64,000 nt of DNA. Source: a virus. Lineage: Duplodnaviria; Heunggongvirae; Uroviricota; Caudoviricetes. The notes beneath the pieces were generated by a model. That model ran no database searches and had not been told where the DNA came from. It saw only the letters and a list, made by a program, of their open reading frames with translations. The stretch lies in IMG/VR virus record IMGVR_UViG_3300021255_001482, positions 10,382 through 74,381 of that record. The stretch is one strand, 5' to 3'. The translations under genes were made by a program, and so were the position numbers. This document shows positions 1-64,000 of the stretch, piece after piece; within the stretch, counting starts at the first letter, position 1, and the number at the start of each line of letters is the position of its first letter.

Positions 1-56
1 AATCTATTAAATTTCCAAATGTTCAACAGCAAATTGGCTTTATAGGCAATGATAAA

Positions 57-1262
57 TTGGAAGAAATTAATTTAGATAGTCTACAATATATAGAAAGTCA
101 ATATGGCTTTTTACATGACCATAGTTTTTTCTATATACAGTTTCTTCATAATACTAAATTAGAATCATTAGATTTACCAAATCTAATGGGCGCCCGCAAT
201 CCAATACCAAATAGCACTGTTTCTCCAGATGAATCGCAGTCTATGCAAGCTAGCTTTCAGAATAATTATTGGCTGCGCGATGTAGCTATAGGAAAAAATG
301 TAAATATTTTAAATCACAATCAAAGCACAGACTGGTTTAACGGTCTTTGGTTTAGAAATAATTATAGTTTAAAATTTTTACGACTATATAATCCATACGT
401 TCTAACTCCAAATCGTGCTTTAACCGCTGGATTAGGTAGTACTCCTATTGGTTCAGGAAATGGATTTATTTATGTGCCAGAAGAACTATTAGAGGATTAT
501 AAAAATAATACTAATTGGAGCACTTACGCGTCGTTCATTAAACCTTTAACAAGTTATGAAGCTGATAAGGCCCTAGATAAGGATAGTATTAGTGATGATA
601 TTAAAACTTGGGAACAAATTATTAATGATTGTAATTCCGCTTCTGATTTAAATACAAATATTTATAAGATCGGAGCGACTAAAACAATAAAAATTGATGG
701 TATTCCTACTCAAATGGTTATTGTAGATATGAATAAAGATATTAATACTAATGGCAATTCTGTACGATTAACCTGGATGAGTAAAACGATTACATATTTT
801 AATACTGTACCTTGCTCTGCTTTAGCTACCGGGATAGAACGTAATTATAATAAGGCACCTTCGGCTGTAAAAACTTTTTTAGATGAATTATATTTAAAAA
901 TGGACGAACCAATAAGAAATGGTATCAAAACAGTTCAAAAAGAAAGTTTTGGATACAATGAATTAGGAAATAGTACCACTGTTACATCAGAAGAAAAAAT
1001 TTGGATACCATCTGCTGCGGAAGTAGGTATAACTACTCATAATAGCACACAATCTAAACGTTATAGTTATTTCAGTACCGGTAATAAAAATGATTATAAA
1101 TTAGGTGAAACTAATATTCGCCCAACAAATGGTATAGTTACTCGTGATTATAGCAGTTCTACTGCGAGCTATTTAGATACAATTCAATATTCTAATTCAG
1201 TTGTAACTGTAGTTGGTAATAGCGCGTCCAATCCATATATTATTTTTGGTTTCTGTACATAA
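57..1262 (+). CDS. BspA-type leucine-rich-repeat surface/receptor-binding protein fragment with DUF6273-like C-terminal region. Probably 5'-truncated by the window edge.
   Basis: The ORF runs to the window start. The motif ...GNGFIYVPEELLEDYKNNTNWSTYASF... is typical of BspA-like LRR_5 C-termini. The downstream segment (EKIWIPSAAEVG) resembles DUF6273. Confidence 0.45.
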   Translation: MEEINLDSLQYIESQYGFLHDHSFFYIQFLHNTKLESLDLPNLMGARNPIPNSTVSPDESQSMQASFQNNYWLRDVAIGKNVNILNHNQSTDWFNGLWFRNNYSLKFLRLYNPYVLTPNRALTAGLGSTPIGSGNGFIYVPEELLEDYKNNTNWSTYASFIKPLTSYEADKALDKDSISDDIKTWEQIINDCNSASDLNTNIYKIGATKTIKIDGIPTQMVIVDMNKDINTNGNSVRLTWMSKTITYFNTVPCSALATGIERNYNKAPSAVKTFLDELYLKMDEPIRNGIKTVQKESFGYNELGNSTTVTSEEKIWIPSAAEVGITTHNSTQSKRYSYFSTGNKNDYKLGETNIRPTNGIVTRDYSSSTASYLDTIQYSNSVVTVVGNSASNPYIIFGFCT

Positions 1263-1276
1263 AGGAGGTATAAACA

Positions 1277-1902
1277 TGTTAATATATGAAAATTACCAAA
1301 CCTCTGGTATGACAGAGGCGAGAACAAAAGTTTATTCTAATAAACATTTTTATATACAATTAAATGGCAATTATTATGAATCTTATATTTCTAATAATCA
1401 AGAAGAAATAGATAAAATTATTGAATCTAATATTGCCATTAAATCTCCAACCGCTTCAAAGGAATACTTTAATGATTGTTTTCTTACTAATTTTAATAAT
1501 ATAACGCAAGAACAAGTAAAAAAGGCGCATAAATTTTTTACTAAAATGCTAAATGGAATTACAGATAATAATATTTATCAAATACATTTTTTAATTCCTC
1601 TTTGGAGTTCTAGTGTCTCATACGCTACGCATGATATAGTGATGTATAATAATACTATTTATCAAGTATTAAATCCAATTAAATCTAATACTCCACCAGA
1701 TAGAGATTCCATTAATTTTATTGCTATAGAACGTCCTGTGGATTTTATTGAGCCTTGGGATGAAACACGCACACCATACTCTCAAGGCGATAAAATAAAA
1801 ATGGGAGAATATATTTATACAAGTCTAATAAATGATAATAATTGGAATCCTATTGACTTTCCTTTAGCATGGCAATTAGTAAATGAAGGAAGTCAAGATT
1901 AA
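1277..1902 (+). CDS. Hypothetical protein with a C-terminal chitin-binding-type-3 (CBM5/12)-like aromatic motif.
   Basis: There is an AAGGAGGT RBS 8 nt upstream of ATG 1277 (the track ORF starts earlier at 1213). The motif W..TRTPYSQGDKIKMGEYIYTSL..NWNP resembles ChtBD3 and is also seen in ORFs 23714 and 26990. Confidence 0.45.
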
Positions 1903-1905
1903 TTC

Positions 1906-1934
1906 TTGACTTCCTTTTTATTTTTTGGTATAAT
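1906..1934 (+). promoter_or_regulatory. Conserved phage early-type promoter (TTGACT-17-TATAAT, extended AT box).
   Basis: -35 TTGACT at 1906 and -10 TATAAT at 1929. It belongs to the 23-member family. Confidence 0.5.
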
Positions 1935-1964
1935 AAATATAGAAAAAGAAAAGGAGAAAATAAT

Positions 1965-2129
1965 ATGCTATTTCTATTAAAGTCAATTTGTTGTATTGGT
2001 GGAACTTTTATTCTTGCGGGCGTAGTCACTTCTTTTATGGAATGGTGGGAGAAGCGACCAATCGTAGAAGTAAAAGAAGCTCCCTTCTACATTACACGAA
2101 CTTACAAGGATATTAAGAGAGGATATTAA
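1965..2129 (+). CDS. Small hydrophobic protein (54 aa).
   Basis: It lies downstream of the consensus promoter at 1906-1934 and the RBS AAAAGGAGAAAA. It has a single predicted TM stretch. Confidence 0.3.
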   Translation: MLFLLKSICCIGGTFILAGVVTSFMEWWEKRPIVEVKEAPFYITRTYKDIKRGY

Positions 2130-2130
2130 G

Positions 2131-2640
2131 ATGAGTAATTGTAATTGCTATATACGAGATACAGATGGTCTTGGAGGTTACATACCACGTTGCTATGGTA
2201 CAAAAGAAAGAGAAATATGTCAATGTGGCGGAGATGAATCAAAATGTGATTTTTATCCAGAAAAGCGAAAAAAAGCAGAAGTTACAATAACTATGGATGC
2301 AGTAGAATATTTGCGGCAAAAGGCACGTATGTGTGCCTACAAGCGTGTCCCAGAAAATGGGGCTTGTGAAAGATGCCCTTTTAATCAAGTTCTTGATAAA
2401 ATTGATGGTTGCGATGAATTTGATGAACAATATCCAGAAAAGGCAGTTCAGTTAGTTTATGAATGGGCGCAAACTCATCCAGAACTTCCTACTTGGAATG
2501 AATGGTTACATAGTGTTTATAATTATTATAAGGGCTTTAATAAAGATCATACAGAAGTTAGTTTTCTTAACTGGTTAAATACTCCTGTTACTCAAGAGGA
2601 AGTGGAACGTTTTAACATACCAAATAAGAAGGATTTATAA
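2131..2640 (+). CDS. Cys-rich hypothetical protein (Zn-binding?).
   Basis: The 169-aa ORF has a GAGAGG RBS and multiple CxC/CxxC pairs. Confidence 0.5.
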   Translation: MSNCNCYIRDTDGLGGYIPRCYGTKEREICQCGGDESKCDFYPEKRKKAEVTITMDAVEYLRQKARMCAYKRVPENGACERCPFNQVLDKIDGCDEFDEQYPEKAVQLVYEWAQTHPELPTWNEWLHSVYNYYKGFNKDHTEVSFLNWLNTPVTQEEVERFNIPNKKDL

Positions 2641-2641
2641 T

Positions 2642-2989
2642 ATGAATATTTTTAGTTATCCCGCACGTTGTGATTTTTATGAATTTGACCGTTTGAGCAA
2701 AGAAGTGGATGAAACTTTAAAAACTAAAGAAATCTTTATGAACGGTCATGTAGGAAAATATGTGGCAAAAATTCATAATGAGCAAGAATTAGAACTAATA
2801 AAAAATTACTGGAAAGTTGCACTTTCTAGTAGTATAAGCATAGTCACTATTGAAAATGGTGATTTTCGCGGGCCAGACTGGTATTTCATATTCATAAAGC
2901 ATGAATATGCTTATGAAACAATTTGTACTTTAAAAACACTTACAGAACGTAAGCAAGAATTTGAAGATTTTGTGAGGGAATATGATTAA
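2642..2989 (+). CDS. Hypothetical protein.
   Basis: The ORF shows ATAATATG translational coupling with the upstream gene. Confidence 0.45.
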   Translation: MNIFSYPARCDFYEFDRLSKEVDETLKTKEIFMNGHVGKYVAKIHNEQELELIKNYWKVALSSSISIVTIENGDFRGPDWYFIFIKHEYAYETICTLKTLTERKQEFEDFVREYD

Positions 2990-3800
2990 GGTAGATAGAA
3001 GAGAAGTGCAATTTAAGAAGTTTAATGATGGTACTTTGAGATTGCGATTTATACCTCCTTATGCACTAGAAAATGGTTGTATCATCACTTGGTTTTATAA
3101 TAATGATGAAGAAATGGCAGATTTATATTTTCTTGTAAATCATTTACGCGATAATTATAAAATTTTATATTTAATTCTTGAAATGTGGTATGTTCCGCAT
3201 GCTCGAATGGACAGAATTAAGGAAAAAGATGAATGTTTTACTCTCAAACATTTTTGTAAATTTATTAATTCGCTTAATTTTAATAAAGTAAAAATTTATG
3301 ACCCGCATTCTAATGTTACTCCAGCGTTACTAGATAGGGTTGAGGTTTATAGACCCGCTCTTGAAATTAATGGATTATTAGATCATTATAAAGACGCAAC
3401 TTTATTTTTCTGTGACGAAGGCGGTGCTAAGAGATATAAGGATATTATTGGAGATAATTATTTTGCGTTTGGTGTAAAAGATCGAGAGTGGTCAACTCAA
3501 AACATTAATTCTCTTCAGGTTATGGGCGCGAAACATATGATTGCCGGGCATGATATTCTTATTGTAGATGATATTATTTCTCGCGGAAGTACGCTTTATC
3601 TTGCGGCAAAACAATTAAAAGAAATGGGATGCAATAACATTTATGTATGGGCATCGCATTGCGAAAATACTGTACTTCAACCGCATATTAATGGAAAATC
3701 ATTAATGGATATTCCAAATTTAATTACAAAAGTATATACTACAAATTCTATTTATTGTAGCGATCATCCAAATATAATTATTATGAAGGAATTTACATGA
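2982..3800 (+). CDS. Ribose-phosphate pyrophosphokinase (Prs)-family type I phosphoribosyltransferase.
   Basis: Prs-like motifs are present in Prs order: DPHS (cf. DLHA), CDEGGAKR (cf. PDAGGAKR), the PRPP-binding loop ILIVDDIISRGSTL, and C-terminal YVWASHC. Confidence 0.55.
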   Translation: MIKVDRREVQFKKFNDGTLRLRFIPPYALENGCIITWFYNNDEEMADLYFLVNHLRDNYKILYLILEMWYVPHARMDRIKEKDECFTLKHFCKFINSLNFNKVKIYDPHSNVTPALLDRVEVYRPALEINGLLDHYKDATLFFCDEGGAKRYKDIIGDNYFAFGVKDREWSTQNINSLQVMGAKHMIAGHDILIVDDIISRGSTLYLAAKQLKEMGCNNIYVWASHCENTVLQPHINGKSLMDIPNLITKVYTTNSIYCSDHPNIIIMKEFT

Positions 3801-4258
3801 TTAGAATAATAGAAGGAAATTTATTTTCCGCACCTAGCGGTATTATATGCCATCAAGTAAATTGTAAAGGCAGCATGGGACGAGGCGTGGCTAAAACTTT
3901 TAAAGAACTATATCCGTTTGCTTTTAATCAATATCAAAATTTATGTCATGATTTTATAGCAGATGAACTACTTGGTACAATACTAATGCGCGCGGAAATA
4001 GATGGTAAATGGACTTGTTGTATGTTTGCTCAGGATAATTGGAGCGTATATAATTGTAATACAGACTACGCAGCCTTTCGCGAATGTTGTTGCGCAATTA
4101 AGCGTGAAATTAAAGGATTACATTTAAATAACATAACAATTAATATGCCATACGGTATTGGTGCTGGTCTTGGCGGTGGCGAATGGGAAATTATTTATTC
4201 TATTATTGAAGAAGAATTAAATGATTATAATGTTATACTTTGGAAACTTAAACATTGA
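3797..4258 (+). CDS. Macro-domain (ADP-ribose binding/processing) protein.
   Basis: N-terminal IIEGNLFSAPSGIICHQVNCKGSMGRGVAKTF matches the macro-domain pattern (G-[DN]-[IL]..; IvNaaN; GgGvdgAI). Size is about 150 aa. It overlaps the Prs-like gene by 4 nt. Confidence 0.45.
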   Translation: MIRIIEGNLFSAPSGIICHQVNCKGSMGRGVAKTFKELYPFAFNQYQNLCHDFIADELLGTILMRAEIDGKWTCCMFAQDNWSVYNCNTDYAAFRECCCAIKREIKGLHLNNITINMPYGIGAGLGGGEWEIIYSIIEEELNDYNVILWKLKH

Positions 4259-4283
4259 CTTTTAATTAAAATTATATTATAAT
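4255..4283 (+). promoter_or_regulatory. Conserved promoter family member.
   Basis: TTGACT 4255-4260 and TATAAT 4278-4283, with a 17-nt spacer. Confidence 0.5.
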
Positions 4284-4317
4284 ATAAATAAAGAAAAGAA
4301 AAGGAGATAACAAAATT

Positions 4318-4776
4318 ATGAAGATTAACATTACTAAGGACAGGGCTCAGTTTATCGTCAACGAGGACGCACGCAAGGTGATTTGTATTATTGATAATAC
4401 TTCTTACCTATTTCTTGACTATGCTGATAAGAACTTGAAGATTAGGCCTGATTGTGATAATATCATGATTTGGAATAGTAACCTTTCTCATCTGTATCCC
4501 AAGCTAATGATGCCCAATAAGTTTGTTGGCATTGCTTCTTGTAATCCAGAGGATGAGTTTTCTGTTGAGACTGGCAAGCTAATTGCCTTTACTCGCGCGA
4601 AGGACAAGATTCAGAACAGCTTTTTTAAGCGCGCGAATCTATATGTTAATACTATTGATAGTTGGCTAAATCAGGCTATGGATTCTATTAATAGTTATGG
4701 AAAGAAGCTTGAAATCAACACTAAGCGTCGTCATAAGAAGATTGCCTCACTTATTGGTGAGCCAGAGGAAAAGTAA
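4318..4776 (+). CDS. Hypothetical protein.
   Basis: It follows the promoter at 4255-4283 and an AAAAGGAGATAA RBS. Confidence 0.5.
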   Translation: MKINITKDRAQFIVNEDARKVICIIDNTSYLFLDYADKNLKIRPDCDNIMIWNSNLSHLYPKLMMPNKFVGIASCNPEDEFSVETGKLIAFTRAKDKIQNSFFKRANLYVNTIDSWLNQAMDSINSYGKKLEINTKRRHKKIASLIGEPEEK

Positions 4777-5315
4777 TGGGGAGTCGCATCGTACTCCCCT
4801 ATGGGGAATCGGGCGAATATATTCAAAAACTTATACCATATGATGCCTCTTTAAATAGTATCAATTTACCTTCCTTTGATGAATATATGGATACTCGTTA
4901 TCTTGATTTACAAAATATAACTAAACCTGATATAAGAACAGCTATTGAACAGCAATATAATGAATGGTTTACTTGGTATAACGCAACTGAAGATACCCGT
5001 AACTTACTGGCTCCAATTGTAGGAACTGGATGGAGTGAAGATAATATTCCAATTTTATACTTTCCTCGTTTTACACCACTCTTAGACGAAGACAAAGTAT
5101 ATAGTTTAAATAGCACTGAAAATCTAATTATTATGGGAATGCGATTACAGCGTTTCAATATTAGTGAAGCAGAGGTAACAGATTTTTTACGAGAAATTCC
5201 AATAGTGTGCAATTACTTGGAATTAAATGAGGAAGATATTATAAATAATCCGTCAAATATTGGCTACAACCCAACTTTTGGTTTACGCATTATTGACTAT
5301 GGATTAAGTACTTGA
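4776..5315 (+). CDS. Hypothetical protein.
   Basis: The ORF has a TAATG stop-start overlap with the upstream gene. Confidence 0.5.
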   Translation: MGSRIVLPYGESGEYIQKLIPYDASLNSINLPSFDEYMDTRYLDLQNITKPDIRTAIEQQYNEWFTWYNATEDTRNLLAPIVGTGWSEDNIPILYFPRFTPLLDEDKVYSLNSTENLIIMGMRLQRFNISEAEVTDFLREIPIVCNYLELNEEDIINNPSNIGYNPTFGLRIIDYGLST

Positions 5316-5340
5316 CTTTTATCTAAAATTCTGATATAAT
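5312..5340 (+). promoter_or_regulatory. Conserved promoter family member.
   Basis: TTGACTTTTATCTAAAATTCTGATATAATAATAT. Confidence 0.55.
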
Positions 5341-5363
5341 AATATCAGAAAGGGGAAAGGAGA

Positions 5364-5609
5364 ATGACAAACTTGCATCCTAATTTTTATGATATTGACG
5401 ATTGGATTATTCTTGATACAATGGCAGTCAATATGTATGATGAAAATGAAACACCTTTCATTGCGATAAAGGTAAAGATTGGTGTTTTAGACGCGGAGGA
5501 AATCAATATTAATAATACCTATTCCAAGCGCACTTTTGATATTGTTCGCTGGATTTCTAAAAAGGAATTTGACCGCCTTAGAAGCGGTGCTGGAGTGATT
5601 GTATGGTAG
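5364..5609 (+). CDS. Hypothetical protein.
   Basis: It follows the promoter at 5312-5340 and a GGGGAAAGGAG RBS. Confidence 0.5.
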   Translation: MTNLHPNFYDIDDWIILDTMAVNMYDENETPFIAIKVKIGVLDAEEININNTYSKRTFDIVRWISKKEFDRLRSGAGVIVW

Positions 5610-5706
5610 GCGCGTGGTGGTTATTCGGTTCATTCATTTTAGGAATGGCAGTTGGTATCTTTTTAATTGCTTTAGTCTCCGCGAATAAATATTAAAGAGG
5701 AACAAT

Positions 5707-5907
5707 ATGAAATTTTACAACGAAGAATCTTATAAGGCTTCACAAGAACCGACCCCAGTAAAGATTGAAGAAGAATTCGGTTGTGGTTTTTGCTGGGACA
5801 AAAAGAGAAAGAAGGAAAAGGAACTATTCTTTTTAGATGCAGCAAATAACATGAGGATATGTAATTATTGTCCTTCTTGCGGCCGCAAGTATAGTGAAGA
5901 AGAGTAA
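5707..5907 (+). CDS. Small zinc-ribbon protein.
   Basis: It has CGFC...CNYCPSC pairs and an AAAGAGGAACAA RBS. A terminator hairpin follows. Confidence 0.45.
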   Translation: MKFYNEESYKASQEPTPVKIEEEFGCGFCWDKKRKKEKELFFLDAANNMRICNYCPSCGRKYSEEE

Positions 5908-5932
5908 GGTTTGACCTTACTCTTTTTTATTT
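5906..5932 (+). terminator. Rho-independent terminator.
   Basis: Hairpin GTAAGGTTTGACCTTAC followed by TCTTTTTTATTT. Confidence 0.5.
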
Positions 5933-6013
5933 ATAGTAAGAAGAAAACGGGCTGATTACTTTCTAATTCTCATACACTTTCAATGAAGGATATTTATATT
6001 CGGAGGACCACAT

Positions 6014-6448
6014 ATGAATAGTTATAATGGTATGATGAATAATAATAACCTAATGGGCATGATGAATGGAATGAACGCTATGCCACAACAAGATTATTTG
6101 TCTCGCATGAGTGTAAATAGTTTTCCTCGTTATGACATTATTAAGGTTAAGGGCCAAAATGGCGCAGACGCTTTTCAAATGGCGCCCAATAGTAAAGTTC
6201 TATTATTAGATGAAAACGATCCTCTGGTCTGGTTTGTACAGACAGATGGCGCGGGATACAAAACAGTAACCCCATATACCATTACGCCATTTCAACCAGC
6301 CCCGCCAGTTGATTTAAATTCTCTTGAACAACGACTAGCAGCATTGGAGGAAAAGATGTATGCCAAATCCTATAATGGAGCAAATAAACAGCGGAAGTCA
6401 AATACCCGCAACGAACAACTTGACGAAACCTCAAATACAGCAGGCTAA
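6014..6448 (+). CDS. Asn/Met-rich hypothetical (virion?) protein.
   Basis: It has a CGGAGGACCACAT RBS. Its 3' end overlaps the next gene by 89 nt in another frame. Confidence 0.45.
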   Translation: MNSYNGMMNNNNLMGMMNGMNAMPQQDYLSRMSVNSFPRYDIIKVKGQNGADAFQMAPNSKVLLLDENDPLVWFVQTDGAGYKTVTPYTITPFQPAPPVDLNSLEQRLAALEEKMYAKSYNGANKQRKSNTRNEQLDETSNTAG

Positions 6449-6647
6449 ACAAGCATTACAACAGCTAATGAGTTTAAGAAATCCCCAAGCTATGATGAAT
6501 CAAATGCTTATGAATAATCCTAATATTAAACCAGCATTAGAATTAATCAAACAAAATGGAGGAAATCTCCAAACAGCTTTTATGTCATTAGCAAAACAAA
6601 AAGGTATTAACCCCACAGAATTTATACAAGAATTAATGAGTCAGTAA
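6360..6647 (+). CDS. Gln-rich hypothetical protein.
   Basis: Its own GGAGGAAAAG RBS lies 5 nt upstream of ATG 6360. A strong terminator follows at 6675-6700. Confidence 0.45.
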   Translation: MPNPIMEQINSGSQIPATNNLTKPQIQQAKQALQQLMSLRNPQAMMNQMLMNNPNIKPALELIKQNGGNLQTAFMSLAKQKGINPTEFIQELMSQ

Positions 6648-6674
6648 TTTATTACTGGCTCTTTTATTATGTCA

Positions 6675-6700
6675 AAAATCCGCTAGAGCGGATTTTTTAT
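6675..6700 (+). terminator. Rho-independent terminator.
   Basis: AAAATCCGCTAGAGCGGATTTTTTATT. Confidence 0.6.
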
Positions 6701-6731
6701 TATATATAATAAAATTAGAGAGGTGTCCCTT

Positions 6732-7439
6732 ATGAATGGTAATGAAGGACTAACTGCTTCTGATGTTGCTCTACTAACCGGCAATAATAATGGCTGGGGT
6801 ATGGAAGGAGGCTGGGGTAGCATGATTTGGCTATTCGCAATTATTGCCCTAATGGGCGGCTGGGGCAACGGTGGCTTTGGTGGCAATGGCTACCATCCAC
6901 AGTATGCTACACAAGATTTCGTACAAAATGGTTTCAACTTTAATGACCTACAAGACCAAAATCGTGATCTAATGAATGCTGTTACTAACGGTGCTGCTCA
7001 GGCTGTAGCCGCTACTAATCAGGCAAAGTATGACAATATTAATGTAGCTAAAGATATTCAGGCTGCTTTAGCAGCTCAAATTGGTGACATTCGTACCAAT
7101 CAAATGACTCTACTAGCTAACCAGAATCAGTGCTGCTGCGATACTCGTATGGCAATGATGGAAGGCTTCAATGGCATTAATGCTGGCATCGCCCAGGCTC
7201 GTTATGAGAACGCTATGAATACCGCTTCTATCAACCAGACTACTAATGCTGGCGTTCAGAAGATTATTGATGCTATTACTGGTAATCGTATGGCTGATAT
7301 GCAGAATCAGATTGATGCTCTACAGCTACAGAACGCTCTAAACGGCGTAGTTCGTTATCCTTCCGGCTGGACTTACAATGCCGGTAACAATCCTTTCTGC
7401 AACAACAATGGTTGCGGCTGCAATGGATTCAACATGTAA
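6732..7439 (+). CDS. Gly/Trp-rich membrane-anchored protein with a CCC motif.
   Basis: The start was chosen at ATG 6732 after AGAGGTG. It has an N-terminal GGWGSMIWLFAIIALMGGWGNGGFGG TM-like segment. Confidence 0.45.
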   Translation: MNGNEGLTASDVALLTGNNNGWGMEGGWGSMIWLFAIIALMGGWGNGGFGGNGYHPQYATQDFVQNGFNFNDLQDQNRDLMNAVTNGAAQAVAATNQAKYDNINVAKDIQAALAAQIGDIRTNQMTLLANQNQCCCDTRMAMMEGFNGINAGIAQARYENAMNTASINQTTNAGVQKIIDAITGNRMADMQNQIDALQLQNALNGVVRYPSGWTYNAGNNPFCNNNGCGCNGFNM

Positions 7440-7475
7440 TTTAAACACCGAACACATTTAGTGTGTCTAGTTTAA

Positions 7476-7512
7476 TGAGGCACTTGTTTTCGGACAGGTG
7501 CCTCTTTTTTAT
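7476..7512 (+). terminator. Rho-independent terminator.
   Basis: GAGGCACTTGTTTTCGGACAGGTGCCTC followed by TTTTTTATT. Confidence 0.55.
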
Positions 7513-7528
7513 TATAGGAGGAATTAAA

Positions 7529-7942
7529 ATGATTCAAGCTTATAGTGATGGCGTAACTGTCGCCGCTAATGGTACTTATCCTTTAAATAATGTTGTTTTT
7601 CTAAAAGGTAATACAGCTGTAGCCGCAGGCGCGGGCGGAATTGCCCTAACAAAGCGTGGTATTTATAATGTTCATGTAGATGGTTTTGCTACTTTAGCTG
7701 ACGCAGGAGATTATTCTATTCAGCTAACTCGCAATGGTGTACCACTACCACAAGCTATTAGCACAACTACTCTTGCGGCCGCAGGTTCTGCGAATGGTGC
7801 TTTTGAAGCTCTCGTAGTAGTAGAAGAAAGTGATTGTCCTTGTAATTGGACTTCTGCGGCAGTAACTATTGGTGTTCTAAATCCAAGCGAAGTTGAGGCA
7901 ACAGACGCACATATTAATATGATAGTTTCTAAATTAATTTAA
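7529..7942 (+). CDS. Small beta-rich protein, possibly a BclA-C/C1q-like jelly-roll fold (fibre knob?).
   Basis: There is a GGAGGAATTAAA RBS before ATG 7529. The upstream part of track ORF 7463 is covered by a terminator hairpin at 7476-7512. Pattern: G.Y.V.V.G......G.Y.I.L..NG. Confidence 0.4.
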   Translation: MIQAYSDGVTVAANGTYPLNNVVFLKGNTAVAAGAGGIALTKRGIYNVHVDGFATLADAGDYSIQLTRNGVPLPQAISTTTLAAAGSANGAFEALVVVEESDCPCNWTSAAVTIGVLNPSEVEATDAHINMIVSKLI

Positions 7943-7956
7943 TGGAGGGATGAGTT

Positions 7957-8820
7957 ATGGCTCAGAACAATCAAGAACTACAAACTCTCTACTCCGAACT
8001 AATTAATAGAATGAAGCAGGGTGTGGAGATGCACGAGCAGCTTGCTGATTATTATGCTTTCTTAAACCTACCTGGTTATCAGAAGTGTCATGAGTATCAA
8101 ATGCTTTGCGAACTACTTACATATCGTAAGGCAAAAGATATGTATATGAAAGAGTACAATCAGTTAGTACAGCCTACATATATGGTAAGTGGCATGTTAT
8201 CTAATATGGCTAATATGGCCAATAATAATCAAAATAATAATCAAAATAATAATAATCAAAATAGTATGAATAACAATAATATGAATAATAATATCAATGG
8301 CATGACCAGTATGGCTAATGTTGGTAAAAATTATGCTAATAATGTTATTCCTACCACTTGGTATAATTACACTCGTTATGATGTAGACCAAGGAACCAAA
8401 CGCAATGCGGTTAAAGATGGTTTTAAAAAGTGGATTGAATATGAGAAAGAAACTCGTCAGTATCTATCTCAAATGGCACAGCGTTTAGAGCAAATGAATG
8501 AGCGTGAAGCTGCCCGCAAATTAGACCATCTAATTGAGCATGTAGAAAAAGAAATTGCAACTGCTGAAAACAAGATGATGAATCTTGAAAGTACTGGCTA
8601 TGATATGGCCTATATTTTACAACAGCAAGATGAACTAAAGCGTCATTATGCTGACAAGATTCGTACAATGAATGAAAAGAATTCTCAATTCCGTCGTCGC
8701 GGCGAAGGTAATTATGCTAATTACAATTTCAATGATGACGATGAAGATGAAGATGAAGAAGAGTTTGGATACTATCCACGTTATAACAGACGCGGAAATG
8801 ATTATAGATATTATCGTTAA
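7957..8820 (+). CDS. Asn-rich coiled-coil protein with an acidic C-terminus (scaffold/assembly?).
   Basis: It has a GGAGGGATGAG RBS, a long poly-N/Q low-complexity run, a coiled-coil, and a DDDEDEDEEE tail. Confidence 0.5.
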   Translation: MAQNNQELQTLYSELINRMKQGVEMHEQLADYYAFLNLPGYQKCHEYQMLCELLTYRKAKDMYMKEYNQLVQPTYMVSGMLSNMANMANNNQNNNQNNNNQNSMNNNNMNNNINGMTSMANVGKNYANNVIPTTWYNYTRYDVDQGTKRNAVKDGFKKWIEYEKETRQYLSQMAQRLEQMNEREAARKLDHLIEHVEKEIATAENKMMNLESTGYDMAYILQQQDELKRHYADKIRTMNEKNSQFRRRGEGNYANYNFNDDDEDEDEEEFGYYPRYNRRGNDYRYYR

Positions 8821-8838
8821 ATGAGAGGGTGATGATTA

Positions 8839-9213
8839 ATGATTAGGCTAATTCAGCGTCGTTTAATCATTCCTCGCGGTGACACCGGTTCTTTTACTAT
8901 ACCCTTACAGGGAACGGTGGAAGGAAATGATACAGCGGTTTTTTATATATATGACCCAATGACTAAAAAATCGGTTCATGCTATAAAGGGTACTATTGAT
9001 GATGATATTATTACGATTAATTTTACTCGTGAAGATACTGCTGATTTAGAACCTAAAAAATATCTTTGGGATATAGTTTTATATAAGAATCCGCAATATG
9101 AAGAAGGCGATGAAGAGCAAATACGCCCTATAGATGGTGATGAAATTAATTCATATTATGCAGCCTTCTCTCTTCCAATTTGTGATATTCGGGAAGTGAC
9201 TCAAGATGTGTAA
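8839..9213 (+). CDS. Hypothetical structural-module protein.
   Basis: It has a GAGAGGGTGA RBS. Confidence 0.45.
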   Translation: MIRLIQRRLIIPRGDTGSFTIPLQGTVEGNDTAVFYIYDPMTKKSVHAIKGTIDDDIITINFTREDTADLEPKKYLWDIVLYKNPQYEEGDEEQIRPIDGDEINSYYAAFSLPICDIREVTQDV

Positions 9214-9589
9214 AGAAAGATGGCGTACAAGAGATTTACTTCTTGAATATAATTCTCACATTATGCCGCCCAGACCTCGCACCGCAGGTCTGGGAATGGT
9301 TTATCCTTGGGAGAATGCATCCATTAGTAGTTTAGTAAAACAATTATTTATAATCGCAGCTGGAAGTGGCTATTATGGCACAGAAACTGAGTTTAAAAAG
9401 CATTTTGGTGCATATCTTAATAATAAACAAATTATTTTTGATTTATTTACAAATTTTCCAGCTACGGGTTCAGAAGAATATCTATATTTTGATTTAGATG
9501 AAAAGATACTTTATTATTGGGATAATGAATATATTCCAGTTAATGCAATGCTTATCGCAAATACTATTATAGATGGAGGCGAGGCATAA
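9206..9589 (+). CDS. Hypothetical protein.
   Basis: The ORF overlaps its neighbours by 8 nt and 1 nt. The internal ATG at 9263 is an alternative start. Confidence 0.4.
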   Translation: MCKERWRTRDLLLEYNSHIMPPRPRTAGLGMVYPWENASISSLVKQLFIIAAGSGYYGTETEFKKHFGAYLNNKQIIFDLFTNFPATGSEEYLYFDLDEKILYYWDNEYIPVNAMLIANTIIDGGEA

Positions 9590-10530
9590 TGGCACAAAAT
9601 AATGTAAAAGCAACCTTGATTCTCCGTAATGACTCCGCCGAAATGTGGGCGTCTAAAAATCCAAAATTAGCACGCGGTGAAGTTGGTATTGAAATTGATA
9701 CCGGTTTAGTCAAAGTTGGCGATGGCGTTACTAATTTTAACGACCTAGATTATATAAATACTCATACTAATGTTGATGGCATATTAACCACTTTAGTTGA
9801 TGATAAAATCAGCGTAGCAGACTTTGGAAAGACTTATTGGTATTATAATGAAAACACTTTTGAAGAAATACAAGTAAATGAAACAGATTTAACAAAATGG
9901 CCTACTAGGGTAGAATTAGAAGTAAAAAATGGAACGGCTCGTTGGGTGCGACCAAAAGCAACATATGACCCAATGCAGGGTACTTTAGATGGTGTTTTAG
10001 TTACTCTTGTGCGTGATCCTCAAGCCAATAATGAAGCCTCTACAAAAAATTATGTAGATGTTACAGTAGCAAACGCTGTTGCTAGTGCTGACCATCTTAA
10101 ACGTCGTGTAGTCACTGAACTACCTACTACAAGTATTGAATCCAATACCATATATATGATAAAGGATACTACTGCTACTGGTGCAGATAAATATAAAGAA
10201 TATATTTCAATAGATGGCGTCCTGACTCAAATTGGTGATACATCAGTGGATTTAACTAACTACGTTCAGAAACCTTCTGTACAAGCTCCAGGTAACTTGG
10301 CAAGTATAGCGGCAGATGGTAGTTTGGTTGATAGTGGAGTCGCCGCAAGTGATGTGGGTAAATTAAATATTGCTACCTCCACAACGCTAGGTGGTGTATA
10401 TTCTAGTAATGCTGATAACAGTGTTTCAGTTGACTCTATCACTGGTATTATGTCACTTAATCGTGTTTCAACTACAAAATTATATGTTCCAAATGGTGAT
10501 GAATTTATTCTTAATGGCGGTACAGCATAA
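9589..10530 (+). CDS. Tail fibre protein with a HylP/hyaluronidase-phage-type N-terminal anchor motif.
   Basis: N-terminal LRNDSAEMWASKNPKLARGEVGIEIDTGLVKVGDGVTNFNDL has the conserved R.D....W......GE......K.GDG..W..L pattern. Three downstream ORFs share it. Confidence 0.6.
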   Translation: MAQNNVKATLILRNDSAEMWASKNPKLARGEVGIEIDTGLVKVGDGVTNFNDLDYINTHTNVDGILTTLVDDKISVADFGKTYWYYNENTFEEIQVNETDLTKWPTRVELEVKNGTARWVRPKATYDPMQGTLDGVLVTLVRDPQANNEASTKNYVDVTVANAVASADHLKRRVVTELPTTSIESNTIYMIKDTTATGADKYKEYISIDGVLTQIGDTSVDLTNYVQKPSVQAPGNLASIAADGSLVDSGVAASDVGKLNIATSTTLGGVYSSNADNSVSVDSITGIMSLNRVSTTKLYVPNGDEFILNGGTA

Positions 10531-10543
10531 GGAGGTGTAAGCA

Positions 10544-12166
10544 ATGCCTAGTAATACAATTCAAACTAGAATTCAATTAAAATATGATACTTTAACTCAT
10601 TGGATGTCTAGCACATTTGTTCCAATGAAGGGTGAAGTTTGTATTGCTGAAATACCTACTGGGGCTACCGCAAGTCCAGACGGCAATACATTATCAAATA
10701 ATCCACCAGCTATAGGTATTAAAATTGGTGATGGAGTTGCGGGACATACTTTTTCTGTTTTACCTTGGATTCAAGCAATAGCTGGCGATGTTTATAGTTG
10801 GGCAAAAGCCGCAACAAAACCTACTTATACAGCATCAGAAATTGAAAATATTGATTCATACATTGCTGGCCAAATTCAAGATACTGATACACAATATAGA
10901 ATCCAAGCAGGCACCGGAAACGATGCAGGTAAATATTTTTTACAATCTAAGGCAAAAGGAACTGATGACGATACTTTTACAACTATAAGTACAATTGATT
11001 TATCAAGTGTACAAGATGCTTTAGAGTTTGATGGTACATATAATGCTTCTACTAATAAAGTAGCTACTCAAAGTACTGTAATAGATGCTATTAGTGGATT
11101 AACTGATACTCTTACCGGGACTCCTGGAGCAGCAAAAACCATTACAGTTTTTGACGAAGTGGATGGTAAAATTACTGCCACCTTTAGTGATATTGCCATT
11201 GCAGAATCTCAGGTTACTAATTTAACTACAGATTTAGCCGCAAAAGCGCCAATCAATTCTCCGGATTTGACTGGTACTCCTACAGCTCCCACAGCCGCAG
11301 CTGGTACAAATACCACACAAATTGCTACCACAGCATTTGTTCATGATGCAGTTGCTGGTTTAAGTGGAGCAATGCATTATCAAGGTGAAGTTGAAGCTGA
11401 CCCAACACAGACGACTCCAACAGGAACTTATAATGCTGGTGATGTTGTTACTTATGGTAATTCAGAATATGTTTATGATGGCACCAGTTGGCGTGAATTA
11501 GGCGACGAAGGTTCTTATGCTTTAAAAACCACTACAGTAACTGGTACTGATGGATTAACTGGCGGTGGCGCAATTAGTTCTAATCAAACAATTAGTCACG
11601 CAGTTCCTTCTGGAGCTACAGCAAGCACTAAAGGCACAGCAGGTGGCCGCACATATATCCAAACAATTACTACTGATAAATTTGGTCATATTACTGATGT
11701 GGCTACTGCTACAGAAACAGTAACAGATACTACTTATACATTTGCTGAAGGCTCCGTAAATGGTGAATTTTCAGTCACACCAACCGGTGGTACTGCTTCT
11801 CAAGTAAAAGTACATGGATTAGATGCGGCAGCGTATAAAGATGTTAGTACCTCAATTCCTGCCTCTGGGACAGCTGATGATGCTAAATTACCAACGGTTG
11901 CTGCGGTCAAGGCTTATGCAAGTGGACTAGTAACTGATTTAGACTCTTCTCAATCTGCTACCGCCGCGAACGGTGATGTTTATAGTGTTTTAACTGGCAT
12001 CACTCAAACCAATGGTGAGCTTTCTAGTCATACAGAAGTTACTTTAGCAAAAATTGCTAAAACTGGTAGTATATATGATATTACCGAAGGTAGTAATACA
12101 ACAGCAACAGGAAGTCAAAAATATTTAATTTTAGATTGCGGTTCTGCTTCAATCTTGGTAGACTGA
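10544..12166 (+). CDS. Tail fibre protein (Thr/Ala-rich shaft) with the same N-terminal anchor motif.
   Basis: It has a GGAGGTGTAAGCA RBS. It begins IQTRIQLKYDTLTHWMSSTFVPMKGEV...IKIGDGV. Confidence 0.6.
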   Translation: MPSNTIQTRIQLKYDTLTHWMSSTFVPMKGEVCIAEIPTGATASPDGNTLSNNPPAIGIKIGDGVAGHTFSVLPWIQAIAGDVYSWAKAATKPTYTASEIENIDSYIAGQIQDTDTQYRIQAGTGNDAGKYFLQSKAKGTDDDTFTTISTIDLSSVQDALEFDGTYNASTNKVATQSTVIDAISGLTDTLTGTPGAAKTITVFDEVDGKITATFSDIAIAESQVTNLTTDLAAKAPINSPDLTGTPTAPTAAAGTNTTQIATTAFVHDAVAGLSGAMHYQGEVEADPTQTTPTGTYNAGDVVTYGNSEYVYDGTSWRELGDEGSYALKTTTVTGTDGLTGGGAISSNQTISHAVPSGATASTKGTAGGRTYIQTITTDKFGHITDVATATETVTDTTYTFAEGSVNGEFSVTPTGGTASQVKVHGLDAAAYKDVSTSIPASGTADDAKLPTVAAVKAYASGLVTDLDSSQSATAANGDVYSVLTGITQTNGELSSHTEVTLAKIAKTGSIYDITEGSNTTATGSQKYLILDCGSASILVD

Positions 12167-12186
12167 GAAAAAGGAGGGTTTTAACT

Positions 12187-12318
12187 ATGATGTTATTCAA
12201 TTTAGGTGTTGCTACAGAACATAATGACTATAATGAAGAAAACGAAGACCAAGTTTGGATTAAAATGGATAATGGTCGTTTAGTTTTAGTGGAGGATAGT
12301 AGCAATGAAAACAATTAA
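12187..12318 (+). CDS. Small acidic protein (43 aa).
   Basis: An AAAAAGGAGGG RBS precedes ATG 12187. The track ORF 12136 starts upstream inside the previous gene. Confidence 0.3.
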   Translation: MMLFNLGVATEHNDYNEENEDQVWIKMDNGRLVLVEDSSNENN

Positions 12319-13225
12319 AAATAAAGATAAAGGCGTTGAAGTAACGATACTTCAAGTTTATTTAGATATAGAAGCTGACGGTAAATTTGGTCCTAAAACC
12401 GCGGCCGCACTTAATAACTGGAAAGAAGGACTAGGTCTAGAGCCTAACGGAGAAATGACCGAAAATGATTGGTGCATCTTAGCTAAAACTCTCCCAACAA
12501 TTCGTCAAGGTGATAAAAACAAATATGTTAAGATGTGGCAATTATTTTTAGGTATAACCGATGATGGAGTCTTTGGTTCTAAGACTAAAGCTTCTACTCG
12601 TGCTTATCAAACTACGGCGGGAGTATTAATCGTAGATGGTGTTGTAGGCCCTTCTACTTGGATGACGGCTTTCTCAAATGAAAAAACTGTAGAGCAACCT
12701 ACTACTCCTAATAAGAAAAACGTCCAACCCAAGAATTTTAAACAATATGATAGCAAGTGGGGCTCTGTAGTATATACTAAAAATAATACTTATAATAAAA
12801 AGCAGACCATTCGTAATTCAGGATGCGGTCCTACAAGTATGGCAGATATAGTAGCGACTTGGTGGGATAGTACAGCTACTCCTAAAACTCTAGCTGCACT
12901 CGCAGTTTCCAAAGGCTATCGCACTACGAACAGTGGTACTGCTTGGGGTTTCTTTAAATGTTGTGCTAATAAATACGGCGCGAGCAAATTCGTACAAACT
13001 ACCTCTTTCGCTACTGCTGAAGCCGCAATTAAAGACGGCGCATATGTAGTATGTAGTATGAAGCCAGGTCTTTGGACTAAAGGTGGACACTTCATTTGTT
13101 GGTGGTGGGTTGACGACACATATGTATATGTAAACGACCCCGCTTCTGCGGCTGCTGCAAGAGCTAAGGCAAAGAAGAAATTAATGAAAGAACAATGCAA
13201 GCAATACTTTATTTTCTATAAATAA
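12305..13225 (+). CDS. Peptidoglycan-binding (2x PG_binding_1) plus C39-like/CHAP-like cysteine peptidase: a tail-associated lysin or second endolysin.
   Basis: Two ..DGKFGPKT.. repeats are present. The C-terminal domain has QYDSKWG...NSGCGPTSMADI...GGHFICWW, consistent with a Cys-His peptidase. Confidence 0.6.
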   Translation: MKTIKNKDKGVEVTILQVYLDIEADGKFGPKTAAALNNWKEGLGLEPNGEMTENDWCILAKTLPTIRQGDKNKYVKMWQLFLGITDDGVFGSKTKASTRAYQTTAGVLIVDGVVGPSTWMTAFSNEKTVEQPTTPNKKNVQPKNFKQYDSKWGSVVYTKNNTYNKKQTIRNSGCGPTSMADIVATWWDSTATPKTLAALAVSKGYRTTNSGTAWGFFKCCANKYGASKFVQTTSFATAEAAIKDGAYVVCSMKPGLWTKGGHFICWWWVDDTYVYVNDPASAAAARAKAKKKLMKEQCKQYFIFYK

Positions 13226-13250
13226 GGCGGGTATTTTACCCGCCTTTTTT
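13224..13250 (+). terminator. Rho-independent terminator.
   Basis: AAGGCGGGTATTTTACCCGCC followed by TTTTTTCTTTT. Confidence 0.6.
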
Positions 13251-13269
13251 CTTTTATGGAGGGAACGGT

Positions 13270-14112
13270 ATGAAAATAGCAGATGTGAGCGTTTATCAAG
13301 GGAATATAGATTGGGCTAAGGCGCGCAAAGAATTAGATATGGTAATTTTTCGTTCTAGCGTAGGTAATAGCAAAGACACAAAATATGTTTCTAATGCTAA
13401 AAATTGCGGGCTTCCTTTTGGAGTATATCATTATTTTAAAGCAGGAACGAAAGAGGAAGCAGAGGAAGAAACAAAATTTTTCTATGCGGCTGCAACGCAA
13501 GATGGGTTAGAACCTTTATTTTTCTGTCCAGACATAGAATATAAAACTCAAACATCTAAAACTACAAAAATAGTTTGTCAAACAATTTTAGAAACATTAA
13601 GATTTTTAGGAGCGAAAAAAGTTGGCATATATATAAGCCAAAGCCGCTACCCTTATATAAGAGATATAAAAGATTCTTTTGATTTTATTTGGATACCACG
13701 TTATGGCAAAAATATCGGATTAACCGATGAAAATTATATGCCAAAATTTCCTTGTGATATTTGGCAATATACAAGTGTAGGCCGTGTAGATGGTATTTCT
13801 GGCAATGTGGATTTAAATAAATTATGTGGAAGTAAAGATTTAGAATGGTTTATAACAGACCAACTTCGTCTTGAGCCTCCTCTTAAAAGGAGTTTCTTTT
13901 TCTTACAGTGGACTACGGTAAGAAAGGGTGATAATAATGGAGCTGTTCAAGAATTACAACAAGCATTAAATGAATTAGGTTATGATTGCGGCCGCAAGGA
14001 TGGAATTTTTGATGCCGCGACAGAACAAGCGTTGAAGGAATATCAAAAGCAAAATGGATTAATTGCTGATGGTATTTGTGGAAAGAAGACGCTTACAAAA
14101 TTAATTGGCTGA
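13270..14112 (+). CDS. GH25 muramidase endolysin with a C-terminal PG_binding_1 domain.
   Basis: N-terminal IADVSVYQGNIDWAKAR...GVYHYF is a Glyco_hydro_25 signature. C-terminal GYDCGRKDGIFDAATEQALKEYQKQNGL is a PG-binding repeat. A terminator lies upstream at 13224-13250. Confidence 0.75.
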   Translation: MKIADVSVYQGNIDWAKARKELDMVIFRSSVGNSKDTKYVSNAKNCGLPFGVYHYFKAGTKEEAEEETKFFYAAATQDGLEPLFFCPDIEYKTQTSKTTKIVCQTILETLRFLGAKKVGIYISQSRYPYIRDIKDSFDFIWIPRYGKNIGLTDENYMPKFPCDIWQYTSVGRVDGISGNVDLNKLCGSKDLEWFITDQLRLEPPLKRSFFFLQWTTVRKGDNNGAVQELQQALNELGYDCGRKDGIFDAATEQALKEYQKQNGLIADGICGKKTLTKLIG

Positions 14113-14135
14113 AATGATGCCAAGGAAGTGATTTT

Positions 14136-14414
14136 ATGGCTGGAAATACCATAAAAACGAGAATTCAGTTGAAAAATGATACTGAAGCACATTGGGACTT
14201 AGCAACCAACTTTGTTCCACGCGAGGGTGAGGTCATCATATATTCAGCTGATGATACTCACCCTTTTTCTCGTTTAAAGGTAGGTGACGGTGAAACTAAT
14301 GTTATAAATTTACCCTTTATTGATAGCGGAACAGTTAATAATAAAACAGTATTATCTAATGTGCCTGAAAATGCTATTTTCACTGATACAAAAGTTGAGG
14401 TGATTCGTTTATGA
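14136..14414 (+). CDS. Small fibre-anchor protein carrying the HylP-like N-terminal motif only.
   Basis: It begins IKTRIQLKNDTEAHWDLATNFVPREGEV...LKVGDGETNV. Its 3' end shows ATGA coupling to the LRR gene. Confidence 0.5.
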   Translation: MAGNTIKTRIQLKNDTEAHWDLATNFVPREGEVIIYSADDTHPFSRLKVGDGETNVINLPFIDSGTVNNKTVLSNVPENAIFTDTKVEVIRL

Positions 14415-16645
14415 GCGTTTATTTAGGAAGAAATAAAGTTGGAGTAAGTTATAAAAAAACATCTGGAAATGAAATTGATAGCGAAACTTTAAATAATTTG
14501 AATGATGCTGTCAATTATAGAATTGGAGAATTTGATACAAAAGATATTCCGCAAATGATAACAGCACTGAAAAAAAATTATTTTCAAGCGCGCGAATATG
14601 ATATGTTTACTTCTTTTGATAATAATCATTGGGTACGTCCTCAAGAGTGGCCAGACTTGGATAGCCTTAATCTACAAATGGAAGGCAATGACTTTATTTA
14701 TATGACTTATGATAATACACGTGGACGCGCAGCTGTCGCGTGGCATATTGAAAAAACTAGTAATGGCGCAGATATAAACGTAGAAATTGGCCATGTAATT
14801 AATGGAGTTTATACTCCTTATGATACTATTAGTGATTCTAGTAATAATTATGTACGATGGTTGGACAATACTATTGATGGTGATTATCCAGTAATTCGTA
14901 TTACTGGTGATATTTATAGATGTTATAGTTATAATGTAACGCAAGATGGTGCTACACAACATTATAGACGTCAGCCAGTAATTGAAAGGATAGCTTATGT
15001 ACCACATTTACAAAGTTTTTGTCTTGGTTATTCAACTAATGCTTGGGGACTTTTTACTTTACAACGTGAAAAAATTGCTAATGGAGATGGGACAGCATTA
15101 ACAAGTCTATATTATGCTTGGGCTTATTGTCGTGAATTACAAGATTTTGACATTAGCGGATTAAAAACACCAAATGTTACTACCATGGACTCAGCTTTTA
15201 GACAACTATTAAAAATTAGAACTTTAGACTTACATCATTTAACAGTAAATAAAGTTACTAATTTTAGTTATGCGTTTGAGGGAAATAAAGCCTTAGCTGA
15301 ATTAAATTTAGAAGGATGGAAGACAAATGCTGGGGTAAATTTTTCATCTATGTTTGCTAGTTGTTTTTCTTTAACTGAAATTAAAGGAATAGAAAATTTT
15401 AATACTAGTCAAGCTACAAATTTTTCTAGTTTTTTTAATGGATGTCATTCAATACTAAGTCTTGATTTAAGTTCTTGGGACACAGAAAAAGTAACAAATT
15501 TATCAAGCTGTTTTAGTAACTGCCAATCTATTATAGAATTGAATTTATCAACTTGGAATGTAAATAAAGTTACCAGTCTTAATTCAACTTTTTCTTATTG
15601 CTATTGTTTAAAACAACTAAACACGGATGGTTGGCAAATTGGTGCATTAACAACTATTGTTTCAATGTACGCTTATTGTTGGTCATTAGAAAAAATTAAT
15701 ACAAGTTGGTTAGAAATTACAAATAAGTGTACAAACATATATAATGCTTTTTTTCAATGTTATTCTTTAAAAGAATTAAATCTACCAGATTGGGATGTAA
15801 GTGGTTTAAGCAGCACCAGTAATACAGCTAACAGTGTATTTAGTAACTGTTGGTCTTTAGAAAAAATAACGGGTATTAAAGATTGGCAATTTCATTTAAC
15901 TAATAGTATAGCCAGTATTTTTAATAACTGTTATTGTTTAAAAGAATTAGACGTAAGTGGATGGAGAGTGAATACTGTCACTTCATTAGTGAGTTGTTTT
16001 ACTAACTGCATATCTTTAAAAAATTTAGATTTAAGTAATTGGCAACCCGAGAAATGCACTTCATTTGCTTCCATGTTTTCTGGTTGTCATAGTCTAGTAA
16101 GTGTTGGAGATATAGGTGATTGGGATATAAGTAATGCTACTACACTTGATTCAATGTTTAAATCTTGTTATTCATTAGAAGAGCTTCCTAATGTTCAAAA
16201 CTGGAATTATTCTAAAGTCACTAATATGAATAATATCTTTTATGAATGTACTTCTTTAAAACAGGTTATATGGAGAAATATTTCTTTGCCAGTTTGTACT
16301 ACGATGAATACTATATTAAGATACAATTACAATTTACAATATGTTGATTTAAGTGGTTGGTCTATACCTTCTGTTACTAATCAAACTAGTGCCAATGCTT
16401 ATTCTCATCTAGGAGATTGCTCGACTTTACAAGATGTTATAGGGTTTCCAATACCACCGAACTATACTCACATAGGTTTTGCAAACTGTGAAAATCTTTC
16501 ACATCAATCACTATTAAATATATTAAACAGTTTGCCTCAAGTTTCTTCTACACATACTGTTCATATAACAGCTATCGTAGCTAATACATTAACCACTACA
16601 GAAAAAGCAATCGCGACAAATAAAGGGTGGACCATTGCCGCATAA
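14411..16645 (+). CDS. BspA-like leucine-rich-repeat (LRR_5) receptor-binding/adhesin protein.
   Basis: It has more than 15 tandem ~22-aa repeats of the form ..L..L.L..W.T..VT....F..C.SL. Confidence 0.65.
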   Translation: MSVYLGRNKVGVSYKKTSGNEIDSETLNNLNDAVNYRIGEFDTKDIPQMITALKKNYFQAREYDMFTSFDNNHWVRPQEWPDLDSLNLQMEGNDFIYMTYDNTRGRAAVAWHIEKTSNGADINVEIGHVINGVYTPYDTISDSSNNYVRWLDNTIDGDYPVIRITGDIYRCYSYNVTQDGATQHYRRQPVIERIAYVPHLQSFCLGYSTNAWGLFTLQREKIANGDGTALTSLYYAWAYCRELQDFDISGLKTPNVTTMDSAFRQLLKIRTLDLHHLTVNKVTNFSYAFEGNKALAELNLEGWKTNAGVNFSSMFASCFSLTEIKGIENFNTSQATNFSSFFNGCHSILSLDLSSWDTEKVTNLSSCFSNCQSIIELNLSTWNVNKVTSLNSTFSYCYCLKQLNTDGWQIGALTTIVSMYAYCWSLEKINTSWLEITNKCTNIYNAFFQCYSLKELNLPDWDVSGLSSTSNTANSVFSNCWSLEKITGIKDWQFHLTNSIASIFNNCYCLKELDVSGWRVNTVTSLVSCFTNCISLKNLDLSNWQPEKCTSFASMFSGCHSLVSVGDIGDWDISNATTLDSMFKSCYSLEELPNVQNWNYSKVTNMNNIFYECTSLKQVIWRNISLPVCTTMNTILRYNYNLQYVDLSGWSIPSVTNQTSANAYSHLGDCSTLQDVIGFPIPPNYTHIGFANCENLSHQSLLNILNSLPQVSSTHTVHITAIVANTLTTTEKAIATNKGWTIAA

Positions 16646-16835
16646 GGAGAAAGTTATGATAATTAATAATAATGAAATAATCGCAGAAGATGGTTATATT
16701 TTAACAAATGGAGAATATTATACTTCATATGCTGTCCTTGGTATTTATGATGCACTCTCTAACTGGCGAGAAATTCCACTAGAGGAGGTGCCGCAAGATG
16801 AGCAATTATCTACAGAAAATAGTTTACCTTACTGA
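16635..16835 (+). CDS. Small hypothetical protein.
   Basis: It has an AAGGAGAAAG RBS. Confidence 0.35.
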   Translation: MPHKEKVMIINNNEIIAEDGYILTNGEYYTSYAVLGIYDALSNWREIPLEEVPQDEQLSTENSLPY

Positions 16836-17244
16836 AGAACAGGCGCAAACACTTTTCAACACCGGTACAGTAACATCTAATGGCATTACAGTAAATTATA
16901 ATGATAATGATTTATATGTTACATCGGATGACATATCAATAAAGGCTGACACAACTACAAATTGGAATGAACGAACCACCTTTGTTCCAAATAAAGGTGA
17001 TATTATTATATATTTAGATAAAAGAACCGTTAATGGGACAATCATTCCTGGTATAAAAGTAGGCGATGGTTTAACATATGGAATTGATTTACCTTTTGTT
17101 GGAGATGAAATCGCCGCAGATTTATTATCACATATAAATAATACTACAGTTCACATTACCGCGGCAGAACGCACAAAATGGGACGGTAAGTTAAATTGCA
17201 ATGACAATATAGTAAATGAAACCCTTGTCCTAACCCGTAATTAA
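16798..17244 (+). CDS. Fibre-anchor protein with a HylP-like motif.
   Basis: It has a GAGGAGGTG RBS. It contains TTNWNERTTFVPNKGDIIIY...IKVGDGLTYGIDLPFV. Confidence 0.5.
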   Translation: MSNYLQKIVYLTEEQAQTLFNTGTVTSNGITVNYNDNDLYVTSDDISIKADTTTNWNERTTFVPNKGDIIIYLDKRTVNGTIIPGIKVGDGLTYGIDLPFVGDEIAADLLSHINNTTVHITAAERTKWDGKLNCNDNIVNETLVLTRN

Positions 17245-17256
17245 GGAGGAAAAAAT

Positions 17257-18783
17257 ATGGCAGATATTAGTAAAATTACGTTACCTTCGGGTACTACGTA
17301 TAATATAAAAGATGAAGTCGCAAGAAATTTTATAAATGGCGGTTCTTTTATTGTTGCTTGGAATGGAACCGGTACAGCCACTGCAGCAAATATTCCAGCT
17401 GGCGTAGTAGCTGGTTCTGTAACAGGAACTTTAGCAGCAAAAGATGCAACTCCAGGAGCTTTTTATTTAGTAAAATCTTCAACTACTCCTTCAGAACAAA
17501 GTTTAGATGTATATGATGAATATGTAGTAATAAAACCAAACATAGATGATGACACAACTTGGTTTTGGGAAAAAATTGGAGATACGAGATTAAATTTAGC
17601 CAATATTTTAACTAATGTAGCTATTGACAAGAAAACTGACACTGTTATTGGTACAGATGCAACTTTTACTATCACTCAACCAACTATTTCTTTGGCAACA
17701 GGAGCAACAGCAGGAACTGGAGTTATTAGTGTTGCAACTGGTATTACAAGTGCGTCAGCTAGTGGCGATAATGTATCTGCAATGACTGGTCTTGGTGAAC
17801 CATCTACTTCAACAGTTTTGACAGGAGTTAAAGTTACTACTCAGCCAACCATTTCTCTTTCAGCCGCAGATAGTACTGCAACAGGAAAAGTTGGTGTATT
17901 GACTAATGCAACTGCAACCAAGACTAATGTAAAAGCAACTGCAAGCGGTGCAAATACCGCTTGGAATTCTAAAGATGCTAAAAGTGCTGTGACTGGAATT
18001 ACTAGTCCTAAATTTGAAACAGTATTAAAAACTGTTTCTCCAACTAGTAAAAAATTATCTACAACTAGTATTACTGGATGTAATGGTACTGTTACTGCGT
18101 CAAAAGCAACCGCTGCTACAAGTCAAACAACAGTAAGTGGAGCAGCTAATTCTACTTCTAATGAAGATTTTCTTGCTAATGTTAGTGTAAGTAATGAAAC
18201 TTTAGTTATTGGAGCAAAAAAATTAAATACGCAAACTACTACTCAATTTACTTTTTCAGATGTAACTGCAGCCAAAAAGGCTGATTCCGCAACTACTGTA
18301 GCAACTGGTTCTACTGTTGCCACATCTACTACAACAAATGTTGGAGCAACAATTGTTGAATCTGTTGCAAGTGGAACTACTGTTTCTGCTTTAAGTGGTA
18401 CTGGAAATCCCGCCGCAAGTAGTGTTATAGGAGCAAATTCAACATTCACTGTCACTCAACCAACTGTAGTTCTTGCTACTGGAGCAGACGATGAAGAATC
18501 TGGTATTATTTCCGTAGCAACAGATATTAGTAAAACAACTAAATATATTGGCGGTTCCGCTTCTGGAACTGCTGTAGGAGCTAATGGCACCGCTACAGTA
18601 GTTACTGGTTATCCAGATATTGTTACAGATGAAGTACTCGGTACTGGTAGCACAATTACAGTTACTCCTACAACAACCAATATTAAGGCTACCGCTTCTG
18701 GAGCAAATACTAAATGGAATAATAAAGATAGTGTTACTGTATTAACAAATTCTACTGGATTAACACTAACTCATGGTCAATAA
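17257..18783 (+). CDS. Repetitive Thr/Ser/Ala-rich tail fibre protein.
   Basis: It has a TAAGGAGGAAAAAAT RBS. Internal repeats TFTITQPTISLATGATAGTGVISVATGI and TFTVTQPTVVLATGA recur. Confidence 0.55.
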   Translation: MADISKITLPSGTTYNIKDEVARNFINGGSFIVAWNGTGTATAANIPAGVVAGSVTGTLAAKDATPGAFYLVKSSTTPSEQSLDVYDEYVVIKPNIDDDTTWFWEKIGDTRLNLANILTNVAIDKKTDTVIGTDATFTITQPTISLATGATAGTGVISVATGITSASASGDNVSAMTGLGEPSTSTVLTGVKVTTQPTISLSAADSTATGKVGVLTNATATKTNVKATASGANTAWNSKDAKSAVTGITSPKFETVLKTVSPTSKKLSTTSITGCNGTVTASKATAATSQTTVSGAANSTSNEDFLANVSVSNETLVIGAKKLNTQTTTQFTFSDVTAAKKADSATTVATGSTVATSTTTNVGATIVESVASGTTVSALSGTGNPAASSVIGANSTFTVTQPTVVLATGADDEESGIISVATDISKTTKYIGGSASGTAVGANGTATVVTGYPDIVTDEVLGTGSTITVTPTTTNIKATASGANTKWNNKDSVTVLTNSTGLTLTHGQ

Positions 18784-18831
18784 AAAGTGAATGGTATAAA
18801 TACCATTTACTTTTATTGAAGGGGTGATAAA

Positions 18832-21800
18832 ATGGCAACAAATGAATATACAATAAGCAAAATACAATTACCAAGTGGTGATGTTTGTAATATTAAAGAT
18901 ACTACTTATTCCGCGGGAACTGGCATTGGAATTTCAGGCACTACAATTAGCAATACGGGAGTCACTGGTATAAAAGGCAACTCAGAAAGCAGTTATAGAA
19001 CCGGACAAGTTAATTTAACTGCGGCGAATATTGGGGCGGTTGCTAGTAGCGGGAATGAAACAGTAACTGGAAATAAAACTTTTTCTGGAATTACTAATTT
19101 GACAATAGGTTCTACTTATTCTGTAACTAATGGCACTGTTATTCCAGCAAATGCTTCAGCTATTATTCAATCACCAATACCTAAATATTTATGGCATGAT
19201 ATATGGGCTTTTTGTAGAGCGACTACACCAAAATATTATACTTCTACCAATGGTTCTTCTTGGATAGAGTCAACTCTTGAAAAAAGATTATTTAGTCATA
19301 AAGAGGCTTGGGGAAAATCTAACGTTTTATCTTCTTCTATCAAAGGATCTAGATGGGTATGGTTAAATGGTGGTTTTTACGCATCTGCTGCTTCTTGGTT
19401 AGTTTTGGGCGTTACTTATAACTATCCATCTGCACATTTTAATTTAACTTTAGAAACAAGCGATGATGGTGGTTCTAATTGGACTATTTTAATGACTGCT
19501 ACTGATTTATATTATTCTCAAACTCCTATTTGGATTAGAAGTATTGGTACTTGTCAGGATAGTTTACGGCTAACTTTAACTTGGAATAATAATAGTGAGA
19601 GTAATGCTGCATTAGGATTATGCTCCATTAGATTCTTGACTTCACGTTGGGGTGATCAAGGTAAGGGTGGTGAATATGAATATCCTTATACGTGGGATAT
19701 CAATTATAATATATCACCATTAAGCGAAGCTAAATTTATTGGTCCATTAGAAGGTAATGTTACAGGAAACGTCAGCGGAACTGCCACAAATGTAACCGGT
19801 ACAGTCGCAATTGACCACGGAGGAACTGGAGCAGCTACAGCCGCAGGAGCAAGAACCAATTTGGGTTTAGGCTCAATGGCAACTGAAGCTGCCACAGATT
19901 ATTTGAAATTAAGCGGTGGGACAATGACAGGACCACTTAAATGGACTAGCAGCAGTGCTTTACCAGAAAAAGCGGCTCCAGAATATTTTCTTACTATTGA
20001 TACTTTTGCTAGTGGAGGTACTACTTATTGGGTAAGTAAAGCTAACGCTAAAAAGGCATTATTAGATACTAACACAACACATAATAATCAATTCCTACGA
20101 AAAGACGGAACTTGGACAACACCACCATATCCAGTAACAAGTGTCGCTGGCAATACAGGTGCAATTACTGCTGACACTTTACGCACATCACTCGGTCTAT
20201 CAAACGCAATGCATTTCCTAGGCGTTACGACTACAAATATATCTACTGGAACCGCAAATACAACTGCTACAGTTTCCATTAGTGGTTCAAATGTAACTGC
20301 GGCCGCGGGTGATGTTGTGTTATATGGTTCTCAAGAATATGTGTGGGGCAATAGTAAATGGAATTTACTTGGTGATGAAAGTTCATACGCTTTAAAATCA
20401 ACCACACTTAGCGGCTATGGAATTACAGATGCTAAAATTACAAATGGAGTTATTACTTTAGGTAATAACTCTATTACTCCTTTAACATCATCTAATGATA
20501 TTGTTATAGAAAAAACATCTCCGCTTTTTACACTTCATAATGAAAATATTACTCGTGGTATTGCTCCTTCAGCCAATACCTATACAAGTATTCAATTTAA
20601 AAGCAAAAAATCAGATAATAAAATATTAGGTGTTATCAACAATCTTTATCAAAGTGATGGAATAATGAGAATGGAATTTCTAACCGCCACGCCTTTGACA
20701 ACAAATGATGCTGTCTATCATGGTATAAGATTATTCCACACAAGCGAAAATGTTTCTAGAGTTGATTTTGATGTATCTAAATTGTCAACCACTGGTGTAT
20801 GGGATACTGATATAACTATAAATAAAGGAACTGAAACACAAGCAAATTCATTTTTTAGAGTCTCTGCGGGCGGCCGTGAAATGTGGTTTTATGCTAATAA
20901 TGTAAATGGTAATTTAGCTCGTGGTATATGGTTACCCGCAACTGGAACTGGCACAGGAAAAAGTGTTGTTAGTATAGATGATAATAATAATATCTATTAT
21001 AATTCTGGTAAAGTAAATGGAGATTTATGGATACAACCAACTTCAGCGGCAACTGCTACATATTTAGGTATAAGAAACACAGCTGGAGCATTATATTTTT
21101 GGCAAAGTAGTAGTAGTACAAATGAGCCTAATAAAGGTATTTATATCGCTTCGGCTGGCGATACTAATACAATTGATGACTCACCTTTATTTGAAGTAAA
21201 TCAAGCTAATCGTATTCGTCGTTGGGCCGATTACAATATTGGAATACAATATAGTACTAATTTTTATTATGCTTCTTTAGATGTAACTAAAAACGCACAC
21301 GCCAGGGGCGGAACTGCCGGTACTGTTGTTTATCCTTCTAACTGGAGTTTAACGGATACAAATGGAAACATAGTAACTCGGTTAGAAGCAAATATTTACT
21401 CTGCTACTGGTAACACTAAATCTGAAGATGATGGAAGAGTAGATGCCTATTGGTATGTAAGGAATAATTATAATGGAAGTAGTTTTGATGCTTTGGGAAT
21501 TAGAATGACTATATATGCTTCTGGAACAAAAGCTTATCAAATTCAAAATCCTGAATTGTTTAAAGCGGCATTATTTGAATCCACTCCTGCAATGAATCCA
21601 CTTATAAAACACTTTAATGGCATAGACCAACATTGGGGCATTGGTAGTGTAGTACAAGCGGCAACATCGGGCACAAAAGCATATTTAAATAAACGCACTT
21701 TTATGGTGCTAACAGATGTTGGAATGGGATTATGGAACAGTACAGATGAAAAATGGGGCTGGTCATTTCAATCTAATGGCAATGATTTAATTTATAGATT

Positions 21801-23685
21801 ATATCAAAATCCTGCTGAAAGTTCTCCCGGCACGCTTAAAGTAAATGCCAAGTTAGCCTTTAAAACTAACGATAGCAATCCAGTTGGCAGTGCTTCAACT
21901 CCTATTTTCTTAGATGGAAATGGTAAAGCTACCGCTTGTAGTTATACTTTTACAAATTATTTATTAAAATCTGGCGGTACAATGACTGGTGAACTTACTG
22001 TTAATGCAGCAGCTAGTTTCATATCAACATCAACTAGTACTGCAAGATATATATATTTTAAAAATACCGCCCTAGTAACAACTTCACCGAATATAGTCAT
22101 GCAAATTGGTTTAAGCTCTAATAATCAATATCATGGAATATATTCTCAAGGATATTATGATGGAACATCATTTACTCCAACAGGAGGTTGGTTAATTGGA
22201 CGTAATGCAGAAGGTAAAGCAACTATAGGTGGTAGCACCAGTAGCCCAATGGGAGTAGAATTAATAGGAAACACATCTGTAATTAATGGGTATTTCTTTG
22301 TCGGAGCTGATTCTGATACTGTTTCACGAAGCGTATATGCCACTTCAAATTCTGGACGTATTTGTTTGTACTCAACCGGTAATAGTAATGGAAATGGCAA
22401 TCGTGGAGTTTGGATAGCAAAACAAGGAAGTAATGGACAGGAACATGCGATTGTAAGCGCAGATGCAAATAATCAGTCAAGAATTAATTTAATGCGAAGC
22501 AATGATAGCTTTATTAATTTATATCGCTATGACGTAACAAGAGGAACTGCACCTAGCGCTGCTAAATATTGGACAATAGGATGTTATGAAAATTATTCAA
22601 GTGACACTAAACGCCTTGCTTTAATTGATGCTCACTATAATACAGATGGTTCTATTTCCGTAGAAATGATGACCCAAACTCCAGTAAGTACCAATGAAAA
22701 TGATGCTTATCGTGGAATTATGATTACTCAAAATCCAGATAAATCTTCTATTACAAATTTAAGAACTGATGAGATTACAGCTTCAGGCCATTTATATCCA
22801 GTAACCAATTCTGCGACAACTTTAGGCACAGATACAAATGCATGGAAACAAATATTTATTCAAAATACTAGTGGCTCTAATGGAGATATTACCATTAAAC
22901 GCGGTTCAAGTGTATTTAAAATAGGATATGGTAGCGATGATACAAATTATGGACTATATGATGCTGCCACTTCTCAATGGATGATATATTCAGATGGAAC
23001 AAAAACTATTTTGTCAGCAATAACCACTGGTGCAATAAATGCAACTGGGAGTATTGCTGCAACTAGTAACGTATGGGCTGGTACCACTACAGCCTCTGGC
23101 GACCATGAAGTTTATGCTGCATCTACAATAGGACGTATTGGTATGTATTCAGATGGCTCTAAAGACCGTGGTATTTGGATCTATAAAGATGCGCCAGGAA
23201 AACCAAATTCTGCTTTTGCCGCATTAAAATATAATAATAATGATAACACTATGACAATAAAATGTAATCGCATATTAGCGATAGAAAGTGATGATGGATT
23301 TTTTGGGTATGGAACAACTGTAAATGGATGGAATGGAGTTACTGATAACTCATCGCAAATATTTGGTTCTGCTGCTTATAAAACTTATATTCGTTCCAAT
23401 AATAATCCTTTATATCATCGCAGAAACACTACCACTTATATGATTCCAGATGGAAGAAATAATTATGCTACCAATACAAGAATTTGGGGAATCACATTGC
23501 CAACTAATTCCAATAATACCACAAATAAAAATAATACAATAGAACTAGTTGTAGATAATAATTGTTTATTCTTATGGGATAACACTAATGCCAAAACACT
23601 TTGGCAAATACCACCAATAGTATATAGCACAACCACTCCATCCTCTCCAACCGAAGGTATGATTTGGTTACAACCGATTTCATAA
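18832..23685 (+). CDS. Large tail fibre/tail-associated protein (1617 aa).
   Basis: It has classic fibre motifs: IDHGGTGAATAAGARTNLGLG and two LSGGTMTGPL / KSGGTMTGEL repeats. The RBS is GAAGGGGTGATAAA. Confidence 0.7.
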   Translation: MATNEYTISKIQLPSGDVCNIKDTTYSAGTGIGISGTTISNTGVTGIKGNSESSYRTGQVNLTAANIGAVASSGNETVTGNKTFSGITNLTIGSTYSVTNGTVIPANASAIIQSPIPKYLWHDIWAFCRATTPKYYTSTNGSSWIESTLEKRLFSHKEAWGKSNVLSSSIKGSRWVWLNGGFYASAASWLVLGVTYNYPSAHFNLTLETSDDGGSNWTILMTATDLYYSQTPIWIRSIGTCQDSLRLTLTWNNNSESNAALGLCSIRFLTSRWGDQGKGGEYEYPYTWDINYNISPLSEAKFIGPLEGNVTGNVSGTATNVTGTVAIDHGGTGAATAAGARTNLGLGSMATEAATDYLKLSGGTMTGPLKWTSSSALPEKAAPEYFLTIDTFASGGTTYWVSKANAKKALLDTNTTHNNQFLRKDGTWTTPPYPVTSVAGNTGAITADTLRTSLGLSNAMHFLGVTTTNISTGTANTTATVSISGSNVTAAAGDVVLYGSQEYVWGNSKWNLLGDESSYALKSTTLSGYGITDAKITNGVITLGNNSITPLTSSNDIVIEKTSPLFTLHNENITRGIAPSANTYTSIQFKSKKSDNKILGVINNLYQSDGIMRMEFLTATPLTTNDAVYHGIRLFHTSENVSRVDFDVSKLSTTGVWDTDITINKGTETQANSFFRVSAGGREMWFYANNVNGNLARGIWLPATGTGTGKSVVSIDDNNNIYYNSGKVNGDLWIQPTSAATATYLGIRNTAGALYFWQSSSSTNEPNKGIYIASAGDTNTIDDSPLFEVNQANRIRRWADYNIGIQYSTNFYYASLDVTKNAHARGGTAGTVVYPSNWSLTDTNGNIVTRLEANIYSATGNTKSEDDGRVDAYWYVRNNYNGSSFDALGIRMTIYASGTKAYQIQNPELFKAALFESTPAMNPLIKHFNGIDQHWGIGSVVQAATSGTKAYLNKRTFMVLTDVGMGLWNSTDEKWGWSFQSNGNDLIYRLYQNPAESSPGTLKVNAKLAFKTNDSNPVGSASTPIFLDGNGKATACSYTFTNYLLKSGGTMTGELTVNAAASFISTSTSTARYIYFKNTALVTTSPNIVMQIGLSSNNQYHGIYSQGYYDGTSFTPTGGWLIGRNAEGKATIGGSTSSPMGVELIGNTSVINGYFFVGADSDTVSRSVYATSNSGRICLYSTGNSNGNGNRGVWIAKQGSNGQEHAIVSADANNQSRINLMRSNDSFINLYRYDVTRGTAPSAAKYWTIGCYENYSSDTKRLALIDAHYNTDGSISVEMMTQTPVSTNENDAYRGIMITQNPDKSSITNLRTDEITASGHLYPVTNSATTLGTDTNAWKQIFIQNTSGSNGDITIKRGSSVFKIGYGSDDTNYGLYDAATSQWMIYSDGTKTILSAITTGAINATGSIAATSNVWAGTTTASGDHEVYAASTIGRIGMYSDGSKDRGIWIYKDAPGKPNSAFAALKYNNNDNTMTIKCNRILAIESDDGFFGYGTTVNGWNGVTDNSSQIFGSAAYKTYIRSNNNPLYHRRNTTTYMIPDGRNNYATNTRIWGITLPTNSNNTTNKNNTIELVVDNNCLFLWDNTNAKTLWQIPPIVYSTTTPSSPTEGMIWLQPIS

Positions 23686-23713
23686 TGAGCAAAATCAATA
23701 GGAGGTTAATATT

Positions 23714-24487
23714 ATGGGATTTATGAAAGAAACTTATTCTAACAATCGCGCAGGTTTATTAGTAACTTTTGGAGGCAATGAACCAACACCCTCATATACC
23801 CCAACCGACAGCGTTCAAGAAGCATTGGAATACTTTAATCTATATGAAGAAAACGGAATCATCTATTCTCGCACTGAGGCAGAAGAGATTTATGACGAAC
23901 TAGGAGTAAATACCACTACCGAAGTAGAAGAACTACGCACATCTATAAATGCAATTACCGCTACACTTTCAGATGAAGCGGCCGCAGAGCATCCAATTCT
24001 GTTTAAAGAATGGAAAACTGGTGTAAATTATGCAGCAGGTGACCGCATTCGTTATCGTCAAGGTCTTTACAAAGTACTTACTGCTCATACTTCACAAGCA
24101 ACTTGGACACCGGACGCCGCGCCAAGTCTATTTGCAATTCTATTAAATCCAGACCCTGATATTATCTATGATTGGATTCAACCTGATTCTACAAATGGCT
24201 ATGCAACTGGCGCACGTGTGCGTCACAACGGTGATATTTGGACTTCTACAGCAGATAATAATGTTTGGGAACCTGGCGCAGTAGGAGCTCCTTGGGTATC
24301 TGACACAGAAGCACAGCAAGAATCAACAACTGATGAAATTCCAGAATGGGTTCAGCCCGATTCAACCAATGCGTATAAGACTGGCGACCGTGTAATGTTT
24401 GAAGGCCAAGTTTATGAATCTACAATTGATAATAATATTTGGTCTCCTTCTGCATATCCTGCTGGTTGGCAATTAATTACTACTTAA
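23714..24487 (+). CDS. Protein with three ChtBD3 (CBM5/12)-like carbohydrate-binding repeats.
   Basis: Three repeats are present: WKTGVNYAAGDRIRYRQGLYKV...TWTPDAAPSLF, WIQPDSTNGYATGARVRHNGDIW, and WVQPDSTNAYKTGDRVMFEGQVYES...PAGWQLI. Confidence 0.55.
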   Translation: MGFMKETYSNNRAGLLVTFGGNEPTPSYTPTDSVQEALEYFNLYEENGIIYSRTEAEEIYDELGVNTTTEVEELRTSINAITATLSDEAAAEHPILFKEWKTGVNYAAGDRIRYRQGLYKVLTAHTSQATWTPDAAPSLFAILLNPDPDIIYDWIQPDSTNGYATGARVRHNGDIWTSTADNNVWEPGAVGAPWVSDTEAQQESTTDEIPEWVQPDSTNAYKTGDRVMFEGQVYESTIDNNIWSPSAYPAGWQLITT

Positions 24488-24576
24488 TGAAATAAAAACC
24501 ACAGATAACAAAGAGCAATCTCACTTCTTTATTTAGAGGCAGGATTGCTCTTATTTGTTAAAAAGGAGGTTTTCAT

Positions 24577-24771
24577 ATGAATATAATGACTAAGCGCGGT
24601 TCACAAGATAATATGGTGACATATGAACATTATTGTGATACAGCCGCAGATATGGCTAATATTGATTCAAAATATATTACTCTCGGTTCAGTTTGTATAG
24701 TAGTACAGGGTGAAAGCGGAGATTTAGATGTGTATATCGCAGGGAGCGATAAGCAATGGCATCTTGTATAA
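24577..24771 (+). CDS. Small hypothetical protein.
   Basis: It has an AAAAGGAGGTTTTCAT RBS. Confidence 0.4.
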   Translation: MNIMTKRGSQDNMVTYEHYCDTAADMANIDSKYITLGSVCIVVQGESGDLDVYIAGSDKQWHLV

Positions 24772-24784
24772 GGAGGTATAATCT

Positions 24785-26722
24785 ATGGATATTTTAGATA
24801 TTATCATAGCGAAAAAGAAATCCTTTACAAGTGAAACTGAAAAATTAACTAGACAAGCGCAAGAAGCAATGGCAAAAGCCAATGAAGTAACCACAAAAAT
24901 AGATGAAGCACAAGATGCTTTGGATGCCGCAGAAGCCGCAAATACTCGCGCGCAAGAAGTTGCCGATAATTTTGATGCTTTGCAAGAAAATGTTAGCAAC
25001 ACAGTAAATACTATTGTTGACGGGAAAATTGAAACTGCGATTTCTTCTATTACTTCTTCTGTAAATGAAGCTAATTCTAATGCTTCAGCCGCACAAACTG
25101 CCGCAGCCGAAGCGATAACAGAAGTAGATGTAGTAGATGCAAACACATCCGCGGCAAAAATTAAAAAGACTCGTGTCCGCAAGAAGGGTGTTCAGCAAGC
25201 CTATGAAACAATGAAAAACTATACATCTACCGGTACTAACGAAGATGGTAGTATGACTCAAAAGGCTATTACACAAGCCTTACAAAATCAAAAAACAGAA
25301 TTAGAAACTAAAATTAAGAATATTCCATCTGGTGGAGGCTCTGGTTCTGGTAATATCTCTGGTAATATTTCAGCGGAGGATGCGGGTTCTATTGTAGCCG
25401 TTGATAATGATGGCAATATTACTTCAAGTACAATAACAGAAGAGGACATCATTCTTACTCAAATTATTGCAGGTACTTATCAAAATGATAATATTATTGG
25501 CTTAGAAATAGATTATGTAAATAAAGTCTTTACTCGCCTTCAAGGCGCAAAAAATAAAACCGCCGGCCATGATTTTGATAAGTACACTATGCTAGGTGGA
25601 AGAAAACGTTGTCTCGTAAATGAAGATGGCAGTATTATTCGCTTCTTGACAGCTTCAGATACTATTGAAGATATAGCTGATAAACGTATTATGGTATATC
25701 AACCACCTTGTTATTTTATGCGTATTCCTTTATCTACAACGATAACAGCAAGTGGTATTAAAATAAATAAAGAGCAAATTTATCTTTCTGACACAAAATA
25801 TGCGGGTTTTGAATTACATCCCATCTTTAAAGATAAAGATGGTAATGAAGTTAAATATATTTTATTACCGGCATATGAAAGTGGCACTTTGCGCGCGAAT
25901 GGTGAATTTGTAAAAGACGATAAACAAGATATCAACTTCTCTACCGATAAATTAGTTTCAATAGTTAATACTAAGCCAATAAGTGGATATACTCAAAGCT
26001 TTACTTATGAAACTGCACAACAAATGGCTGAAAATAATGGGGAAGGATGGCAATTAACTGATCTACGTTTTGAATCATTACATCAAATGTTAATGAGTAT
26101 TGAATATGGTTCTATGAATTTACAAAATACATTTGATTTAGGCCTTTCACGTGTTAACATTAGCGGTGAGGTAAATATTTCTTCTATTTCTGGCTCTACA
26201 CATTCATTATTAAATGAATCTGGCAGAGCTGAAAGCACTACAAATATAACTAATGGAGCAACAAATGTATATAATGAAGAGGGTAAATGCGCCATTAGTT
26301 ATCGCGGACTAGAAAATCCATATGGTAATATTTGGCGCTTTATTGGTGGAGTAGAGGTAAAAAGCCGTGTGCTCTCATATAATGGAGAAGAAATTGGTTT
26401 TAAACTTCCAACTGTTCCTGGATGGATTAGTGCCTTTGGCTATGATGAAAATTATAAGTGGGCTTTCTTACCAATTGAATGTGAAGGTAGCAGCTCATTA
26501 CCAGTAGGAGATTATTCACATTTAACTAATAATACAACTATAAATTCTGGTTTAGCTGGCGGTTTAATTAATTCACAAGATAACTGCGGACCGTTTTACT
26601 ATGGTTTTAATGTAGCAAAAGCTAATTATCACTATCGTAGTGATTCTGCGCGAATAATGCACATTCCAACTGCCGGTTCAGCTATTGAATTAAATAACTA
26701 TCGTGCTTGGATAAATTCATAA
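24785..26722 (+). CDS. Coiled-coil N-terminus plus a beta-rich C-terminal domain: putative receptor-binding/tail protein.
   Basis: It has a AAGGAGGTATAATCT RBS, an Ala/Glu-rich coiled-coil and a GGGSGSGNISGNIS linker. Confidence 0.5.
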   Translation: MDILDIIIAKKKSFTSETEKLTRQAQEAMAKANEVTTKIDEAQDALDAAEAANTRAQEVADNFDALQENVSNTVNTIVDGKIETAISSITSSVNEANSNASAAQTAAAEAITEVDVVDANTSAAKIKKTRVRKKGVQQAYETMKNYTSTGTNEDGSMTQKAITQALQNQKTELETKIKNIPSGGGSGSGNISGNISAEDAGSIVAVDNDGNITSSTITEEDIILTQIIAGTYQNDNIIGLEIDYVNKVFTRLQGAKNKTAGHDFDKYTMLGGRKRCLVNEDGSIIRFLTASDTIEDIADKRIMVYQPPCYFMRIPLSTTITASGIKINKEQIYLSDTKYAGFELHPIFKDKDGNEVKYILLPAYESGTLRANGEFVKDDKQDINFSTDKLVSIVNTKPISGYTQSFTYETAQQMAENNGEGWQLTDLRFESLHQMLMSIEYGSMNLQNTFDLGLSRVNISGEVNISSISGSTHSLLNESGRAESTTNITNGATNVYNEEGKCAISYRGLENPYGNIWRFIGGVEVKSRVLSYNGEEIGFKLPTVPGWISAFGYDENYKWAFLPIECEGSSSLPVGDYSHLTNNTTINSGLAGGLINSQDNCGPFYYGFNVAKANYHYRSDSARIMHIPTAGSAIELNNYRAWINS

Positions 26723-26725
26723 GAG

Positions 26726-26989
26726 GTGGTTAAAATGAAAACTTATAATTCTACCTATTCCACAATAGAACCACCCAAAATTGATATAACCGCAACAAAA
26801 GTTTTTCTAGCGACAAATATTCAAGAAATTGAGCGTGAAGTAGAAGATACAATAGAACATTGCTATCAATACACACTTACTGAATATGATAAAGACGAAT
26901 ATCTTGCTATTCTTTCTCAAAATCAACAAGATATTGAAGCGTTACAAGAAGAATTACGTGCGGCTAAAATACTATTGGGGGTGGAGTAA
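26726..26989 (+). CDS. Small hypothetical protein.
   Basis: It has a AGAGGTGGTTAAA RBS. Confidence 0.4.
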   Translation: MVKMKTYNSTYSTIEPPKIDITATKVFLATNIQEIEREVEDTIEHCYQYTLTEYDKDEYLAILSQNQQDIEALQEELRAAKILLGVE

Positions 26990-27394
26990 TTGGGAACATT
27001 AGTTGATTTAGCGGTTAAACTCCGCCCTTTCATTGAGAAAGCGGCTTTAAGCCTTGATGATGAAGATGCTTTAGAAGCGGTTCAATTATTTCCGCGCTGG
27101 AATGAAAGCGCTGAATATAAAACAGGCGATAAAGTCCGTTTACAAAATGTACTTTATAGATGTCTACAAGACCATATTGCTCAGCCAACTTGGAGTCCAA
27201 TCGCAGCTCCAAGTCTCTGGGCAAAAGTTTTAATTCCAGACCCAGAAGCTATACCAGAATGGGAACAACCAGACAGCACTAATTCCTATCAAATAGGCGA
27301 TAAAGTCATGTTTGAAGGCAAGACCTATGAGTGTGTAATTGCTAATAATATATGGTCACCAGCAAGCTATCCAGCTGGATGGAAAGAAATCTAA
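26990..27394 (+). CDS. Two-repeat ChtBD3-like carbohydrate-binding protein (TTG start).
   Basis: Two repeats: WNESAEYKTGDKVRLQNVLYRC...TWSPIAAPSLWA and WEQPDSTNSYQIGDKVMFEGKTYEC...PAGW. This is a paralog of 23714-24487. Confidence 0.5.
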   Translation: MGTLVDLAVKLRPFIEKAALSLDDEDALEAVQLFPRWNESAEYKTGDKVRLQNVLYRCLQDHIAQPTWSPIAAPSLWAKVLIPDPEAIPEWEQPDSTNSYQIGDKVMFEGKTYECVIANNIWSPASYPAGWKEI

Positions 27395-27397
27395 TAT

Positions 27398-27426
27398 TTG
27401 ACTCTTAATAAAAACTATGCTATAAT
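27398..27426 (+). promoter_or_regulatory. Conserved promoter family member.
   Basis: TTGACTCTTAATAAAAACTATGCTATAATTATT. Confidence 0.5.
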
Positions 27427-27493
27427 TATTACATCAGGAGGAGGAAAGGAACTCCTACCTGATGTAATAAAATTTATAAGGAGAGGAACTTAT

Positions 27494-27796
27494 ATGAAGT
27501 ACTACAGTGATGTAACTAAGAAGTTTTATGACAATGCTAATGATTGTCTAGCTGCTGAGCGCGAAGTAATTGCCAAGCAGGAAAAGGAAGAGTATGAAAA
27601 GAAGCGTATTGCGGCCGAACGTAAGGCTGCCGCTGAAAAGGTTGAGGCTGCCCGCAAGGCTATGAACGAAGCTCAGTCTGCCTATAAGAAGGAGCTAGAG
27701 GCTTTCTGTTCTAAGTACGGTAGCTATCATTACTCTACCAAGGATGTTAGCGACATCCCAACTCTATTCAATGATATCTTCAATATTTTTCATTGA
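27494..27796 (+). CDS. Lys/Ala/Glu-rich hypothetical protein (100 aa).
   Basis: The start is at ATG 27494 after ATAAGGAGAGGAAC. The consensus promoter at 27398-27426 lies inside the longer track ORF, so the shorter start is favoured. Confidence 0.45.
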   Translation: MKYYSDVTKKFYDNANDCLAAEREVIAKQEKEEYEKKRIAAERKAAAEKVEAARKAMNEAQSAYKKELEAFCSKYGSYHYSTKDVSDIPTLFNDIFNIFH

Positions 27797-27824
27797 TAGT
27801 AATTGCCCGTGAAAGCGGGCATGC

Positions 27825-27913
27825 GTCCGTATACTCAAGTGGCTGAAGAGATTTGTCTTGAAAACAAAGAGGCCGTGATGAGCGGCGCGAGGGTTCGAAT
27901 CCTTCTACGGACG
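27825..27913 (+). tRNA. tRNA-Ser (anticodon TGA), type II.
   Basis: Acceptor GTCCGTA/TACGGAC, 3-bp D stem, anticodon loop CTTGAAA, long variable arm, T-arm GAGGG-TTCGAAT-CCTTC, discriminator G, encoded CCA. Confidence 0.6.
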
Positions 27914-27920
27914 CCAATAT

Positions 27921-27992
27921 GTGGTCGGTAGTTTAACGGTAAAACTCCTGGTTGTGGCCCGGGTAATGCAGGTTCGACTCCTGTCCTTCCAT
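27921..27992 (+). tRNA. tRNA-His (GTG) candidate with an imperfect acceptor stem.
   Basis: G-1, D stem GTTT/AAAC, anticodon arm CCTGG-TTGTGGC-CCGGG, T-arm GCAGG-TTCGACT-CCTGT, CCA encoded. There are two central acceptor mismatches. Confidence 0.35.
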
Positions 27993-27996
27993 CCAT

Positions 27997-28070
27997 GTCC
28001 CACTGGCGGAATTGGCATACGCGCTAGATTAAGGTTCTAGTTTCTCCGAGTTCAAATCTCGGGTGGGATA
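27997..28070 (+). tRNA. Class-I tRNA with anticodon AAG (Leu-type anticodon), atypical.
   Basis: Acceptor GTCCCAC/GTGGGAT, anticodon arm CTAGA-TTAAGGT-TCTAG, T-arm CCGAG-TTCAAAT-CTCGG, A73, CCA encoded. The short variable arm is unusual for Leu. Confidence 0.35.
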
Positions 28071-28074
28071 CCAT

Positions 28075-28103
28075 TTGACTTCTTACATAAATTCTGATAT
28101 AAT
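28075..28103 (+). promoter_or_regulatory. Conserved promoter driving the ncRNA leader + tRNA-Val transcript.
   Basis: TTGACTTCTTACATAAATTCTGATATAATATTTATAG. Confidence 0.55.
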
Positions 28104-28326
28104 ATTTATAGAAAGAACGGAATCCACCCGATATGGCTGTGGCTACAAGGTGCGGAAGGGTGGCGGTAGTATTACGCCTCAATTGGCGAAACGATATGCC
28201 AATTGAGGATGAAATAAAGCATAATAACGCAAGAGAGTAATACATGACGTAAGTATTTAATTGATAGAGAATGTAGCCGTGCTTCTGGCGGTGCGTTACC
28301 GACATACTTATGGACGCCAGATTTAT
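28104..28326 (+). ncRNA. Promoter-driven structured leader RNA upstream of tRNA-Val (unclassified).
   Basis: There is no ORF. It begins just downstream of the promoter at 28075-28103. It contains a perfect 11-bp hairpin CCTCAATTGGC/GCCAATTGAGG and a CCACCC...GGGTGG helix. Confidence 0.35.
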
Positions 28327-28399
28327 GGAGGATTGACGCAATTGGGAGCGTGTTTCCCTTACAAGGAAAAAGTTGGCGGTTCGAGTCCGTCATCCTCTA
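28327..28399 (+). tRNA. tRNA-Val (TAC).
   Basis: Acceptor GGAGGAT/ATCCTCT, D stem ACGC/GCGT, anticodon arm TTTCC-CTTACAA-GGAAA, T-arm GGCGG-TTCGAGT-CCGTC, CCA encoded. Confidence 0.65.
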
Positions 28400-28402
28400 C
28401 CA

Positions 28403-28527
28403 AGACCCATACAGCAATTTACAAGCTGGACTGAAAATCCCGGCAACTGTTGGTTCGAATCCAACCTACCCCACCATTTATGGGGTAGTGGCGAAAGTGG
28501 CAAACGCACGTGAAAGACAGTGGGTCT
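28403..28527 (+). ncRNA. Y-RNA-like / permuted-tRNA-like module E1.
   Basis: Outer stem AGACCCA/TGGGTCT with box ACAGCAATT right after the 5' arm. Inside: T-arm GTTGG-TTCGAAT-CCAAC, acceptor-3' CTACCCC, A, CCA, linker TTTAT, acceptor-5' GGGGTAG, then D-arm-like GCG..GG..CGC. Confidence 0.45.
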
Positions 28528-28534
28528 AGATTAT

Positions 28535-28607
28535 GGCTAGGTAGCTCAGATGGTAGAGCGTTGGCCTGAAGAGCCAAGCGTCACTGGTTCAATTCCAGTC
28601 CTAGCCA
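28535..28607 (+). tRNA. tRNA-Phe (GAA).
   Basis: Acceptor GGCTAGG/CCTAGCC, D-arm TAGCTCAGATGGTAGAGC, anticodon loop CTGAAGA, T-arm ACTGG-TTCAATT-CCAGT, CCA encoded. Confidence 0.7.
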
Positions 28608-28624
28608 CCAATTCCGCATTGCGG

Positions 28625-28728
28625 TTAGGCACACACAGCAATTTTCTTATATGTAAATGTTGAATGATATAGAAAATTGAATCGCCAAATACTAAAGGCC
28701 GTCGTTATTAAGCAAAACGAGTGCCTAG
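28625..28728 (+). ncRNA. Hairpin module E2 with the conserved box.
   Basis: 5' arm TTAGGCAC plus box ACACAGCAATT. 3' arm GTGCCTA about 80 nt downstream. The interior is AT-rich with a D-arm-like GCC-AAATACTAAA-GGC. Confidence 0.4.
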
Positions 28729-28774
28729 AAAAAAAGTTGATACTTAATCAAGCTTTTAGTATTTGGTATTATCT

Positions 28775-28846
28775 GTCGGTATAGTTCAACGGATAGAACA
28801 TGACACTTCTAATGTCATTATCTGGGTTCAATTCCTAGTACCGACG
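28775..28846 (+). tRNA. tRNA-Arg (TCT).
   Basis: Acceptor GTCGGTA/TACCGAC, D stem GTTC/GAAC, anticodon arm TGACA-CTTCTAA-TGTCA, T-arm CTGGG-TTCAATT-CCTAG, CCA encoded. Confidence 0.65.
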
Positions 28847-28855
28847 CCATGTTAT

Positions 28856-28927
28856 GGGCTTATAGTATAGCGGCTAGTACATATGCTTTGCACGCATAAA
28901 ACTGGGGTTCGATTCCCCATAGGTCCA
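28856..28927 (+). tRNA. tRNA-Ala (TGC).
   Basis: Acceptor GGGCTTA/TAGGTCC (two G-U pairs), anticodon arm TATGC-TTTGCAC-GCATA, T-arm TGGGG-TTCGATT-CCCCA, CCA encoded. Confidence 0.55.
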
Positions 28928-29015
28928 CCAAGATGGAAGGTCGCCCCTTCCAAGGCTATAGTTCCTAACCTTGGTTTCTAAAACTTGCGAGGATAGAGAC
29001 CGAAAGAACTAATAT

Positions 29016-29089
29016 GTTCCACTAGCACAATTGGCTAATGCATCTGACTCTTAATCAGGGGAGTCTGGGTTCGAATCCCAGGTGGAGCA
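29016..29089 (+). tRNA. tRNA-Lys (CTT).
   Basis: Acceptor GTTCCAC/GTGGAGC, anticodon arm TCTGA-CTCTTAA-TCAGG, T-arm CTGGG-TTCGAAT-CCCAG, CCA encoded. Confidence 0.55.
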
Positions 29090-29194
29090 CCAGACGGTAC
29101 GAAAGCACGGCACCAAACCCAAAGCAGCGTCATGAACTGTACAGTGCCTTGTGTGTTTCCTATTTCCACAAGTAAAGCTAATAAAAATAGGTCG

Positions 29195-29271
29195 CGTGTT
29201 CGATTTATCTAACGGAGAGGATACGTGACTACGAACACGGCATAGGGGTTCGAATCCTCTATCGCATGCCA
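29195..29271 (+). ncRNA. tRNA 3'-half-like element (8-bp hairpin + T-arm + acceptor-3' + CCA) with no matching 5' half.
   Basis: Stem CGTGTTCG/CGAACACG, then AGGGG-TTCGAAT-CCTCT, ATCGCAT, G, CCA. No complementary acceptor 5' strand was found. Confidence 0.3.
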
Positions 29272-29278
29272 TTAATAT

Positions 29279-29368
29279 GCGGGAGTAAGCCTAATTGGTA
29301 AGGCAGTAGTTTGGAGAACTACCAGTAATCGAGTAATCGGTGTTAGAGTTCAAGTCTCTACTCTCGCG
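29279..29368 (+). tRNA. tRNA-Ser (GGA), type II.
   Basis: Acceptor GCGGGAG/CTCTCGC, anticodon arm GTAGT-TTGGAGA-ACTAC, 21-nt variable arm, T-arm TAGAG-TTCAAGT-CTCTA, CCA encoded. Confidence 0.6.
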
Positions 29369-29373
29369 CCACA

Positions 29374-29494
29374 TAGTCGCTCACAGCAATTGTTCTTTAT
29401 AGAACAAATGGGTTCGAATCCCATAGTATGCACAGCATATTTCGCCAAATGGTAAGGCAAACGTCTAATAAACGTTATTCTATTAAAGCGACTA
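29374..29494 (+). ncRNA. Y-RNA-like / permuted-tRNA-like module E3.
   Basis: Outer stem TAGTCGCT/AGCGACTA with box CACAGCAATT. Inside: T-arm ATGGG-TTCGAAT-CCCAT, acceptor-3' AGTATGC, A, CAG, acceptor-5' GCATATT, D-arm GCC-AAATGGTAA-GGC, then an anticodon-arm-like AACGT-CTAATAA-ACGTT. Confidence 0.45.
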
Positions 29495-29500
29495 GTATTT

Positions 29501-29572
29501 GCCCTGATAGGCTAATGGATAGACCTTCGCGCTACGGACGCGACAGTGGGGGTTCGAATCCCTCTCGGGGTG
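29501..29572 (+). tRNA. tRNA-Arg (ACG).
   Basis: Acceptor GCCCTGA/TCGGGGT, anticodon arm TCGCG-CTACGGA-CGCGA, T-arm GGGGG-TTCGAAT-CCCTC, CCA encoded. Confidence 0.6.
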
Positions 29573-29580
29573 CCATTTAT

Positions 29581-29665
29581 GGGAGATTAAAGTGATAAAG
29601 TAGACACGCAGGTCTGTAAAACCTGTCCTTTCGAGGTCGAGTGGGTGCGATTCCCTCATCTCCCA
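29581..29665 (+). tRNA. tRNA-Tyr (GTA), type II.
   Basis: Acceptor GGGAGAT/ATCTCCC, anticodon arm CAGGT-CTGTAAA-ACCTG, long variable arm. Length 85. The T-stem is imperfect by eye. CCA is encoded. Confidence 0.5.
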
Positions 29666-29672
29666 CCATAAC

Positions 29673-29736
29673 TAGACACGCACAGCAATTACTTCTACTA
29701 TTAGCGCCATTCATGCTAGAATTAGAATGTGTCTAG
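29673..29736 (+). ncRNA. Hairpin module E4 with the conserved box.
   Basis: CTAGACAC plus GCACAGCAATT, with 3' arm GTGTCTAG. It sits between tRNA-Tyr and tRNA-Trp. Confidence 0.4.
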
Positions 29737-29740
29737 ATTT

Positions 29741-29811
29741 AGGAGCTTAGTGTAATGGTAGCATACCGGTCTCCAACACCGTTGGTGAGGGTTCAAATCC
29801 TTCAACTCCTG
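29741..29811 (+). tRNA. tRNA-Trp (CCA).
   Basis: Acceptor AGGAGCT/AACTCCT (one C-A mismatch), D stem GTGT/ATAC, anticodon loop CTCCAAC, T-arm GAGGG-TTCAAAT-CCTTC, CCA encoded. Confidence 0.5.
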
Positions 29812-29815
29812 CCAT

Positions 29816-29886
29816 GCCAAATTAGTTTAATGGTAAAACAGAAGTTTCGTAAACTTCCATTATTAGTTCGATTCTAATATTTGGCT
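29816..29886 (+). tRNA. tRNA-Thr (CGT).
   Basis: Acceptor GCCAAAT/ATTTGGC, D stem GTTT/AAAC, anticodon arm GAAGT-TTCGTAA-ACTTC, T-arm ATTAG-TTCGATT-CTAAT, CCA encoded. Confidence 0.6.
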
Positions 29887-29890
29887 CCAT

Positions 29891-29919
29891 TTGACTTTTA
29901 GTATAATTTCTGTTATAAT
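29891..29919 (+). promoter_or_regulatory. Conserved promoter driving a 320-nt ncRNA + tRNA-Ile.
   Basis: TTGACTTTTAGTATAATTTCTGTTATAATTATTATG. Confidence 0.55.
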
Positions 29920-30241
29920 TATTATGTAAGGTTGAGATAGGAAATAATAACAGCTGATAAAATTCCATTCTTTATGCGGAAAGTGGGGCCGCAAACCTTA
30001 CATCAATTCCCGCTGGGTACGAGTAACAGCGTCGTAGAAACATAAGCCGGTGCATCGACTTATGTAGGTATGTACGTGAACCATACCAAATAAACCGAGT
30101 GTCTAGGGACGAACTACACATCCTTAGCCGAAACGCACAAAAACTTGCGCCAAGTGTAGTGGTAGCTATTGGGGACTGGATAGAAACCAATAGGAAGAAG
30201 CAAGTTGCTGGTTTTACATCCCTGCGGTTTACCAGCTATTT
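29920..30241 (+). ncRNA. Roughly 320-nt promoter-driven ORF-free structured RNA upstream of tRNA-Ile (unclassified).
   Basis: It starts about 25 nt after the promoter at 29891-29919. No ORF of 60 aa or more is present. GC-richer helices (GCGGAAAGTGGGGCCGC, ATAAGCCGGTG) are present. Confidence 0.35.
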
Positions 30242-30315
30242 CGAGCAGTAGCACAGTTGGTTAGTGCAATCGGCTGATAACCGATAGATCATAGGTTCAA
30301 GTCCTATCTGCTCGA
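30242..30315 (+). tRNA. tRNA-Ile (GAT).
   Basis: Acceptor CGAGCAG/CTGCTCG, D stem GCAC/GTGC, anticodon arm ATCGG-CTGATAA-CCGAT, T-arm ATAGG-TTCAAGT-CCTAT, CCA encoded. Confidence 0.65.
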
Positions 30316-30318
30316 CCA

Positions 30319-30746
30319 ATAAGGTTCACCCTGTAATCCTCCTTAATCGCGAAAGGGAAAAGGGCCTGTTGCAGCTAATAGTATGAGAATAGTAGAGCTT
30401 GTACTATGTATTTGCAGTATGTAAATGCCGGGAGTTCTCTTGCCCCGTTAAGGTAGTCCGGAATACACACAAGATTCGCTCGGTAACTAGATTTATCGTT
30501 ATTAACGAGTCTAGCGGAAGTCGTCCTCGTTAGTGGTGGCCACGAATCCGTGCGTGAATAATAGGCGGTGAGGTCTCAGATGGAGAGTATCTACCAATAA
30601 GAGCAAATGATACACAAATATTTCTTGGAGTATACACAACGCGAGTGTTAACTCCTTTACAATGTTCCTCGCGGTGAAATCAAATGGAGGCTCGGATGGA
30701 TTGAGGCCCGGAAGATGCCAATAGGAGAAGAAACCGCGAGATTTAT
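30319..30746 (+). ncRNA. Roughly 430-nt ORF-free structured region between tRNA-Ile(GAT) and the interrupted tRNA-Ile(TAT).
   Basis: There is no ORF on either strand. Many local helices are visible. Function unknown. Confidence 0.3.
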
Positions 30747-30894
30747 CGGGAACTAGCTCAGTAGGTCAGAGCAGCGGCCTTCACGAAGTACAATCAAGTA
30801 GATGGTCTGACACCACTCAGGCGGGTGATGGGTTCAAGTCCCTCCTTCGTGACCAATAAGCCGTGTGTCCTGGGTTCGAGTCCCAGGTTCCCGA
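30747..30894 (+). tRNA. Interrupted tRNA. Removing a 74-nt tRNA-like insert (30782-30855) from the anticodon loop gives tRNA-Ile (anticodon TAT, loop CTTATAA).
   Basis: Acceptor CGGGAAC/GTTCCCG, D-arm GCTC-AGTAGGTCA-GAGC, anticodon stem GCGGC/GCCGT, T-arm CTGGG-TTCGAGT-CCCAG, A73, CCA. The insert is itself tRNA-like (CACGAAG...CTTCGTG-A-CCA with a TTCAAGT loop). Confidence 0.5.
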
Positions 30895-30923
30895 CCAACT
30901 ATTTGTTAAGGAGAACATAATAA

Positions 30924-31070
30924 ATGACACTTAAAGACTTTTATAATTGGATGCGTATGAATAATTTTGAAAACTTTAATCTTTTAATAAAAGATGATGA
31001 TAGTGTTTGGGATATTGATGAATGTATGATCAATATTAATTTAAAAAATAAAGAAATTATTATTAGTTAA
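30924..31070 (+). CDS. Small hypothetical protein (48 aa).
   Basis: It has a TAAGGAGAACATAATAA RBS. Confidence 0.3.
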   Translation: MTLKDFYNWMRMNNFENFNLLIKDDDSVWDIDECMININLKNKEIIIS

Positions 31071-31079
31071 AGGATAAAA

Positions 31080-31238
31080 ATGAATAAGTATAAATTTGGT
31101 CGTCTTACTTTTGGAACTATTCTTATAGTAGTAATGTTTAGTAATGGTTTTAAAATTAATACTTGGCAATTTTGGGTAGTTTATATTTCTGCTTGGATGA
31201 TGGCTTTTATGACTTTTTTGGAGGATTTTAGTGGATGA
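31080..31238 (+). CDS. Small membrane protein (52 aa).
   Basis: It has an AAGGATAAAA RBS and a hydrophobic core. Confidence 0.3.
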   Translation: MNKYKFGRLTFGTILIVVMFSNGFKINTWQFWVVYISAWMMAFMTFLEDFSG

Positions 31239-31382
31239 TGAAACTCTTTTATGCTTTTATCGCAGCCTTGAATCTTTTTTATTTTTATACTTTTCAAGAT
31301 AATGCTATATGGATGCGTGGTCTTAGTTTAGCATGTTGCCTTTTAATGAGCTTGTGTACAATAGTTGAAGCAACAAAATAAT
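31235..31382 (+). CDS. Small membrane protein (48 aa).
   Basis: It shows ATGA stop-start coupling and is hydrophobic. Confidence 0.3.
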
Positions 31383-31520
31383 GCGTCATTGCCAAATTAA
31401 TAAATAAAGTATTCGCGCTAGTGGGAGAATGGTTATCCGGAAGTCTGCAAAACTTCACAAGCCAGTTCAATTCTGGCCTAGCGCTCCACAACAATATAAA
31501 AGGAGTAAAAGGAGAAAAGT

Positions 31521-32495
31521 ATGTTTGGTCTAATTTTAGCTATTGTTGTTATTATTGCTGGTTTTATCGTAGCAAATGTAATGTTTCCAGATGTAACAAA
31601 GCGTAATGGTGACACGAAAAGTAGGAGTTCAATTCGCACAATTATTCGTGCCGTTGCCTTCATTATTGCCGCAGGATTAATTATTCTGTCTTGTATTTCT
31701 TATGTACCAACTGGTTATACTGGAATTGTAACAACTTTTGGTAAGGTACACGAGCACACGCTTGACGCAGGTATTAATTTCCATGCGCCTTGGGACAATG
31801 TAATTACTATGGATAATCGTGAACAGCGCGCAACTTTCCAACTAGAAGCATTTTCAAAGGATATTCAGCAAGTAGATATTCAAGGCTCTATCAACTATAA
31901 TATTGATAAACTAACCGCTATGAATCTATATAAGGACGTAGGCACTGGATATGTCAATATTCTAATTGGCCCTCGTATTCAGGAAGATGTAAAGATTGTT
32001 GTTGCTCGTTATACTGCTGAAAATCTAATTGCTAGTCGTCAAGAAGCAGCTAATGCTATTGAGACTCTTATTCGTGATGAATTAACTTCAAAGGGTATTA
32101 ATGTAATTTCTCTTGCAGTAGAAAATATTGACTTTACTGATGCTTTTGAATCTGCCGTTGAAGCAAAGCAAGTTGCTACGCAAGAAAAGCAGCGTGCCCA
32201 GACCCAGCAAGAACAGGCAACAATGGAGGCAGAGCAGGCCGCAAAGCGCAAGAAGATTGAAGCAGAAGCAGCGGCCGAAGTGGCAAAGGTGCAAGCAGAC
32301 GCCGATGCATATTCTACACAGGTAAAGGCGGCCGCGGAAGCAGAAGCTAATGAAAAAATTAATAAGTCTCTAACTGAAGAACTTGTAAATTATCGTCAAA
32401 TCCAGCGCTGGAATGGAGAACTCCCTCAATTTGTTGGCGGCGGTTCCACTATTCCTATCTTAAACATGGATAAAACTACCGAAACTACAGATTAA
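31521..32495 (+). CDS. SPFH/band-7 (prohibitin/HflK-like) membrane protein.
   Basis: It has an N-terminal TM, then the SPFH core (YVPTGYTGIVTTFGKV...), then an Ala/Glu/Gln-rich coiled-coil. A terminator follows at 32511-32534. Confidence 0.6.
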   Translation: MFGLILAIVVIIAGFIVANVMFPDVTKRNGDTKSRSSIRTIIRAVAFIIAAGLIILSCISYVPTGYTGIVTTFGKVHEHTLDAGINFHAPWDNVITMDNREQRATFQLEAFSKDIQQVDIQGSINYNIDKLTAMNLYKDVGTGYVNILIGPRIQEDVKIVVARYTAENLIASRQEAANAIETLIRDELTSKGINVISLAVENIDFTDAFESAVEAKQVATQEKQRAQTQQEQATMEAEQAAKRKKIEAEAAAEVAKVQADADAYSTQVKAAAEAEANEKINKSLTEELVNYRQIQRWNGELPQFVGGGSTIPILNMDKTTETTD

Positions 32496-32510
32496 TATAA
32501 ATACTTATAA

Positions 32511-32534
32511 CGCACGGGAAACCGTGCGTTTTTT
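32511..32534 (+). terminator. Rho-independent terminator.
   Basis: CGCACGGGAAACCGTGCG followed by TTTTTTCT. Confidence 0.6.
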
Positions 32535-32538
32535 CTAT

Positions 32539-32568
32539 TTGACTTCTAGTAGAAATTATAGTATAATT
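32539..32568 (+). promoter_or_regulatory. Conserved promoter family member.
   Basis: TTGACTTCTAGTAGAAATTATAGTATAATTATT, with an 18-nt spacer. Confidence 0.5.
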
Positions 32569-32599
32569 ATTTTAGAAAGAGAAAAGGAGAGCAAAATAT

Positions 32600-32782
32600 A
32601 TGTCTATTGTTTACAGTGTTATTAGCCCTTTGAAGAACGTTGTTGAAACTCGTGTAAATATTACTAATTTTGAAGAACGAGAACATGGAATTTATTTCAT
32701 TTGGGAAGGTAGCCAGTGTTTTGTAAACTGGAATGTATTGGGCACTTATTCTCTTGTGGAGGAAGATGAAAATGACACTTGA
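32600..32782 (+). CDS. Small hypothetical protein.
   Basis: It follows the promoter at 32539-32568 and a GAAAAGGAGAGCAAAA RBS. Confidence 0.4.
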   Translation: MSIVYSVISPLKNVVETRVNITNFEEREHGIYFIWEGSQCFVNWNVLGTYSLVEEDENDT

Positions 32783-33233
32783 TGGATGCAGAGTGGAAAC
32801 TCAAAAACACATAGAAAAGGTGCGTAAGTATATCCGCTTTTTTACTGATAGATTAACTACTCGTGGTGTAGAGCATGATGCCGCAAAACTAGAATCTCCA
32901 GAAGTGGAACTATTTGCTGAGCATACAGAACAACTTGCCACATTAGAATATGGTTCACAAGAATACAAGCAAGCATTAGAAGCTCTAAAGCCAGCTTTAG
33001 AGCATCATTATGCTACTTATCGCCATCATCCAGAACATTTCCCTAATGGCATTAATGACATGAACTTAATTGATTTAGTAGAGTTAATGGCTGACTGGAA
33101 GGCTTCTAGTGAGCGCCATAATAATGGAAATCTTTTGAAAAGCATAGAAATTAATGCCAAACGATTTGGTATTAGTAATCAATTGACACAAATATTACTA
33201 AATACAGCAAAAATTATGGAAGAAAATGAATAA
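32766..33233 (+). CDS. HD-superfamily-like putative phosphohydrolase.
   Basis: It has the motifs VEHDAAKLESPE, HHYATYRHHPEHF and LVELMADW. A GGAGGAAG RBS is present. Confidence 0.4.
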   Translation: MKMTLDGCRVETQKHIEKVRKYIRFFTDRLTTRGVEHDAAKLESPEVELFAEHTEQLATLEYGSQEYKQALEALKPALEHHYATYRHHPEHFPNGINDMNLIDLVELMADWKASSERHNNGNLLKSIEINAKRFGISNQLTQILLNTAKIMEENE

Positions 33234-33367
33234 TAAACAACAATTAACACATGATTTTATAAAATTTGTGATGGAAAATTATGGAATACGATTAACTATG
33301 ACTGAATCAGATGCAGAAACATTTGAAACTTTATTTCCTGATTTAGTTGAAATATTGGAGAAAGAAA

Positions 33368-33757
33368 ATGATACAGGCATATGAAACATTAAAGAAAAAT
33401 ACTACAGTTGGTTATAAATTAAATAATGACAAATATTATAGGCGCGGAAGAGCATTATCTGTAATTTTAACTGATAAGGGTATAGATGTAAGCGTTGAAG
33501 ATATAGATACACATTATATGTATACTGTGCCATATAATGAATTAATGATTATCAAACCATTAGACGACTTTGATCGTGAATGCCTGATACCTATTAAAGA
33601 ATTTATAGAAGAAGTTGGGACTGGGTGCATAACTGGCTATGATGGCAGCGGTAATTATAGCGATGGAGAATATCGTTATGGCGGAGTAGACTTTCATCCT
33701 GGATTTCTTAAAAATGCCGCTAAAAAATATAAGTATGTGTGTTGGTATAATAAATGA
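33368..33757 (+). CDS. Hypothetical protein.
   Basis: It has a TTGGAGAAAGAAA RBS. The track ORF starts earlier at 33347. Confidence 0.4.
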   Translation: MIQAYETLKKNTTVGYKLNNDKYYRRGRALSVILTDKGIDVSVEDIDTHYMYTVPYNELMIIKPLDDFDRECLIPIKEFIEEVGTGCITGYDGSGNYSDGEYRYGGVDFHPGFLKNAAKKYKYVCWYNK

Positions 33758-33948
33758 AATTTATCTATGATGATAATCTATATGACGCGATGAAAGACGT
33801 ATATGATTATGCTTATCGCGTTTTCTTTGGAAAGGCTCCAATAGATGTTATTTATCGTATGAACCGTGGCTGTAAAGGCGCGGAGCAAAAAGTCCTACAA
33901 TACATTTGGGATACCTATATTGAACCGAAAGGAGAAGAAAATGAGTAA
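33754..33948 (+). CDS. Small hypothetical protein.
   Basis: It shows ATGA coupling. Confidence 0.4.
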   Translation: MKFIYDDNLYDAMKDVYDYAYRVFFGKAPIDVIYRMNRGCKGAEQKVLQYIWDTYIEPKGEENE

Positions 33949-34531
33949 TATTTACTTTACAAGCGACACTCATTTTTCACATAATCGTGGCTTTCTTTAT
34001 GAGCCACGAGGGTTTTCTTCTATTGAAGAACATGATGAAACTATTATAGAAAATTGGAATAAAGTGGTAAAACCAGAGGATGTAATTTATCTTCTTGGCG
34101 ATGCTATGCTAAATGATAATGATAAGGGCATCCAATGTTTAAACAAGCTTAATGGCCGAATCTTATTTATTCGCGGTAATCATGATAGCAATGAGCGCAT
34201 TTATCGTATTTACCATGAATGCCCAAATATTCTTTTTGTAGAGAATGGCTCAGAAAATTTCTGTACAGTTGCCGCAGTTAAAAAGTTCAATGGTTATAAT
34301 GTATACTTATCGCATTATCCAACTTACACCAGTTATATTGAGAATATGGCACCGTTAAAGAAGCATATGTTGAACTTCCATGGCCATACTCACTCAAAAG
34401 ATAAGTTTTATCAAGACATTCCTTTTATGTATAATGTAGCACTTGACGCACATAACAATGCACCAGTGTCCTTTGATGAAATTATTTCAGATATTGAAGC
34501 AAAAGCAAATGAATGTATTGCTATGCTATAA
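33941..34531 (+). CDS. Calcineurin-like metallophosphoesterase.
   Basis: It has the motifs IYFTSDTHFSH, LLGDAM.ND, RGNHD and HGHTH. The RBS is AAAGGAGAAGAAA. Confidence 0.65.
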   Translation: MSNIYFTSDTHFSHNRGFLYEPRGFSSIEEHDETIIENWNKVVKPEDVIYLLGDAMLNDNDKGIQCLNKLNGRILFIRGNHDSNERIYRIYHECPNILFVENGSENFCTVAAVKKFNGYNVYLSHYPTYTSYIENMAPLKKHMLNFHGHTHSKDKFYQDIPFMYNVALDAHNNAPVSFDEIISDIEAKANECIAML

Positions 34532-34540
34532 GGAGATAAT

Positions 34541-34720
34541 ATGTTTAATTTTGAACCATTCAGCGATACGAAAGAAAAAATTAAAAATTTAACTCAAGAT
34601 TTTATTTATCTAAGGCAAGATTTTATTGAATTACAGAAACATTTTCTTCACTCCTTATCCATGACACAACGATTAGAAAAGAAGCGTAAACGCCAACGAT
34701 GGAAATTTTATCATAAATAA
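34541..34720 (+). CDS. Small basic protein (59 aa).
   Basis: It has a TAAGGAGATAAT RBS. Confidence 0.35.
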   Translation: MFNFEPFSDTKEKIKNLTQDFIYLRQDFIELQKHFLHSLSMTQRLEKKRKRQRWKFYHK

Positions 34721-34721
34721 T

Positions 34722-34750
34722 TTGACTCTCTACTAAAATTATGATATAAT
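34722..34750 (+). promoter_or_regulatory. Conserved promoter family member.
   Basis: TTGACTCTCTACTAAAATTATGATATAATTATTACAG. Confidence 0.55.
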
Positions 34751-34775
34751 TATTACAGAAAGTGAGGGAATAAGA

Positions 34776-35180
34776 TTGGAAAAGAATTGGTTTATTTATG
34801 CTTATCCTGATATGTATGGCGGACTTCATGGTATGTATAACTATGAAGTAGCAAGCGATATATCTTACGATGAAGCATGTGATTGGGGTCATGAGCTCGC
34901 TTATGAAACCGTAGAATCTTATTTGCGTGCAGATGAAATTTATTCTACTGATGATTTTATGGATGAGTTTTATGATGGAGCCGAATGGGATGACCGCTAT
35001 GAGGATGAATATTGGGATGCTTATGAAGAAGTTATGCAAGACCAATGTGCTTTTGAAATTTGGCCTTTCAAAGATGGAGTAACCATTGCCGATTATGAGA
35101 AGTGGCAAAAGGAAAATATGGAACCTCGCGATTTCATTGAGCGCTATTGCCGCCAACTCACAGAGGAGGATTATGTCTAA
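34776..35180 (+). CDS. Highly acidic Tyr/Trp-rich protein (TTG start).
   Basis: It follows the promoter at 34722-34750 and the RBS AGTGAGGGAATAAGA. The opposite-strand ORF 34623..35156 is judged spurious. Confidence 0.45.
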   Translation: MEKNWFIYAYPDMYGGLHGMYNYEVASDISYDEACDWGHELAYETVESYLRADEIYSTDDFMDEFYDGAEWDDRYEDEYWDAYEEVMQDQCAFEIWPFKDGVTIADYEKWQKENMEPRDFIERYCRQLTEEDYV

Positions 35181-35379
35181 TTTAGAGTCTCAGCTCAAAC
35201 AGGCAACAGATTGCATTAATTTACTTTTAAAAAGAATAGACGATTTAAATGATGATCTTTCTGAATCACAAAAATTAAATCGTTATTATGAAGATAGAAT
35301 AATGGAACTAGAAAAAGAAAAATCTGCTCTTTATTTACAATTAGAAGATTGGGAAAATTCCTACTATAAACTTATTTGA
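35176..35379 (+). CDS. Small coiled-coil protein.
   Basis: It shows ATGTCTAA overlap coupling. Start is ATG 35176. Confidence 0.4.
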   Translation, partial: SNLESQLKQATDCINLLLKRIDDLNDDLSESQKLNRYYEDRIMELEKEKSALYLQLEDWENSYYKLI

Positions 35380-35404
35380 CTTTTACTCAAAATTCTGTTA
35401 TAAT
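35376..35404 (+). promoter_or_regulatory. Conserved promoter upstream of the Ro60-like gene.
   Basis: TTGACTTTTACTCAAAATTCTGTTATAATAATATTG. Confidence 0.55.
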
Positions 35405-35470
35405 AATATTGTAAGAAAGAAACAAGCCCTAGTCTCAGGGCTGACCAAATGAAAAGGAGAAATAAAAATT

Positions 35471-37006
35471 ATGTCTATGAATCGTCTTTACAATGCTATG
35501 GCTTCTCAGAACACCTACAAGACCACTGAAAATGGTGCTGTTGCGCGCACCACGACCAGCTCTAAGCTATATGACCTATTCTCTTTCGGTGCGGCTTATC
35601 GTCAGCGTACCGAGAGTGATTGCGTGCTCCTATTTAAGGAGGCATATAAGGAAAGCCCTATGTATGCCCTAAAGTGCCTGTTCTATATCCGTGACATTCG
35701 CGGCGGACAGGGTGAACGTCGTTTTTTCCGCACTTGCCTGCATTGGCTTGCGGATTATGACCGCAACGCAGTACTACGCAATCTTGACCAGATTGCTGAG
35801 TATGGCCGCTGGGACGACCTATATGCTCTCGTAGGAACTTCCTGCGAGCATGAGGCTCTATATGCTCTTGGTAAGCAGCTTGCCCTTGACTACAAGACCA
35901 AGGGTGCTATTTCCCTTGCCGGTAAGTGGGCGGCTTCCGAGAACGCTTCTTCTGCCAAGACTAAGCGTTATGGACGTCTAACTGCCCACGCTATGGGTCT
36001 AACCTCTCGTCAGTACCGTGTACTGCTTTCTAACCTTCGTGAGCGTATTCGCGTGCTGGAGCGCCTTATGTCCGCAAATCGGTGGAATGAGATTGAATTT
36101 GACAAGATTCCTTCTCGTGCCGGCCTGATTTATAAGAATGCTTTTGCTCGTCGCGATCTAATCAAGGCGAAGTATGAAGCGTTTGCCAAGGATACCTCTA
36201 CCAAGGTTAACGCAGCCGCGCTATATCCTTATGATGTGGTTGCTAAGGCCATTAAGCTTATGGGTTCAAACTATAGCTGGTATGGCCGTGGCAGTAATGT
36301 CGCCCTTGACAACACCGATCGCCTGATGATTAACAAGTATTGGGAGAATCTAACTGATTATTTCCATGGCATGTCTCTGAATGCCCTTGTTGTCGCCGAT
36401 ACAAGTGGAAGTATGACGAGCGGTGCTGGTAGCGTTGCTCCTATTGATGTCGCAGTCTCTCTTGCTCTTTATGCCGCAGAGCGTAATAAGGGGCCTTTCG
36501 CGAACTCTTACATTAGCTTCAGCCGCACGGCGAAGTTTGTTGAGACTCGCGGCGTAGACTTCTGCGACAAGGTTGACCGCATCGTAAAGACGAACCTTTG
36601 CGAAAATACCAATCTACAGTCTGTATTTGACCTTGTGCTAAATACTGCTATTCGGAATTATCTGCGTCAGGAAGATATGCCTGAAACCATTGTCATTATC
36701 AGTGACATGGAAGTAGACGGTATGCAGGGATACTCCTCTTGGAGGGGCGATGCTCCTGGTATGAAGGGTGTTCAGACCTTTATGGATAAGATCCGTAATA
36801 CTTGGTCTTTTCATGGCTATAAGCTACCTAAGCTAGTTCTGTGGAACGTAAATGCCCGTAACAACACCGTGCTTGATGCTGGCCCTGACGTTTCTTGCGT
36901 GAGTGGCTGCTCTCCTGTCATTTTTGAAATGGTTATGTCTGGAAAGACTGGCTATGATCTAATGATGGACAAGCTTAACAGCTCTCGATACGCGGCCATC
37001 AAGTAA
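35471..37006 (+). CDS. Ro60/Rsr-like (TROVE-like helical N-domain + C-terminal vWA with MIDAS) protein. DUF2828-type.
   Basis: The N-terminal box TENGAVARTTTSSKLYDLFSFG...SPMYALKCLFYIRD aligns with the Ro60 N-terminal box (qDGyVwqvTdmnRLhRFLcFG...ePMLFALAIC). The MIDAS-like motif VVADTSGSM sits at about residue 310. It follows the promoter at 35376-35404. A terminator follows at 37023-37054. Confidence 0.5.
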   Translation: MSMNRLYNAMASQNTYKTTENGAVARTTTSSKLYDLFSFGAAYRQRTESDCVLLFKEAYKESPMYALKCLFYIRDIRGGQGERRFFRTCLHWLADYDRNAVLRNLDQIAEYGRWDDLYALVGTSCEHEALYALGKQLALDYKTKGAISLAGKWAASENASSAKTKRYGRLTAHAMGLTSRQYRVLLSNLRERIRVLERLMSANRWNEIEFDKIPSRAGLIYKNAFARRDLIKAKYEAFAKDTSTKVNAAALYPYDVVAKAIKLMGSNYSWYGRGSNVALDNTDRLMINKYWENLTDYFHGMSLNALVVADTSGSMTSGAGSVAPIDVAVSLALYAAERNKGPFANSYISFSRTAKFVETRGVDFCDKVDRIVKTNLCENTNLQSVFDLVLNTAIRNYLRQEDMPETIVIISDMEVDGMQGYSSWRGDAPGMKGVQTFMDKIRNTWSFHGYKLPKLVLWNVNARNNTVLDAGPDVSCVSGCSPVIFEMVMSGKTGYDLMMDKLNSSRYAAIK

Positions 37007-37022
37007 TTTTTCCCCTCCATAA

Positions 37023-37054
37023 AGAAGATGAATGAAAATTCATCTTCTTTTTTA
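37023..37054 (+). terminator. Rho-independent terminator.
   Basis: AGAAGATGAATGAAAATTCATCTTCT followed by TTTTTTATT. Confidence 0.6.
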
Positions 37055-37083
37055 TTGACTAAATATAGAAATTATAGTATAAT
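37055..37083 (+). promoter_or_regulatory. Conserved promoter family member.
   Basis: TTGACTAAATATAGAAATTATAGTATAATAATTACAG. Confidence 0.55.
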
Positions 37084-37105
37084 AATTACAGAAAGGGTGA
37101 GAGAA

Positions 37106-37303
37106 ATGAGAATTATAGTTGATAGTTTGCCAGAAGAGAAAAGTGAATGCTTCTTTTCTTATCATAGCTGTGAATATGGATGGCTATGTAAGCTTTATAG
37201 AAGTAAAGAACAAGACATTAGAAAGCGAAGAATGAATCCAGAAGTGCCAAAATGTGAAATTGAAAATTGCCCTTATTTGCGCGAAGAAAGTTGTTCGGAA
37301 TAA
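37106..37303 (+). CDS. Small Cys-rich protein.
   Basis: There is an AGGGTGAGAGAA RBS before ATG 37106, downstream of the promoter at 37055-37083. Confidence 0.4.
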   Translation: MRIIVDSLPEEKSECFFSYHSCEYGWLCKLYRSKEQDIRKRRMNPEVPKCEIENCPYLREESCSE

Positions 37304-37305
37304 AA

Positions 37306-44501: not shown

Positions 44502-45041
44502 ATGAGTGACGTAAGACTAAAGATTCTACCGCCTTGGACTATCGTTATTCGTAAGTTTGAGGCATTATTTGACGGTGACCCACAGATTGCTTGTAATTGT
44601 AATTTCGCAGGCTCTAATCCTTCCATTGTATTAGCTTGTAATAATGGTGATAAGGTCACTGCCCTACAACAGATTCTTCCTTCTGAAATCAGTTTTGGTA
44701 ATATCAAGCTAAGGATTGAGGTTGATGGTATTCCTTCTAACCGTGCTTTTACTAGTAAGGTAGAACTATTTGATACCGCTTTTAAGGGTAATCCTGCTTA
44801 TGCCTACGCTGTGTGTCCTGCTGAAGAAGGCTATCAGTGGATTGGAACTACTTATGTAGTATTTAATAATTGCGTAGTACAGTTCGCGGCAGATAATCTA
44901 AACGATTGTCACGGCATTATTAGTACTCTATATGAGACTATTGCCGACGAGCTTCTAACTGGCCCCGCTACTGAAGGCGTATTTTATAATACAAATGTAG
45001 AGCGTGCAGGGCTTGGGAAGCCCCTAGGCGAGTGGCCATAA
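44502..45041 (+). CDS. Hypothetical protein.
   Basis: It has an AAAGGAGAAAGCAAAA RBS. Confidence 0.5.
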   Translation: MSDVRLKILPPWTIVIRKFEALFDGDPQIACNCNFAGSNPSIVLACNNGDKVTALQQILPSEISFGNIKLRIEVDGIPSNRAFTSKVELFDTAFKGNPAYAYAVCPAEEGYQWIGTTYVVFNNCVVQFAADNLNDCHGIISTLYETIADELLTGPATEGVFYNTNVERAGLGKPLGEWP

Positions 45042-45054
45042 GCCACTCTAATTT

Positions 45055-45127
45055 GGGCCTATAGTTCAGCGGCTAGAATGTCCGGTTGTCTCCCGGAAGA
45101 TCGCAGGTTCGAATCCTGTTAGGCTCG
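45055..45127 (+). tRNA. tRNA-Asp (GTC).
   Basis: Acceptor GGGCCTA/TAGGCTC, anticodon arm TCCGG-TTGTCTC-CCGGA, T-arm GCAGG-TTCGAAT-CCTGT, CCA encoded. Confidence 0.6.
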
Positions 45128-45130
45128 CCA

Positions 45131-45247
45131 TAGACTCATCCAGCAATTCTTTTTGCGCTGTAGGAGCCGGTAGTATTGGTTCAAATCCAGTTCTCCTCGC
45201 CATATGAGGAGATAGTGTAATGGATAGCACGCCGTAAAATGAGTCTA
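45131..45247 (+). ncRNA. Y-RNA-like / permuted-tRNA-like module E6.
   Basis: Outer stem TAGACTCAT/ATGAGTCTA with box CCAGCAATT. Inside: T-arm ATTGG-TTCAAAT-CCAGT, acceptor-3' TCTCCTC, G, CCA, linker TAT, acceptor-5' GAGGAGA, D-arm GTGT-AATGGATA-GCAC. Confidence 0.45.
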
Positions 45248-45253
45248 GTATTT

Positions 45254-45327
45254 CGGAGTGTGGCTCAGTTTGGTAGAGCGGGTGGTTTGGGACCATCAGG
45301 TCGGGGGTTCAAATCCCTCCACTCCGA
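45254..45327 (+). tRNA. tRNA-Pro (TGG).
   Basis: Acceptor CGGAGTG/CACTCCG, D-arm GCTC-AGTTTGGTAG-AGC, anticodon arm GGTGG-TTTGGGA-CCATC, T-arm GGGGG-TTCAAAT-CCCTC, CCA encoded. Confidence 0.6.
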
Positions 45328-45387
45328 CCATAAACAACTGGGTTTGAAGATTATCCCAACCGTAAAATCTTCCCCTTTCTCTCTCTC

Positions 45388-45416
45388 TTGACTTTTTCTA
45401 GAATTTTTGATATAAT
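45388..45416 (+). promoter_or_regulatory. Conserved promoter family member.
   Basis: TTGACTTTTTCTAGAATTTTTGATATAATAAATATAT. Confidence 0.55.
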
Positions 45417-45444
45417 AAATATATCAAAGGAAAGGAAAAATAAT

Positions 45445-45672
45445 ATGGATAAGAAAGAATTGTCCGCGCAAGCAACCAAGGCTGAATTTGTTAAGTCAAT
45501 TCATCATTGGCTTATGAATACCCTCAAGCAGAATGGTAAAGAAGAATATAGTGATTGCTTTACTATTGAAGGTTCTAGCATTATGTGCCAACTGCCCGCG
45601 GATTATTTTAATCTATACTCTATTCCCGCAAACACCAAAATCGAAATGAAATTTATTTCTAAGAAATCTTAA
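45445..45672 (+). CDS. Small hypothetical protein.
   Basis: It follows the promoter at 45388-45416. There is an AAAGGAAAGGAAAAATAAT RBS before ATG 45445. Confidence 0.45.
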   Translation: MDKKELSAQATKAEFVKSIHHWLMNTLKQNGKEEYSDCFTIEGSSIMCQLPADYFNLYSIPANTKIEMKFISKKS

Positions 45673-45676
45673 AATT

Positions 45677-45777
45677 TAAGCCGTCACAGCAATCTTTTTA
45701 AGTGGTTAATTTATTTTGATTGAGAAGCAAAATGATAGATGGTTCGAACCCATCACAATTAAACAATTAACGGCTTA
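45677..45777 (+). ncRNA. Hairpin module E7 with box CACAGCAATC and an internal T-arm-like GATGG-TTCGAAC-CCATC.
   Basis: Arms TAAGCCGT/ACGGCTTA. Confidence 0.4.
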
Positions 45778-45794
45778 GTATTATTGTTACAAGT

Positions 45795-45872
45795 AAGGCA
45801 CCTACAGCAATTACTTTTATAATTACAAAATATAGATATTGGCAGTATATTAAAGTAAATTATTAGTGCCTT
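45795..45872 (+). ncRNA. Hairpin module E8 with box CTACAGCAATT.
   Basis: Arms AAGGCAC/GTGCCTT. It lies immediately upstream of tRNA-Thr. Confidence 0.4.
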
Positions 45873-45880
45873 GAATTTAT

Positions 45881-45952
45881 GCCGGTGTGGCGCAACGGTA
45901 GCGCAATCGCCTTGTAAGCGATAGGTTGTGGGTCCGATTCCCTCCACCGGCT
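45881..45952 (+). tRNA. tRNA-Thr (TGT).
   Basis: Acceptor GCCGGTG/CACCGGC, anticodon arm ATCGC-CTTGTAA-GCGAT, T-loop TCCGATT, CCA encoded. Confidence 0.55.
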
Positions 45953-45974
45953 CCACTTTTAAAAGGAGTTTATT

Positions 45975-46391
45975 ATGGGATTTTTCACTAAAAAGAAAAC
46001 AGTTGCAGAACCGTCTAAACCTATTGAGAAAAAGTGCGAACATAAATTTCAAGATTTTCCTTGGTTTTTAACTTGGGATTTACAGTATAATCATTATACT
46101 ATTAAAGTAATTGAACCCTATGTTTGTATCTTTTGCGGCGAAAGGAAAAATAAAGTTCTTGCATCTTACACGGGCACAAACTGTAATGAAGGCGAAAAAC
46201 TTCTTAATCAACTCAGAAATCGCTTTGATAATCATATCAAATATCAAGAAGAAGTAGAAGATATGATAAATGACATGGTTCTAGTAGACCCTGAATATTT
46301 AAAATGGTATCATTTACTACGCGAGCAACAAGACCCTTCTACCTCGCGGCCGCAAGCCGAATTTAATAAGAAACCAGAATTAAAGCTATGA
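45975..46391 (+). CDS. Hypothetical protein with a C-x2-C pair.
   Basis: It has an AAAAGGAGTTTATT RBS. Confidence 0.5.
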   Translation: MGFFTKKKTVAEPSKPIEKKCEHKFQDFPWFLTWDLQYNHYTIKVIEPYVCIFCGERKNKVLASYTGTNCNEGEKLLNQLRNRFDNHIKYQEEVEDMINDMVLVDPEYLKWYHLLREQQDPSTSRPQAEFNKKPELKL

Positions 46392-46396
46392 TAAAT

Positions 46397-46510
46397 AGGC
46401 ACACACAGCAACTTGCATAGTCAATCTATGTGTCATCGGTTCGAGTCCGATTATGCCATCCAGAATCTGGCGTATCACCCAGTTGGTAGGGTAATAGAAA
46501 AATGTGCCTA
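46397..46510 (+). ncRNA. Y-RNA-like / permuted-tRNA-like module E9.
   Basis: Outer stem TAGGCAC/GTGCCTA with box ACACAGCAACT. Inside: hairpin CATAG-TCAAT-CTATG, T-arm ATCGG-TTCGAGT-CCGAT, acceptor-3' TATGCCA, T, CCA, linker GAATC, acceptor-5' TGGCGTA, D-arm ACCC-AGTTGGTA-GGGT. Confidence 0.45.
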
Positions 46511-46524
46511 GATGAAAGGATTTT

Positions 46525-46971
46525 ATGAAGATTTATATTTCCTATTTTGCTCAAATTCGTAATTTCCCGCCCAATTTGGTCGGGCTTTCTACTGCGGTTT
46601 GGAATCCAAAATGGCTCCAGAAAGGAAGAAGTCAAAATGGAATTATTTGGTTAGATATTCCGCCGCTAAAACCCGGAAAGAATTGTGATGGATTATGTAA
46701 TGGCAAATGTTCTCCTAAACATCCAAATGATTGTGAGTTCTTACGCGAATATAAAAATCAGCTAGATAAGATAGATTTCAATATGCTGATGGAGCACCTG
46801 CAAGTATTAAATGAAACTATAAAAGTTGGAGAACAATTTGATGATGTAGATTTTGCGTTGTTAGTTTATGAAAAATATGATAATATTTGTTCTGAACGAT
46901 GGCCTCTTATTCAGTGGTTTAAAGAGCATGGTATGGAGTTAGAAGAATGGCAATTAGACAAAAACCGATAA
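46525..46971 (+). CDS. Hypothetical protein.
   Basis: It has a GAAAGGATTTT RBS. Confidence 0.5.
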   Translation: MKIYISYFAQIRNFPPNLVGLSTAVWNPKWLQKGRSQNGIIWLDIPPLKPGKNCDGLCNGKCSPKHPNDCEFLREYKNQLDKIDFNMLMEHLQVLNETIKVGEQFDDVDFALLVYEKYDNICSERWPLIQWFKEHGMELEEWQLDKNR

Positions 46972-47225
46972 CTACAGAAAAAGAATTTTGTGAATTAATA
47001 AGAGAAATAGATCCTCATGAGCGCGGTGAAACTTTATACATTCAATGGAATCCAAATTATGAAGCAAATGATGAAAATTGGCCACGGGTAGAATTACTAG
47101 AAAACTTTCTTTGGATTCATACTGACCCAAATGATTCTTGGTGGTATATTGAAAATGGAGATGCCCGTGCTTGGAAAATGTTTCCTAATTTTGAAGAAAG
47201 ACAACTACCTTGGGGACTAACCTAA
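46947..47225 (+). CDS. Hypothetical Trp-rich protein. Its 3' end overlaps tRNA-Gln.
   Basis: It overlaps the upstream gene by 25 nt. The stop codon lies inside the D-arm of the tRNA at 47211. Confidence 0.45.
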   Translation: MAIRQKPITTEKEFCELIREIDPHERGETLYIQWNPNYEANDENWPRVELLENFLWIHTDPNDSWWYIENGDARAWKMFPNFEERQLPWGLT

Positions 47226-47281
47226 TGGAAGGGTCTTCGGCTCTGACCCGAAGTGTGATAGTTCAATTCTATCGTCCCCAG
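47211..47281 (+). tRNA. tRNA-Gln (CTG).
   Basis: Acceptor TGGGGAC/GTCCCCA, D stem ACCT/GGGT, anticodon arm TTCGG-CTCTGAC-CCGAA, T-arm GATAG-TTCAATT-CTATC, CCA encoded. Confidence 0.55.
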
Positions 47282-47287
47282 CCATAT

Positions 47288-47360
47288 GGGAGTGTAGCTC
47301 AGTAGGAAGAGCACTAGACTTTTAATCTAGGCGTCGAGGGTTCGATTCCCTCCACTCTCA
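47288..47360 (+). tRNA. tRNA-Lys (TTT).
   Basis: Acceptor GGGAGTG/CACTCTC, D-arm TAGCTCAGTAGGAAGAGC, anticodon arm CTAGA-CTTTTAA-TCTAG, T-arm GAGGG-TTCGATT-CCCTC, CCA encoded. Confidence 0.7.
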
Positions 47361-47371
47361 CCAAATATTAT

Positions 47372-47458
47372 GCGGTATTAGCGTAGAGGCCGAACGCGGG
47401 AGTTTGCTAAACTCTGCCGACCTTAGATGGTCCGAAGGTTCGAATCCTTCATACCGCG
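47372..47458 (+). tRNA. tRNA-Ser (GCT), type II.
   Basis: Acceptor GCGGTAT/ATACCGC, anticodon arm GGAGT-TTGCTAA-ACTCT, long variable arm, T-arm GAAGG-TTCGAAT-CCTTC, CCA encoded. Confidence 0.6.
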
Positions 47459-47620
47459 CCAGGGAAGCCATTAAACCGACGTGTTAGTATCAGCTGCTAC
47501 GGCACCAGTAGGTGAAACCGTATTGCAAAAATGATGGTAAGGCACTTCCTACCAATTGTGGACTGTTGGCTTAGAAGCAGCCATCAGCTAAGGAGTTCTA
47601 AGTTCTTCCGCGGGTGCGAA

Positions 47621-47722
47621 ATGTATCAAAAGGCTACGATTGTGGAACGCCCTTTTGAGTATGATGTGCCTGCGGATAATGGGAACATGAGATTTGGCGT
47701 AAAAGCACACCACAAATATTGA
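47621..47722 (+). CDS. Putative 33-aa peptide.
   Basis: There is a CTAAGGAG RBS before ATG 47621. It is embedded in otherwise non-coding RNA-island sequence. Confidence 0.2.
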   Translation: MYQKATIVERPFEYDVPADNGNMRFGVKAHHKY

Positions 47723-47833
47723 GCTGGCCAGAGTAGTGTGCAGAAAGCTCATTAAACACGGGGTTACTACATAGCTCATCTGCCATGTGTAGAAGGAGCG
47801 GAAAAATCGCTTTGCGATTTTGCTAAATGCGGT

Positions 47834-47938
47834 GGCGGAATAGGTAAACGCTACACGTAAGATATTGGAATCGTCGCTGAAAAAGTGCTGGCATTTTGGA
47901 AACAATATCATGTAAGGTGCAAATCCTTACCCGCATTA
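47834..47938 (+). ncRNA. tRNA-derived element without CCA. Its D-arm is paralogous to tRNA-Leu 42215.
   Basis: GCGG-AATAGGTAAA-CGC D-arm, T-arm TAAGG-TGCAAAT-CCTTA, acceptor-like TGCGG/CCGCA. No encoded CCA, unlike all bona fide tRNAs here. Confidence 0.25.
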
Positions 47939-48010
47939 AATAGACTTGCCCGCGCCTCTGATTCAAGCGTACCTGGGGAGCACGCGGCCACAGCGGTTAA
48001 AGTGGCTTAT

Positions 48011-48081
48011 GCGCCATTGGTGTAACGGTAACATATTAGCCTTCCAAGCTGAGGTTGTGGGTTCAAGTCCCATATGGCGCT
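48011..48081 (+). tRNA. tRNA-Gly (TCC).
   Basis: Acceptor GCGCCAT/ATGGCGC, anticodon arm TTAGC-CTTCCAA-GCTGA, T-arm GTGGG-TTCAAGT-CCCAT, CCA encoded. Confidence 0.6.
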
Positions 48082-48092
48082 CCAGGATGCTT

Positions 48093-48164
48093 TAGACAGA
48101 TTCAGCAATTATTTTCACTTGCTATTGTGATATTAGGATTCATCCACCTAATAAAAACTGTCTA
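48093..48164 (+). ncRNA. Hairpin module E10 with box TTCAGCAATT.
   Basis: Arms TAGACAG/CTGTCTA. It sits between tRNA-Gly and tRNA-Gln. Confidence 0.4.
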
Positions 48165-48170
48165 GTTTTT

Positions 48171-48241
48171 AGCCCCTTAGCGTAACGGCAGCGCGCTGGA
48201 CTTTGACTCCATATGTGTTGGTTCGATTCCAACAGGGGCTG
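48171..48241 (+). tRNA. tRNA-Gln (TTG).
   Basis: Acceptor AGCCCCT/AGGGGCT, anticodon stem TGGA/TCCA with loop CTTTGAC, T-arm GTTGG-TTCGATT-CCAAC, CCA encoded. Confidence 0.5.
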
Positions 48242-48248
48242 CCAATTT

Positions 48249-48315
48249 TAGACGCCATTGCGCCGAAACAACAGCAATTATTTTTCAGCTCCATTTTTAT
48301 TCTATAAGGCGTCTA
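48249..48315 (+). ncRNA. Hairpin module E11 with box ACAGCAATT.
   Basis: Arms TAGACGCC/GGCGTCTA. It is followed directly by the RBS of CDS 48332. Confidence 0.4.
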
Positions 48316-48331
48316 GTTTTGAGGTGGAATT

Positions 48332-48949
48332 ATGGCACAAATTTATACTCGTACCTATACTTGGCCACAAAAGAATGATACTTATTTTACAGTTTATTCA
48401 AGACACGGTAGTACTTGGACATGGGGAAATACATCTATATCCGCTCATCGCGCTGGTTTGGCTACACAAACTGGAATAGGAGAAGTTTGGGGAAGTTATT
48501 GTACAATAACAGGAGATACTACTCATTATGCTACAAAAATTACTTCAATCTCTTGTAGCTGTTATTTTGATCACCCCAATACAGCTGGTAGTAAAGTATA
48601 TTACTACGCCCTTGGAAATAATGGTAGTCAGTTAGTTACAATTTCTGCTGATGAAAATAGTTGGGTCGGTGCTGAACGATACACTAAAACAAAAACTGGT
48701 CTAACATTAAGTGGTGACTTTTTAAATAATGGTATTTATGGAATGGTAGTATATTGTTCTGCTCCAAACCAACAAATATCCTTAGATAGAGGATATTCTA
48801 GATTAACAATTACATTTGAAGGAACAAATTCATTAAAATATTATACCAATAATGATTGGCAAAATTGTCAAGCAAAATATTATGACGGAACAAATTGGAT
48901 AGATGTTATTCCTAATTATTATGATGGTTCAAATTGGCAACAAGTATAA
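48332..48949 (+). CDS. Hypothetical Trp/Tyr-rich protein.
   Basis: It has a TGAGGTGGAATT RBS. Confidence 0.5.
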   Translation: MAQIYTRTYTWPQKNDTYFTVYSRHGSTWTWGNTSISAHRAGLATQTGIGEVWGSYCTITGDTTHYATKITSISCSCYFDHPNTAGSKVYYYALGNNGSQLVTISADENSWVGAERYTKTKTGLTLSGDFLNNGIYGMVVYCSAPNQQISLDRGYSRLTITFEGTNSLKYYTNNDWQNCQAKYYDGTNWIDVIPNYYDGSNWQQV

Positions 48950-48973
48950 AATCCAATAAGGAGGTATTCGGAA

Positions 48974-49272
48974 TGGATAAAATAGAAGAATTTATTAATC
49001 GTCGTTTTCAATCAGATTGTGATTGGTTAGAAGGAAATTGTTATTACTTCGCGCGCATTCTCAAAATGCGTTTTAAGGGAGAAATTTGGTACAACCTTGT
49101 TGAAGGACATTTCCTTTTCCGTAGTTTTGATAAGTTTTATGATTGGGGTGGTTGGTGCGAAGAATATGATTTTAACAAGCCGGAAACCGTTGAAAACTTA
49201 GTTAAATGGTCTGATTACAAGAGAATCGATCCAGTACATTATGATAGAATTGTGAGGGATGTAATAGAATGA
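48974..49272 (+). CDS. Hypothetical protein.
   Basis: There is a TAAGGAGGTATTCGGA RBS before ATG 48974. Confidence 0.45.
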
Positions 49273-49508
49273 GTAAGTTTTTAAAGAATATTAAGGATTT
49301 GGAAGCATTTAAGGCAGCGGTACGTAGTTGTACTGGCGATGTTTTTCTAGTGAAGAATGATGGTAGTGAAGAGTTTAATTTAAAGAGTACACTTTCAGAA
49401 TATCTTGGATTGGCTAGATTGGCTGACGCTCATGGAGATGAATATGAGATTTTTTGCCAGCTACCCGCTGATGAAGGTAATCTATTAAAGTATTTCTTTG
49501 AGAGATAA
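49269..49508 (+). CDS. Small hypothetical protein.
   Basis: It shows ATGA coupling. Confidence 0.45.
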   Translation: MSKFLKNIKDLEAFKAAVRSCTGDVFLVKNDGSEEFNLKSTLSEYLGLARLADAHGDEYEIFCQLPADEGNLLKYFFER

Positions 49509-49549
49509 TGGAATAGATTTGATGTAAATTTAATACTTATATTATGAAG

Positions 49550-49578
49550 AACGCCCGCAAATGCGGGCGAATTTTTTA
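49550..49578 (+). terminator. Rho-independent terminator.
   Basis: ACGCCCGCAAATGCGGGCG followed by AATTTTTTAT. Confidence 0.6.
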
Positions 49579-49597
49579 TATGTGGGGTGAGGAAATG

Positions 49598-52423
49598 GCC
49601 ACAACACCAGAAAATTGGAAAACGTTGGGTAATTTATTATTTTATCCAGGATTAAATAAACGTTTTTTTTATTTTGCCTCTTTATTAAATGGGTATACTA
49701 AACATAATGATATTTATAATCCAAAAGCTAATGCGATAGGTAGTGCAGCAAAAGATATATTATCAAATAATTTAGATACTAATGAAATTAATAATGCATC
49801 ATTATCTTGGAATGAAAAATATAAAACAATAATTGCTTTTTTAACTAAGGCAATAATAACTGAACAACAAAATGAAAAGGCATATTTAGAAGGAAAAATA
49901 AAATTAATGAAACAACAATTTTCTAAAAAAGATATATCCGAATCTCCTGAATTAAGTCAAATAGAAGCTATTTATCAACAAGCTGTTAACGGTGGAGCAT
50001 TCAATTATAATCAATTTATAATTGCTTTAAATGGATTATTGCAAGGATTAAGTAATACAAAAGAGCTGTTTAGTTATGAATATGATCGTTTAAATCATAT
50101 GCAGGAAGGTTTAAACCAGATTTATCAAAATAGAGAAAATCAAATTCGTGGTCTTGCCACTAAGCAACGAAAAGATATTGTAGAAACAGAACAAATGATA
50201 CAACAAAGTATGGAAGAATTTGACAAAAAACGTAAAATTACATATGTAGCCGATAGCCCGAAAATTTCAACCTTAAGAGGTTTTAAAACTAATATTAAGG
50301 ACGTAGGAGTTACTTCAGATGTTGCTATTTCACGTTGGGTTAATGAGGTAATTAATAAAATATTTCATTCAACAAAATTTATAAATTTAGCAAAAAAAGC
50401 AATTCAAGAATGTGGTTATGATAAAGTAAAAGCAAGAAGCATGTTGCGCCCTATAATAATAAAATCAGTTACTTCTTATGCCTTGAAACATATGGATGAA
50501 GTACTAAATCAACAAATATATGACAAAAGCATCACTAATATTATAAACGAATTACAAGATGAAATTCAATTCAATGCAAAAATTAGTATTAAAGGATACG
50601 ATGATAAATTTGGAGAAAAAGGCACACACTTAGATTATTTTAAAAAAGGACTAGAAGGAATTCTTGAAGGAGAACAACACGCTACTGGTATTTATGGTGC
50701 CATCTCTTCTCTGTATGAAAAATCTAAACAAACAAGTAATAAACCATTACAAAAAGATGCAATTAGTGTATTGTCTATGTTAAAAAGTAAAAATCCAACT
50801 TTATTATATAGTGTAGAACAATTAAATCAATTTGAAGCACAAATAAATGCTATAAACAAATTAATTAAAACAGAAATAAAATTAACTAAAAAAAATCAAG
50901 CCATAACCAATCAAATATTAAATACAACGCAGAGTATTACTTTATCTTCTAACAATCAAAATATAACTATAAATATCTCTATTGATAAAGAAGGAAATAT
51001 TACATTTGATGATAAAACCAATGCGCAAGAGCAATTTAGTAATCTTTTCGGCATAAAAGCAGCCGGAATTAATTTGACGACATCAAAAGTCCGCTCTGCT
51101 ATAACCTATACAAAAGGTTTTTTAAGCCCGCAATTGAGAAAAGAACTAGACGCAGAATTTGAAAAAGGTTATCGCTCTACTAAACAAAAATTATATGATA
51201 CCTTATATTATACTTTACAAGATATTGATTTAGGAATTAATGGTCCTATATTATCTGAAATTAAATTACTTATACAAAATACACTAATAAATGAAACTAA
51301 TAGCCGACTGAATTGGATTGGAAAAGGTAATGTAAAAACCGACGCTTTTGAAATATTTACTCCGGGTATAAGTAATAAACAATTAAAAACAATTAATTAT
51401 CAGCGCGATCCTAACTTAAAAACTTTAGTTTTAGCAATAAATAAAAAAATGCTCGCGCAAAGAAATAAATTATTAGATGAATTTGCTTCTGGCCTAGAGA
51501 ACATGACAGAATTATATACACAAGAACATAAAAAATTATATAACCGATATAGCATATATGCTAGTCGTTATCTAGAAGCACTATCTAATTATACACAAAA
51601 AGATAAAATGATTCAAACTTTAATTGAAAAAACAGTTAAACAAGTGCGAGCTCAAATAAAAGGCACTATACCACAAACACAATTATTAGCTAAAATATTA
51701 GCTGAAAGGCAATCTGCATTTTTAAATAGTTTAAAAAATACATTATATATTTCTTCCACAATGAAAACATATAATGAATATCAAAATGATATAGGATTTA
51801 TTGGAGGCTCATTAGGTGGAAATGTAATAACTCAATTGGCTCACTTAGGCGTCTTATTTAGAAACGCAGGTATGGAATTAACTAAAGATGAATTTGAGTG
51901 GTTATTGTTTGCTATTATTAACTGTTCATCAGTTAGTGTAGTAGGCGAAAAAAATAAAAATATTATAGAAAATTATTTAGGTGCAATAGCTGCATTCGCT
52001 TTATTTGATGAAGCTGGTGCAGAACTATTTATGTTAAAACAACAATTAACTGATAGAAAAAATGCACAGAGTTCATCAAATATTTTACATCTATATGGAT
52101 TAAATGGAATATACTATCCTGGTTCATTTATATTAACACAAGTATTAGAGAGTGTACAATCAATGCAAACAGTTATGGATATAGATTCTATTGAATCTAA
52201 TATTCATAATGGCATTAGTATTATTAATGGAGCAAATTATAAAATGATTCCAAATAGAAATGGACGTGCAAACACTAAAAAGCCAAGTAATTCAGACCCA
52301 TGGGGAACAGTTTCAAAAAAAGTTATTGCCTCAACGCATTTAAAAATTACTTTTATGGCGGGTTTACTAGGAATATTAGATAATTTAAATTCACTAATGC
52401 AAGAAATACCAATACCTAATTAA
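49598..52423 (+). CDS. Very large (941 aa) Asn/Lys/Ile-rich, mostly helical protein of unknown function.
   Basis: There is a GGGTGAGGAA RBS before ATG 49598, immediately after the terminator at 49550-49578. It has no recognisable motif. Confidence 0.5.
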   Translation, partial: ATTPENWKTLGNLLFYPGLNKRFFYFASLLNGYTKHNDIYNPKANAIGSAAKDILSNNLDTNEINNASLSWNEKYKTIIAFLTKAIITEQQNEKAYLEGKIKLMKQQFSKKDISESPELSQIEAIYQQAVNGGAFNYNQFIIALNGLLQGLSNTKELFSYEYDRLNHMQEGLNQIYQNRENQIRGLATKQRKDIVETEQMIQQSMEEFDKKRKITYVADSPKISTLRGFKTNIKDVGVTSDVAISRWVNEVINKIFHSTKFINLAKKAIQECGYDKVKARSMLRPIIIKSVTSYALKHMDEVLNQQIYDKSITNIINELQDEIQFNAKISIKGYDDKFGEKGTHLDYFKKGLEGILEGEQHATGIYGAISSLYEKSKQTSNKPLQKDAISVLSMLKSKNPTLLYSVEQLNQFEAQINAINKLIKTEIKLTKKNQAITNQILNTTQSITLSSNNQNITINISIDKEGNITFDDKTNAQEQFSNLFGIKAAGINLTTSKVRSAITYTKGFLSPQLRKELDAEFEKGYRSTKQKLYDTLYYTLQDIDLGINGPILSEIKLLIQNTLINETNSRLNWIGKGNVKTDAFEIFTPGISNKQLKTINYQRDPNLKTLVLAINKKMLAQRNKLLDEFASGLENMTELYTQEHKKLYNRYSIYASRYLEALSNYTQKDKMIQTLIEKTVKQVRAQIKGTIPQTQLLAKILAERQSAFLNSLKNTLYISSTMKTYNEYQNDIGFIGGSLGGNVITQLAHLGVLFRNAGMELTKDEFEWLLFAIINCSSVSVVGEKNKNIIENYLGAIAAFALFDEAGAELFMLKQQLTDRKNAQSSSNILHLYGLNGIYYPGSFILTQVLESVQSMQTVMDIDSIESNIHNGISIINGANYKMIPNRNGRANTKKPSNSDPWGTVSKKVIASTHLKITFMAGLLGILDNLNSLMQEIPIPN

Positions 52424-52509
52424 TTTATATTAAATAACTTGTACACTTATTACATATCTCATGAGAAATGAAATCTCATTTATTCTTTTCATGGAGGGGA
52501 AGACCAATG

Positions 52510-53022
52510 GGAACACAAGCCCAACAAATATGGGAGTGGATAGGAAAAAATATCTGGCAAATAATTATTTTTGGTTCTTTATTTATTCAAATAGCTCCCA
52601 TAAAAATTAATCCTTGGTCTGCCTTAATAAAGTGGATTGGTAAACTAATTACCGGTGATGCATGTACTAAAATTGATGGACTAATTGAAAAAGTAAACAA
52701 AATTGATGGGTTAGTCAAATCAGTTGATAATCTTAAAACCAATATAGATAATATCAATCAAGAAGTAGTAACAAATGAAAAAGACCGCATACGCTGGGAA
52801 ATTTTAGATTTTGCCAATTCGTGTCATAATGGCAGAAAGCACACACGCGATGAGTATCGTCATATAGATAAATTAAATCATAAATATATTCAGTTATTAG
52901 CACAAACTAATGACAGCAATGGTGAATTTGAAGCTGAATATGATTATATTAAAGAACTATATGCTGAACGTATTCGTAAAAATGATTTCTTAGAAAATAG
53001 GGAGGGAATATCAGATGACTAA
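52510..53022 (+). CDS. Membrane-anchored coiled-coil protein (holin-associated/antiholin or spanin-like?).
   Basis: There is a GGAGGGGAAGACCA RBS before ATG 52510. It has an N-terminal TM (IWQIIIFGSLFIQIAPI). It overlaps the next gene. Confidence 0.4.
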   Translation, partial: GTQAQQIWEWIGKNIWQIIIFGSLFIQIAPIKINPWSALIKWIGKLITGDACTKIDGLIEKVNKIDGLVKSVDNLKTNIDNINQEVVTNEKDRIRWEILDFANSCHNGRKHTRDEYRHIDKLNHKYIQLLAQTNDSNGEFEAEYDYIKELYAERIRKNDFLENREGISDD

Positions 53023-53224
53023 TTTTAAAAAATGGATCGCGGCCGCTGGTGTCCGCGCAATAAAAACAGTAGCACAAACCGCAGTAGCGACTATTAGCAC
53101 AAGTGCAATTATGTCTGAAGTAAATTGGCCAGTAGTTGCGTCAGCATCTTTATTGGCAGGTATTCTAAGTCTATTAACAAGTATTGCTGGCTTACCAGAA
53201 TTAGAAGTTGAGAAAGAGGGTTAA
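53015..53224 (+). CDS. Putative holin.
   Basis: It is 69 aa: FKKWIAAAGVRAIKTVAQTAVATI (TM1) ... VVASASLLAGILSLLTSIAGL (TM2), with a charged C-terminus. A terminator follows. Confidence 0.5.
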   Translation: MTNFKKWIAAAGVRAIKTVAQTAVATISTSAIMSEVNWPVVASASLLAGILSLLTSIAGLPELEVEKEG

Positions 53225-53250
53225 ACCTCTTTCTTGACTTTTTTTTTATT
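53205..53250 (+). terminator. Rho-independent terminator after the holin.
   Basis: GAGAAAGAGGGTTAAACCTCTTTCTTGAC followed by TTTTTTTTTATTTT. Confidence 0.55.
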
Positions 53251-53262
53251 TTATTGTATAAT
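53234..53262 (+). promoter_or_regulatory. Conserved promoter upstream of rnhA. It overlaps the T-run of the preceding terminator.
   Basis: TTGACTTTTTTTTTATTTTATTGTATAATAATATAAAG. Confidence 0.5.
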
Positions 53263-53290
53263 AATATAAAGAAGGCAAGGAGGATATTCT

Positions 53291-53791
53291 GTGGAAAAAC
53301 GGAGTAAAGAAAAGCTAATACCACTCGAAATTTATACAGATGGTTCACTTAAAAAGATGGGACAACGTTCAACTTTTGGAGGCTGGGCCTTTTATGCATT
53401 GCGCGAGGGAAATGATTTTTATCATAAATCTGGAAGTGTTGCTATGACAACAAATCAACGAATGGAATTACTTGCTATTCTTGAAGCATTAAAATATGCC
53501 CAGGGTATCCGACAAAAAGGAGAAAAAGTAATTATTTATAGTGATTCTGCTTATGCTATTAATTGTTATAAGCAAGAGTGGTACGTAAGTTGGCGAACTA
53601 ATGGTTGGCAAAACTCTAAAAAACAACCCGTCGCGAATCAAGATTTATGGCAAGAAATTATTCCATTCTTTGATAATTTTTGGTATGACTTCCGCAAGGT
53701 AGAAGGACACGCTGGAAATTATTGGAATGAACAATGCGATAAACTCGCGCAATTAGAAGCAGAAACACTAAAAATACATTGGCGAGGTTAA
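53291..53791 (+). CDS. rnhA: Ribonuclease H (RNase HI type).
   Basis: GTG start after GGCAAGGAGGATATTCT. Motifs YTDGS, TNQRMEL, IYSDSAYAI, VEGHAGNYWNEQCDKLA (DEDD). Confidence 0.65.
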   Translation: MEKRSKEKLIPLEIYTDGSLKKMGQRSTFGGWAFYALREGNDFYHKSGSVAMTTNQRMELLAILEALKYAQGIRQKGEKVIIYSDSAYAINCYKQEWYVSWRTNGWQNSKKQPVANQDLWQEIIPFFDNFWYDFRKVEGHAGNYWNEQCDKLAQLEAETLKIHWRG

Positions 53792-53792
53792 T

Positions 53793-54134
53793 ATGGATAA
53801 TAGTATTTATGAAGTCACAAGAGAAGATTATAAAGGCTTTGTAAACCAAATAAAGCCTGAATGCCGCGATGTAAGAATTGAAGAAATCGGAACAACTCAT
53901 GTCGCGGCAAAAATATATAGTAAGAAAACCGGAAAATGCCTGTGTAGCCGCGTTTCTTATTCGGTAGACTACGGAGAGCCAGAGCCAGAAAAATATTACA
54001 TCTTTGAAATGCCAGAAGATGATGAGCGACAGGCTCCCGTCCCAGTAAAAAAAATTACACTTACATCTAAGGAAGAAGTTCAAGCATTTTTTGATGCTAT
54101 AAAGAAACTTCAAGAACAACAAAACAATGATTGA
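53793..54134 (+). CDS. Hypothetical protein.
   Basis: It shows TAATATG coupling. Confidence 0.45.
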   Translation: MDNSIYEVTREDYKGFVNQIKPECRDVRIEEIGTTHVAAKIYSKKTGKCLCSRVSYSVDYGEPEPEKYYIFEMPEDDERQAPVPVKKITLTSKEEVQAFFDAIKKLQEQQNND

Positions 54135-54339
54135 ATTATTTCCTAATGTTCCAGGCTACATTAGAGATTTAGCAAAAAATTGGGTTGATTTGGCATTACA
54201 GCAATCCAATCCTTTTGAGGGCGTAAAAATGGTTTCTAATTTCGCAAACTCTTGTCAAACAGAAGAAGAAAAAGAGTTTGTAGACTTTTATTTTAGATTA
54301 AGATTGGAGCAATTGAGAAATGAAAGTAGTAATGATTAG
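54127..54339 (+). CDS. Small hypothetical protein.
   Basis: It is an overlapping coupled ORF. Confidence 0.4.
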   Translation: MIELFPNVPGYIRDLAKNWVDLALQQSNPFEGVKMVSNFANSCQTEEEKEFVDFYFRLRLEQLRNESSND

Positions 54340-54895
54340 TGGAAAAAGTATGTCAGGTAAGGATACTGTAGCAAACATTATGAAAGAAAAGTTGGAGAAC
54401 TCTGGAAAGCGTGTTCTCGTAATGCACTTTGCTGATTTAGTTAAGTATTATGCAACCCAGTATTTTAATTGGAATGGCGAAAAGGATGAGGCTGGCCGCA
54501 GTTTACTACAAGAGATTGGTACAACAGTTATGCGCGGTCGCTATCCCACTTATTGGGCTGAAATAATTGGAAAATTTATTGATGCTTATACAATTCCAGA
54601 TCATAGTTTCTTTGATTATATTTTAATTCCTGATTGGCGATTTGTAAATGAATATGAAGTAGTGTACGATTACGCGGCCATTCAGAATAATGAAACTATT
54701 ACAATTCGGGTAAATCGTTATGTAAATGATGAGTTATTTATTAATCCAAATATGACAGGAGAGCAACTAATTCACATAAGTGAATGTGAACTTGATAATT
54801 TCGCATTTAATTGGATTATAGAAAATTGCAGAGGACTTGAAGACCTTGCGGATAGTGTAGAAGAAATTATGAAAGAGGAGCATTTTTATGATTGA
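54320..54895 (+). CDS. Deoxynucleoside monophosphate kinase (T4 gp1-like).
   Basis: The N-terminal P-loop MKVVMISGKSMSGKDTVANI matches the dNMP kinase signature (MKLIFLSGVKRSGKDT). Confidence 0.55.
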   Translation: MKVVMISGKSMSGKDTVANIMKEKLENSGKRVLVMHFADLVKYYATQYFNWNGEKDEAGRSLLQEIGTTVMRGRYPTYWAEIIGKFIDAYTIPDHSFFDYILIPDWRFVNEYEVVYDYAAIQNNETITIRVNRYVNDELFINPNMTGEQLIHISECELDNFAFNWIIENCRGLEDLADSVEEIMKEEHFYD

Positions 54896-56015
54896 CTATT
54901 TCACTAGTGAACCAATGCGTTATTGGGCACCCGCAAGCTCTATGTCTCCAGCTGTTAAACGTCAACACTTGGAACAAATGATTGCTAGCGGCCAATACAT
55001 ATGGAGCCGCAAATATGACGGCAACTGGTCTCGTGCTGTTATTACACCAGAACGCAATGCTCTTCAAACTCGTGGCATTAGCAAGAAAACTGGAACTTAT
55101 GGTGAAATTCAAAATAAAGTTTTCTTTTGGGAAGACGTAGTAAAGGCGTTTACTGATACTACCGTCATACTTGGTGAAGTTTATCTTCCAGGTGGCATTG
55201 ATAAAGATGTTGGTTCCATTCTTCGCTGCCTTGATCCAAAAGCATTAGCGCGGCAAAAAGATAAAAAGCTAGAATGGCGCATTTTTGATATTCTTGCTTT
55301 TAATGGTAAAGATATGATGAATTGCTGTGTTGAAGAGCGTGTAAGACTCATTCCTGAAGTCGTTAAAATGATTAATAGCCCATTAGTAACTGGAATTGAT
55401 TATCACTATATGGATGAAGATTTTTTTGATGATTTAAATAATATTTTTATGGATGGCGGCGAAGGCGCTGTATGCTATAAGCGTTCTTCTATTTACATTC
55501 CAGGAAAGCGAGGCCCTTCTGCTTGGGAAACCTGTAAAGTAAAGCAAGAGATTTCCGCAGATGTTGATTGTTTTATTACAGGCATTGAACCGGCTGTACG
55601 AGATTACACTGGTAAAGATATTGGTTCTTGGAATCTATGGGAAGATGAACGTAGCGGTGAAAAACTGACCGGTGAACTATATGGTGAATACCGTAATGGA
55701 CGAGCCATCCGCCCAGTATCAAAAGGTTATTTCTATGGATGGCCCGGCGCAATTTATACTAGCGTATATGATGATAACGGTAATATTATTCCATTATGTA
55801 AAGTCGCTGGGCTTACAGAAGATTTCAAAACTGAACTTCGTGATAACTTTGACGAATGGTATATGTGTCCACTAACTATTGGTGGAATGATGGTTTCAAC
55901 CGCACAAGCGGAAAGTGATGGAACTGGCATCTCAATTCGCCACCCTTATATAAAGAGTATTAGAAAGAATGACATAGACCCAAAAGACTGTACTTTGTCA
56001 AAAATTCTTTCTTAA
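54888..56015 (+). CDS. ATP-dependent DNA ligase.
   Basis: Motif I RKYDGNWSR (KxDG), III ILGEVYLPG, IV EGAVCYKRSS, V WETCKVKQ. Confidence 0.65.
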   Translation: MIDYFTSEPMRYWAPASSMSPAVKRQHLEQMIASGQYIWSRKYDGNWSRAVITPERNALQTRGISKKTGTYGEIQNKVFFWEDVVKAFTDTTVILGEVYLPGGIDKDVGSILRCLDPKALARQKDKKLEWRIFDILAFNGKDMMNCCVEERVRLIPEVVKMINSPLVTGIDYHYMDEDFFDDLNNIFMDGGEGAVCYKRSSIYIPGKRGPSAWETCKVKQEISADVDCFITGIEPAVRDYTGKDIGSWNLWEDERSGEKLTGELYGEYRNGRAIRPVSKGYFYGWPGAIYTSVYDDNGNIIPLCKVAGLTEDFKTELRDNFDEWYMCPLTIGGMMVSTAQAESDGTGISIRHPYIKSIRKNDIDPKDCTLSKILS

Positions 56016-56057
56016 TATAAATAAATAAGTTGTCCCTCCGACAACGAGGAGGATTAA

Positions 56058-56654
56058 ATGAGCGACCTAGAATTTTTGGGTTTTGCTAATGAAGTTAGCA
56101 CTTTAGACCCAGTAATGTATCAATATTTTAATCAACTTTTAAAGAAAAGAACTATTATTTTAAATTCAGAAATTGATGAAAGTATTTTAGAAACAGTAGT
56201 TCTTCCATTAAAGGACTTTGAGGATGACGAAGATAAGACACCCATTACTCTTATTCTCAATACCCCTGGTGGTTCCGTAGCAGACGGGCTAATGCTTTGT
56301 AATGTAATAGATAATTACAAGCACCCATTAGAAATCATTGTTCCTTCTTATTCATGTAGTATGGGAACAATTATTCTATGCTCCGGAAATAATAACCCTA
56401 ACATTACCAAAAAGGCATACCCCTTTTCATTTGCTTTATTCCATAGCGGCCAAACTTATGTTGGCGGCGAATCAACTTCGGTAGATGATGTTATTGATTT
56501 TAATCGTGCAGTAGATAATAAAATTCGTGATTATGTAGTTAAAAACACTAATATTTCCGAAGAACTTTATGCTGCGCATCATAGAAAGCAGTGGTATCTC
56601 ACCGCAGAAGAAATGCTACAATATGGATTAATAGATGAAATTATTGGGGCGTGA
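56058..56654 (+). CDS. ClpP-family serine protease.
   Basis: It has LNTPGGSVADGLMLCNVID (ClpP GG..G..IYD motif), CSMGTIIL (catalytic Ser) and a downstream His. Confidence 0.55.
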   Translation: MSDLEFLGFANEVSTLDPVMYQYFNQLLKKRTIILNSEIDESILETVVLPLKDFEDDEDKTPITLILNTPGGSVADGLMLCNVIDNYKHPLEIIVPSYSCSMGTIILCSGNNNPNITKKAYPFSFALFHSGQTYVGGESTSVDDVIDFNRAVDNKIRDYVVKNTNISEELYAAHHRKQWYLTAEEMLQYGLIDEIIGA

Positions 56655-57903
56655 TAATGTGATTAATTTTCTTGATACGTCTGCTATACTAAATGGAGCG
56701 TTAGATTTATATGATAATGTCTATATTAGTCCACTAGCTATTGCAGAATTAGAAAATATAAAAACCTCTATTCATAAGGATGACAATCTTAAATATAAAG
56801 CGCGGCAAGCTATTCGCGCAATACTTTCTAGTGAAAAAGTAAAGGTTCTACCTGTTTCCACGAAACAGGTAGATAAAATTTTCAAAGAGTATCCATTTTT
56901 AATGGATATTAATGACCATTATTTATTATGTGAAGCGGTTATTCTTAATAGAAAGAAGGCACATGTAAATTTCATAACAAGTGATGGCGCATTATATGAA
57001 ATGGCTCGTTATTTAGATTTACAAAAAATCACATATCTAAATGAGCCAGAAAAAGAACAAATTAAAGAAGCATTTTATTGCGGTTATGGAAAATATTATC
57101 CAACAGATGATGAACTAGTAACATTATATTCTGAAGGTTTAAATCAAAATGTATTAAACGCTAAAGTAAATGAATATTGTGAGATATTTGATAAGGAAGG
57201 TAATCTAGCAGATATTTTGCGATGGGACGGTAAATCATACCAAAGATTGCGTTATACAAATATTGAGAACAAGACATTAGGTATAAAAGTATCGCCACGC
57301 AATTTAAATCAAAAGATGATGTTTGATTTACTTCAAAATCCAAATATTCCAATAAAACTTATTACTGGCGTTTATGGAAGTGGAAAAGATTATTGTGCTC
57401 TTATCCACGCACTAAACCTAATTGAAAAAGGGAAGAAAAATAAATTAGTATTTGTTCGTAATCTTATTGATTTAAAAGATACTCCACAAATTGGTTTCCT
57501 ACCAAATGACATAGAGCAAAAAATTGGATGGGGTCTTGGCCCAATAAAAGATATTCTCGGCGGCGACGAGGCGCTTGAAATCTTTACTTCCCAAGATCAG
57601 ATAGAAGCCGTAAACCTAGGATTCTGTCGCGGCCGCAGTTGGGAGAACGCAATTATCTATGTAACCGAAGGACAAAACCTTACAAGTTCTCAAATAAAAT
57701 TATTAATCTCTCGTTTGGGTGAAGGGTCTGAAATTATAATTAATGGTGACTATCACGGACAAGTAGATAAAGAAATTTTTGAAAAGGATAATGGAATTAA
57801 AGCAATGCAAAGAAAGTTAGTTGGACAGCCAATGTTTGGTTGTATTGATTTAATTAAAACAGAAAGAAGTAAGATGGCTGAATTAGCAACCTTACTAGAT
57901 TGA
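56635..57903 (+). CDS. PIN-domain + PhoH-like ATPase (PhoH2/YlaK-type).
   Basis: It has an N-terminal PIN (FLDTSAILNG...D...) and a C-terminal PhoH P-loop TGVYGSGKDY. It overlaps clpP by 20 nt. GTG 56658 is an alternative start. Confidence 0.55.
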   Translation: MKLLGRDNVINFLDTSAILNGALDLYDNVYISPLAIAELENIKTSIHKDDNLKYKARQAIRAILSSEKVKVLPVSTKQVDKIFKEYPFLMDINDHYLLCEAVILNRKKAHVNFITSDGALYEMARYLDLQKITYLNEPEKEQIKEAFYCGYGKYYPTDDELVTLYSEGLNQNVLNAKVNEYCEIFDKEGNLADILRWDGKSYQRLRYTNIENKTLGIKVSPRNLNQKMMFDLLQNPNIPIKLITGVYGSGKDYCALIHALNLIEKGKKNKLVFVRNLIDLKDTPQIGFLPNDIEQKIGWGLGPIKDILGGDEALEIFTSQDQIEAVNLGFCRGRSWENAIIYVTEGQNLTSSQIKLLISRLGEGSEIIINGDYHGQVDKEIFEKDNGIKAMQRKLVGQPMFGCIDLIKTERSKMAELATLLD

Positions 57904-57930
57904 GGGAGAGAAATCTCCCTCTTTTTATTT
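57902..57930 (+). terminator. Rho-independent terminator.
   Basis: GAGGGAGAGAAATCTCCCTC followed by TTTTTATTTTT. Confidence 0.55.
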
Positions 57931-57959
57931 TTGACTTTTTTCAGATTTTATGGTATAAT
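57931..57959 (+). promoter_or_regulatory. Conserved promoter family member.
   Basis: TTGACTTTTTTCAGATTTTATGGTATAATAAAAG. Confidence 0.5.
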
Positions 57960-57980
57960 AAAAGAAAAAAGGAGCAAAGT

Positions 57981-58283
57981 ATGAACCAATATTTTGAAGA
58001 ACAAAATCGAAAGTTTTGGATTTTATCAGGATTGAATGAAGATAATTTAGTTGAATTTTGGGCAAAACAAACCTATGACCAATATCAAGATGATGTCGCG
58101 GCAATGGCCGCTTTTGTCACGGTTTTAAACCATAAGTGTTGGTATTGGTTCGATAAAGGAAATGAAGAACTTTCTAAAATCTATTCAGACCTTTATTATA
58201 AGTATAATGATTTAGAGTGGGATTGGCTTGAAGCCCACGGGACTTCTGATGAAAAAAGTTGGTATTTTGATACTTTGGATTAA
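57981..58283 (+). CDS. Hypothetical Trp-rich protein.
   Basis: It follows the promoter at 57931-57959. There is an AAAAAAGGAGCAAAGT RBS before ATG 57981. The track ORF starts earlier. Confidence 0.45.
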   Translation: MNQYFEEQNRKFWILSGLNEDNLVEFWAKQTYDQYQDDVAAMAAFVTVLNHKCWYWFDKGNEELSKIYSDLYYKYNDLEWDWLEAHGTSDEKSWYFDTLD

Positions 58284-58372
58284 CATTTTACCAAAGAAAA
58301 AATTATAATAATTTCTCTTTGGCACTATCACCAATAAGTAGAAGGAAACTTCAATTTATATGAGGTGATTAT

Positions 58373-59101
58373 ATGAAATTAATTGATATGACTGGTTGGG
58401 TGATGAAAGAACACGGTGTTCCAGAAAGCCGAATTACAGTTCTTGAAAAAGATTTAAACAATAAAACAAAAATTACAAAATGGATTTGTAAATGTGAATG
58501 TGGCACGATTTTTAGCGCGGCAGGAACTAAAATTCGTAATGGATGGACTCGTAGTTGTGGTTGCTTACAAAAAGAAGTTACTTCTAAAAGAACACGAGCA
58601 GATTTAACTGGTCAGCAATTTGGCAATTTAACGGTTATAAAATCATTAGGCACATATGGTCATACTGTTTTATGGGAATGTAAGTGTAAATGCGGTAATA
58701 TTAAACACGCCACCAGTAATAATTTACTTAGTGGTCAAACACACTCTTGTGGGTGTCTAAAATCTTATGGAGAATTACTCGTTAAACAATATTTAACAGA
58801 ACATAATATTGAATATCAATCAGAGTATAATTTAGGTAATTTACGGAATATTCCTAAAAGTTCAGCAAGAATTGATTTCGCTATTATAAAAAATAATTTA
58901 CCAATTGGTTTTATTGAAGTAGATGGAGTTCAACACTATGATAAAAATAATCCTTGGCATAATCAAGGAGTAGAAGAAAATAGTGAATTGAAAGAAGAAT
59001 ACTCTCAAAAGTATAATATTCCAATTTTACATTTATTTTATAATAATAATCAAATTAATTTACAAGAATTAGAAAATTTTTTATCTAAATTGGAGGTTTA
59101 G
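58373..59101 (+). CDS. Homing-endonuclease-like protein: tandem Cys4 zinc ribbons + C-terminal PD-(D/E)xK/Vsr-like nuclease.
   Basis: Two C.C.CG...(13)...SCGC modules are present. The C-terminal RIDFAII...IEVDGVQH resembles Vsr/DUF559 nucleases. Confidence 0.4.
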   Translation: MKLIDMTGWVMKEHGVPESRITVLEKDLNNKTKITKWICKCECGTIFSAAGTKIRNGWTRSCGCLQKEVTSKRTRADLTGQQFGNLTVIKSLGTYGHTVLWECKCKCGNIKHATSNNLLSGQTHSCGCLKSYGELLVKQYLTEHNIEYQSEYNLGNLRNIPKSSARIDFAIIKNNLPIGFIEVDGVQHYDKNNPWHNQGVEENSELKEEYSQKYNIPILHLFYNNNQINLQELENFLSKLEV

Positions 59102-59102
59102 T

Positions 59103-59615
59103 ATGAAAATTTATTTAGCGGGTTCAATATTTTATCACGGTGATGTTTTGCGAAACACAGAGTGGGCCGCAAAAATTCGTGCGGCAATACCTAACGTAGA
59201 TTTATATAGCCCTATTGAAAATACGGAAATTAATGGTGCAGAAGGTAAAAAGAAGTTCGCAGGCTCACAAGAAATTGCTAATGGTGATAACATTAGACTA
59301 AATAACACTGATATTCTTGTTGCTTGTATTGACGGCGATATTCTTCCTGCGGGAACTTGTGCAGAAATTGGTAAGTTCCACGAAAAAATTGAGCGTGGCG
59401 ACCATAAATATATTGTAGGCATTTGCACAGATAATCGTCAAATGTATTTAACTCATAGTGAAGCTAAAAATACTGGTGGTGCAGCTGCACTTGGAGAACA
59501 GCAATATAGTTATCAAAATCTATATGTAACTGGTTTAATTAAGCAAGGCGGTATTTTAGTATCTAATATTGAAGATGCTATTGCTTTTATTAAAGAAAAG
59601 GAGAATGAATTTTAA
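59103..59615 (+). CDS. Nucleoside 2-deoxyribosyltransferase.
   Basis: It has MKIYLAGSIFY and ILVACIDGDILPAGTCAEIGKFHE motifs of the Nuc_deoxyrib_tr family. Confidence 0.55.
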   Translation: MKIYLAGSIFYHGDVLRNTEWAAKIRAAIPNVDLYSPIENTEINGAEGKKKFAGSQEIANGDNIRLNNTDILVACIDGDILPAGTCAEIGKFHEKIERGDHKYIVGICTDNRQMYLTHSEAKNTGGAAALGEQQYSYQNLYVTGLIKQGGILVSNIEDAIAFIKEKENEF

Positions 59616-60895
59616 TGAATAATATGTTATATGGTATTAACGATAAACTTCCAACAAAGCGACTAATTGTCGCCGCACTACAGCAAGTAGTTGCGTGCTT
59701 TGTTGCAACCGTTCTAATTCCACAGATTTGTGGTATTCCTATTGCACCAGCGATGGTTGGCGCTGGCTTAGGAACTCTAATTTACCAGTTATTCACTCGC
59801 GGCCAAAGTCCTATGTTTATTAGTTCTTCTGGAGCATTTGTTGCCGCGATTATTGGGGCGCTTGCGATTGGAGCCGCTCCAAACTTTACCGCAGTCGCGA
59901 TTGGCGGCCTGATTGTTGGCCTTATTTATTGTGTAATTGGTTTGGTAATAAATAAGTTTGGAACTGATTGGGTAAATAAGCTTCTACCACCAGTTGTAAT
60001 TGGGCCTATTGTTGCAGTTATTGGTCTAAATCTAGCTACGTTTCTACCAACCTATTTTCAAATTAATGGGCAATACAGTCTAATTGGACTTGGACTTGGT
60101 ATGCTAACTCTCATAATTACTGCTTTAATTTCTCATTATGGAAAAGGTTTTATTAAGAACCTACCTTTTCTATTTGCGATTTTAATTGTATATGCATTTT
60201 CCGCTCTACTAACTGTTTGCGGTATTCCAATTATTGATTTCTCTGCGTTCCAACATATGAGACTAATTCAAATTCCTGATTTTTCATTCTTCCATATGAA
60301 CTTCACGCATTTTAATTGGTCTTATCTACCACAAATACTACTACTATTTGCTCCACTGTCACTCGTATGTATTGCAGAACACATCTCTGACCATAAGGCT
60401 TTAAGTGCTGTTATTGGAACAGACCTAACACAAAATCCTGGTGTTGGTAATACTCTAATTGGTGATGGTATCGCTTCTACACTTGGTGGCTTGATTTGCG
60501 GCCTGATGAACACCTCATATGGAGAAAGTGTCGGTACAACTGGTTTTAGTAAAATTTGTTCTCGTTATGTAATTAGTCTGGCCGCGGTTATTATGGCCGT
60601 TTCTGGTTTCTTTGGCCCACTCCAAGCCTTCCTAGTATCAATTCCAGCGTGTATTTTTGGAGGATGTGCTGCAGTTCTTTACGGATACATTACCCTATCT
60701 GGTATTCGCACAATTAAGGATAGCAATATTGATTTAAATAATAATAAGAACATTACTATTCTTGCTTCTGTTCTAACTCTTGGTGTATCTGGTGTTGTAT
60801 GTAATTTTGGAGTTGTAAGTATTGGAACAACTGCTCTTGCTATGATTGTAGGTATTATTCTAAATCTTATCTTAAAGGAGGAGAAGGTAGCTTAA
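59615..60895 (+). CDS. Nucleobase:cation symporter-2 (xanthine/uracil permease family) membrane transporter.
   Basis: It has 12 or more predicted TM segments. The GVGNTLIGDGIAST..GGL and SGAFVAAIIGALAIGAAPN motifs are typical of NCS2. Confidence 0.55.
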   Translation: MNNMLYGINDKLPTKRLIVAALQQVVACFVATVLIPQICGIPIAPAMVGAGLGTLIYQLFTRGQSPMFISSSGAFVAAIIGALAIGAAPNFTAVAIGGLIVGLIYCVIGLVINKFGTDWVNKLLPPVVIGPIVAVIGLNLATFLPTYFQINGQYSLIGLGLGMLTLIITALISHYGKGFIKNLPFLFAILIVYAFSALLTVCGIPIIDFSAFQHMRLIQIPDFSFFHMNFTHFNWSYLPQILLLFAPLSLVCIAEHISDHKALSAVIGTDLTQNPGVGNTLIGDGIASTLGGLICGLMNTSYGESVGTTGFSKICSRYVISLAAVIMAVSGFFGPLQAFLVSIPACIFGGCAAVLYGYITLSGIRTIKDSNIDLNNNKNITILASVLTLGVSGVVCNFGVVSIGTTALAMIVGIILNLILKEEKVA

Positions 60896-60913
60896 ACTGC
60901 CTTCTTTAAAATT

Positions 60914-61198
60914 GTGAGCTGTATAGGATGTAAAAATTTTTATTATCGTAGTGATGGTGGCGGCTGTTGCGATATGCCTTATAAAGATGCTTGTTTGAAG
61001 AATAATTTTCAATTTTATCAATTATCATCTGATTTTTCTAACAAAGAAGAAGCAGAAAGATATTTTAGACAAAAATTTCTTTGTGGTTTACGAGCAACTA
61101 CAGGTGTTATTGAGGATTATTTAGTAGAAGATAAAAATGTTTTAGATATATTTTTAAGCGAAAATTTAGAAGGAACTCCACTGCCTCCTTTGTTTTGA
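60914..61198 (+). CDS. Cys-rich hypothetical protein (GTG start).
   Basis: It has CIGC....GGCCDMPYKDAC. Confidence 0.4.
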   Translation: MSCIGCKNFYYRSDGGGCCDMPYKDACLKNNFQFYQLSSDFSNKEEAERYFRQKFLCGLRATTGVIEDYLVEDKNVLDIFLSENLEGTPLPPLF

Positions 61199-61223
61199 CT
61201 TTTCATTTAATTTGTTCTATAAT
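61195..61223 (+). promoter_or_regulatory. Conserved promoter family member.
   Basis: TTGACTTTTCATTTAATTTGTTCTATAATAAAAATAG. Confidence 0.5.
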
Positions 61224-61253
61224 AAAAATAGAAAAAGAAAGGAAGTTTTAATT

Positions 61254-61394
61254 ATGAGTATGTATAATAATTGTCTAAAAGATAATTTATTTAATGAAAT
61301 AAAAGAAATGTTTGAAAGTGGTTATACAATAAGTGAAGTATTAGAAGTTGTCGCAGCGGCCACAGATGAATTTTTTAATAATGTGAGGCATTGA
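61254..61394 (+). CDS. Small hypothetical protein.
   Basis: It follows the promoter at 61195-61223 and an AAAGGAAG RBS. Start is ATG 61254. Confidence 0.4.
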   Translation: MSMYNNCLKDNLFNEIKEMFESGYTISEVLEVVAAATDEFFNNVRH

Positions 61395-61600
61395 ATATGA
61401 TTAAAACAATTAGATATTGTGATATTTGCGGTAAAGAACTGCGAGACGGTTTTGATAAATTTTATGACTTATCTTTGCCTCTAACAGATGGAATAAGTAT
61501 AATTGGTCTAACAAAATCAGATATATGTTCTGAATGTGCTATGAAACTTTATTGGAAAATTGATGAACTAAAACATCCAAACAGGAAGTGTCTCGATTGA
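61391..61600 (+). CDS. Zinc-ribbon protein.
   Basis: It has CDICGK...CSECA pairs and shows ATGA coupling. Confidence 0.45.
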   Translation: MNMIKTIRYCDICGKELRDGFDKFYDLSLPLTDGISIIGLTKSDICSECAMKLYWKIDELKHPNRKCLD

Positions 61601-61842
61601 AATTAAATATAAATAATTCTAAATCGGTAAAAATGTTTAATCATTGTTATCAACGCGCTTGCTTTCATCCTAAGCGGCGCGTGCGAAAAAAGAATTATAA
61701 GCGAGCAACTAATATGTTATATAATTCTATTGTTGGTGATAAAACTATTCTACCACTAAGAAGAATTATGAAACTTCTACTTGGAAAAGACAAAATGAAA
61801 TGGCTACGATGGGAAGCAGAAAATAATAAAGAAACAAATTAG
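61588..61842 (+). CDS. Basic small protein.
   Basis: It is a coupled overlapping ORF. Confidence 0.4.
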   Translation: MSRLKLNINNSKSVKMFNHCYQRACFHPKRRVRKKNYKRATNMLYNSIVGDKTILPLRRIMKLLLGKDKMKWLRWEAENNKETN

Positions 61843-61858
61843 AAATAATACCTATCTT

Positions 61859-62086
61859 ATGATAGGATTATTTCTTTATGTCGGAGGTGTGTGCGATTTG
61901 ATACAGAAGATTATAGATAAATTTAAAGAATATATGTATTCACAACAACTCTCACAAGGAGCGGCCGCAGAATTAATTCAAATTAGTAGAACACATTTAA
62001 ATAAAGTTTTAAATGGTCGTGAGGCTCCTTCTATGGCTCTTCTTATGAGAATGGAAAAGGTGATGAATGATGGAAAAGAAGATTAA
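61859..62086 (+). CDS. XRE-family helix-turn-helix transcriptional regulator.
   Basis: QQLSQGAAAELIQISRTHLNKVLNGRE matches the Cro/C1-type HTH. Confidence 0.5.
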   Translation: MIGLFLYVGGVCDLIQKIIDKFKEYMYSQQLSQGAAAELIQISRTHLNKVLNGREAPSMALLMRMEKVMNDGKED

Positions 62087-62252
62087 TTATTATCGTGTAT
62101 ATACTCGCCGTTTAGCAGCACAATTACGCGCAAAAGGGTTTGAGCTATTGGGTATAGATAAAGATTACAAACATCCGGGATATGATAATTATTTATTTGA
62201 GGATAGTCCGGAATTGCGGAAAGAAATTGAAAATCTTACACGCAATCATTAA
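62067..62252 (+). CDS. Small hypothetical protein.
   Basis: It is a coupled ORF. Confidence 0.4.
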   Translation: MMEKKINYYRVYTRRLAAQLRAKGFELLGIDKDYKHPGYDNYLFEDSPELRKEIENLTRNH

Positions 62253-62258
62253 CGGAGG

Positions 62259-64000: not shown

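What the first reader, a model, noticed from the sequence alone, without database searches (positions are those of the whole stretch)
2982..4258. Prs-like phosphoribosyltransferase overlapping a macro-domain gene: possible NAD+/ADP-ribose counter-defence module
ORF 2982-3800 carries Prs (ribose-phosphate pyrophosphokinase) motifs but is N-terminally shortened (272 aa). The overlapping ORF 3797-4258 looks like a macro domain, a binder/hydrolase of ADP-ribose derivatives. Phage Prs homologs have been reported to pyrophosphorylate ADP-ribose in NAD+-reconstitution pathways that defeat NAD-depleting defences (Thoeris, DSR, SIR2). No NAMPT-like partner is visible here. A macro domain partner would be a different solution.
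Basis: partly seen in the sequence, partly recalled or inferred. Interest (0 to 1): 0.6.

Follow-up and report, generated by a model that had tools for sequence, protein, structure and literature searches.

The report
Phage ADP-ribose recycling genes lacking Namat
Two overlapping genes of a large rumen/gut phage encode the first two enzymes of a known phage pathway that rebuilds NAD+ after bacterial defences destroy it, but this phage lineage appears to have lost the third, NAD+-forming enzyme while keeping the first two under selection.

Summary
ORF 2982-3800 (272 aa) is a Prs-family enzyme and ORF 3797-4258 (153 aa) is a macro domain. They overlap by ATGA.

Neither gene is a new kind. The first belongs to the Adps clade (ADP-ribose pyrophosphokinase of the NARP1 pathway), not to canonical PRPP synthetases. 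The second belongs to the macro family of Adpp, the ADPR-1''-phosphate phosphatase of the extended pathway NARP1-AP (Osterman et al., bioRxiv 2026). So an Adps-macro pairing is already published. In that pathway the macro enzyme feeds Adps and does not replace Namat.

The unusual part is the absence of Namat/Nampt:
- No homologue lies in the window or in 18.6 kb of its flanks.
- None lies in a composite tiling of the whole ~180-kb genome built from close relatives. tBLASTn gave nothing at E<=0.01, and a Namat profile gave nothing at E<=10 on 14,238 ORFs.
- By contrast, 74 of the 80 nearest Adps homologues have Namat directly downstream.

The Namat-less phages form one clade (96% bootstrap). 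They keep Adps under purifying selection (dN/dS 0.04-0.22) and share substitutions at two otherwise invariant Adps positions.

The final step of the pathway is therefore unknown. It is either supplied in trans or the module has been repurposed. I class this as a new variant of a known kind, of moderate interest.

The parts
2982..3800 (+). Adps-like enzyme (272 aa). It is a Prs-family diphosphokinase of the ADP-ribose pyrophosphokinase (Adps) clade.
   Evidence: - PHROG 619 at 179.9 bits, the same family as the validated SPbetaL1 and Gary Adps.
- TIGR01251 at 75.5 bits against a cutoff of 113. The validated Adps score 106 and 99.9, also below the cutoff.
- 35% identity, E 1e-32, to SPbetaL1 Adps.
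- Nested in the Adps clade in an NJ tree. It joins Namat-linked Lachnospiraceae Adps in 91% of bootstraps.
- The catalytic Lys is conserved as K166, equivalent to SPbetaL1 K162.
- About 20 Adps-specific residues are retained. G173Q, G203S and P144C are changes at positions otherwise invariant.
- dN/dS is 0.04-0.22.
3797..4258 (+). Macro-domain protein (153 aa) of the Adpp / Poa1p / TARG1 class. Predicted ADPR-1''-phosphate phosphatase.
   Evidence: - PHROG 335 'phosphatase' at E 3e-34, the same family and profile region as the validated Gary Adpp.
- 25% identity, E 3e-12, full length, to Gary Adpp.
- All 12 invariant columns of the alignment with NARP1-associated Adpp are kept.
- AlphaFold2 pLDDT 94.9; Foldseek gives DarG, Poa1p, BT1257 and TARG1 at TM about 0.8.
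- H19 and S26 align with Poa1p H23 and S30. Q79 replaces the catalytic Lys of DarG/TARG1.
- dN/dS is 0.07-0.09.
3797..3800 (+). ATGA overlap of the Adps stop codon and the macro start codon (translational coupling).
   Evidence: Read directly from the sequence. The same overlap is seen in relatives L021, L022, L325 and L326.
2642..2989 (+). Upstream ORF of 115 aa, function unknown. It overlaps the Adps start by 8 nt. It is variable among relatives, so probably not an obligate partner.
   Evidence: No hit in Pfam, PHROGs or NCBIfam. Present in L021, L022 and L023; absent from L020, L325 and L326.
2131..2640 (+). Cys-rich ORF of 169 aa, function unknown, in the same putative transcription unit.
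   Evidence: No family hits. Homologues are present in L020, L021, L023 and L326 but not in L022.
1885..1934 (+). Terminator-like hairpin (1885-1917) followed by a promoter-like site TTGACT-17-TATAAT (1906-1934). Probable start of the unit that contains the pair.
   Evidence: Pattern scan only. The total number of promoter-like hits is not above the shuffled expectation, so this is suggestive only.
4255..4283 (+). Promoter-like site TTGACT-17-TATAAT at the end of the macro gene. Probable start of the next unit (ORFs 4318-4776 and 4776-5315), marking the 3' boundary of the module.
   Evidence: Pattern scan, suggestive only. The two downstream ORFs have no informative family hits.

Best explanation
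The two overlapping genes encode the ADP-ribose-processing front end of the phage NAD+ reconstitution pathway NARP1-AP.

Steps inferred from homology (not assayed here):
- The macro protein is an Adpp-type phosphatase. It converts ADPR-1''-phosphate, the product of RES-type NAD+ phosphorylases such as aRES, into free ADP-ribose. It may also release ADPR from other ADPR conjugates.
- The Prs-like protein is an Adps. It uses ATP to pyrophosphorylate ADPR at C1'' to give ADPR-PP.

What is shown here: in this ~180-kb rumen/gut phage lineage the third enzyme is missing. That enzyme is Namat, which joins ADPR-PP to nicotinamide to make NAD+. NadE, which accompanies Namat in related Bacillota clusters, is missing too. 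Adps is nevertheless kept under purifying selection. The module occurs as Adps-macro, PncA-Adps-macro or PncA-Adps.

Inferred: the phage keeps only the steps that a host cannot perform. The base-transfer step is then supplied in trans by a host or prophage NAMPT/NAPRT-family enzyme (plus host NadE if nicotinate is used). Alternatively, ADPR-PP has another fate. Identity and chemistry of the two enzymes are well supported by homology. The completion step is unknown.
For: Identity of the two proteins:
- Both fall in the same PHROG families as the biochemically validated Adps and Adpp.
- Adps is nested within the Adps clade and away from E. coli and archaeal Prs.
- Adps is below all NCBIfam Prs cutoffs, as the validated Adps are.
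- The catalytic Lys is conserved, and about 20 Adps-specific residues are retained.
- The macro fold is modelled at pLDDT 94.9, with Poa1p, DarG and TARG1 as best matches.
- All 12 Adpp-invariant residues are kept.
- The Poa1p H23 and S30 equivalents are present, and the DarG/TARG1 catalytic Lys is absent.

Association with the pathway:
- 74 of the 80 nearest Adps homologues in GTDB genomes have Namat immediately downstream, usually as PncA-Adps-Namat-NadE.
- 55 of the 80 nearest macro homologues in IMG/VR lie in PncA-Adps-Namat-macro-NadE clusters.
- The published pathway is described.

Absence of Namat:
- No tBLASTn hit better than E = 3.1 in the window.
- None in 8.7 kb upstream or 9.9 kb downstream.
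- None at E<=0.01 in 160 loci (2.4 Mb) that tile the circular genome of close relatives.
- A 73-sequence Namat HMM finds nothing at E<=10 in 14,238 ORFs, while the positive control scores 1.7e-247.
- The query detects 2,046 phage Namat/Nampt records down to 26% identity.

The module is maintained:
- dN/dS is 0.04-0.22 at dS up to 1.3.
- The Namat-less clade is monophyletic in 96% of bootstraps.
- PncA-Adps-macro recurs in members whose Adps is only 48% identical.

Trans-completion has some precedent: KVP40 Nampt can make NAD+ from ADPR-PP.
Against: - No activity was measured. Substrate specificity is inferred from homology at 25-35% identity to the validated enzymes.
- The Namat-less clade carries fixed substitutions at positions invariant in 72 Namat-linked Adps. 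G173 becomes Q or M and G203 becomes S in the whole clade; P144 becomes C or T in the window subgroup. Specificity may therefore have shifted.
- Namat owes its ADPR-PP preference to a dedicated 'selectivity clamp' (PMC12774641), and KVP40 Nampt prefers PRPP. Housekeeping host enzymes may therefore use ADPR-PP poorly.
- The genome-wide absence of Namat rests on a composite of relatives. The window's own genome was read directly for only about 82.6 kb of at least 153 kb.
- A non-homologous replacement for Namat would not have been detected.
- The host is unknown.
Confidence: 0.55

Rival explanations
1. Neofunctionalised Adps. After losing Namat, the clade's enzyme acts on a different substrate, or makes ADPR-PP (or its cyclic-phosphate breakdown product) as an end product. 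It could, for example, drain free ADPR or ADPR-derived immune signals, or make an inhibitor of NADase effectors. The macro domain would supply ADPR from various conjugates.
For: - There are clade-wide substitutions at otherwise invariant positions in the catalytic flexible loop (G173Q/M) and in the phosphate-binding loop (G203S). P144C/T occurs in the window subgroup.
- The Namat-less clade is monophyletic and long-lived, and under purifying selection.
- Orphan Adps genes also exist in bacterial chromosomes, for example L223. Osterman 2024 reports 3% of Adps without Namat.
Against: - About 20 Adps-specific residues and the catalytic K166/R168 are unchanged.
- The closest relatives of both proteins are embedded in full NAD+ clusters.
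- PncA co-occurs with the module, which points to continued involvement in nicotinamide/NAD+ metabolism.
- No known benefit of ADPR-PP as an end product is on record.
Confidence: 0.2
2. Ordinary three-gene NARP1-AP, with Namat encoded elsewhere in this phage's own genome, outside the parts read directly.
For: - Only about 82.6 kb of this exact genome was read (window plus L016 and L012). A contig of 152,925 bp carrying the exact proteins exists.
- Accessory genes move around in this phage group: the macro gene lies at another site in L053-L055.
Against: - Composite tiling of the whole circle from close relatives shows no Namat/Nampt/Nmnat/NadE. This includes 64 kb of a contig whose macro is 94% identical and 98 kb of a 181-kb contig that starts and ends in the same GyrA gene, so it is apparently circular or complete.
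- 97% of known Adps have Namat within 10 genes, and 74 of the 80 nearest homologues have it immediately downstream. A distal Namat would itself be atypical.
Confidence: 0.08
3. The macro domain works independently of Adps as a de-ADP-ribosylase. It would reverse host ADP-ribosyltransferase defences (DarT-like DNA ADP-ribosylation, or RNA/protein ARTs). The adjacency to Adps would reflect only a shared hotspot for accessory genes.
For: - The best single-sequence matches are to DarG macrodomains: PDB 5m3i at E 8e-8, NCBIfam DarG at 56.6 bits, and Foldseek top hit 5m3e.
- The SCO6735/BT1257-type relatives score best against the family profile.
- 19 of the 80 closest macro relatives are not next to any NAD+ gene.
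- In some relatives the macro gene sits at another locus.
Against: - The position of the catalytic Lys of DarG/TARG1 (FPTKKHW) is Gln (FAQDNW), as in Adpp.
- The His and Ser mutated in the Poa1p structures are conserved, whereas DarG has Asn and Val there.
- Validated Gary Adpp also hits the DarG model and TARG1 best, so those hits do not discriminate.
- There is a 4-nt overlap with Adps.
- About three quarters of the closest relatives are inside NARP1-type clusters.
Confidence: 0.1
4. The Prs-like enzyme is a true PRPP synthetase that boosts nucleotide and NAD precursor supply. This would fit the phage's nucleobase permease and nucleoside deoxyribosyltransferases.
For: - It has a Prs-family fold and catalytic residues.
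- The phage carries a Xan_ur_permease and two Nuc_deoxyrib_tr genes that would benefit from PRPP.
- Namat is absent.
Against: - The score is below the curated cutoff of every NCBIfam Prs model (75.5 against 113).
- It is nested within the Adps clade with Namat-linked sisters.
- It keeps Adps-specific residues where Prs differs, and its lineage-specific changes do not revert to Prs states.
- The validated SPbetaL1 Adps gave no measurable product in the assay meant to test PRPP-synthetase activity, and the authors concluded it is not a Prs.
Confidence: 0.05

Closest known systems
NARP1-AP of Vibrio phage Gary (Adps - Adpp - Namat; Osterman et al., bioRxiv 10.64898/2026.01.28.702374)
   Same: Both have an Adps-family gene directly followed by a small Poa1p-like macro-domain gene. 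Both proteins fall in the same PHROG families, 619 and 335. All Adpp-invariant residues are conserved. The expected chemistry is ADPR-1''P -> ADPR -> ADPR-PP.
   Different: There is no Namat in the operon, in the window, or in the tiled genome of the lineage. In Gary all three genes are required. Identity to the Gary proteins is only 25-28%. The host range also differs: a Bacillota-type rumen/gut phage here, against Vibrio, Pseudomonas and Acinetobacter phages in their Table S1.
NARP1 of Bacillus phage SPbetaL1 / E. coli phage Bas63 (Adps + Namat; Osterman et al. 2024)
   Same: The Adps is 35% identical (E 1e-32). It has the same length (272 aa), the same catalytic Lys, and the PHS-V--AL and HxEN motifs.
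   Different: The Namat partner is missing and a macro gene stands in its place. There are substitutions at G173, G203 and P144, which are invariant in Namat-linked Adps.
PncA-Adps-Namat-macro-NadE clusters of gut/rumen Bacillota phages and MAG contigs (e.g. MT835544.1 = L001; L184, L185; many IMG/VR contigs)
   Same: These are the nearest relatives of both proteins: Adps 35-46% identical and macro 37-45% identical. They come from the same ecological setting. PncA is also adjacent in sister genomes of the window's clade.
   Different: Those clusters contain Namat between Adps and the macro gene, and NadE after it. The window's clade lacks both, and Adps abuts the macro gene with a 4-nt overlap.
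Yeast Poa1p (ADP-ribose 1''-phosphate phosphatase; PDB 6LFQ)
   Same: Same macro fold (TM 0.81-0.84). The H-x-x-N-C and G-S-x-G motifs are shared: Poa1p H23 and S30 correspond to H19 and S26.
   Different: Only 21-23% identity. Poa1p acts in tRNA-splicing by-product clearance, not in phage counter-defence. Poa1p lacks the Q79 motif that is shared with Adpp, BT1257 and SCO6735.
DarG antitoxin macrodomain / human TARG1 (ADP-ribosyl glycohydrolases)
   Same: These are the best single-sequence and structural matches (5m3e at TM 0.81; the NCBIfam DarG model).
   Different: The catalytic Lys is replaced by Gln. There is no DarG C-terminal domain and no DarT neighbour. The conserved His and Ser of the Poa1p/Adpp type are present instead of the Asn and Val of DarG.
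Canonical ribose-phosphate pyrophosphokinase (Prs; class I E. coli/B. subtilis, class III archaeal)
   Same: Same fold, the catalytic K-x-R flexible loop, the DD motif, and diphosphoryl transfer from ATP.
   Different: It is below all curated Prs cutoffs and about 40 residues shorter. About 20 conserved positions differ. Phylogenetically it lies inside the phage Adps clade.

Membership tests
Adps (ADPR-PP synthetase of NARP1) | Sequence falls in the Adps clade, separate from cellular Prs | tested here: met
   - NJ tree of 88 sequences. The window group joins Namat-linked Bacillota Adps before SPbetaL1 and Gary Adps in 91% of bootstraps. The Adps clade excludes Prs in 76%.
- PHROG 619 at 179.9 bits, the same family as the validated Adps.
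- TIGR01251 at 75.5 bits, below the cutoff of 113, like the validated Adps at 106 and 99.9.
Adps (ADPR-PP synthetase of NARP1) | Catalytic lysine of the flexible loop (SPbetaL1 K162 = B. subtilis Prs K197) | tested here: met
   K166 and R168 are invariant columns in alignment A2. The K162A mutant is described.
Adps (ADPR-PP synthetase of NARP1) | Residues conserved across Namat-linked Adps | tested here: inconclusive
   Most of the 57 columns conserved at >=85% are kept, including about 20 that differ from Prs. Three positions that are 99-100% conserved are changed: P144C, G173Q and G203S. G173 and G203 are also changed in the distant Namat-less member L325.
Adps (ADPR-PP synthetase of NARP1) | Namat homologue within 10 genes (true for 97% of the clade) | tested here: not met
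   There is no NAMPT-family hit in the window, its flanks or the tiled genome.
Adps (ADPR-PP synthetase of NARP1) | ATP-dependent pyrophosphorylation of ADPR, and no PRPP synthesis from ribose-5-phosphate | not testable with these tools
   This needs an enzyme assay with LC-MS.
Adpp (macro-domain ADPR-1''-phosphate phosphatase of NARP1-AP) | Macro fold of the Poa1p/TARG1 class | tested here: met
   AlphaFold2 pLDDT 94.9 and pTM 0.90. Foldseek gives Poa1p at TM 0.81-0.84, DarG at 0.81, BT1257 at 0.82 and TARG1 at 0.74-0.79.
Adpp (macro-domain ADPR-1''-phosphate phosphatase of NARP1-AP) | Conserved residues of NARP1-associated macro proteins | tested here: met
   - All 12 invariant columns are kept: G7, H19, N22, G30, A32, P40, G60, Q79, P118, G122, G127 and W130.
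- PHROG 335 is hit over the same profile region as Gary Adpp.
- E 3e-12 to Gary Adpp.
Adpp (macro-domain ADPR-1''-phosphate phosphatase of NARP1-AP) | Located within two genes of a NARP1 system, which is defined by Adps and Namat in close proximity (criterion of Osterman 2026) | tested here: not met
   The macro gene is adjacent to and overlapping Adps, but no Namat is present. At least 55 of its 80 closest relatives do meet the criterion.
Adpp (macro-domain ADPR-1''-phosphate phosphatase of NARP1-AP) | Dephosphorylates ADPR-1''-phosphate to ADPR | not testable with these tools
   This needs purified protein and ADPR-1''P.
NARP1-AP pathway (three-enzyme system) | All three genes present: Adps, Adpp and Namat | tested here: not met
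   Two of the three are present. Namat is absent.
DarG / TARG1-type ADP-ribosyl glycohydrolase | Catalytic lysine in the P-T-K-x-H-W motif | tested here: not met
   The profile-to-PDB alignment places Q79 (FAQDNW) opposite the DarG FPTKKHW motif.
DarG / TARG1-type ADP-ribosyl glycohydrolase | DarG C-terminal antitoxin domain and adjacent DarT toxin | tested here: not met
   The protein is 153 aa and matches only positions 1-139 of the 338-position DarG model, at 56.6 bits against a cutoff of 250. The neighbours have no DarT-like hits.
Canonical PRPP synthetase (Prs) | Reaches the curated NCBIfam/TIGRFAM score for ribose-phosphate diphosphokinase | tested here: not met
   The best score is TIGR01251 at 75.5 bits against a cutoff of 113. 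All equivalog models score 25-64 bits against cutoffs of 296-536.

The most novel reading that the evidence does not exclude
A monophyletic clade of ~180-kb rumen/gut phages runs a Namat-independent version of ADP-ribose recycling.

It keeps only the steps a cell cannot perform: Adpp (ADPR-1''P -> ADPR), a modified Adps (ADPR -> ADPR-PP), and often PncA (nicotinamide -> nicotinate). Two outcomes are then possible:
- It hijacks a housekeeping host NAPRT/NAMPT and NadE to finish NAD+ synthesis, through a 'deamido' route via NaAD.
- It uses ADPR-PP for a purpose that has not been described.

The clade-specific changes in the catalytic loop (G173) and in the phosphate-binding loop (G203) would be adaptations to this mode.
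Probability: 0.3. Interest if true: 0.7.

Novelty: new variant of a known kind. Interest (0 to 1): 0.45.

Why it matters
NARP1 is defined by the Adps-Namat pair, and the published extension NARP1-AP needs all three enzymes. A long-lived phage clade that keeps Adps (with Adpp and/or PncA) but no Namat gives a natural test of two questions:
- Can ADPR-PP be used by ordinary cellular phosphoribosyltransferases?
- Does ADPR-PP have a role other than as a NAD+ precursor?

Both questions bear on how broadly phages can escape NAD+-depleting immunity (Thoeris, SIR2, DSR, aRES). They also bear on annotation: a 'Prs' next to a macro domain in a phage should be read as Adps/Adpp, not as PRPP synthetase.

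This work also extends the known range of Adpp-type macro genes to phages of gut and rumen Bacillota. There the usual cluster has five genes: PncA-Adps-Namat-macro-NadE.

Tried and rejected
- Stop-codon reassignment as an explanation for the ORF-poor stretches. Reading through TAG, TGA or TAA does not produce long ORFs. The stretches are tRNA arrays.
- Megablast of window 1-12000 against INPHARED phages gave no match, so no annotated close relative was available.
- The neighbouring ORFs (2131-2640, 2642-2989, 4318-4776, 4776-5315) were considered as a hidden transferase:
  - They have no informative Pfam, PHROG or NCBIfam hits.
  - The two upstream ORFs vary among relatives.
  - The two downstream ORFs appear to have their own promoter.
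  - I did not pursue them further.
- A single-sequence AlphaFold2 model of the macro protein was unusable (pLDDT 45.9). It was replaced by a model built on an alignment.
- A decaying remnant or pseudogene was rejected. The ORFs are intact in every relative, dN/dS is at most 0.22, and the arrangement recurs between members whose Adps is only 48% identical.
- A link to tRNA repair was considered, with a Poa1p-like phosphatase clearing Tpt1 by-products. The phage has 29 tRNAs and an RNA ligase. No Tpt1/KptA-type gene was seen in the Pfam listings of the region, and the macro family's genomic association is with NAD+ genes.
- I searched for an Adps structure or specificity determinants in the literature and found none. 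PMC12774641 states that Adps selectivity is still obscure.
Full report
**1. Observation**

The window is a phage region of low G+C (about 0.35) with almost all genes on the + strand. ORF 2982-3800 (272 aa) and ORF 3797-4258 (153 aa) exist as stated. They overlap by ATGA.

The first ORF is a Prs-family protein:
- It matches PHROG 619 'ribose-phosphate pyrophosphokinase' at E 1e-52.
- It matches Pfam Pribosyltran just above its cutoff.
- It matches solved Prs structures at E 7e-10.

The second ORF is a macro domain:
- It matches PHROG 335 'phosphatase' at E 3e-34.
- It scores 21.9 bits on Pfam Macro, against a cutoff of 22.
- It matches the DarG, Poa1p and TARG1 macrodomains in the PDB.
- A single-sequence AlphaFold2 model was useless (pLDDT 46).
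- A model built on 64 homologues has pLDDT 94.9 and pTM 0.90.
- The best Foldseek matches of that model are all macrodomains of the TARG1/DarG/Poa1p class, at TM about 0.8.

**2. What the two proteins are**

The literature held here already describes this gene pair.
- Osterman et al. 2024 (10.1101/2024.02.11.579819) showed that phage 'Prs' genes next to 'Nampt' genes encode Adps (ADPR + ATP -> ADPR-PP) and Namat (ADPR-PP + nicotinamide -> NAD+). Together these form NARP1. In that study 97% of Adps-clade genes had Namat within 10 genes.
- Osterman et al. 2026 (10.64898/2026.01.28.702374) showed that 15% of NARP1 operons carry a Poa1p-like macro gene, Adpp. Adpp converts ADPR-1''-phosphate, the product of the RES-domain defence aRES, into ADPR. 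All three genes are required to defeat aRES.

I took the validated sequences from their supplementary tables and compared them with the window proteins.

Evidence that ORF 2982-3800 is an Adps:
- The validated SPbetaL1 and Gary Adps hit the same PHROG (619). Like the window protein, they fall below the TIGR01251 Prs cutoff. They score 106 and 99.9 bits, the window protein 75.5, and the cutoff is 113.
- The window protein is 35% identical to SPbetaL1 Adps (E 1e-32).
- It conserves the catalytic Lys that was mutated in that study, as K166.
- I built an NJ tree of 88 sequences. These were the 80 nearest GTDB homologues, the phage relatives, the validated Adps, E. coli Prs and two archaeal Prs.
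  - The window group is nested among Namat-linked Bacillota Adps. It joins them before SPbetaL1 and Gary Adps in 91% of bootstraps.
  - The Adps clade excludes Prs in 76% of bootstraps.
- About 20 positions that are conserved in Adps but differ in Prs are kept.

Activity was not measured.

Evidence that ORF 3797-4258 is an Adpp-type macro protein:
- It aligns full-length with Gary Adpp (E 3e-12).
- It keeps all 12 invariant columns of an alignment with NARP1-associated Adpp proteins.
- Its best single-sequence database hits are to DarG. This does not discriminate, because validated Gary Adpp also hits TARG1 and the DarG model best.
- Two residue-level features are informative.
  - The catalytic Lys of DarG/TARG1 (FPTKKHW) is replaced by Gln (FAQDNW), as in Adpp, BT1257 and SCO6735.
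  - H19 and S26 correspond to Poa1p H23 and S30, the residues mutated in PDB 6LFS and 6LFT. DarG has Asn and Val at these positions.
- Genomic association points the same way. Of the 80 closest relatives of this macro protein in IMG/VR, 55 lie in PncA-Adps-Namat-macro-NadE clusters. In 4 more, Namat is present but the contig is cut before Adps.

**3. The missing Namat**

I used the Namat of the closest public phage, MT835544.1 (locus L001). Its layout is Adps - two small ORFs - Namat - macro - NadE - PncA. As a tBLASTn query this Namat detects 2,046 phage records, down to 26% identity.
- In the window its best hit is E = 3.1.
- There is nothing in 8.7 kb upstream or 9.9 kb downstream of the window on contigs that are 100% identical to it.

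IMG/VR holds relatives with genomes of 167-184 kb. One contig of 181,042 bp begins and ends inside GyrA, so it is apparently circular or complete. I used chimeric protein queries to walk both ways around the circle. Collinearity at the two points where I switched between contigs was confirmed by blastn.

The result across the 160 phage-group loci (2.4 Mb):
- Four Namat/Nampt queries, KVP40 Nmnat and NadE gave no hit at E<=0.01.
- An HMM built from 73 Namat/Nampt sequences found nothing at E<=10 among 14,238 stop-to-stop ORFs. It scored the L001 control at 1.7e-247.

The caveat is that this is a composite. The window's own genome was read directly for only about 82.6 kb, and a 152,925-bp contig carrying the exact proteins exists.

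**4. Comparative picture**

In GTDB genomes, all 80 nearest Adps homologues come from contigs labelled Bacillota or binned with them. The main groups are Lachnospiraceae, Acutalibacteraceae, Mogibacterium, Paenibacillus and Cohnella.
- 74 of the 80 have Namat immediately downstream, typically as PncA-Adps-Namat-NadE.
- Of the 6 without Namat, 4 are truncated by contig ends.
- One genuine orphan, L223, sits in an ordinary chromosomal context.

Within the window's phage group the module varies:

| Layout | Where seen |
|---|---|
| Adps-macro | window, L021, L022 |
| PncA-Adps-macro | L326 (Adps 89% identical), L325 (Adps 48% identical) |
| PncA-Adps, no macro | L020, L023 |
| macro, next to PncA in L053 and L055, at another site | L053-L055 |

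These Namat-less Adps form one clade with 96% bootstrap support. They are under purifying selection, with dN/dS 0.04-0.22 at dS up to 1.3. The macro gene has dN/dS 0.07-0.09.

The clade carries substitutions at positions that are 99-100% conserved in 72 Namat-linked Adps:
- G173 becomes Q or M in the K-x-R-x-x-x-T-G catalytic loop.
- G203 becomes S in the D-D-x-x-S-x-G-G-T phosphate-binding loop.
- P144 becomes C or T, but only in the window subgroup.

The simplest history is a PncA-Adps-Namat-macro-NadE ancestor that lost Namat and NadE once. The remaining genes were then retained.

**5. Mechanism**

Supported by homology:
- The macro protein converts ADPR-1''P into ADPR. It may also release ADPR from other ADPR conjugates.
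- Adps converts ADPR and ATP into ADPR-PP.

Inferred: because Adps is selectively maintained without Namat, one of two things must hold.
- (a) The base-transfer step is supplied in trans by a host or prophage NAMPT/NAPRT-family enzyme, with host NadE if nicotinate is used. This is consistent with PncA co-occurring in the module and NadE in the ancestral clusters. KVP40 Nampt can use ADPR-PP, though it prefers PRPP.
- (b) The enzyme or its product has acquired another role.

Against (a): Namat's ADPR-PP preference depends on a dedicated 'selectivity clamp' that canonical enzymes lack (PMC12774641).

I give 0.55 to 'Adps + Adpp front end of NARP1-AP with the last step not phage-encoded'. The rivals are:

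| Rival | Confidence |
|---|---|
| Neofunctionalised Adps | 0.2 |
| Macro domain acting independently as a de-ADP-ribosylase | 0.1 |
| Namat elsewhere in this phage's own genome | 0.08 |
| True Prs | 0.05 |

**6. Operon context**

Promoter-like TTGACT-17-TATAAT sites fall in the intergenic gaps at 1906, 4255 and 5312. There is a TTAACA-18-TATAAT site at 2612 and a terminator-like hairpin at 1885-1917. This suggests a transcription unit from about 1965 to 4258, containing two unknown ORFs, Adps and the macro gene. It is only a consensus scan, and the total number of hits is not above the shuffled expectation.

**7. Verdict**

The residual novelty is that a Namat-less Adps/Adpp(/PncA) module is conserved in a clade of large rumen/gut phages. 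I class it as a new variant of a known kind, of moderate interest.

Noticed in passing
window 27825-31488 and 39171-48244: There are 29 tRNA genes in two loose arrays, covering most amino acids. These explain the ORF-poor, higher-GC stretches. No sign of stop-codon reassignment was found.
   Followed up: partly
window 59103-60895; L012 13440-13919: The phage encodes a xanthine/uracil-permease-family membrane transporter (426 aa). It lies directly after a nucleoside 2-deoxyribosyltransferase-family gene, and a second such gene lies just beyond the window. This is an unusual nucleobase-uptake and salvage set for a phage.
   Followed up: no
L164-L243 (GTDB contigs), L248-L324 (IMG/VR), L001 8001-13251: In gut and rumen Bacillota elements the usual NARP1 locus is a four- or five-gene cluster, PncA-Adps-Namat-(macro)-NadE. 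The nicotinamidase and NAD synthetase suggest a route through nicotinate and deamido-NAD. I found no paper in the searchable library that links NARP1 with PncA or NadE.
   Followed up: partly
window 2982-3800, residues 144, 173, 203; L325 5198-6001; L326 5189-6004: The Namat-less Adps clade has fixed substitutions at positions invariant in 72 Namat-linked Adps. G173 becomes Q or M and G203 becomes S in the whole clade. P144 becomes C or T in the window subgroup only.
   Followed up: partly
L223 9995-10840 (Pelotomaculum MAG DNIT01000093.1): An orphan Adps-clade gene sits in an ordinary bacterial chromosomal context, between a PBP1A-like gene and a cation-efflux-like gene. It has no Namat within 10 kb.
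   Followed up: no
L098 26-10405 (IMGVR_UViG_3300031867_004305): A related genome encodes a 3,459-aa tape-measure-like protein. It contains an intein-like insert (CFVAGT...ILAHN) flanked by poly-Gly. This was judged by eye only.
   Followed up: no
window ~37800-40500 versus L163 3357-6029: A close relative carries a PAPS-reductase-family gene and a 571-aa glycosyltransferase. The window has mostly tRNAs and short ORFs in this region, so it is a variable accessory region.
   Followed up: no
window 35471-37006, 38049-38699, 54888-57903: There is a set of RNA and nucleic-acid repair or stress genes:
- a PHROG 850 'RNA-binding protein' of 511 aa;
- an RNA ligase (PF09414), 58% identical to a gene next to the NAD cluster in L001;
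- an ATP-dependent DNA ligase;
- a ClpP-like protease;
- a PhoH-like protein.
   Followed up: no
window 1906-1934, 4255-4283, 5312-5340: Three near-identical promoter-like sites (TTGACT, 17 nt, TATAAT; 11 of 12 matches) sit precisely in intergenic gaps. They may be a phage early-promoter consensus.
   Followed up: no
window 6014-8820: Several ORFs have strongly Asn/Gln/Met/Gly-rich low-complexity stretches. One ORF (7463-7942) has a faint BclA_C (exosporium collagen-like C-terminal domain) hit. Their function is unknown.
   Followed up: no

What the first reader, a model, noticed from the sequence alone, without database searches (positions are those of the whole stretch)
27823..48316. Conserved hairpin modules with permuted tRNA-like cores (YrlA-type Y-RNA mimics?) interleaved with bona fide tRNAs
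By eye I find at least 11 intergenic elements, E1-E11. Each is closed by a 6-9-bp outer stem with a semi-conserved sequence: 5' arm about TAGGCAC or TAGAC.., 3' arm about GTGCCTA. Each carries the box (C)ACAGCAA(T/C)T immediately 3' of the 5' arm. In four of them (28403-28527, 29374-29494, 45131-45247, 46397-46510) the interior has the order T-arm (GTTCGAAT-type loop), then acceptor-3' strand, then 1 nt plus CCA/CAG, then a 3-5-nt linker, then a perfectly complementary acceptor-5' strand, then a D-arm with a GG loop. There is no anticodon arm. That is a tRNA whose acceptor end is closed by a loop and whose anticodon stem is replaced by the outer stem. This is the architecture reported for bacterial YrlA-type Y RNAs that bind Ro60/Rsr, and this phage encodes a Ro60-like TROVE+vWA protein 5-10 kb away (35471-37006). 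The same arrangement could also be read as circularly permuted tRNA genes. The other modules are minimal stem-plus-box hairpins. None of this is explained by ordinary tRNA or CDS annotation.
Basis: partly seen in the sequence, partly recalled or inferred. Interest (0 to 1): 0.9.

Follow-up and report, generated by a model that had tools for sequence, protein, structure and literature searches.

The report
Phage Y-RNA-like genes among tRNAs
The spacers of this phage's tRNA gene clusters hold eleven genes for small folded RNAs that share a closing stem and an ACAGCAA box; the same RNAs sit next to a Ro60-like protein gene in many unrelated phages, so they are very probably that protein's previously unidentified RNA partners.

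Summary
All 11 elements exist on the + strand. Each has a 6-9 bp closing stem, and in 10 of 11 a CAGCAAYY box starts at position 10-12. E1, E3, E6 and E9 carry a permuted tRNA-like core: T-arm, then acceptor hairpin, then D-arm.

A covariance model built from 22 tRNA-like copies recovers six of the seven minimal copies it never saw. It gives 194 hits in 1.1 Mb of related DNA, all on the gene strand. Twenty of 21 base pairs covary.

The 35471-37006 protein is Pfam DUF2828+DUF7788, not Pfam TROVE. Its AF2 model nevertheless matches only Ro60/Rsr structures over its full length.

In distant relatives the elements sit directly beside this gene. These include phages of Listeria, Staphylococcus, Mycobacterium, Campylobacter and E. 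coli, and loci in Halobacillus, Enterococcus and Thermoactinomyces genomes.

They are not Rfam YrlA: the best score is 31 bits against a cut-off of 69, and the GNCGAA motif is absent.

I read them as a new Y-RNA-like family. The stem plus ACAGCAA box is the constant module. The variable modules are tRNA parts, and about a third carry anticodon-loop mimics. They are probably excised from tRNA transcripts.

Expression and protein binding are inferred, not shown. Verdict: new variant of a known kind, high interest.

The parts
28403..28529 (+). E1: box-stem RNA, tRNA-like class. Anticodon-like hairpin (loop CUGAAAA), T-arm, 7-bp acceptor hairpin with A-CCA in the loop, U8, D-arm. It starts at the 3' end of tRNA-Val and ends 5 nt before tRNA-Phe.
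   Evidence: 85.6 bits; z -2.9
28626..28728 (+). E2: box-stem RNA, minimal class. UAGGCAC/GUGCCUA stem, ACAGCAAUU box, AU-rich interior with a D-arm-like remnant.
   Evidence: 30.5 bits, not in training; z -3.4
29374..29495 (+). E3: tRNA-like class. Tetraloop hairpin, T-arm, acceptor hairpin closed by an ACA triloop (no CCA), D-arm, and an extra anticodon-like hairpin (loop CUAAUAA). Lies between tRNA-Ser and tRNA-Arg.
   Evidence: 75.5 bits; z -5.2
29672..29736 (+). E4: minimal class. Lies between a tRNA-Tyr-like gene and tRNA-Trp; orthologous copies in L001, L002 and L007.
   Evidence: 34.5 bits, not in training; z -3.2
42665..42732 (+). E5: minimal class. It begins about 8 nt after the -10 box of a TTGACT-17-TATAAT promoter (42629-42657) and ends 5 nt before tRNA-Leu(UAG).
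   Evidence: 30.5 bits; z -3.0
45131..45248 (+). E6: tRNA-like class. Box CCAGCAAUU, T-arm, acceptor hairpin with G-CCA, D-arm. Lies between tRNA-Asp and tRNA-Pro.
   Evidence: 87 bits; z -3.9
45677..45778 (+). E7: box-stem RNA with a lone T-arm (GAUGGUUCGAACCCAUC).
   Evidence: 34.8 bits, not in training; z -2.5
45795..45873 (+). E8: minimal class with an AU-rich interior. Ends 7 nt before tRNA-Thr.
   Evidence: 36.2 bits, not in training; z -1.1, the weakest fold
46396..46511 (+). E9: tRNA-like class. Hairpin, T-arm, acceptor hairpin with U-CCA, D-arm. Lies between two CDSs. The only element with a (sub-threshold) Rfam YrlA match.
   Evidence: YrlA 31.3 bits, GA 69; 98.9 bits
48093..48165 (+). 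E10: minimal class (box UCAGCAAUU). Lies between tRNA-Gly and tRNA-Gln.
   Evidence: 36.5 bits, not in training; z -3.1
48249..48316 (+). E11: probable divergent member. The stem UAGACGCC/GGCGUCUA is present, but the box is displaced to position 24.
   Evidence: 15.1 bits, E 0.48; z -2.7
35471..37006 (+). Ro60-like protein gene (Pfam DUF2828 + DUF7788; PHROG 850 'RNA-binding protein'). Helical-repeat N-terminal part plus a vWA domain whose MIDAS motif D310-x-S312-x-S314 is invariant. Proposed protein partner of the elements.
   Evidence: pLDDT 80.6; top 10 PDB matches all Ro60/Rsr/TROVE
31521..32495 (+). Band_7/SPFH protein gene in the same inter-array gene block.
33866..34531 (+). Calcineurin-like metallophosphoesterase gene; candidate RNA end-healing phosphatase (inferred role).
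37462..37818 (+). cREC_REC (cyclic-phosphate processing receiver) domain protein gene.
   Evidence: family described in PMC7824862
38049..38699 (+). RNA ligase (PF09414) gene.
28075..28103 (+). Near-consensus promoter (TTGACT-17-TATAAT). It heads the tRNA/E1-E4 run, and no + strand terminator follows until the next promoter at 29891.

Best explanation
The eleven elements are genes for small structured non-coding RNAs of one family. This family is the RNA partner of the phage's divergent Ro60-like protein (DUF2828/DUF7788 family), making it a Y-RNA-like system.

Each RNA has a constant module and a variable module. The constant module is a terminal stem made by the 5' and 3' ends (consensus 5' W-A-G-R-C-N... 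paired to ...N-G-Y-C-U), an invariant unpaired G just after the 3' arm, and a single-stranded (A)CAGCAAYY box starting a fixed 1-3 nt after the 5' arm. The variable module takes one of four forms:
- a circularly permuted tRNA-like core (T-arm, acceptor hairpin that often encodes N-CCA, U8, D-arm with GG);
- an anticodon-stem-loop mimic;
- a T-arm alone;
- AU-rich hairpins.

Proposed working, all of it inferred.
1. The RNAs are co-transcribed with the tRNAs from strong sigma-70-like phage promoters.
2. The tRNA-processing machinery frees them. RNase P cutting at the next tRNA leaves a tail of about 6-8 nt, and 3' maturation of the previous tRNA sets the 5' end.
3. The Ro60-like protein binds the constant module, as Ro60 binds the stem and GNCGAA/CGAA loop of bacterial and phage Y RNAs.
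4. The tRNA-part module recruits or distracts tRNA-binding enzymes such as RNase P, CCA-adding enzyme, PNPase, RNA ligase or host anticodon nucleases.
5. This serves tRNA/RNA quality control, repair or counter-defence, together with the neighbouring RNA ligase, cREC and phosphoesterase genes.

Shown here: the family, its structure, strand bias, synteny with the Ro60-like gene, the tRNA-like features and the packing between tRNAs. Inferred: expression, processing, binding and function.
For: Structure. The outer stem, T-arm, acceptor and D-arm are recovered by RNAalifold from an unguided alignment, with compensatory changes at 20 of 21 pairs. Cells paired are 95.2% against 68.2% in shuffles (0 of 500 shuffles reach it) and at most 42% when slid. 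On 150 hits the figures are 92.5% against 66%.

Family.
- Model R1 finds six untrained minimal copies in the window.
- It gives 137, 64 and 194 hits in related DNA, every one on the strand of the Ro60-like gene.
- Watson-Crick closing stems of at least 8 bp accompany 18.8% of + strand CAGCAAY boxes, against 0.8% on the - strand and 2% at random positions.

Link to the protein.
- There are 54 strict elements within 1 kb upstream and 15 within 1 kb downstream of the gene in 57 loci, against 0-3 per bin on the other strand.
- A scan of viral contigs for the DNA pattern alone retrieved closed elements 100-600 nt from a DUF2828 gene in 5 of 14 loci.
- Elements sit directly beside the gene in Thermoactinomyces and Enterococcus genome loci that have no tRNA.
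- The same is true in Listeria phage CKA15, Mycobacterium phage Lolly9 (84.6 bits), Staphylococcus phage S-CoN_Ph13, Campylobacter phage F360 and the Felix-O1-like phage REP7.

The protein has a Ro60 fold.

Precedents.
- The Thermus phage phiLo Ro60 homologue binds two Y-like RNAs encoded upstream of its gene, each with a 5'-3' stem flanking a loop that holds a CGAA motif (PMC12135203).
- M. smegmatis YrlA is cut by RNase P and gains a CCA end (PMC4201824).
- In CKA15 the non-coding regions within 2 kb upstream of the Ro-like gene are among the most transcribed in the genome (PMC12282133).

Packing. The gap from element 3' end to the next tRNA peaks at 4-9 nt (77 of 277). The gap from the previous tRNA to the element peaks at 0-3 nt. 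No + strand terminators lie between elements and tRNAs.

tRNA mimicry. N-CCA opens the acceptor loop in 15 of 45 tRNA-like copies, and U8 is present in 42 of 45. There are 42 anticodon-like hairpins in 40 of 127 elements, against 3.6 +/- 1.8 in shuffles.
Against: - No RNA-level or binding data exist for any member. Expression, ends and protein binding are all inferred.
- In this window the elements lie 5.7-11.2 kb from the Ro60-like gene. That is further than the 4-kb criterion used for YrlA.
- The elements fail the Rfam YrlA threshold and lack GNCGAAN0-1G, so the analogy with Ro60-Y RNA recognition is structural and positional only.
- The protein is only 10-16% identical to Ro60 structures, with TM 0.42-0.54.
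- Synteny would also fit a cis-regulatory or processing role.
- My element sets were partly selected for having a stem, and some 'anticodon-like' hits in long matches may include a neighbouring real tRNA.
Confidence: 0.75

Rival explanations
1. The elements are cis-acting parts of the transcripts rather than partners of a protein in a stable RNP. They would be spacer hairpins that guide or protect processing of polycistronic tRNA precursors (an RNase III/E/Y or RNase P helper site). Where they flank the Ro-like gene, they would be UTR elements that control its expression.
For: Elements are tightly and regularly packed against tRNAs, 0-3 nt after one and 4-9 nt before the next. E5 starts at a transcription start. 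Many copies lie in the 5' or 3' UTR position of the DUF2828 gene.
Against: The elements occur beside the gene in loci without any tRNA (L227, L233), so they are not tRNA-processing signals as such. Up to three tandem, sequence-diverse copies per UTR, and copies between CDSs far from the gene (E9), are odd for a regulatory leader. The elaborate tRNA-like and anticodon-like modules, with conserved U8, GG and T-loop, have no role in a simple processing hairpin. An autoregulatory UTR site would still imply that the protein binds the box-stem.
Confidence: 0.12
2. The variable modules are decoys or sponges for host tRNA-targeting defence nucleases or other tRNA-binding factors. They act on their own, and the Ro60-like protein is only a neighbour.
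For: Anticodon-stem-loop mimics with CU-NNN-AA loops occur in about a third of elements, some 12-fold over shuffles, and UUU is the commonest 'anticodon'. The setting is phage tRNA arrays and RNA-repair genes.
Against: This does not explain the invariant stem-plus-ACAGCAA module shared by copies with and without tRNA parts. It also does not explain the tight synteny with the DUF2828 gene across phyla. In this window only E1 and E3 carry anticodon-like hairpins.
Confidence: 0.07
3. E1, E3, E6 and E9 are circularly permuted tRNA genes whose transcripts are rearranged into functional tRNAs, as in Cyanidioschyzon merolae.
For: The order is 3' half (T-arm, acceptor 3' strand, N-CCA), linker, 5' half (acceptor 5' strand, U8, D-arm). 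E1 also has a GAA anticodon-like hairpin. The phage encodes an RNA ligase.
Against: Most copies have no anticodon arm in the right place, and many are closed by 3-6 nt loops without CCA (30 of 45). The same closing stem and box occur on seven copies with no tRNA core. I saw no bulge-helix-bulge junction. From general knowledge, bacteria lack the splicing endonuclease. The Rfam tRNA model scores E9 at only 14.7 bits.
Confidence: 0.03
4. The elements are DNA-level repeats: miniature inverted-repeat mobile elements or recombination debris from tandem tRNA duplications, with no RNA function.
For: They have terminal inverted repeats with TAG...CTA ends and occur in many copies per genome. The permuted core looks like the junction of two tandem copies of one tRNA, and tRNA-tRNA junctions also give weak model hits.
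Against: The arms covary rather than keep one sequence, and the interiors of different copies are unrelated. Orientation is 100% co-directional with transcription, with 194 of 194 hits on the gene strand. The asymmetric box sits at a fixed distance from the stem. The family is conserved next to one gene family from Firmicute to Actinobacterial, Campylobacter and E. coli phages. Tandem duplication may still explain how the tRNA-like cores arose.
Confidence: 0.03

Closest known systems
YrlA-type bacterial Y RNAs (Rfam RF02553; Chen et al. 2014, PMC4201824)
   Same: The 5' and 3' ends pair into a terminal stem. A conserved single-stranded motif sits just 3' of the 5' strand. The effector domain is a tRNA with a closed acceptor end (T-arm, acceptor hairpin, D-arm, U8/GG/T-loop tertiary set). 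Genes lie on the same strand near a Ro60-type gene. There are several different Y RNAs per genome, one tRNA-like and others simple hairpins. A 7-bp acceptor with CCA parallels M. smegmatis YrlA, which RNase P cleaves.
   Different: The motif is ACAGCAAYY, not GNCGAAN0-1G. There are no P2/P3 helices between the terminal stem and the tRNA core, and a separate hairpin (sometimes anticodon-like) precedes the T-arm. Scores are far below the Rfam threshold. The partner is the DUF2828 family, not Pfam TROVE. There are up to 11 copies per genome, interleaved with tRNA genes and up to 11 kb from the protein gene. Many members have no tRNA core at all.
Yrl1/Yrl2 of Thermus phage phiLo with phiRo60 (PDB 9KOP; PMC12135203)
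   Same: A phage-encoded Ro60-fold protein (the best structural match to the window protein) with two small RNAs encoded just upstream. Each has a 5'-3' stem flanking a large loop that carries a short conserved motif. Binding and a complex with host PNPase were shown experimentally there.
   Different: CGAA motif rather than ACAGCAA; no tRNA array context; no permuted tRNA or anticodon-mimic modules reported; only 16% protein identity in the structural alignment.
Suspected 'Y RNAs' of Listeria phage CKA15 (PMC12282133)
   Same: CKA15_055 is a homologue of the window protein (36% identity). It lies downstream of the tRNA array with RtcB and RNA ligase genes nearby. The authors saw very high transcription of non-coding regions within 2 kb upstream and guessed Y RNAs.
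   Different: No RNA was defined. The one region they give coordinates for is a ROOL-like RNA (90 bits). The three box-stem elements I find at record positions about 25,287-25,555 were not described.
T4 species 1 and 2 RNAs (rnaC, rnaD)
   Same: Small stable RNAs of unknown function encoded inside a phage tRNA gene cluster (annotation). From general knowledge, they are released by tRNA processing. rnaC ends in a T-arm-like hairpin.
   Different: No box, no matching closing stem, and no hit with model R1. I saw no Ro-like gene in the T4 locus examined.
Circularly permuted tRNA genes of Cyanidioschyzon merolae (from general knowledge)
   Same: The 3' half precedes the 5' half, with the acceptor ends joined by a short linker after CCA. 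Origin by tandem duplication is plausible.
   Different: Those mature into real tRNAs through a circular intermediate made by the splicing endonuclease at a bulge-helix-bulge junction. Here the junction is a conserved stem plus box, shared with RNAs that have no tRNA parts.

Membership tests
Rfam YrlA (RF02553) | Covariance-model score at or above the gathering score (69 bits) | tested here: not met
   Only E9 matches, at 31.3 bits. No YrlA hit at gathering in the window or in 7 related loci holding canonical-looking copies. Lolly9 gives a partial hit of 37.7 bits.
Rfam YrlA (RF02553) | GNCGAAN0-1G motif near the 5' end (Chen 2014) | tested here: not met
   A regex over all 11 elements finds none in the 5' region. 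The single match, in E1 at position 88, lies in the D-arm. ACAGCAAYY takes its place.
Rfam YrlA (RF02553) | tRNA-like domain: T-arm, closed acceptor stem, D-arm with tertiary-contact bases | tested here: met
   Met for E1, E3, E6 and E9, and for at least 45 copies in relatives, supported by covariation. Not present in the other seven elements.
Rfam YrlA (RF02553) | Encoded within 4 kb of a Ro60 (TROVE) gene on the same strand | tested here: inconclusive
   The strand is the same, but the window elements lie 5.7-11.2 kb from the gene, and the gene is not Pfam TROVE. In relatives, elements pile up within 1 kb of the gene.
Y RNA in the functional sense (a small RNA bound by a Ro60-type protein) | Physical binding to the Ro60-type protein | not testable with these tools
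   Needs RIP/CLIP or EMSA. Only synteny and the analogy with phiLo Yrl1/2 are available.
Y RNA in the functional sense (a small RNA bound by a Ro60-type protein) | Terminal stem from the 5' and 3' ends, next to a loop with a conserved protein-contact motif | tested here: met
   An 8-bp stem covaries at 8 of 8 pairs. The box is invariant at a fixed distance from the stem, an invariant G follows the 3' arm, and the box is single-stranded in the MFE folds of most copies. That the motif contacts the protein is an inference.
Ro60/TROVE proteins (for the 35471-37006 product) | Pfam TROVE (PF05731) sequence match | tested here: not met
   Pfam gives only DUF2828 and DUF7788. There is no sequence-level PDB hit, even with a profile.
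Ro60/TROVE proteins (for the 35471-37006 product) | Ring of helical repeats plus C-terminal vWA domain with a MIDAS motif | tested here: met
   AF2 model with pLDDT 80.6. The Foldseek top 10 are all Ro60/Rsr/phiRo60, full length, E 2e-8 to 4e-5. D310, S312 and S314 are invariant. Ring closure itself was not inspected.
tRNA (RF00005) / functional permuted tRNA gene | Complete cloverleaf with anticodon arm, or a junction that allows rearrangement into one | tested here: not met
   ARAGORN and Rfam tRNA do not call any element. E9 scores 14.7 bits. Only E1 has all four arms, and I saw no bulge-helix-bulge junction.

The most novel reading that the evidence does not exclude
Phages from at least four bacterial phyla carry a modular RNP system. 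A Ro60-like protein (DUF2828) is loaded, through a universal stem-plus-ACAGCAA handle, with a genome-encoded library of tRNA-part mimics: elbow plus acceptor-CCA, or anticodon stem-loops with particular 'anticodons' such as UUU. These RNAs would be made in bulk from tRNA operons. They would act as decoys, sensors or tethers against host tRNA-targeting defences (anticodon nucleases and similar), handing damaged tRNAs or the attacking enzymes to the co-encoded ligase, cREC and phosphatase repair set. That would give Y RNAs a defined role in phage-host conflict and explain a protein annotated only as 'Ro-like RNA-binding' in more than 700 phage genomes.
Probability: 0.2. Interest if true: 0.9.

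Novelty: new variant of a known kind. Interest (0 to 1): 0.78.

Why it matters
Ro60-Y RNA particles are conserved from bacteria to humans, and Ro60 is a major lupus and Sjogren autoantigen. Their job in bacteria and phages is still poorly understood.

DUF2828 'Ro-like RNA-binding proteins' are encoded by at least 704 sequenced phages. These include workhorse phages such as Felix O1-like, P100-like, KVP40-like and many mycobacteriophages. I found no partner RNA described for them.

This finding supplies a concrete, testable partner: a short RNA handle with an invariant ACAGCAA box. It is easy to mutate, and it is present in tractable phages.

It also shows that the 'spacers' of phage tRNA arrays are not empty. 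They hold a second class of genes built from tRNA parts, including anticodon-loop mimics. This bears directly on the current question of why phages carry tRNA arrays and how they resist tRNA-cleaving defence systems.

Practically, it defines a new candidate Rfam family and corrects annotations. One member in phage REP7 is annotated as a 131-nt tRNA-Thr. In CKA15, the region suspected of being Y RNA is a ROOL-like RNA.

Tried and rejected
- Rfam at gathering and at E<=10 gave nothing on the elements except the weak YrlA match at E9. So this is not a described family.
- A megablast of the 20-kb region against INPHARED found no close relative, only a 33-nt tRNA match.
- Sequence and profile searches of the protein against PDB chains gave no hits. 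Only the fold comparison worked.
I replaced it with a Watson-Crick-only scan.
- My first T-loop regex was wrong and was fixed.
- The pattern AAGACN{3,6}ACAGCAATT, scanned over viral contigs, is too short. Most of the 120 stretches were chance matches, and the result was usable only after filtering for a closing stem.
- A literature search for DUF2828 gave nothing relevant. One search with 'trove' was wasted on the ordinary English word. Burroughs and Aravind 2016 could not be fetched, so I use it only as a remembered lead.
- T4 rnaC/rnaD were tested as possible members and rejected.
- Aeromonas phage Aeh1 gave no convincing box-stem element near its homologue.
- Intrinsic terminators were rejected. 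No + strand terminator-like sites coincide with the elements, and the arms are 50-110 nt apart.

Full report
**What is in the window**

The window is part of a large phage genome from a gut or rumen type of sample. It has no close relative among deposited phages, and all genes are on the + strand.

- ARAGORN finds 29 tRNA genes between 27825 and 48244, in two blocks.
- Rfam adds a ROOL RNA at 43300-43893.
- Between the two tRNA blocks lies a gene set that reads as an RNA-repair cluster: Band_7 (31521-32495), a metallophosphoesterase (33866-34531), the DUF2828+DUF7788 protein (35471-37006), a cREC 'cyclic-phosphate processing receiver' protein (37462-37818) and an RNA ligase (38049-38699).
- Nine near-consensus TTGACT-17-TATAAT promoters punctuate the region. 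No + strand terminator-like site coincides with the elements.

**Checking the observation**

All eleven elements are present at the stated places.

- Each folds with the proposed 6-9 bp closing stem, and the box is left single-stranded in most.
- Ten of eleven fold better than shuffles at z <= -2.5.
- The box ACAGCAAYT occurs 8 times on the + strand against 1.5 expected.
- Its core CAGCAAYY starts at position 10-12 of the element in ten cases and at position 24 in E11.
- E1, E3, E6 and E9 have, in order: a 5-bp T-arm with a UUCRANY loop; a 7-bp acceptor-like hairpin (N-CCA opens the loop in E1, E6 and E9; E3 has a triloop); U8-N9; and a D-arm with GG.

E1 has an anticodon-like hairpin (loop CUGAAAA) before the T-arm, and E3 has one (CUAAUAA) after the D-arm.

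**Is it a family?**

I fetched 80 loci from viral contigs and 41 from genome collections through the DUF2828 protein.

An unguided MAFFT alignment of 22 tRNA-like copies was made, 4 from the window and 18 from relatives. RNAalifold returned exactly four helices from it: outer stem, T-arm, acceptor and D-arm. Compensatory changes occur at 20 of 21 pairs. Pairing is 95.2%, against 68.2% in column shuffles and at most 42% when partners are slid.

The covariance model R1 built from this alignment gave the following.

- Run without filters on the whole window, it recovers the four training copies at 75-99 bits.
- It also finds six minimal elements it had never seen, E10, E8, E7, E4, E5 and E2, at 30-37 bits (E 3e-5 to 4e-4). 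All are full-length hits on the + strand.
- E11 is marginal at 15 bits.
- The only other hits are junctions between adjacent tRNA genes. These naturally resemble a T-arm/acceptor/acceptor/D-arm series.
- In 1.1 Mb of related DNA the model gives 194 hits at E <= 0.01. Every one is on the strand of the DUF2828 gene.
- On the 150 best hits, the outer stem covaries at 8 of 8 pairs.

The constant module is:

- 5' W-A(122/124)-G-R-C-N-C-N-N-A-CAGCAA-Y-Y;
- 3' ...G-Y-C-U(122/127)-W-G(124/127).

A test that does not presuppose the stem gives the same answer. Watson-Crick stems of at least 8 bp accompany 18.8% of + strand CAGCAAY sites, 0.8% of - strand sites and 2% of random positions.

**The protein**

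Pfam does not call the 35471-37006 product TROVE. It matches DUF2828 and DUF7788 and PHROG 850 'RNA-binding protein'. It has no sequence-level match in the PDB.

An AlphaFold2 model from 34 homologues (pLDDT 80.6) was compared with the PDB by Foldseek. The ten best matches are all Ro60-type proteins matched over their full length:

- phiRo60 of Thermus phage phiLo (9KOP);
- Deinococcus Rsr (2NVO);
- Xenopus and human Ro60.

E-values run from 2e-8 to 4e-5. Isolated vWA domains follow only at E > 0.01. The MIDAS motif DxSxS is invariant. So 'Ro60-like' is right as a fold statement and wrong as a Pfam-family statement.

**The link between RNA and protein**

This is the strongest new evidence.

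- In 57 loci with full flanks, strict elements (box plus a Watson-Crick stem of at least 7 bp) number 54 in the first kilobase upstream of the gene, 25 in the second, and 15 in the first kilobase downstream. The opposite strand has 0-3 per bin.
- In phages whose protein is only 35-40% identical, short 50-75 nt versions sit in tandem directly before or after the gene.
- A scan of viral contigs for the DNA pattern alone retrieved closed elements that lie 100-600 nt from a DUF2828 gene in 5 of 14 cases. The corresponding figure is 2 of 106 for chance matches without a stem.
- Isolate genomes of Thermoactinomyces, Halobacillus and Enterococcus have elements immediately upstream of the gene. Two of those loci contain no tRNA at all. 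The association is therefore with the gene, not with tRNA arrays.
- Among deposited phages, 704 records encode a homologue.
- I checked five of these and found the elements in all five:
  - Listeria phage CKA15: three tandem copies behind a promoter, just upstream of CKA15_055.
  - Mycobacterium phage Lolly9: three tandem copies after the 'Ro-like RNA binding protein' gene. One is tRNA-like at 84.6 bits despite 58% G+C.
  - Staphylococcus phage S-CoN_Ph13: three copies downstream of the gene.
  - Campylobacter phage F360: two copies upstream.
  - Felix-O1-like phage REP7: copies inside the tRNA array. One of them is annotated as a 131-nt tRNA-Thr.

**Variable modules**

Across the family the interior takes several forms.

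- A permuted tRNA core. N-CCA opens the acceptor loop in 15 of 45 parsed copies, against 1.6% expected by chance, and U8 is present in 42 of 45.
- An anticodon arm plus T-arm.
- A whole small cloverleaf.
- An anticodon-like hairpin alone.
- AU-rich hairpins.

Hairpins with a 5-bp stem and a 7-nt YU-NNN-RN loop (mostly CU-NNN-AA) occur 42 times in 40 of 127 elements. Dinucleotide shuffles give 3.6 +/- 1.8. UUU is the commonest 'anticodon'. A few of these, in long hits, may belong to an adjacent real tRNA. At least a dozen lie in elements shorter than 85 nt and cannot.

**Packing and likely biogenesis (inferred)**

- Elements begin 0-3 nt after the preceding tRNA and end 4-9 nt before the next one.
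- In the window this holds for E1, E3, E4, E5, E6, E8 and E10.
- E1-E4 lie in one promoter-to-promoter run with twelve ARAGORN-called tRNA genes and one tRNA-Tyr-like gene.
- E5 starts at a predicted transcription start.

The simplest reading is co-transcription followed by release through tRNA processing. That would leave a short 3' tail after the invariant G. Copies with a 7-bp acceptor and N-CCA may additionally be cut by RNase P in the acceptor loop, as shown for M. smegmatis YrlA (PMC4201824).

**Comparison with what is known**

The architecture is that of bacterial Y RNAs, and the four tRNA-like copies resemble YrlA closely. Membership of RF02553 nevertheless fails on two tested defining features: score and the GNCGAAN0-1G motif.

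The nearest experimental precedent is phiLo Ro60. It binds two RNAs encoded upstream of its gene, each with a terminal stem and a loop holding CGAA, and it forms a complex with host PNPase (PMC12135203).

For the DUF2828 branch I found only a guess in the literature. The CKA15 study noted that CKA15_055 resembles Rsr, that it is present in virions, and that non-coding regions within 2 kb upstream are extremely highly transcribed. It proposed that these might be Y RNAs (PMC12282133). The one region for which coordinates are given is a ROOL-like RNA (90 bits). The box-stem elements were not described.

T4's rnaC and rnaD share the position inside a tRNA cluster, but they are not members.

**Verdict**

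The Y-RNA-like reading is well supported by structure and synteny but untested biochemically. Filing under YrlA is not justified.

I classify the elements as a new variant of a known kind: a Y-RNA-like family specific to DUF2828 Ro60-like proteins. Its distinguishing features are:

- a universal ACAGCAA handle;
- high copy number within tRNA operons;
- a repertoire of tRNA-part modules.

Confidence is about 0.75 that these are trans-acting RNAs coupled to the Ro60-like protein. The particular function is far less certain.

Noticed in passing
window 43300-43893 (+); also L023 2931-3555, L039 3151-3758, L050 3475-4063, L245 4470-5021: A ROOL RNA (324 bits) sits behind its own consensus promoter in the middle of the tRNA/element region. 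ROOL recurs near the Ro-like gene and tRNA arrays in relatives. In Listeria phage CKA15 a sub-threshold ROOL-like RNA (90.1 bits, GA 99.1) coincides with the region reported as the most transcribed in the genome (26,236-26,727), which the authors suspected of being Y RNA or small ORFs.
   Followed up: partly
window 42215-42345 (+); similar at L032 4536-4664: A tRNA-Leu(UAA)-like gene with an insertion of about 48 nt in the anticodon loop (Rfam tRNA 42.8 bits spread over 131 nt; missed by ARAGORN). The insertion is too short for a group I intron. It is unclear whether it is removed, and if so how, in a phage that carries RNA ligase, cREC and phosphatase genes.
   Followed up: no
window 29581-29664 (+): A probable tRNA-Tyr(GUA) with a long variable arm, not called by ARAGORN. 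Rfam reports it only as a sub-threshold tRNA-Sec match (32.7 bits). E4 follows it directly.
   Followed up: no
window 30740-30900 (+): A nested double tRNA-like structure with two T-arms (GGUUCAAGUCC, GGUUCGAGUCC) and two acceptor 3' strands ending in CCA, one pair enclosing the other. There are only weak tmRNA hits (14 bits). A relative, L032, has a real tmRNA at 1032-1310.
   Followed up: no
window 28110-28326, 29930-30240, 30320-30740, 39325-40199, 41860-42214, 42815-43240, 47462-48010: Large ORF-free blocks, richer in G+C than the coding parts, lie inside the tRNA regions, several just downstream of consensus promoters. None matches an Rfam family. They may encode further structured RNAs.
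   Followed up: no
window 28075, 29891, 40909, 41166, 41719, 42430, 42629, 43242, 45388 (+): A family of nine near-identical promoters (TTGACT, 17 nt, TATAAT, often followed by ...TATAGAAA.. and a Shine-Dalgarno-like GGAAAGGA). They drive small ORFs, ROOL, E5 and tRNA runs.
   Followed up: partly
L247 6321-6451 (Escherichia phage REP7, OQ174506.1 26414-26544): The feature annotated 'tRNA-Thr_GGT', 131 nt long, overlaps a tRNA-like box-stem element (R1 50.4 bits at 6371-6504). It is probably a misannotation.
   Followed up: partly
L245 (Listeria phage CKA15) gene CKA15_055: According to PMC12282133 the Ro-like protein was detected by mass spectrometry in purified virions, with 57% sequence coverage. 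The protein, and perhaps its RNAs, may therefore be packaged and delivered at infection.
   Followed up: no
window 48264-48270 within E11: E11 alone carries GCCGAAA between its 5' arm and the displaced ACAGCAA box. This resembles the CGAA core of canonical Y RNA motifs but may be chance.
   Followed up: no

What the first reader, a model, noticed from the sequence alone, without database searches (positions are those of the whole stretch)
30747..30894. tRNA gene split in its anticodon loop by a 74-nt tRNA-like insert. Precise excision gives tRNA-Ile(UAU)
The outer gene has a canonical acceptor (CGGGAAC/GTTCCCG), D-arm, T-arm, A73 and CCA. Its anticodon stem GCGGC/GCCGT is separated by 81 nt. 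If the internal unit 30782-30855 is removed, the remaining loop is exactly CTTATAA, a canonical 7-nt loop with U33, anticodon UAU and A37. It would decode AUA, which is frequent in an AT-rich genome. The internal unit starts with acceptor-like CACGAAG, has a TTCAAGT T-loop, and ends with the complementary CTTCGTG-A-CCA. The insertion lies between positions 34 and 35. It is far too short to be a group I intron. Maturation would require endonucleolytic release plus RNA ligation, and an RNA ligase is encoded nearby.
Basis: seen in the sequence. Interest (0 to 1): 0.8.

Follow-up and report, generated by a model that had tools for sequence, protein, structure and literature searches.

The report
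A tRNA nested inside a tRNA
A phage tRNA-Ile gene is interrupted in its anticodon loop by a 74-base tRNA-shaped RNA that must be cut out and the halves rejoined, and the same design recurs in seven tRNA types of related gut phages, pointing to an uncharacterised enzyme-driven tRNA splicing route in bacterial viruses.

Summary
At 30747-30897 two perfect tRNA halves flank a 74-nt insert (30782-30855) that starts with a 7-bp helix and ends in A-CCA. Removing it gives a 77-nt tRNA-Ile(UAU), one base different from an uninterrupted gene in a sister phage.

A second case lies at 42215-42348: tRNA-Leu(UAA) with a 47-nt insert. Related contigs carry the same design in Ile, Leu, a second UAA tRNA, Glu, Lys, Asn and Gln tRNAs.

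Every insert begins at the first pair of a 6-7-bp helix and ends four bases after it (NCCA, twice NCAA), which is the geometry of a tRNA acceptor end. In some relatives the insert is a canonical tRNA(CUA). Another insert type also occurs free-standing.

Outer stems covary across the insert. Inserts and host genes have separate histories, so the inserts are mobile cassettes.

The best reading is an enzyme-excised, tRNA-shaped intron: RNase P cuts the 5' side, a tRNA 3'-end nuclease cuts the 3' side, and a ligase seals the exons. A phage Rnl2-like ligase lies 7 kb away in a Ro60-like/cREC repair cassette. The mechanism is inferred, not shown.

Lak megaphage "enigmatic" tRNA introns (2019) are the only precedent found, and they are built differently.

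The parts
30747..30781 (+). 5' exon of tRNA-Ile(UAU): acceptor 5' strand, D-arm, anticodon stem 5' strand, and loop bases C32 U33 U34
   Evidence: Sequence. The spliced product is called tRNA-Ile(tat). Covariation of the outer cloverleaf.
30782..30855 (+). 74-nt tRNA-like insert ('type A'). Closing helix 30782-30788 / 30845-30851, T-loop TTCAAGT 30833-30839 on a bulged 5-bp stem, hairpin GUCUGA-CACCAC-UCAGGC, and tail A-CCA 30852-30855
   Evidence: Homologues in L024 and L007/L149 are 91-96% identical. Their variation is confined to the hairpin loop and to a compensated T-stem pair. Not called a tRNA by ARAGORN or Rfam.
30856..30897 (+). 3' exon of tRNA-Ile(UAU): A35 U36 A37 A38, anticodon stem 3' strand, variable loop, T-arm, acceptor 3' strand, A73 and encoded CCA
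42215..42250 (+). 5' exon of a second interrupted gene, type II tRNA-Leu(UAA), ending in loop bases CUUA
   Evidence: Rfam tRNA hit of 42.8 bits with a 50-nt insertion in the anticodon loop. An intact homologue with loop CUUAAAA is present in L148.
42251..42297 (+). 47-nt minihelix insert: CGUGGG...GGAG-AGCAGCA-CUCC-UU-CCCACG-ACCA
   Evidence: It is 94-100% identical across six host Leu genes that are only 69-78% identical to each other. The helix covaries: CGUGGG/CCCACG versus CGUAGG/CCUACG.
42298..42348 (+). 3' exon of tRNA-Leu(UAA): AAA, anticodon stem 3' strand, long variable arm, T-arm, acceptor, A-CCA
38049..38699 (+). 216-aa ATP-dependent RNA ligase, a distant Rnl2/DraRnl relative. It is the candidate exon-sealing enzyme, but the association is inferred
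   Evidence: PF09414, E = 7e-17. Sub-threshold TIGR02307 and TIGR02306. Weak match to T4 Rnl2 in the PDB. Conserved at 67-95% identity in every large related contig that carries interrupted tRNAs, but also present in many phages that carry none.
37462..37818 (+). cREC cyclic-phosphate-processing receiver domain protein, immediately upstream of the ligase (context)
   Evidence: PF20274, E = 8e-17. Its linkage to RNA ligases is described in PMC7824862.
35471..37006 (+). Ro60-like TROVE + vWA protein (Pfam DUF2828/DUF7788) (context)
   Evidence: Pfam. AlphaFold model with pLDDT 76. The top nine Foldseek PDB hits are all Ro60/Rsr/TROVE, E = 7e-8 to 2e-5.
33866..34531 (+). Calcineurin-type metallophosphoesterase (context; a possible RNA end-healing enzyme)
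   Evidence: PF12850 and PF00149. Matches PDB 1xm7 at E = 1.5e-9.
31521..32495 (+). SPFH/Band-7 protein at the head of the cassette (context)
   Evidence: PF01145, E = 1.5e-26.

Best explanation
30747-30897 is a functional tRNA-Ile(UAU) gene. Its anticodon loop, between U34 and A35, carries a nested tRNA-shaped RNA that behaves as a protein-enzyme-dependent, mobile intron.

The insert is the 'top half' of a tRNA: an acceptor-like helix stacked on a T-arm-like hairpin, with an NCCA tail. It is placed so that its first base pair marks the 5' junction and the last A of CCA marks the 3' junction.

Proposed pathway:
1. The precursor folds as two tRNA-like domains.
2. Host RNase P cuts 5' of the insert's first base pair. 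This leaves a 3'-OH on exon 1.
3. A tRNA 3'-end endonuclease of the RNase Z/BN type, which can cut after an encoded CCA, releases the insert. This leaves a 5'-phosphate on exon 2.
4. The two exons stay held together by the outer acceptor, D and anticodon stems. An ATP-dependent ligase, most likely the phage Rnl2-like enzyme at 38049-38699, seals the nick and gives a 7-nt loop CUUAUAA.

What is shown: the anatomy, its conservation and covariation, selection on the outer gene, mobility of the insert, and the presence of the ligase cassette.

What is inferred: every enzymatic step, and that splicing happens at all.

The released insert may itself be a functional tRNA-like RNA. It is a suppressor tRNA in some relatives, and may be a partner RNA of the Ro60-like repair module in others.
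For: **Anatomy and identity**
- The exact anatomy is read from the sequence.
- All 10 distinct interrupted Ile genes splice in silico to tRNA-Ile(tat).
- An intact twin in L148 differs by 1 nt and scores 69.5 bits as tRNA. At least 120 viral contigs carry intact copies.

**Selection on the outer gene**
- The outer cloverleaf is 99% paired, with double changes at 6 of 7 acceptor pairs and 0 of 500 shuffles as good.
- The outer anticodon stems of interrupted Glu and Asn genes also show compensated changes.
- ATA makes up 25% of Ile codons and TTA 47% of Leu codons. No other UAU or UAA tRNA is present in the window.

**Insert geometry**
- Across 14 inserts in six host tRNA types (Gln, the seventh, was analysed separately), pairs 1-6 of the closing helix are always formed (95.9% of cells over all 7 pairs). 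All pairs covary. Controls slid by 1-3 columns give 40-59%.
- The tail is NCCA in all but two inserts.
- Most inserts fold with a hairpin stacked on the 3' strand of the closing helix, about 12 bp in total. This is the acceptor/T-arm minihelix.
- In L004/L005/L022 the insert is a canonical cloverleaf tRNA(CUA).

**Consistency with the phage's own tRNA processing**
- All 29 tRNA genes in the window encode CCA, and 24 of 29 have U at -1, as the Ile insert does.

**Mobility**
- Presence or absence differs between sister phages.
- The same insert family sits in both Ile and Lys genes, at two different Lys positions, and also occurs free-standing.
- Insert and host histories are decoupled.

**Ligase**
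- A ligase of the 3'-OH/5'-P nick-sealing class is present.

**Parallel in Lak phages**
- Lak tRNA genes lack an encoded CCA. There, the nested tRNA of the 'Thr' intron ends at its discriminator, flush with the 3' splice site (my re-reading of Table S6).
Against: - There is no RNA data, so splicing itself is unproven.
- No known bacterial pathway rejoins RNase P/Z products.
- In many bacteria an encoded CCA inhibits RNase Z, so the 3' cut is the weakest step.
- Two inserts end in NCAA (L147, L170 Gln), which argues against strict CCA recognition.
- The ligase family occurs in many phages with no interrupted tRNAs. In the ligase-anchored sample of 83 loci, interrupted genes appear only where ligase identity to the window enzyme is at least 67%.
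- The ligase sits in a cassette with cREC and a phosphoesterase. [quoted passage not shown]
- Rnl2-type enzymes prefer nicks in duplex RNA rather than in loops (established knowledge).
- The Leu insert is more conserved than its host gene. At the orthologous site, nested and free-standing copies are mutually exclusive. Both facts suggest the insert is kept for its own function and not merely tolerated.
- Part of the helix statistic is circular, because my filter required a 6-bp helix for some members.
Confidence: 0.5

Rival explanations
1. The splicing outcome is the same but the chemistry differs. A dedicated, still unidentified phage or host endonuclease recognises the helix + 4-nt tail and cuts both junctions, leaving 2',3'-cyclic phosphate and 5'-OH ends. 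The cREC domain, the metallophosphoesterase and a kinase heal those ends, and the ligase then seals them. This is the logic of archaeal and eukaryal tRNA splicing and of anticodon-nuclease repair.
For: - cREC (a cyclic-phosphate processing domain) lies directly upstream of the ligase, and a metallophosphoesterase lies 3.5 kb upstream.
- PMC7824862 describes such combinations as heal-and-seal repair sets.
- The NCAA tails in two inserts fit a ruler-type enzyme better than CCA recognition.
Against: - Pfam, PHROGs and NCBIfam scans of the window's ORFs found no candidate endonuclease (EndA, PrrC/RloC-like, RtcB) and no polynucleotide kinase.
- The inserts mimic exactly the substrate of the tRNA end-processing enzymes, down to a canonical tRNA in relatives. 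A dedicated nuclease would not need that.
Confidence: 0.2
2. The nested RNA is the real product and the outer tRNA is only a carrier. The tRNA-like RNA is either a partner RNA for the Ro60-like/SPFH repair module or, in relatives, a suppressor tRNA. It is released by tRNA end-processing enzymes, and the outer halves are discarded and never rejoined.
For: - A free-standing copy of the type C insert sits at the head of the same cassette in L148, L153 and L159. It has an invariant 10-nt loop and compensatory pairs.
- Nested and free-standing arrangements are mutually exclusive in 5 of 5 distinct loci.
- The Leu insert is 94-100% conserved while its host genes are 69-78% identical.
- Ro60 proteins work with tRNA-like partner RNAs, and the phage encodes a Ro60-like protein.
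Against: - A mere carrier would not need to reconstitute a canonical 7-nt anticodon loop identical to that of intact homologues in all seven host tRNA types.
- Nor would it need to keep the anticodon and acceptor stems compensated.
- The two interrupted genes in the window are the only UAU and UAA decoders there, for heavily used codons.
- This rival is compatible with the best explanation if both RNAs are functional.
Confidence: 0.15
3. The outer gene is a pseudogene that was recently killed by insertion of a mobile tRNA-like element, and it has no function.
For: - Standard tRNA finders do not call it.
- Intact copies are far more common than interrupted ones.
- L004 and L007 outer genes have lost the encoded CCA.
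Against: - Ten distinct interrupted Ile genes from independent metagenomes keep a 99%-paired cloverleaf, with double compensatory changes across the insert.
- The same insert type sits in outer alleles whose acceptor stems differ at five positions on each strand, all compensated.
- The pattern repeats in seven tRNA types.
Confidence: 0.05
4. The insert is a self-splicing or self-cleaving ribozyme: a degenerate group I intron, a hammerhead, a twister or similar.
For: Bacterial tRNA introns known so far are group I introns. The classic tRNA-Leu(UAA) intron also sits after U34 (established knowledge). U is at -1 here as well.
Against: - No Rfam family matches at E up to 10.
- The inserts are only 44-77 nt.
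- At least 11 insert types share no sequence core, only the terminal helix and tail.
- The last intron base is A, not the omega-G of group I introns.
Confidence: 0.02

Closest known systems
'Enigmatic' tRNA introns of Lak megaphages (Devoto et al. 2019, Nat Microbiol, PMC6784885)
   Same: Both are non-group-I inserts in the anticodon loops of phage tRNA genes, polymorphic between related phages and highly conserved where present. One Lak intron 'itself may encode a tRNA'. The tRNA finder misplaces that intron by one base, as ARAGORN does here. The nested tRNA-like unit ends flush with the 3' splice site.
   Different: Lak introns are 79-114 nt. They carry an extra 5' hairpin plus an A/U-rich linker upstream of the tRNA-like unit, so the 5' splice site is not the 5' end of that unit. 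They end at or near the discriminator with no CCA, and their hosts are Tyr, Phe, Gly and 'Thr'. Here the insert is only the tRNA-like unit, bounded exactly by base pair 1 and by CCA. No mechanism, covariation or mobility analysis was given for Lak.
Group I introns in bacterial tRNA anticodon loops (e.g. cyanobacterial tRNA-Leu(UAA), after U34)
   Same: Located in the anticodon loop, often after U34, including in tRNA-Leu(UAA). Sporadic, mobile distribution.
   Different: Group I introns are self-splicing ribozymes of more than 200 nt, with a conserved core and a terminal G. Here there is no core, the inserts are 44-77 nt, and the last base is A.
Archaeal and eukaryal tRNA introns (bulge-helix-bulge motif, EndA/TSEN endonuclease, RtcB or Trl1 ligase)
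   Same: Protein-dependent cut-and-ligate logic. The exons are held together by the tRNA body. Some archaeal introns lie at non-canonical positions.
   Different: No bulge-helix-bulge motif can form here. The loop bases CUU have no complement in GACCA, and the junction is a 3-nt/8-nt asymmetric loop. No EndA was found in the window. The signal here is a tRNA acceptor end, not a BHB.
Phage T4 Pnkp/Rnl1 (and Rnl2, RtcB) repair of anticodon-loop breaks
   Same: A phage-encoded ligase reseals a broken anticodon loop of an otherwise intact tRNA. Large phages pair tRNA sets with such ligases (PMC7824862).
   Different: Repair answers damage by host nucleases. Here the break would be programmed by the gene's own architecture.
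tRNA-like processing signals: mascRNA from MALAT1, mitochondrial tRNA punctuation, permuted tRNA genes of Cyanidioschyzon (from memory)
   Same: RNase P and RNase Z cut at tRNA-like structures embedded in longer RNAs. Permuted tRNAs combine loop ligation with P/Z cuts.
   Different: None of these places the tRNA-like signal inside another tRNA's anticodon loop, and none requires the flanks to be rejoined. Permuted tRNAs are the topological inverse.
Ro60/Rsr with Y RNA or YrlA tRNA-like partner RNAs
   Same: The phage encodes a Ro60-like protein. Next to it in sister phages lies a conserved tRNA-shaped RNA, the type C insert family.
   Different: The long Ro-binding stem typical of Y RNAs was not seen. 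Binding is untested. The window's type A insert is a different sequence.

Membership tests
Canonical bacterial-type tRNA (outer gene after removal of 30782-30855) | Cloverleaf with 7-bp acceptor, D-, anticodon- and T-arms, a 7-nt anticodon loop with U33 and a purine at 37, a discriminator and CCA | tested here: met
   ARAGORN calls the spliced sequence tRNA-Ile(tat). The intact twin in L148, 1 nt different, scores 69.5 bits against Rfam RF00005. 99% of pairs are kept across 10 distinct sequences (nine interrupted genes plus the intact Dulem virus 39 tRNA).
Canonical tRNA (the insert 30782-30855 itself) | Recognised as a cloverleaf with a 7-nt anticodon loop by tRNA finders | tested here: not met
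   There is no ARAGORN call at relaxed settings and no Rfam tRNA hit at E up to 10. The hairpin loop is 6 nt and varies between homologues (CACCAC, CACUAC, AAUUAC). The T-stem is bulged. The type B inserts of relatives L004/L005/L022 do meet the criterion, with anticodon CUA.
Group I intron | Conserved catalytic core (P3-P9), typically more than 200 nt | tested here: not met
   No Rfam match. The insert is 74 nt.
Group I intron | U at the last exon position and G as the last intron base | tested here: not met
   U is present at -1, but the last intron base is A (of CCA).
Archaeal/eukaryal BHB tRNA intron | Bulge-helix-bulge motif: two 3-nt bulges around a 4-bp helix at the splice sites | tested here: not met
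   By inspection and in the minimum-free-energy fold, the anticodon stem and insert helix are separated by about 3 nt on the 5' side and about 8 nt on the 3' side. There is no 4-bp central helix.
Archaeal/eukaryal BHB tRNA intron | Splicing endonuclease (EndA/TSEN) available | tested here: inconclusive
   Pfam, PHROGs and NCBIfam scans found none among the window's ORFs. The rest of the phage genome and the host are unknown.
Lak-type phage tRNA introns (Devoto 2019) | A non-group-I insert in a phage tRNA anticodon loop containing a tRNA-like unit that ends at the 3' splice site | tested here: met
   compared with Table S6.
Lak-type phage tRNA introns (Devoto 2019) | A 5' hairpin + A/U-rich linker module upstream of the tRNA-like unit, and no CCA at the intron end | tested here: not met
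   The insert starts at base pair 1 of the acceptor-like helix and ends in ACCA. No sequence similarity to Lak introns was seen on inspection of Table S6.
RNase P / tRNA 3'-end processing substrate (minihelix) | A roughly 12-bp acceptor/T-arm coaxial stack with a single-stranded 3' NCCA, with cleavage expected 5' of base pair 1 | tested here: met
   The geometry is met in 14 of 14 inserts for pairs 1-6, the stacked hairpin is seen in the folds, and NCCA is present in 13 of the 15 distinct inserts (the 14 plus the Gln insert). Actual cleavage cannot be tested with these tools.
Rnl2-family RNA ligase (protein 38049-38699) | Scores above the curated family threshold | tested here: not met
   TIGR02307 scores 28.6 bits against a cut-off of 197. 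Only the general PF09414 nucleotidyltransferase domain is significant. It is a distant relative and lacks a C-terminal domain.

The most novel reading that the evidence does not exclude
Bacteriophages have a third kind of tRNA intron, distinct from group I and BHB introns. It is a mobile, nested tRNA or tRNA-like gene, defined only by tRNA end-processing signals.

RNase P and a 3'-end nuclease excise it as a potentially functional RNA: a suppressor tRNA, or a partner RNA for a Ro60-like repair particle. A phage RNA-repair ligase reseals the host tRNA.

The inserts would spread between anticodon loops at the RNA level. A mature CCA-ended RNA would be ligated into an anticodon loop opened by a nuclease and then copied back into DNA. 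That would explain why every copy runs exactly from +1 to CCA, and why the hosts are the U34- or Q34-type tRNAs (Lys, Glu, Gln, Leu-UAA, Asn, Ile-UAU) that anticodon nucleases typically attack.
Probability: 0.35. Interest if true: 0.9.

Novelty: new variant of a known kind. Interest (0 to 1): 0.8.

Why it matters
All bacterial and phage tRNA introns with a known mechanism are self-splicing group I ribozymes. Protein-dependent tRNA splicing is regarded as an archaeal and eukaryal trait.

This locus and its relatives give a minimal, easily testable architecture for enzyme-dependent tRNA splicing in a bacterial virus. It would be built from housekeeping tRNA end-processing enzymes plus an RNA-repair ligase.

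If confirmed, it would have several consequences:
- It would explain the unexplained Lak-phage introns.
- It would show a route by which RNA-repair systems become institutionalised as splicing systems.
- It would reveal nested RNA genes (a tRNA inside a tRNA) as a way of organising genes.
- It would supply a simple genetically encoded 'excise-and-reseal' RNA cassette.

There is also a practical point. Standard tRNA finders miss these genes or give them the wrong anticodon (Arg, Thr or Pro instead of Ile). Phage tRNA repertoires and codon-usage or recoding inferences are therefore biased.

Tried and rejected
- **Alternative junction giving tRNA-Arg(UCU).** This is ARAGORN's intron-mode call, and the 5' half resembles the Arg(UCU) tRNAs of Hafnia and Serratia phages. 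Rejected because the call becomes tgt or tgg in homologues whose insert starts with G. Intact twins also have CTTATAA, and the window already has an Arg(UCU) gene.
- **Rfam families for the insert or the precursor.** None found.
- **Thermodynamic support.** The z-scores are not significant. Stability alone says nothing here.
- **Close relatives in GenBank phages.** No megablast match. Only fragmentary blastn hits to tRNA halves.
- **TAG recoding to explain the nested suppressor tRNA(CUA) of relatives.** The coding-density comparison does not discriminate. The single 'in-frame stop' in the DUF5662 orthologue is a TAA upstream of the true start. No evidence for recoding.
- **Ligase co-occurrence as a test.** All large clade members have the ligase, but so do many phages without interrupted tRNAs. 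For the more distant insert-bearing contigs (L005/6, L008, L052) the held stretches are too short to tell. Uninformative.
- **Phage-encoded RNase P, RNase Z, EndA, RtcB or polynucleotide kinase in the window.** None found.
- **Target-site duplications or inverted repeats at the junctions, as for a DNA transposon.** None seen on inspection.
- **Upstream spacers 29890-30241 and 30319-30746 as structured RNAs.** No Rfam hit and z-scores near 0.
- **Burroughs & Aravind 2016 (RNA repair systems).** The paper could not be retrieved. Statements that depend on it are replaced by PMC7824862 or marked as from memory.
Full report
**1. The observation**

- 30747-30781 reads CGGGAAC-TA-GCTC-AGTAGGTCA-GAGC-A-GCGGC-CTT.
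- 30856-30897 reads ATAA-GCCGT-GTGTC-CTGGG-TTCGAGT-CCCAG-GTTCCCG-A-CCA.
- Between them lie 74 nt (30782-30855). They begin with CACGAAG, contain GGG-TTCAAGT-CCC, and end with CTTCGTG-ACCA.

The window is a tailed-phage genome: tail fibre, tail protein and endolysin families, about 36% G+C. ARAGORN finds 29 tRNA genes, all on the + strand, but nothing at this locus. Rfam finds nothing there either.

A custom scan for acceptor helix + T-arm + discriminator + CCA finds exactly two over-length candidates in the window: 30747-30897 (151 nt) and 42215-42348 (134 nt). ARAGORN in intron mode then calls both.

A caution on chance. A 7-bp terminal helix followed by N-CCA is common by itself, with 46 non-tRNA instances against about 39 in shuffled sequence. 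The fold energies are unremarkable. The signal lies in the flush placement between two halves of a perfect cloverleaf, and in the comparative evidence below.

**2. A second case in the same window**

Rfam's tRNA model hits 42215-42345 at 42.8 bits, with a 50-nt insertion in the anticodon loop. Read directly, this is a type II tRNA-Leu: GCGGA-CUUA | CGUGGG...CCCACG-ACCA | AAA-UCCGC. Removing 42251-42297 leaves the loop CUUAAAA, anticodon UAA. UAU and UAA are absent from the ARAGORN set. A probable Tyr(GUA) gene with an odd T-loop turned up at 29581-29668.

**3. Which anticodon**

Dulem virus 39 carries an uninterrupted tRNA with ...GAGCGGCGGC-CTTATAA-GCCGTGTG....

Pattern scans of viral, metagenome and genome collections recovered ten distinct interrupted genes with the same outer stem-loop.

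ARAGORN's intron mode places the intron one base to the right. It therefore calls tct, tgt or tgg according to the first base of the insert. Only CUU|insert|AUAA gives one anticodon for all, and all ten spliced products are then called tRNA-Ile(tat).

A sister phage (L148/L057, ligase 92% identical) has the same gene uninterrupted. It differs from the window's spliced product by 1 nt and scores 69.5 bits as a tRNA. The interrupted state is therefore a derived minority.

**4. Is the outer gene still under selection?**

I aligned the ten interrupted genes and the intact Dulem tRNA (10 distinct rows). 99% of cells form standard pairs. Six of the seven acceptor pairs, the helix whose strands lie on either side of the insert, show double compensatory changes: CGGGAAC/GTTCCCG, CGTTCCC/GGGAACG, CGATCCC/GGGATCG, GTCCAT/ATGGAC and CCTCCAT/ATGGAGG. 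No shuffle out of 500 reached the observed values, and the slid controls fell to 28-45% paired.

The anticodon stem was fixed by my search pattern and so carries no information for Ile. In the sample collected through the ligase gene, however, interrupted Glu genes (CCGGC/GCCGG versus UUGGC/GCCAG, with a 100% identical insert) and Asn genes (GUCGG/CCGAC versus UUCGG/CCGAA) do show compensated anticodon-stem changes.

The phage uses ATA for 25% of Ile codons and TTA for 47% of Leu codons. These facts argue against a dead gene.

**5. What the inserts are**

The Ile genes carry at least five insert types.
- **Type A** (window, L024, L007/L149; 74 nt). ARAGORN and Rfam do not accept it as a tRNA. 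Its three variants differ almost only in the 6-nt hairpin loop (CACCAC, CACUAC, AAUUAC) and at a compensated pair of a bulged T-stem.
- **Type B** (L004/L150, L005/6, L022). This is a textbook cloverleaf tRNA with anticodon CUA.
- **Types C, D and E.** These are further tRNA-shaped RNAs, some without a T-loop.

Sampling related phages through the RNA ligase gene, independently of any tRNA sequence, gave 83 loci with 269 ordinary tRNAs. That sample contains more interrupted genes:
- Glu(UUC): CUUU|44 nt|CAA.
- Asn(GUU): CUG|49-50 nt|UUAA.
- Lys(UUU): CUUU|75 nt|UAA in L170, but CUUUU|73 nt|AA in L052.
- Gln(UUG): CUU|insert|UGAC.
- A class I tRNA(UAA) in L147.

Each residual loop equals that of an intact homologue.

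The common denominator is geometric. The insert starts at the first pair of a 6-7-bp helix and ends exactly four bases after it. The tail is NCCA, or NCAA in two cases. Across 14 inserts from six host tRNA types (the Gln insert was analysed separately), pairs 1-6 are never broken, 95.9% of cells are paired, every pair covaries, and slid controls give 40-59%. One caveat applies: for some members my filter required a 6-bp helix.

Most inserts fold with a hairpin stacked on the 3' strand of that helix, about 12 bp in all. That is the acceptor/T-arm half of a tRNA, the part recognised by RNase P, RNase Z and the CCA-adding enzyme (established knowledge).

**6. Mobility**

Presence of an insert is polymorphic from gene to gene among sister phages. 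The window has interrupted Ile and Leu genes but intact Glu, Asn, Lys and Gln. L148 has intact Ile and Leu but interrupted Glu and Asn.

Insert and host histories are decoupled.
- Window and L150 have 100% identical outer Ile genes but type A versus type B inserts (64% identity).
- Type A occurs in two outer alleles, and so does type B.
- The Leu insert is 94-100% identical in host genes that are only 69-78% identical.

The type C insert of Ile (L008) is 84% identical to the insert of Lys (L170). The same RNA is also a free-standing gene placed 4 nt after an intact Ile(UAU) in L148 and, with a similar short spacer, in L153; in L159 it has no tRNA in front of it. It has a conserved tRNA-like fold with an invariant 10-nt loop AAAGCAAGGG and is not in Rfam.

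At the orthologous site upstream of a conserved small ORF, 'nested' and 'free-standing' are mutually exclusive in all five distinct loci held.

**7. Gene context**

Downstream of the interrupted Ile gene lie, in order:
- an SPFH protein at 31521-32495;
- DUF5662;
- a metallophosphoesterase at 33866-34531;
- a DUF2828/DUF7788 protein at 35471-37006;
- a cREC cyclic-phosphate-processing domain protein at 37462-37818;
- a 216-aa RNA ligase at 38049-38699.

An AlphaFold model of the DUF2828/DUF7788 protein (pLDDT 76) matches Ro60/Rsr/TROVE structures in its top nine PDB hits.

The ligase is a distant, sub-threshold relative of the nick-sealing Rnl2 and DraRnl families.

Iyer et al. 2021 describe such sets in large phages as repair systems for tRNAs cut by host anticodon nucleases. 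They note that ROT/TROVE proteins act with a tRNA-like partner RNA (PMC7824862). The ligase therefore has a default role unrelated to splicing. In my ligase-anchored sample, interrupted tRNAs occur only in the clade with at least 67% ligase identity. No RNase P, RNase Z, EndA, RtcB or polynucleotide kinase homologue was found in the window.

**8. Mechanism (inference)**

The junctions coincide with the two ends of a tRNA-like minihelix. All 29 tRNA genes of the window encode their CCA, and 24 of 29 have U at -1, as the Ile insert does.

The simplest pathway has three steps.
1. RNase P cuts 5' of pair 1, giving exon 1 a 3'-OH.
2. An RNase Z/BN-type enzyme able to cut after an encoded CCA cuts at the 3' side, giving exon 2 a 5'-phosphate.
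3. An ATP-dependent ligase seals the nicked anticodon loop.

Those ends need no healing (established enzymology of RNase P, RNase Z and Rnl-type ligases).

The 3' cut is the weak step. CCA inhibits RNase Z in many bacteria, and two inserts end in NCAA. The cREC and phosphoesterase genes would suit a different chemistry, 2',3'-cyclic phosphate and 5'-OH ends made by an unknown nuclease. I keep that as the main rival.

A self-splicing ribozyme is very unlikely, because the inserts share no core, are short, and have no Rfam match. A BHB motif cannot form.

**9. Comparison with what is known**

The only precedent I found is Devoto et al. 2019. They reported 'enigmatic introns' in Lak megaphage tRNAs, one of which 'itself may encode a tRNA', with the true intron offset by one base from the prediction.

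Their sequences (Table S6) show a different build: a 5' hairpin, an A/U-rich linker, then a tRNA-like unit, and no CCA. By my re-reading, the nested tRNA of the Lak 'Thr' intron ends at its discriminator, flush with the 3' splice site, in a genome whose tRNA genes lack CCA. Here the insert ends at CCA, in a genome whose tRNA genes all encode CCA. In both systems, therefore, the 3' splice site is where that genome's tRNA 3' ends lie.

No mechanistic follow-up was found in ten literature searches. Subscription-only papers are not covered by the library.

**10. Verdict**

The locus belongs to a family of mobile, tRNA-shaped inserts in the anticodon loops of at least seven tRNA types in a clade of large phages from animal-gut metagenomes. 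One contig comes from yak cecum.

I class it as a new variant of a barely described kind. It is the minimal form of that kind, and it suggests a concrete, testable splicing mechanism. Splicing itself, the nucleases, the ligase's role, and whether the released RNA has a function of its own all remain to be shown.

Noticed in passing
window 43300-43893 (+): A full-length ROOL RNA (Rfam RF03087, 324 bits, E = 7.5e-74) sits inside the tRNA array, between tRNA-Leu(UAG) and tRNA-Asn.
   Followed up: no
window 29581-29668 (+): A probable type II tRNA-Tyr(GUA): GGGAGAT...CUGUAAA...ATCTCCC-A-CCA. Its T-loop is unusual (UGCGAUU). Both ARAGORN and the Rfam tRNA model missed it.
   Followed up: partly
window 35471-37006 (+), with 37462-37818, 33866-34531 and 31521-32495: The phage encodes a Ro60-like TROVE + vWA protein (Pfam DUF2828/DUF7788; the structure matches Ro60/Rsr). 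It lies in a cassette with cREC, a metallophosphoesterase, SPFH/Band-7 and an Rnl2-like ligase. The protein family is very large, with more than 7,900 database relatives at E below 1e-10.
   Followed up: partly
L148 1125-1203 (= L057 ~166-244), L153 ~4188-4262, L159 ~1368-1445: A free-standing 75-nt tRNA-shaped RNA ('type C') that is not in Rfam. It has a 6-bp acceptor-like stem, a D-like arm, a 5-bp stem with an invariant 10-nt loop AAAGCAAGGG, a conserved GGGCRGUAC motif and an NCCA tail. It lies directly upstream of the repair cassette, which makes it a candidate partner RNA for the Ro60-like or SPFH proteins.
   Followed up: partly
window 29890-30241 and 30319-30746 (+): Two non-coding spacers of about 350 and 430 nt inside the tRNA array, relatively G+C-rich. 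They have no ORF, no Rfam hit and no thermodynamic signal. Blocks such as CACAACGCGAGTG...CTCGCGG...GGATGGATTGAGGCCC upstream of Ile(UAU) are nevertheless conserved in L148, L153 and L022.
   Followed up: partly
L170 13632-13741 (= L169 4995-5104): A 110-nt tRNA-like gene with two T-arm-like hairpins (GGACG-UUCGAUU-CGUCU and GUGGG-UUCGAUU-CCCAC). This may be a minihelix inserted in the variable region rather than in the anticodon loop.
   Followed up: no
L152 ~10114-10190 and L147 7237-7360: A class I (short variable loop) tRNA with anticodon UAA exists alongside the ordinary type II tRNA-Leu(UAA). Its amino-acid identity is unclear. The L147 copy carries an insert whose tail is ACAA rather than ACCA.
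   Followed up: no
L004/L150 and L007/L149 (outer Ile genes): In these relatives the outer tRNA-Ile gene has lost its encoded CCA (...CCCGACTA...ATCGAGAG), while the nested insert keeps ACCA.
   Followed up: no
window 27995/27997, 29814/29816, 39246/39248: Adjacent tRNA genes are separated by a single nucleotide (CCA-N-tRNA). RNase P cleavage of the downstream tRNA therefore almost completes the 3' end of the upstream one. 24 of 29 tRNAs have T at -1.
   Followed up: partly
window 2982-3800, 3797-4258, 59103-59615, 59615-60895: Nucleotide and NAD-related auxiliary genes: ribose-phosphate pyrophosphokinase with a weaker NAMPT-like match, a weak Macro domain, a nucleoside 2-deoxyribosyltransferase and a xanthine/uracil permease. 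Several tail-region proteins carry CBM_5_12 domains.
   Followed up: no
L025 (JAGBTH010000175.1, 3.4 kb): A contig binned as a 'Kiritimatiellae bacterium' MAG from yak cecum carries an interrupted Ile(UAU) gene of type D. It is probably a phage contig that was mis-binned.
   Followed up: no
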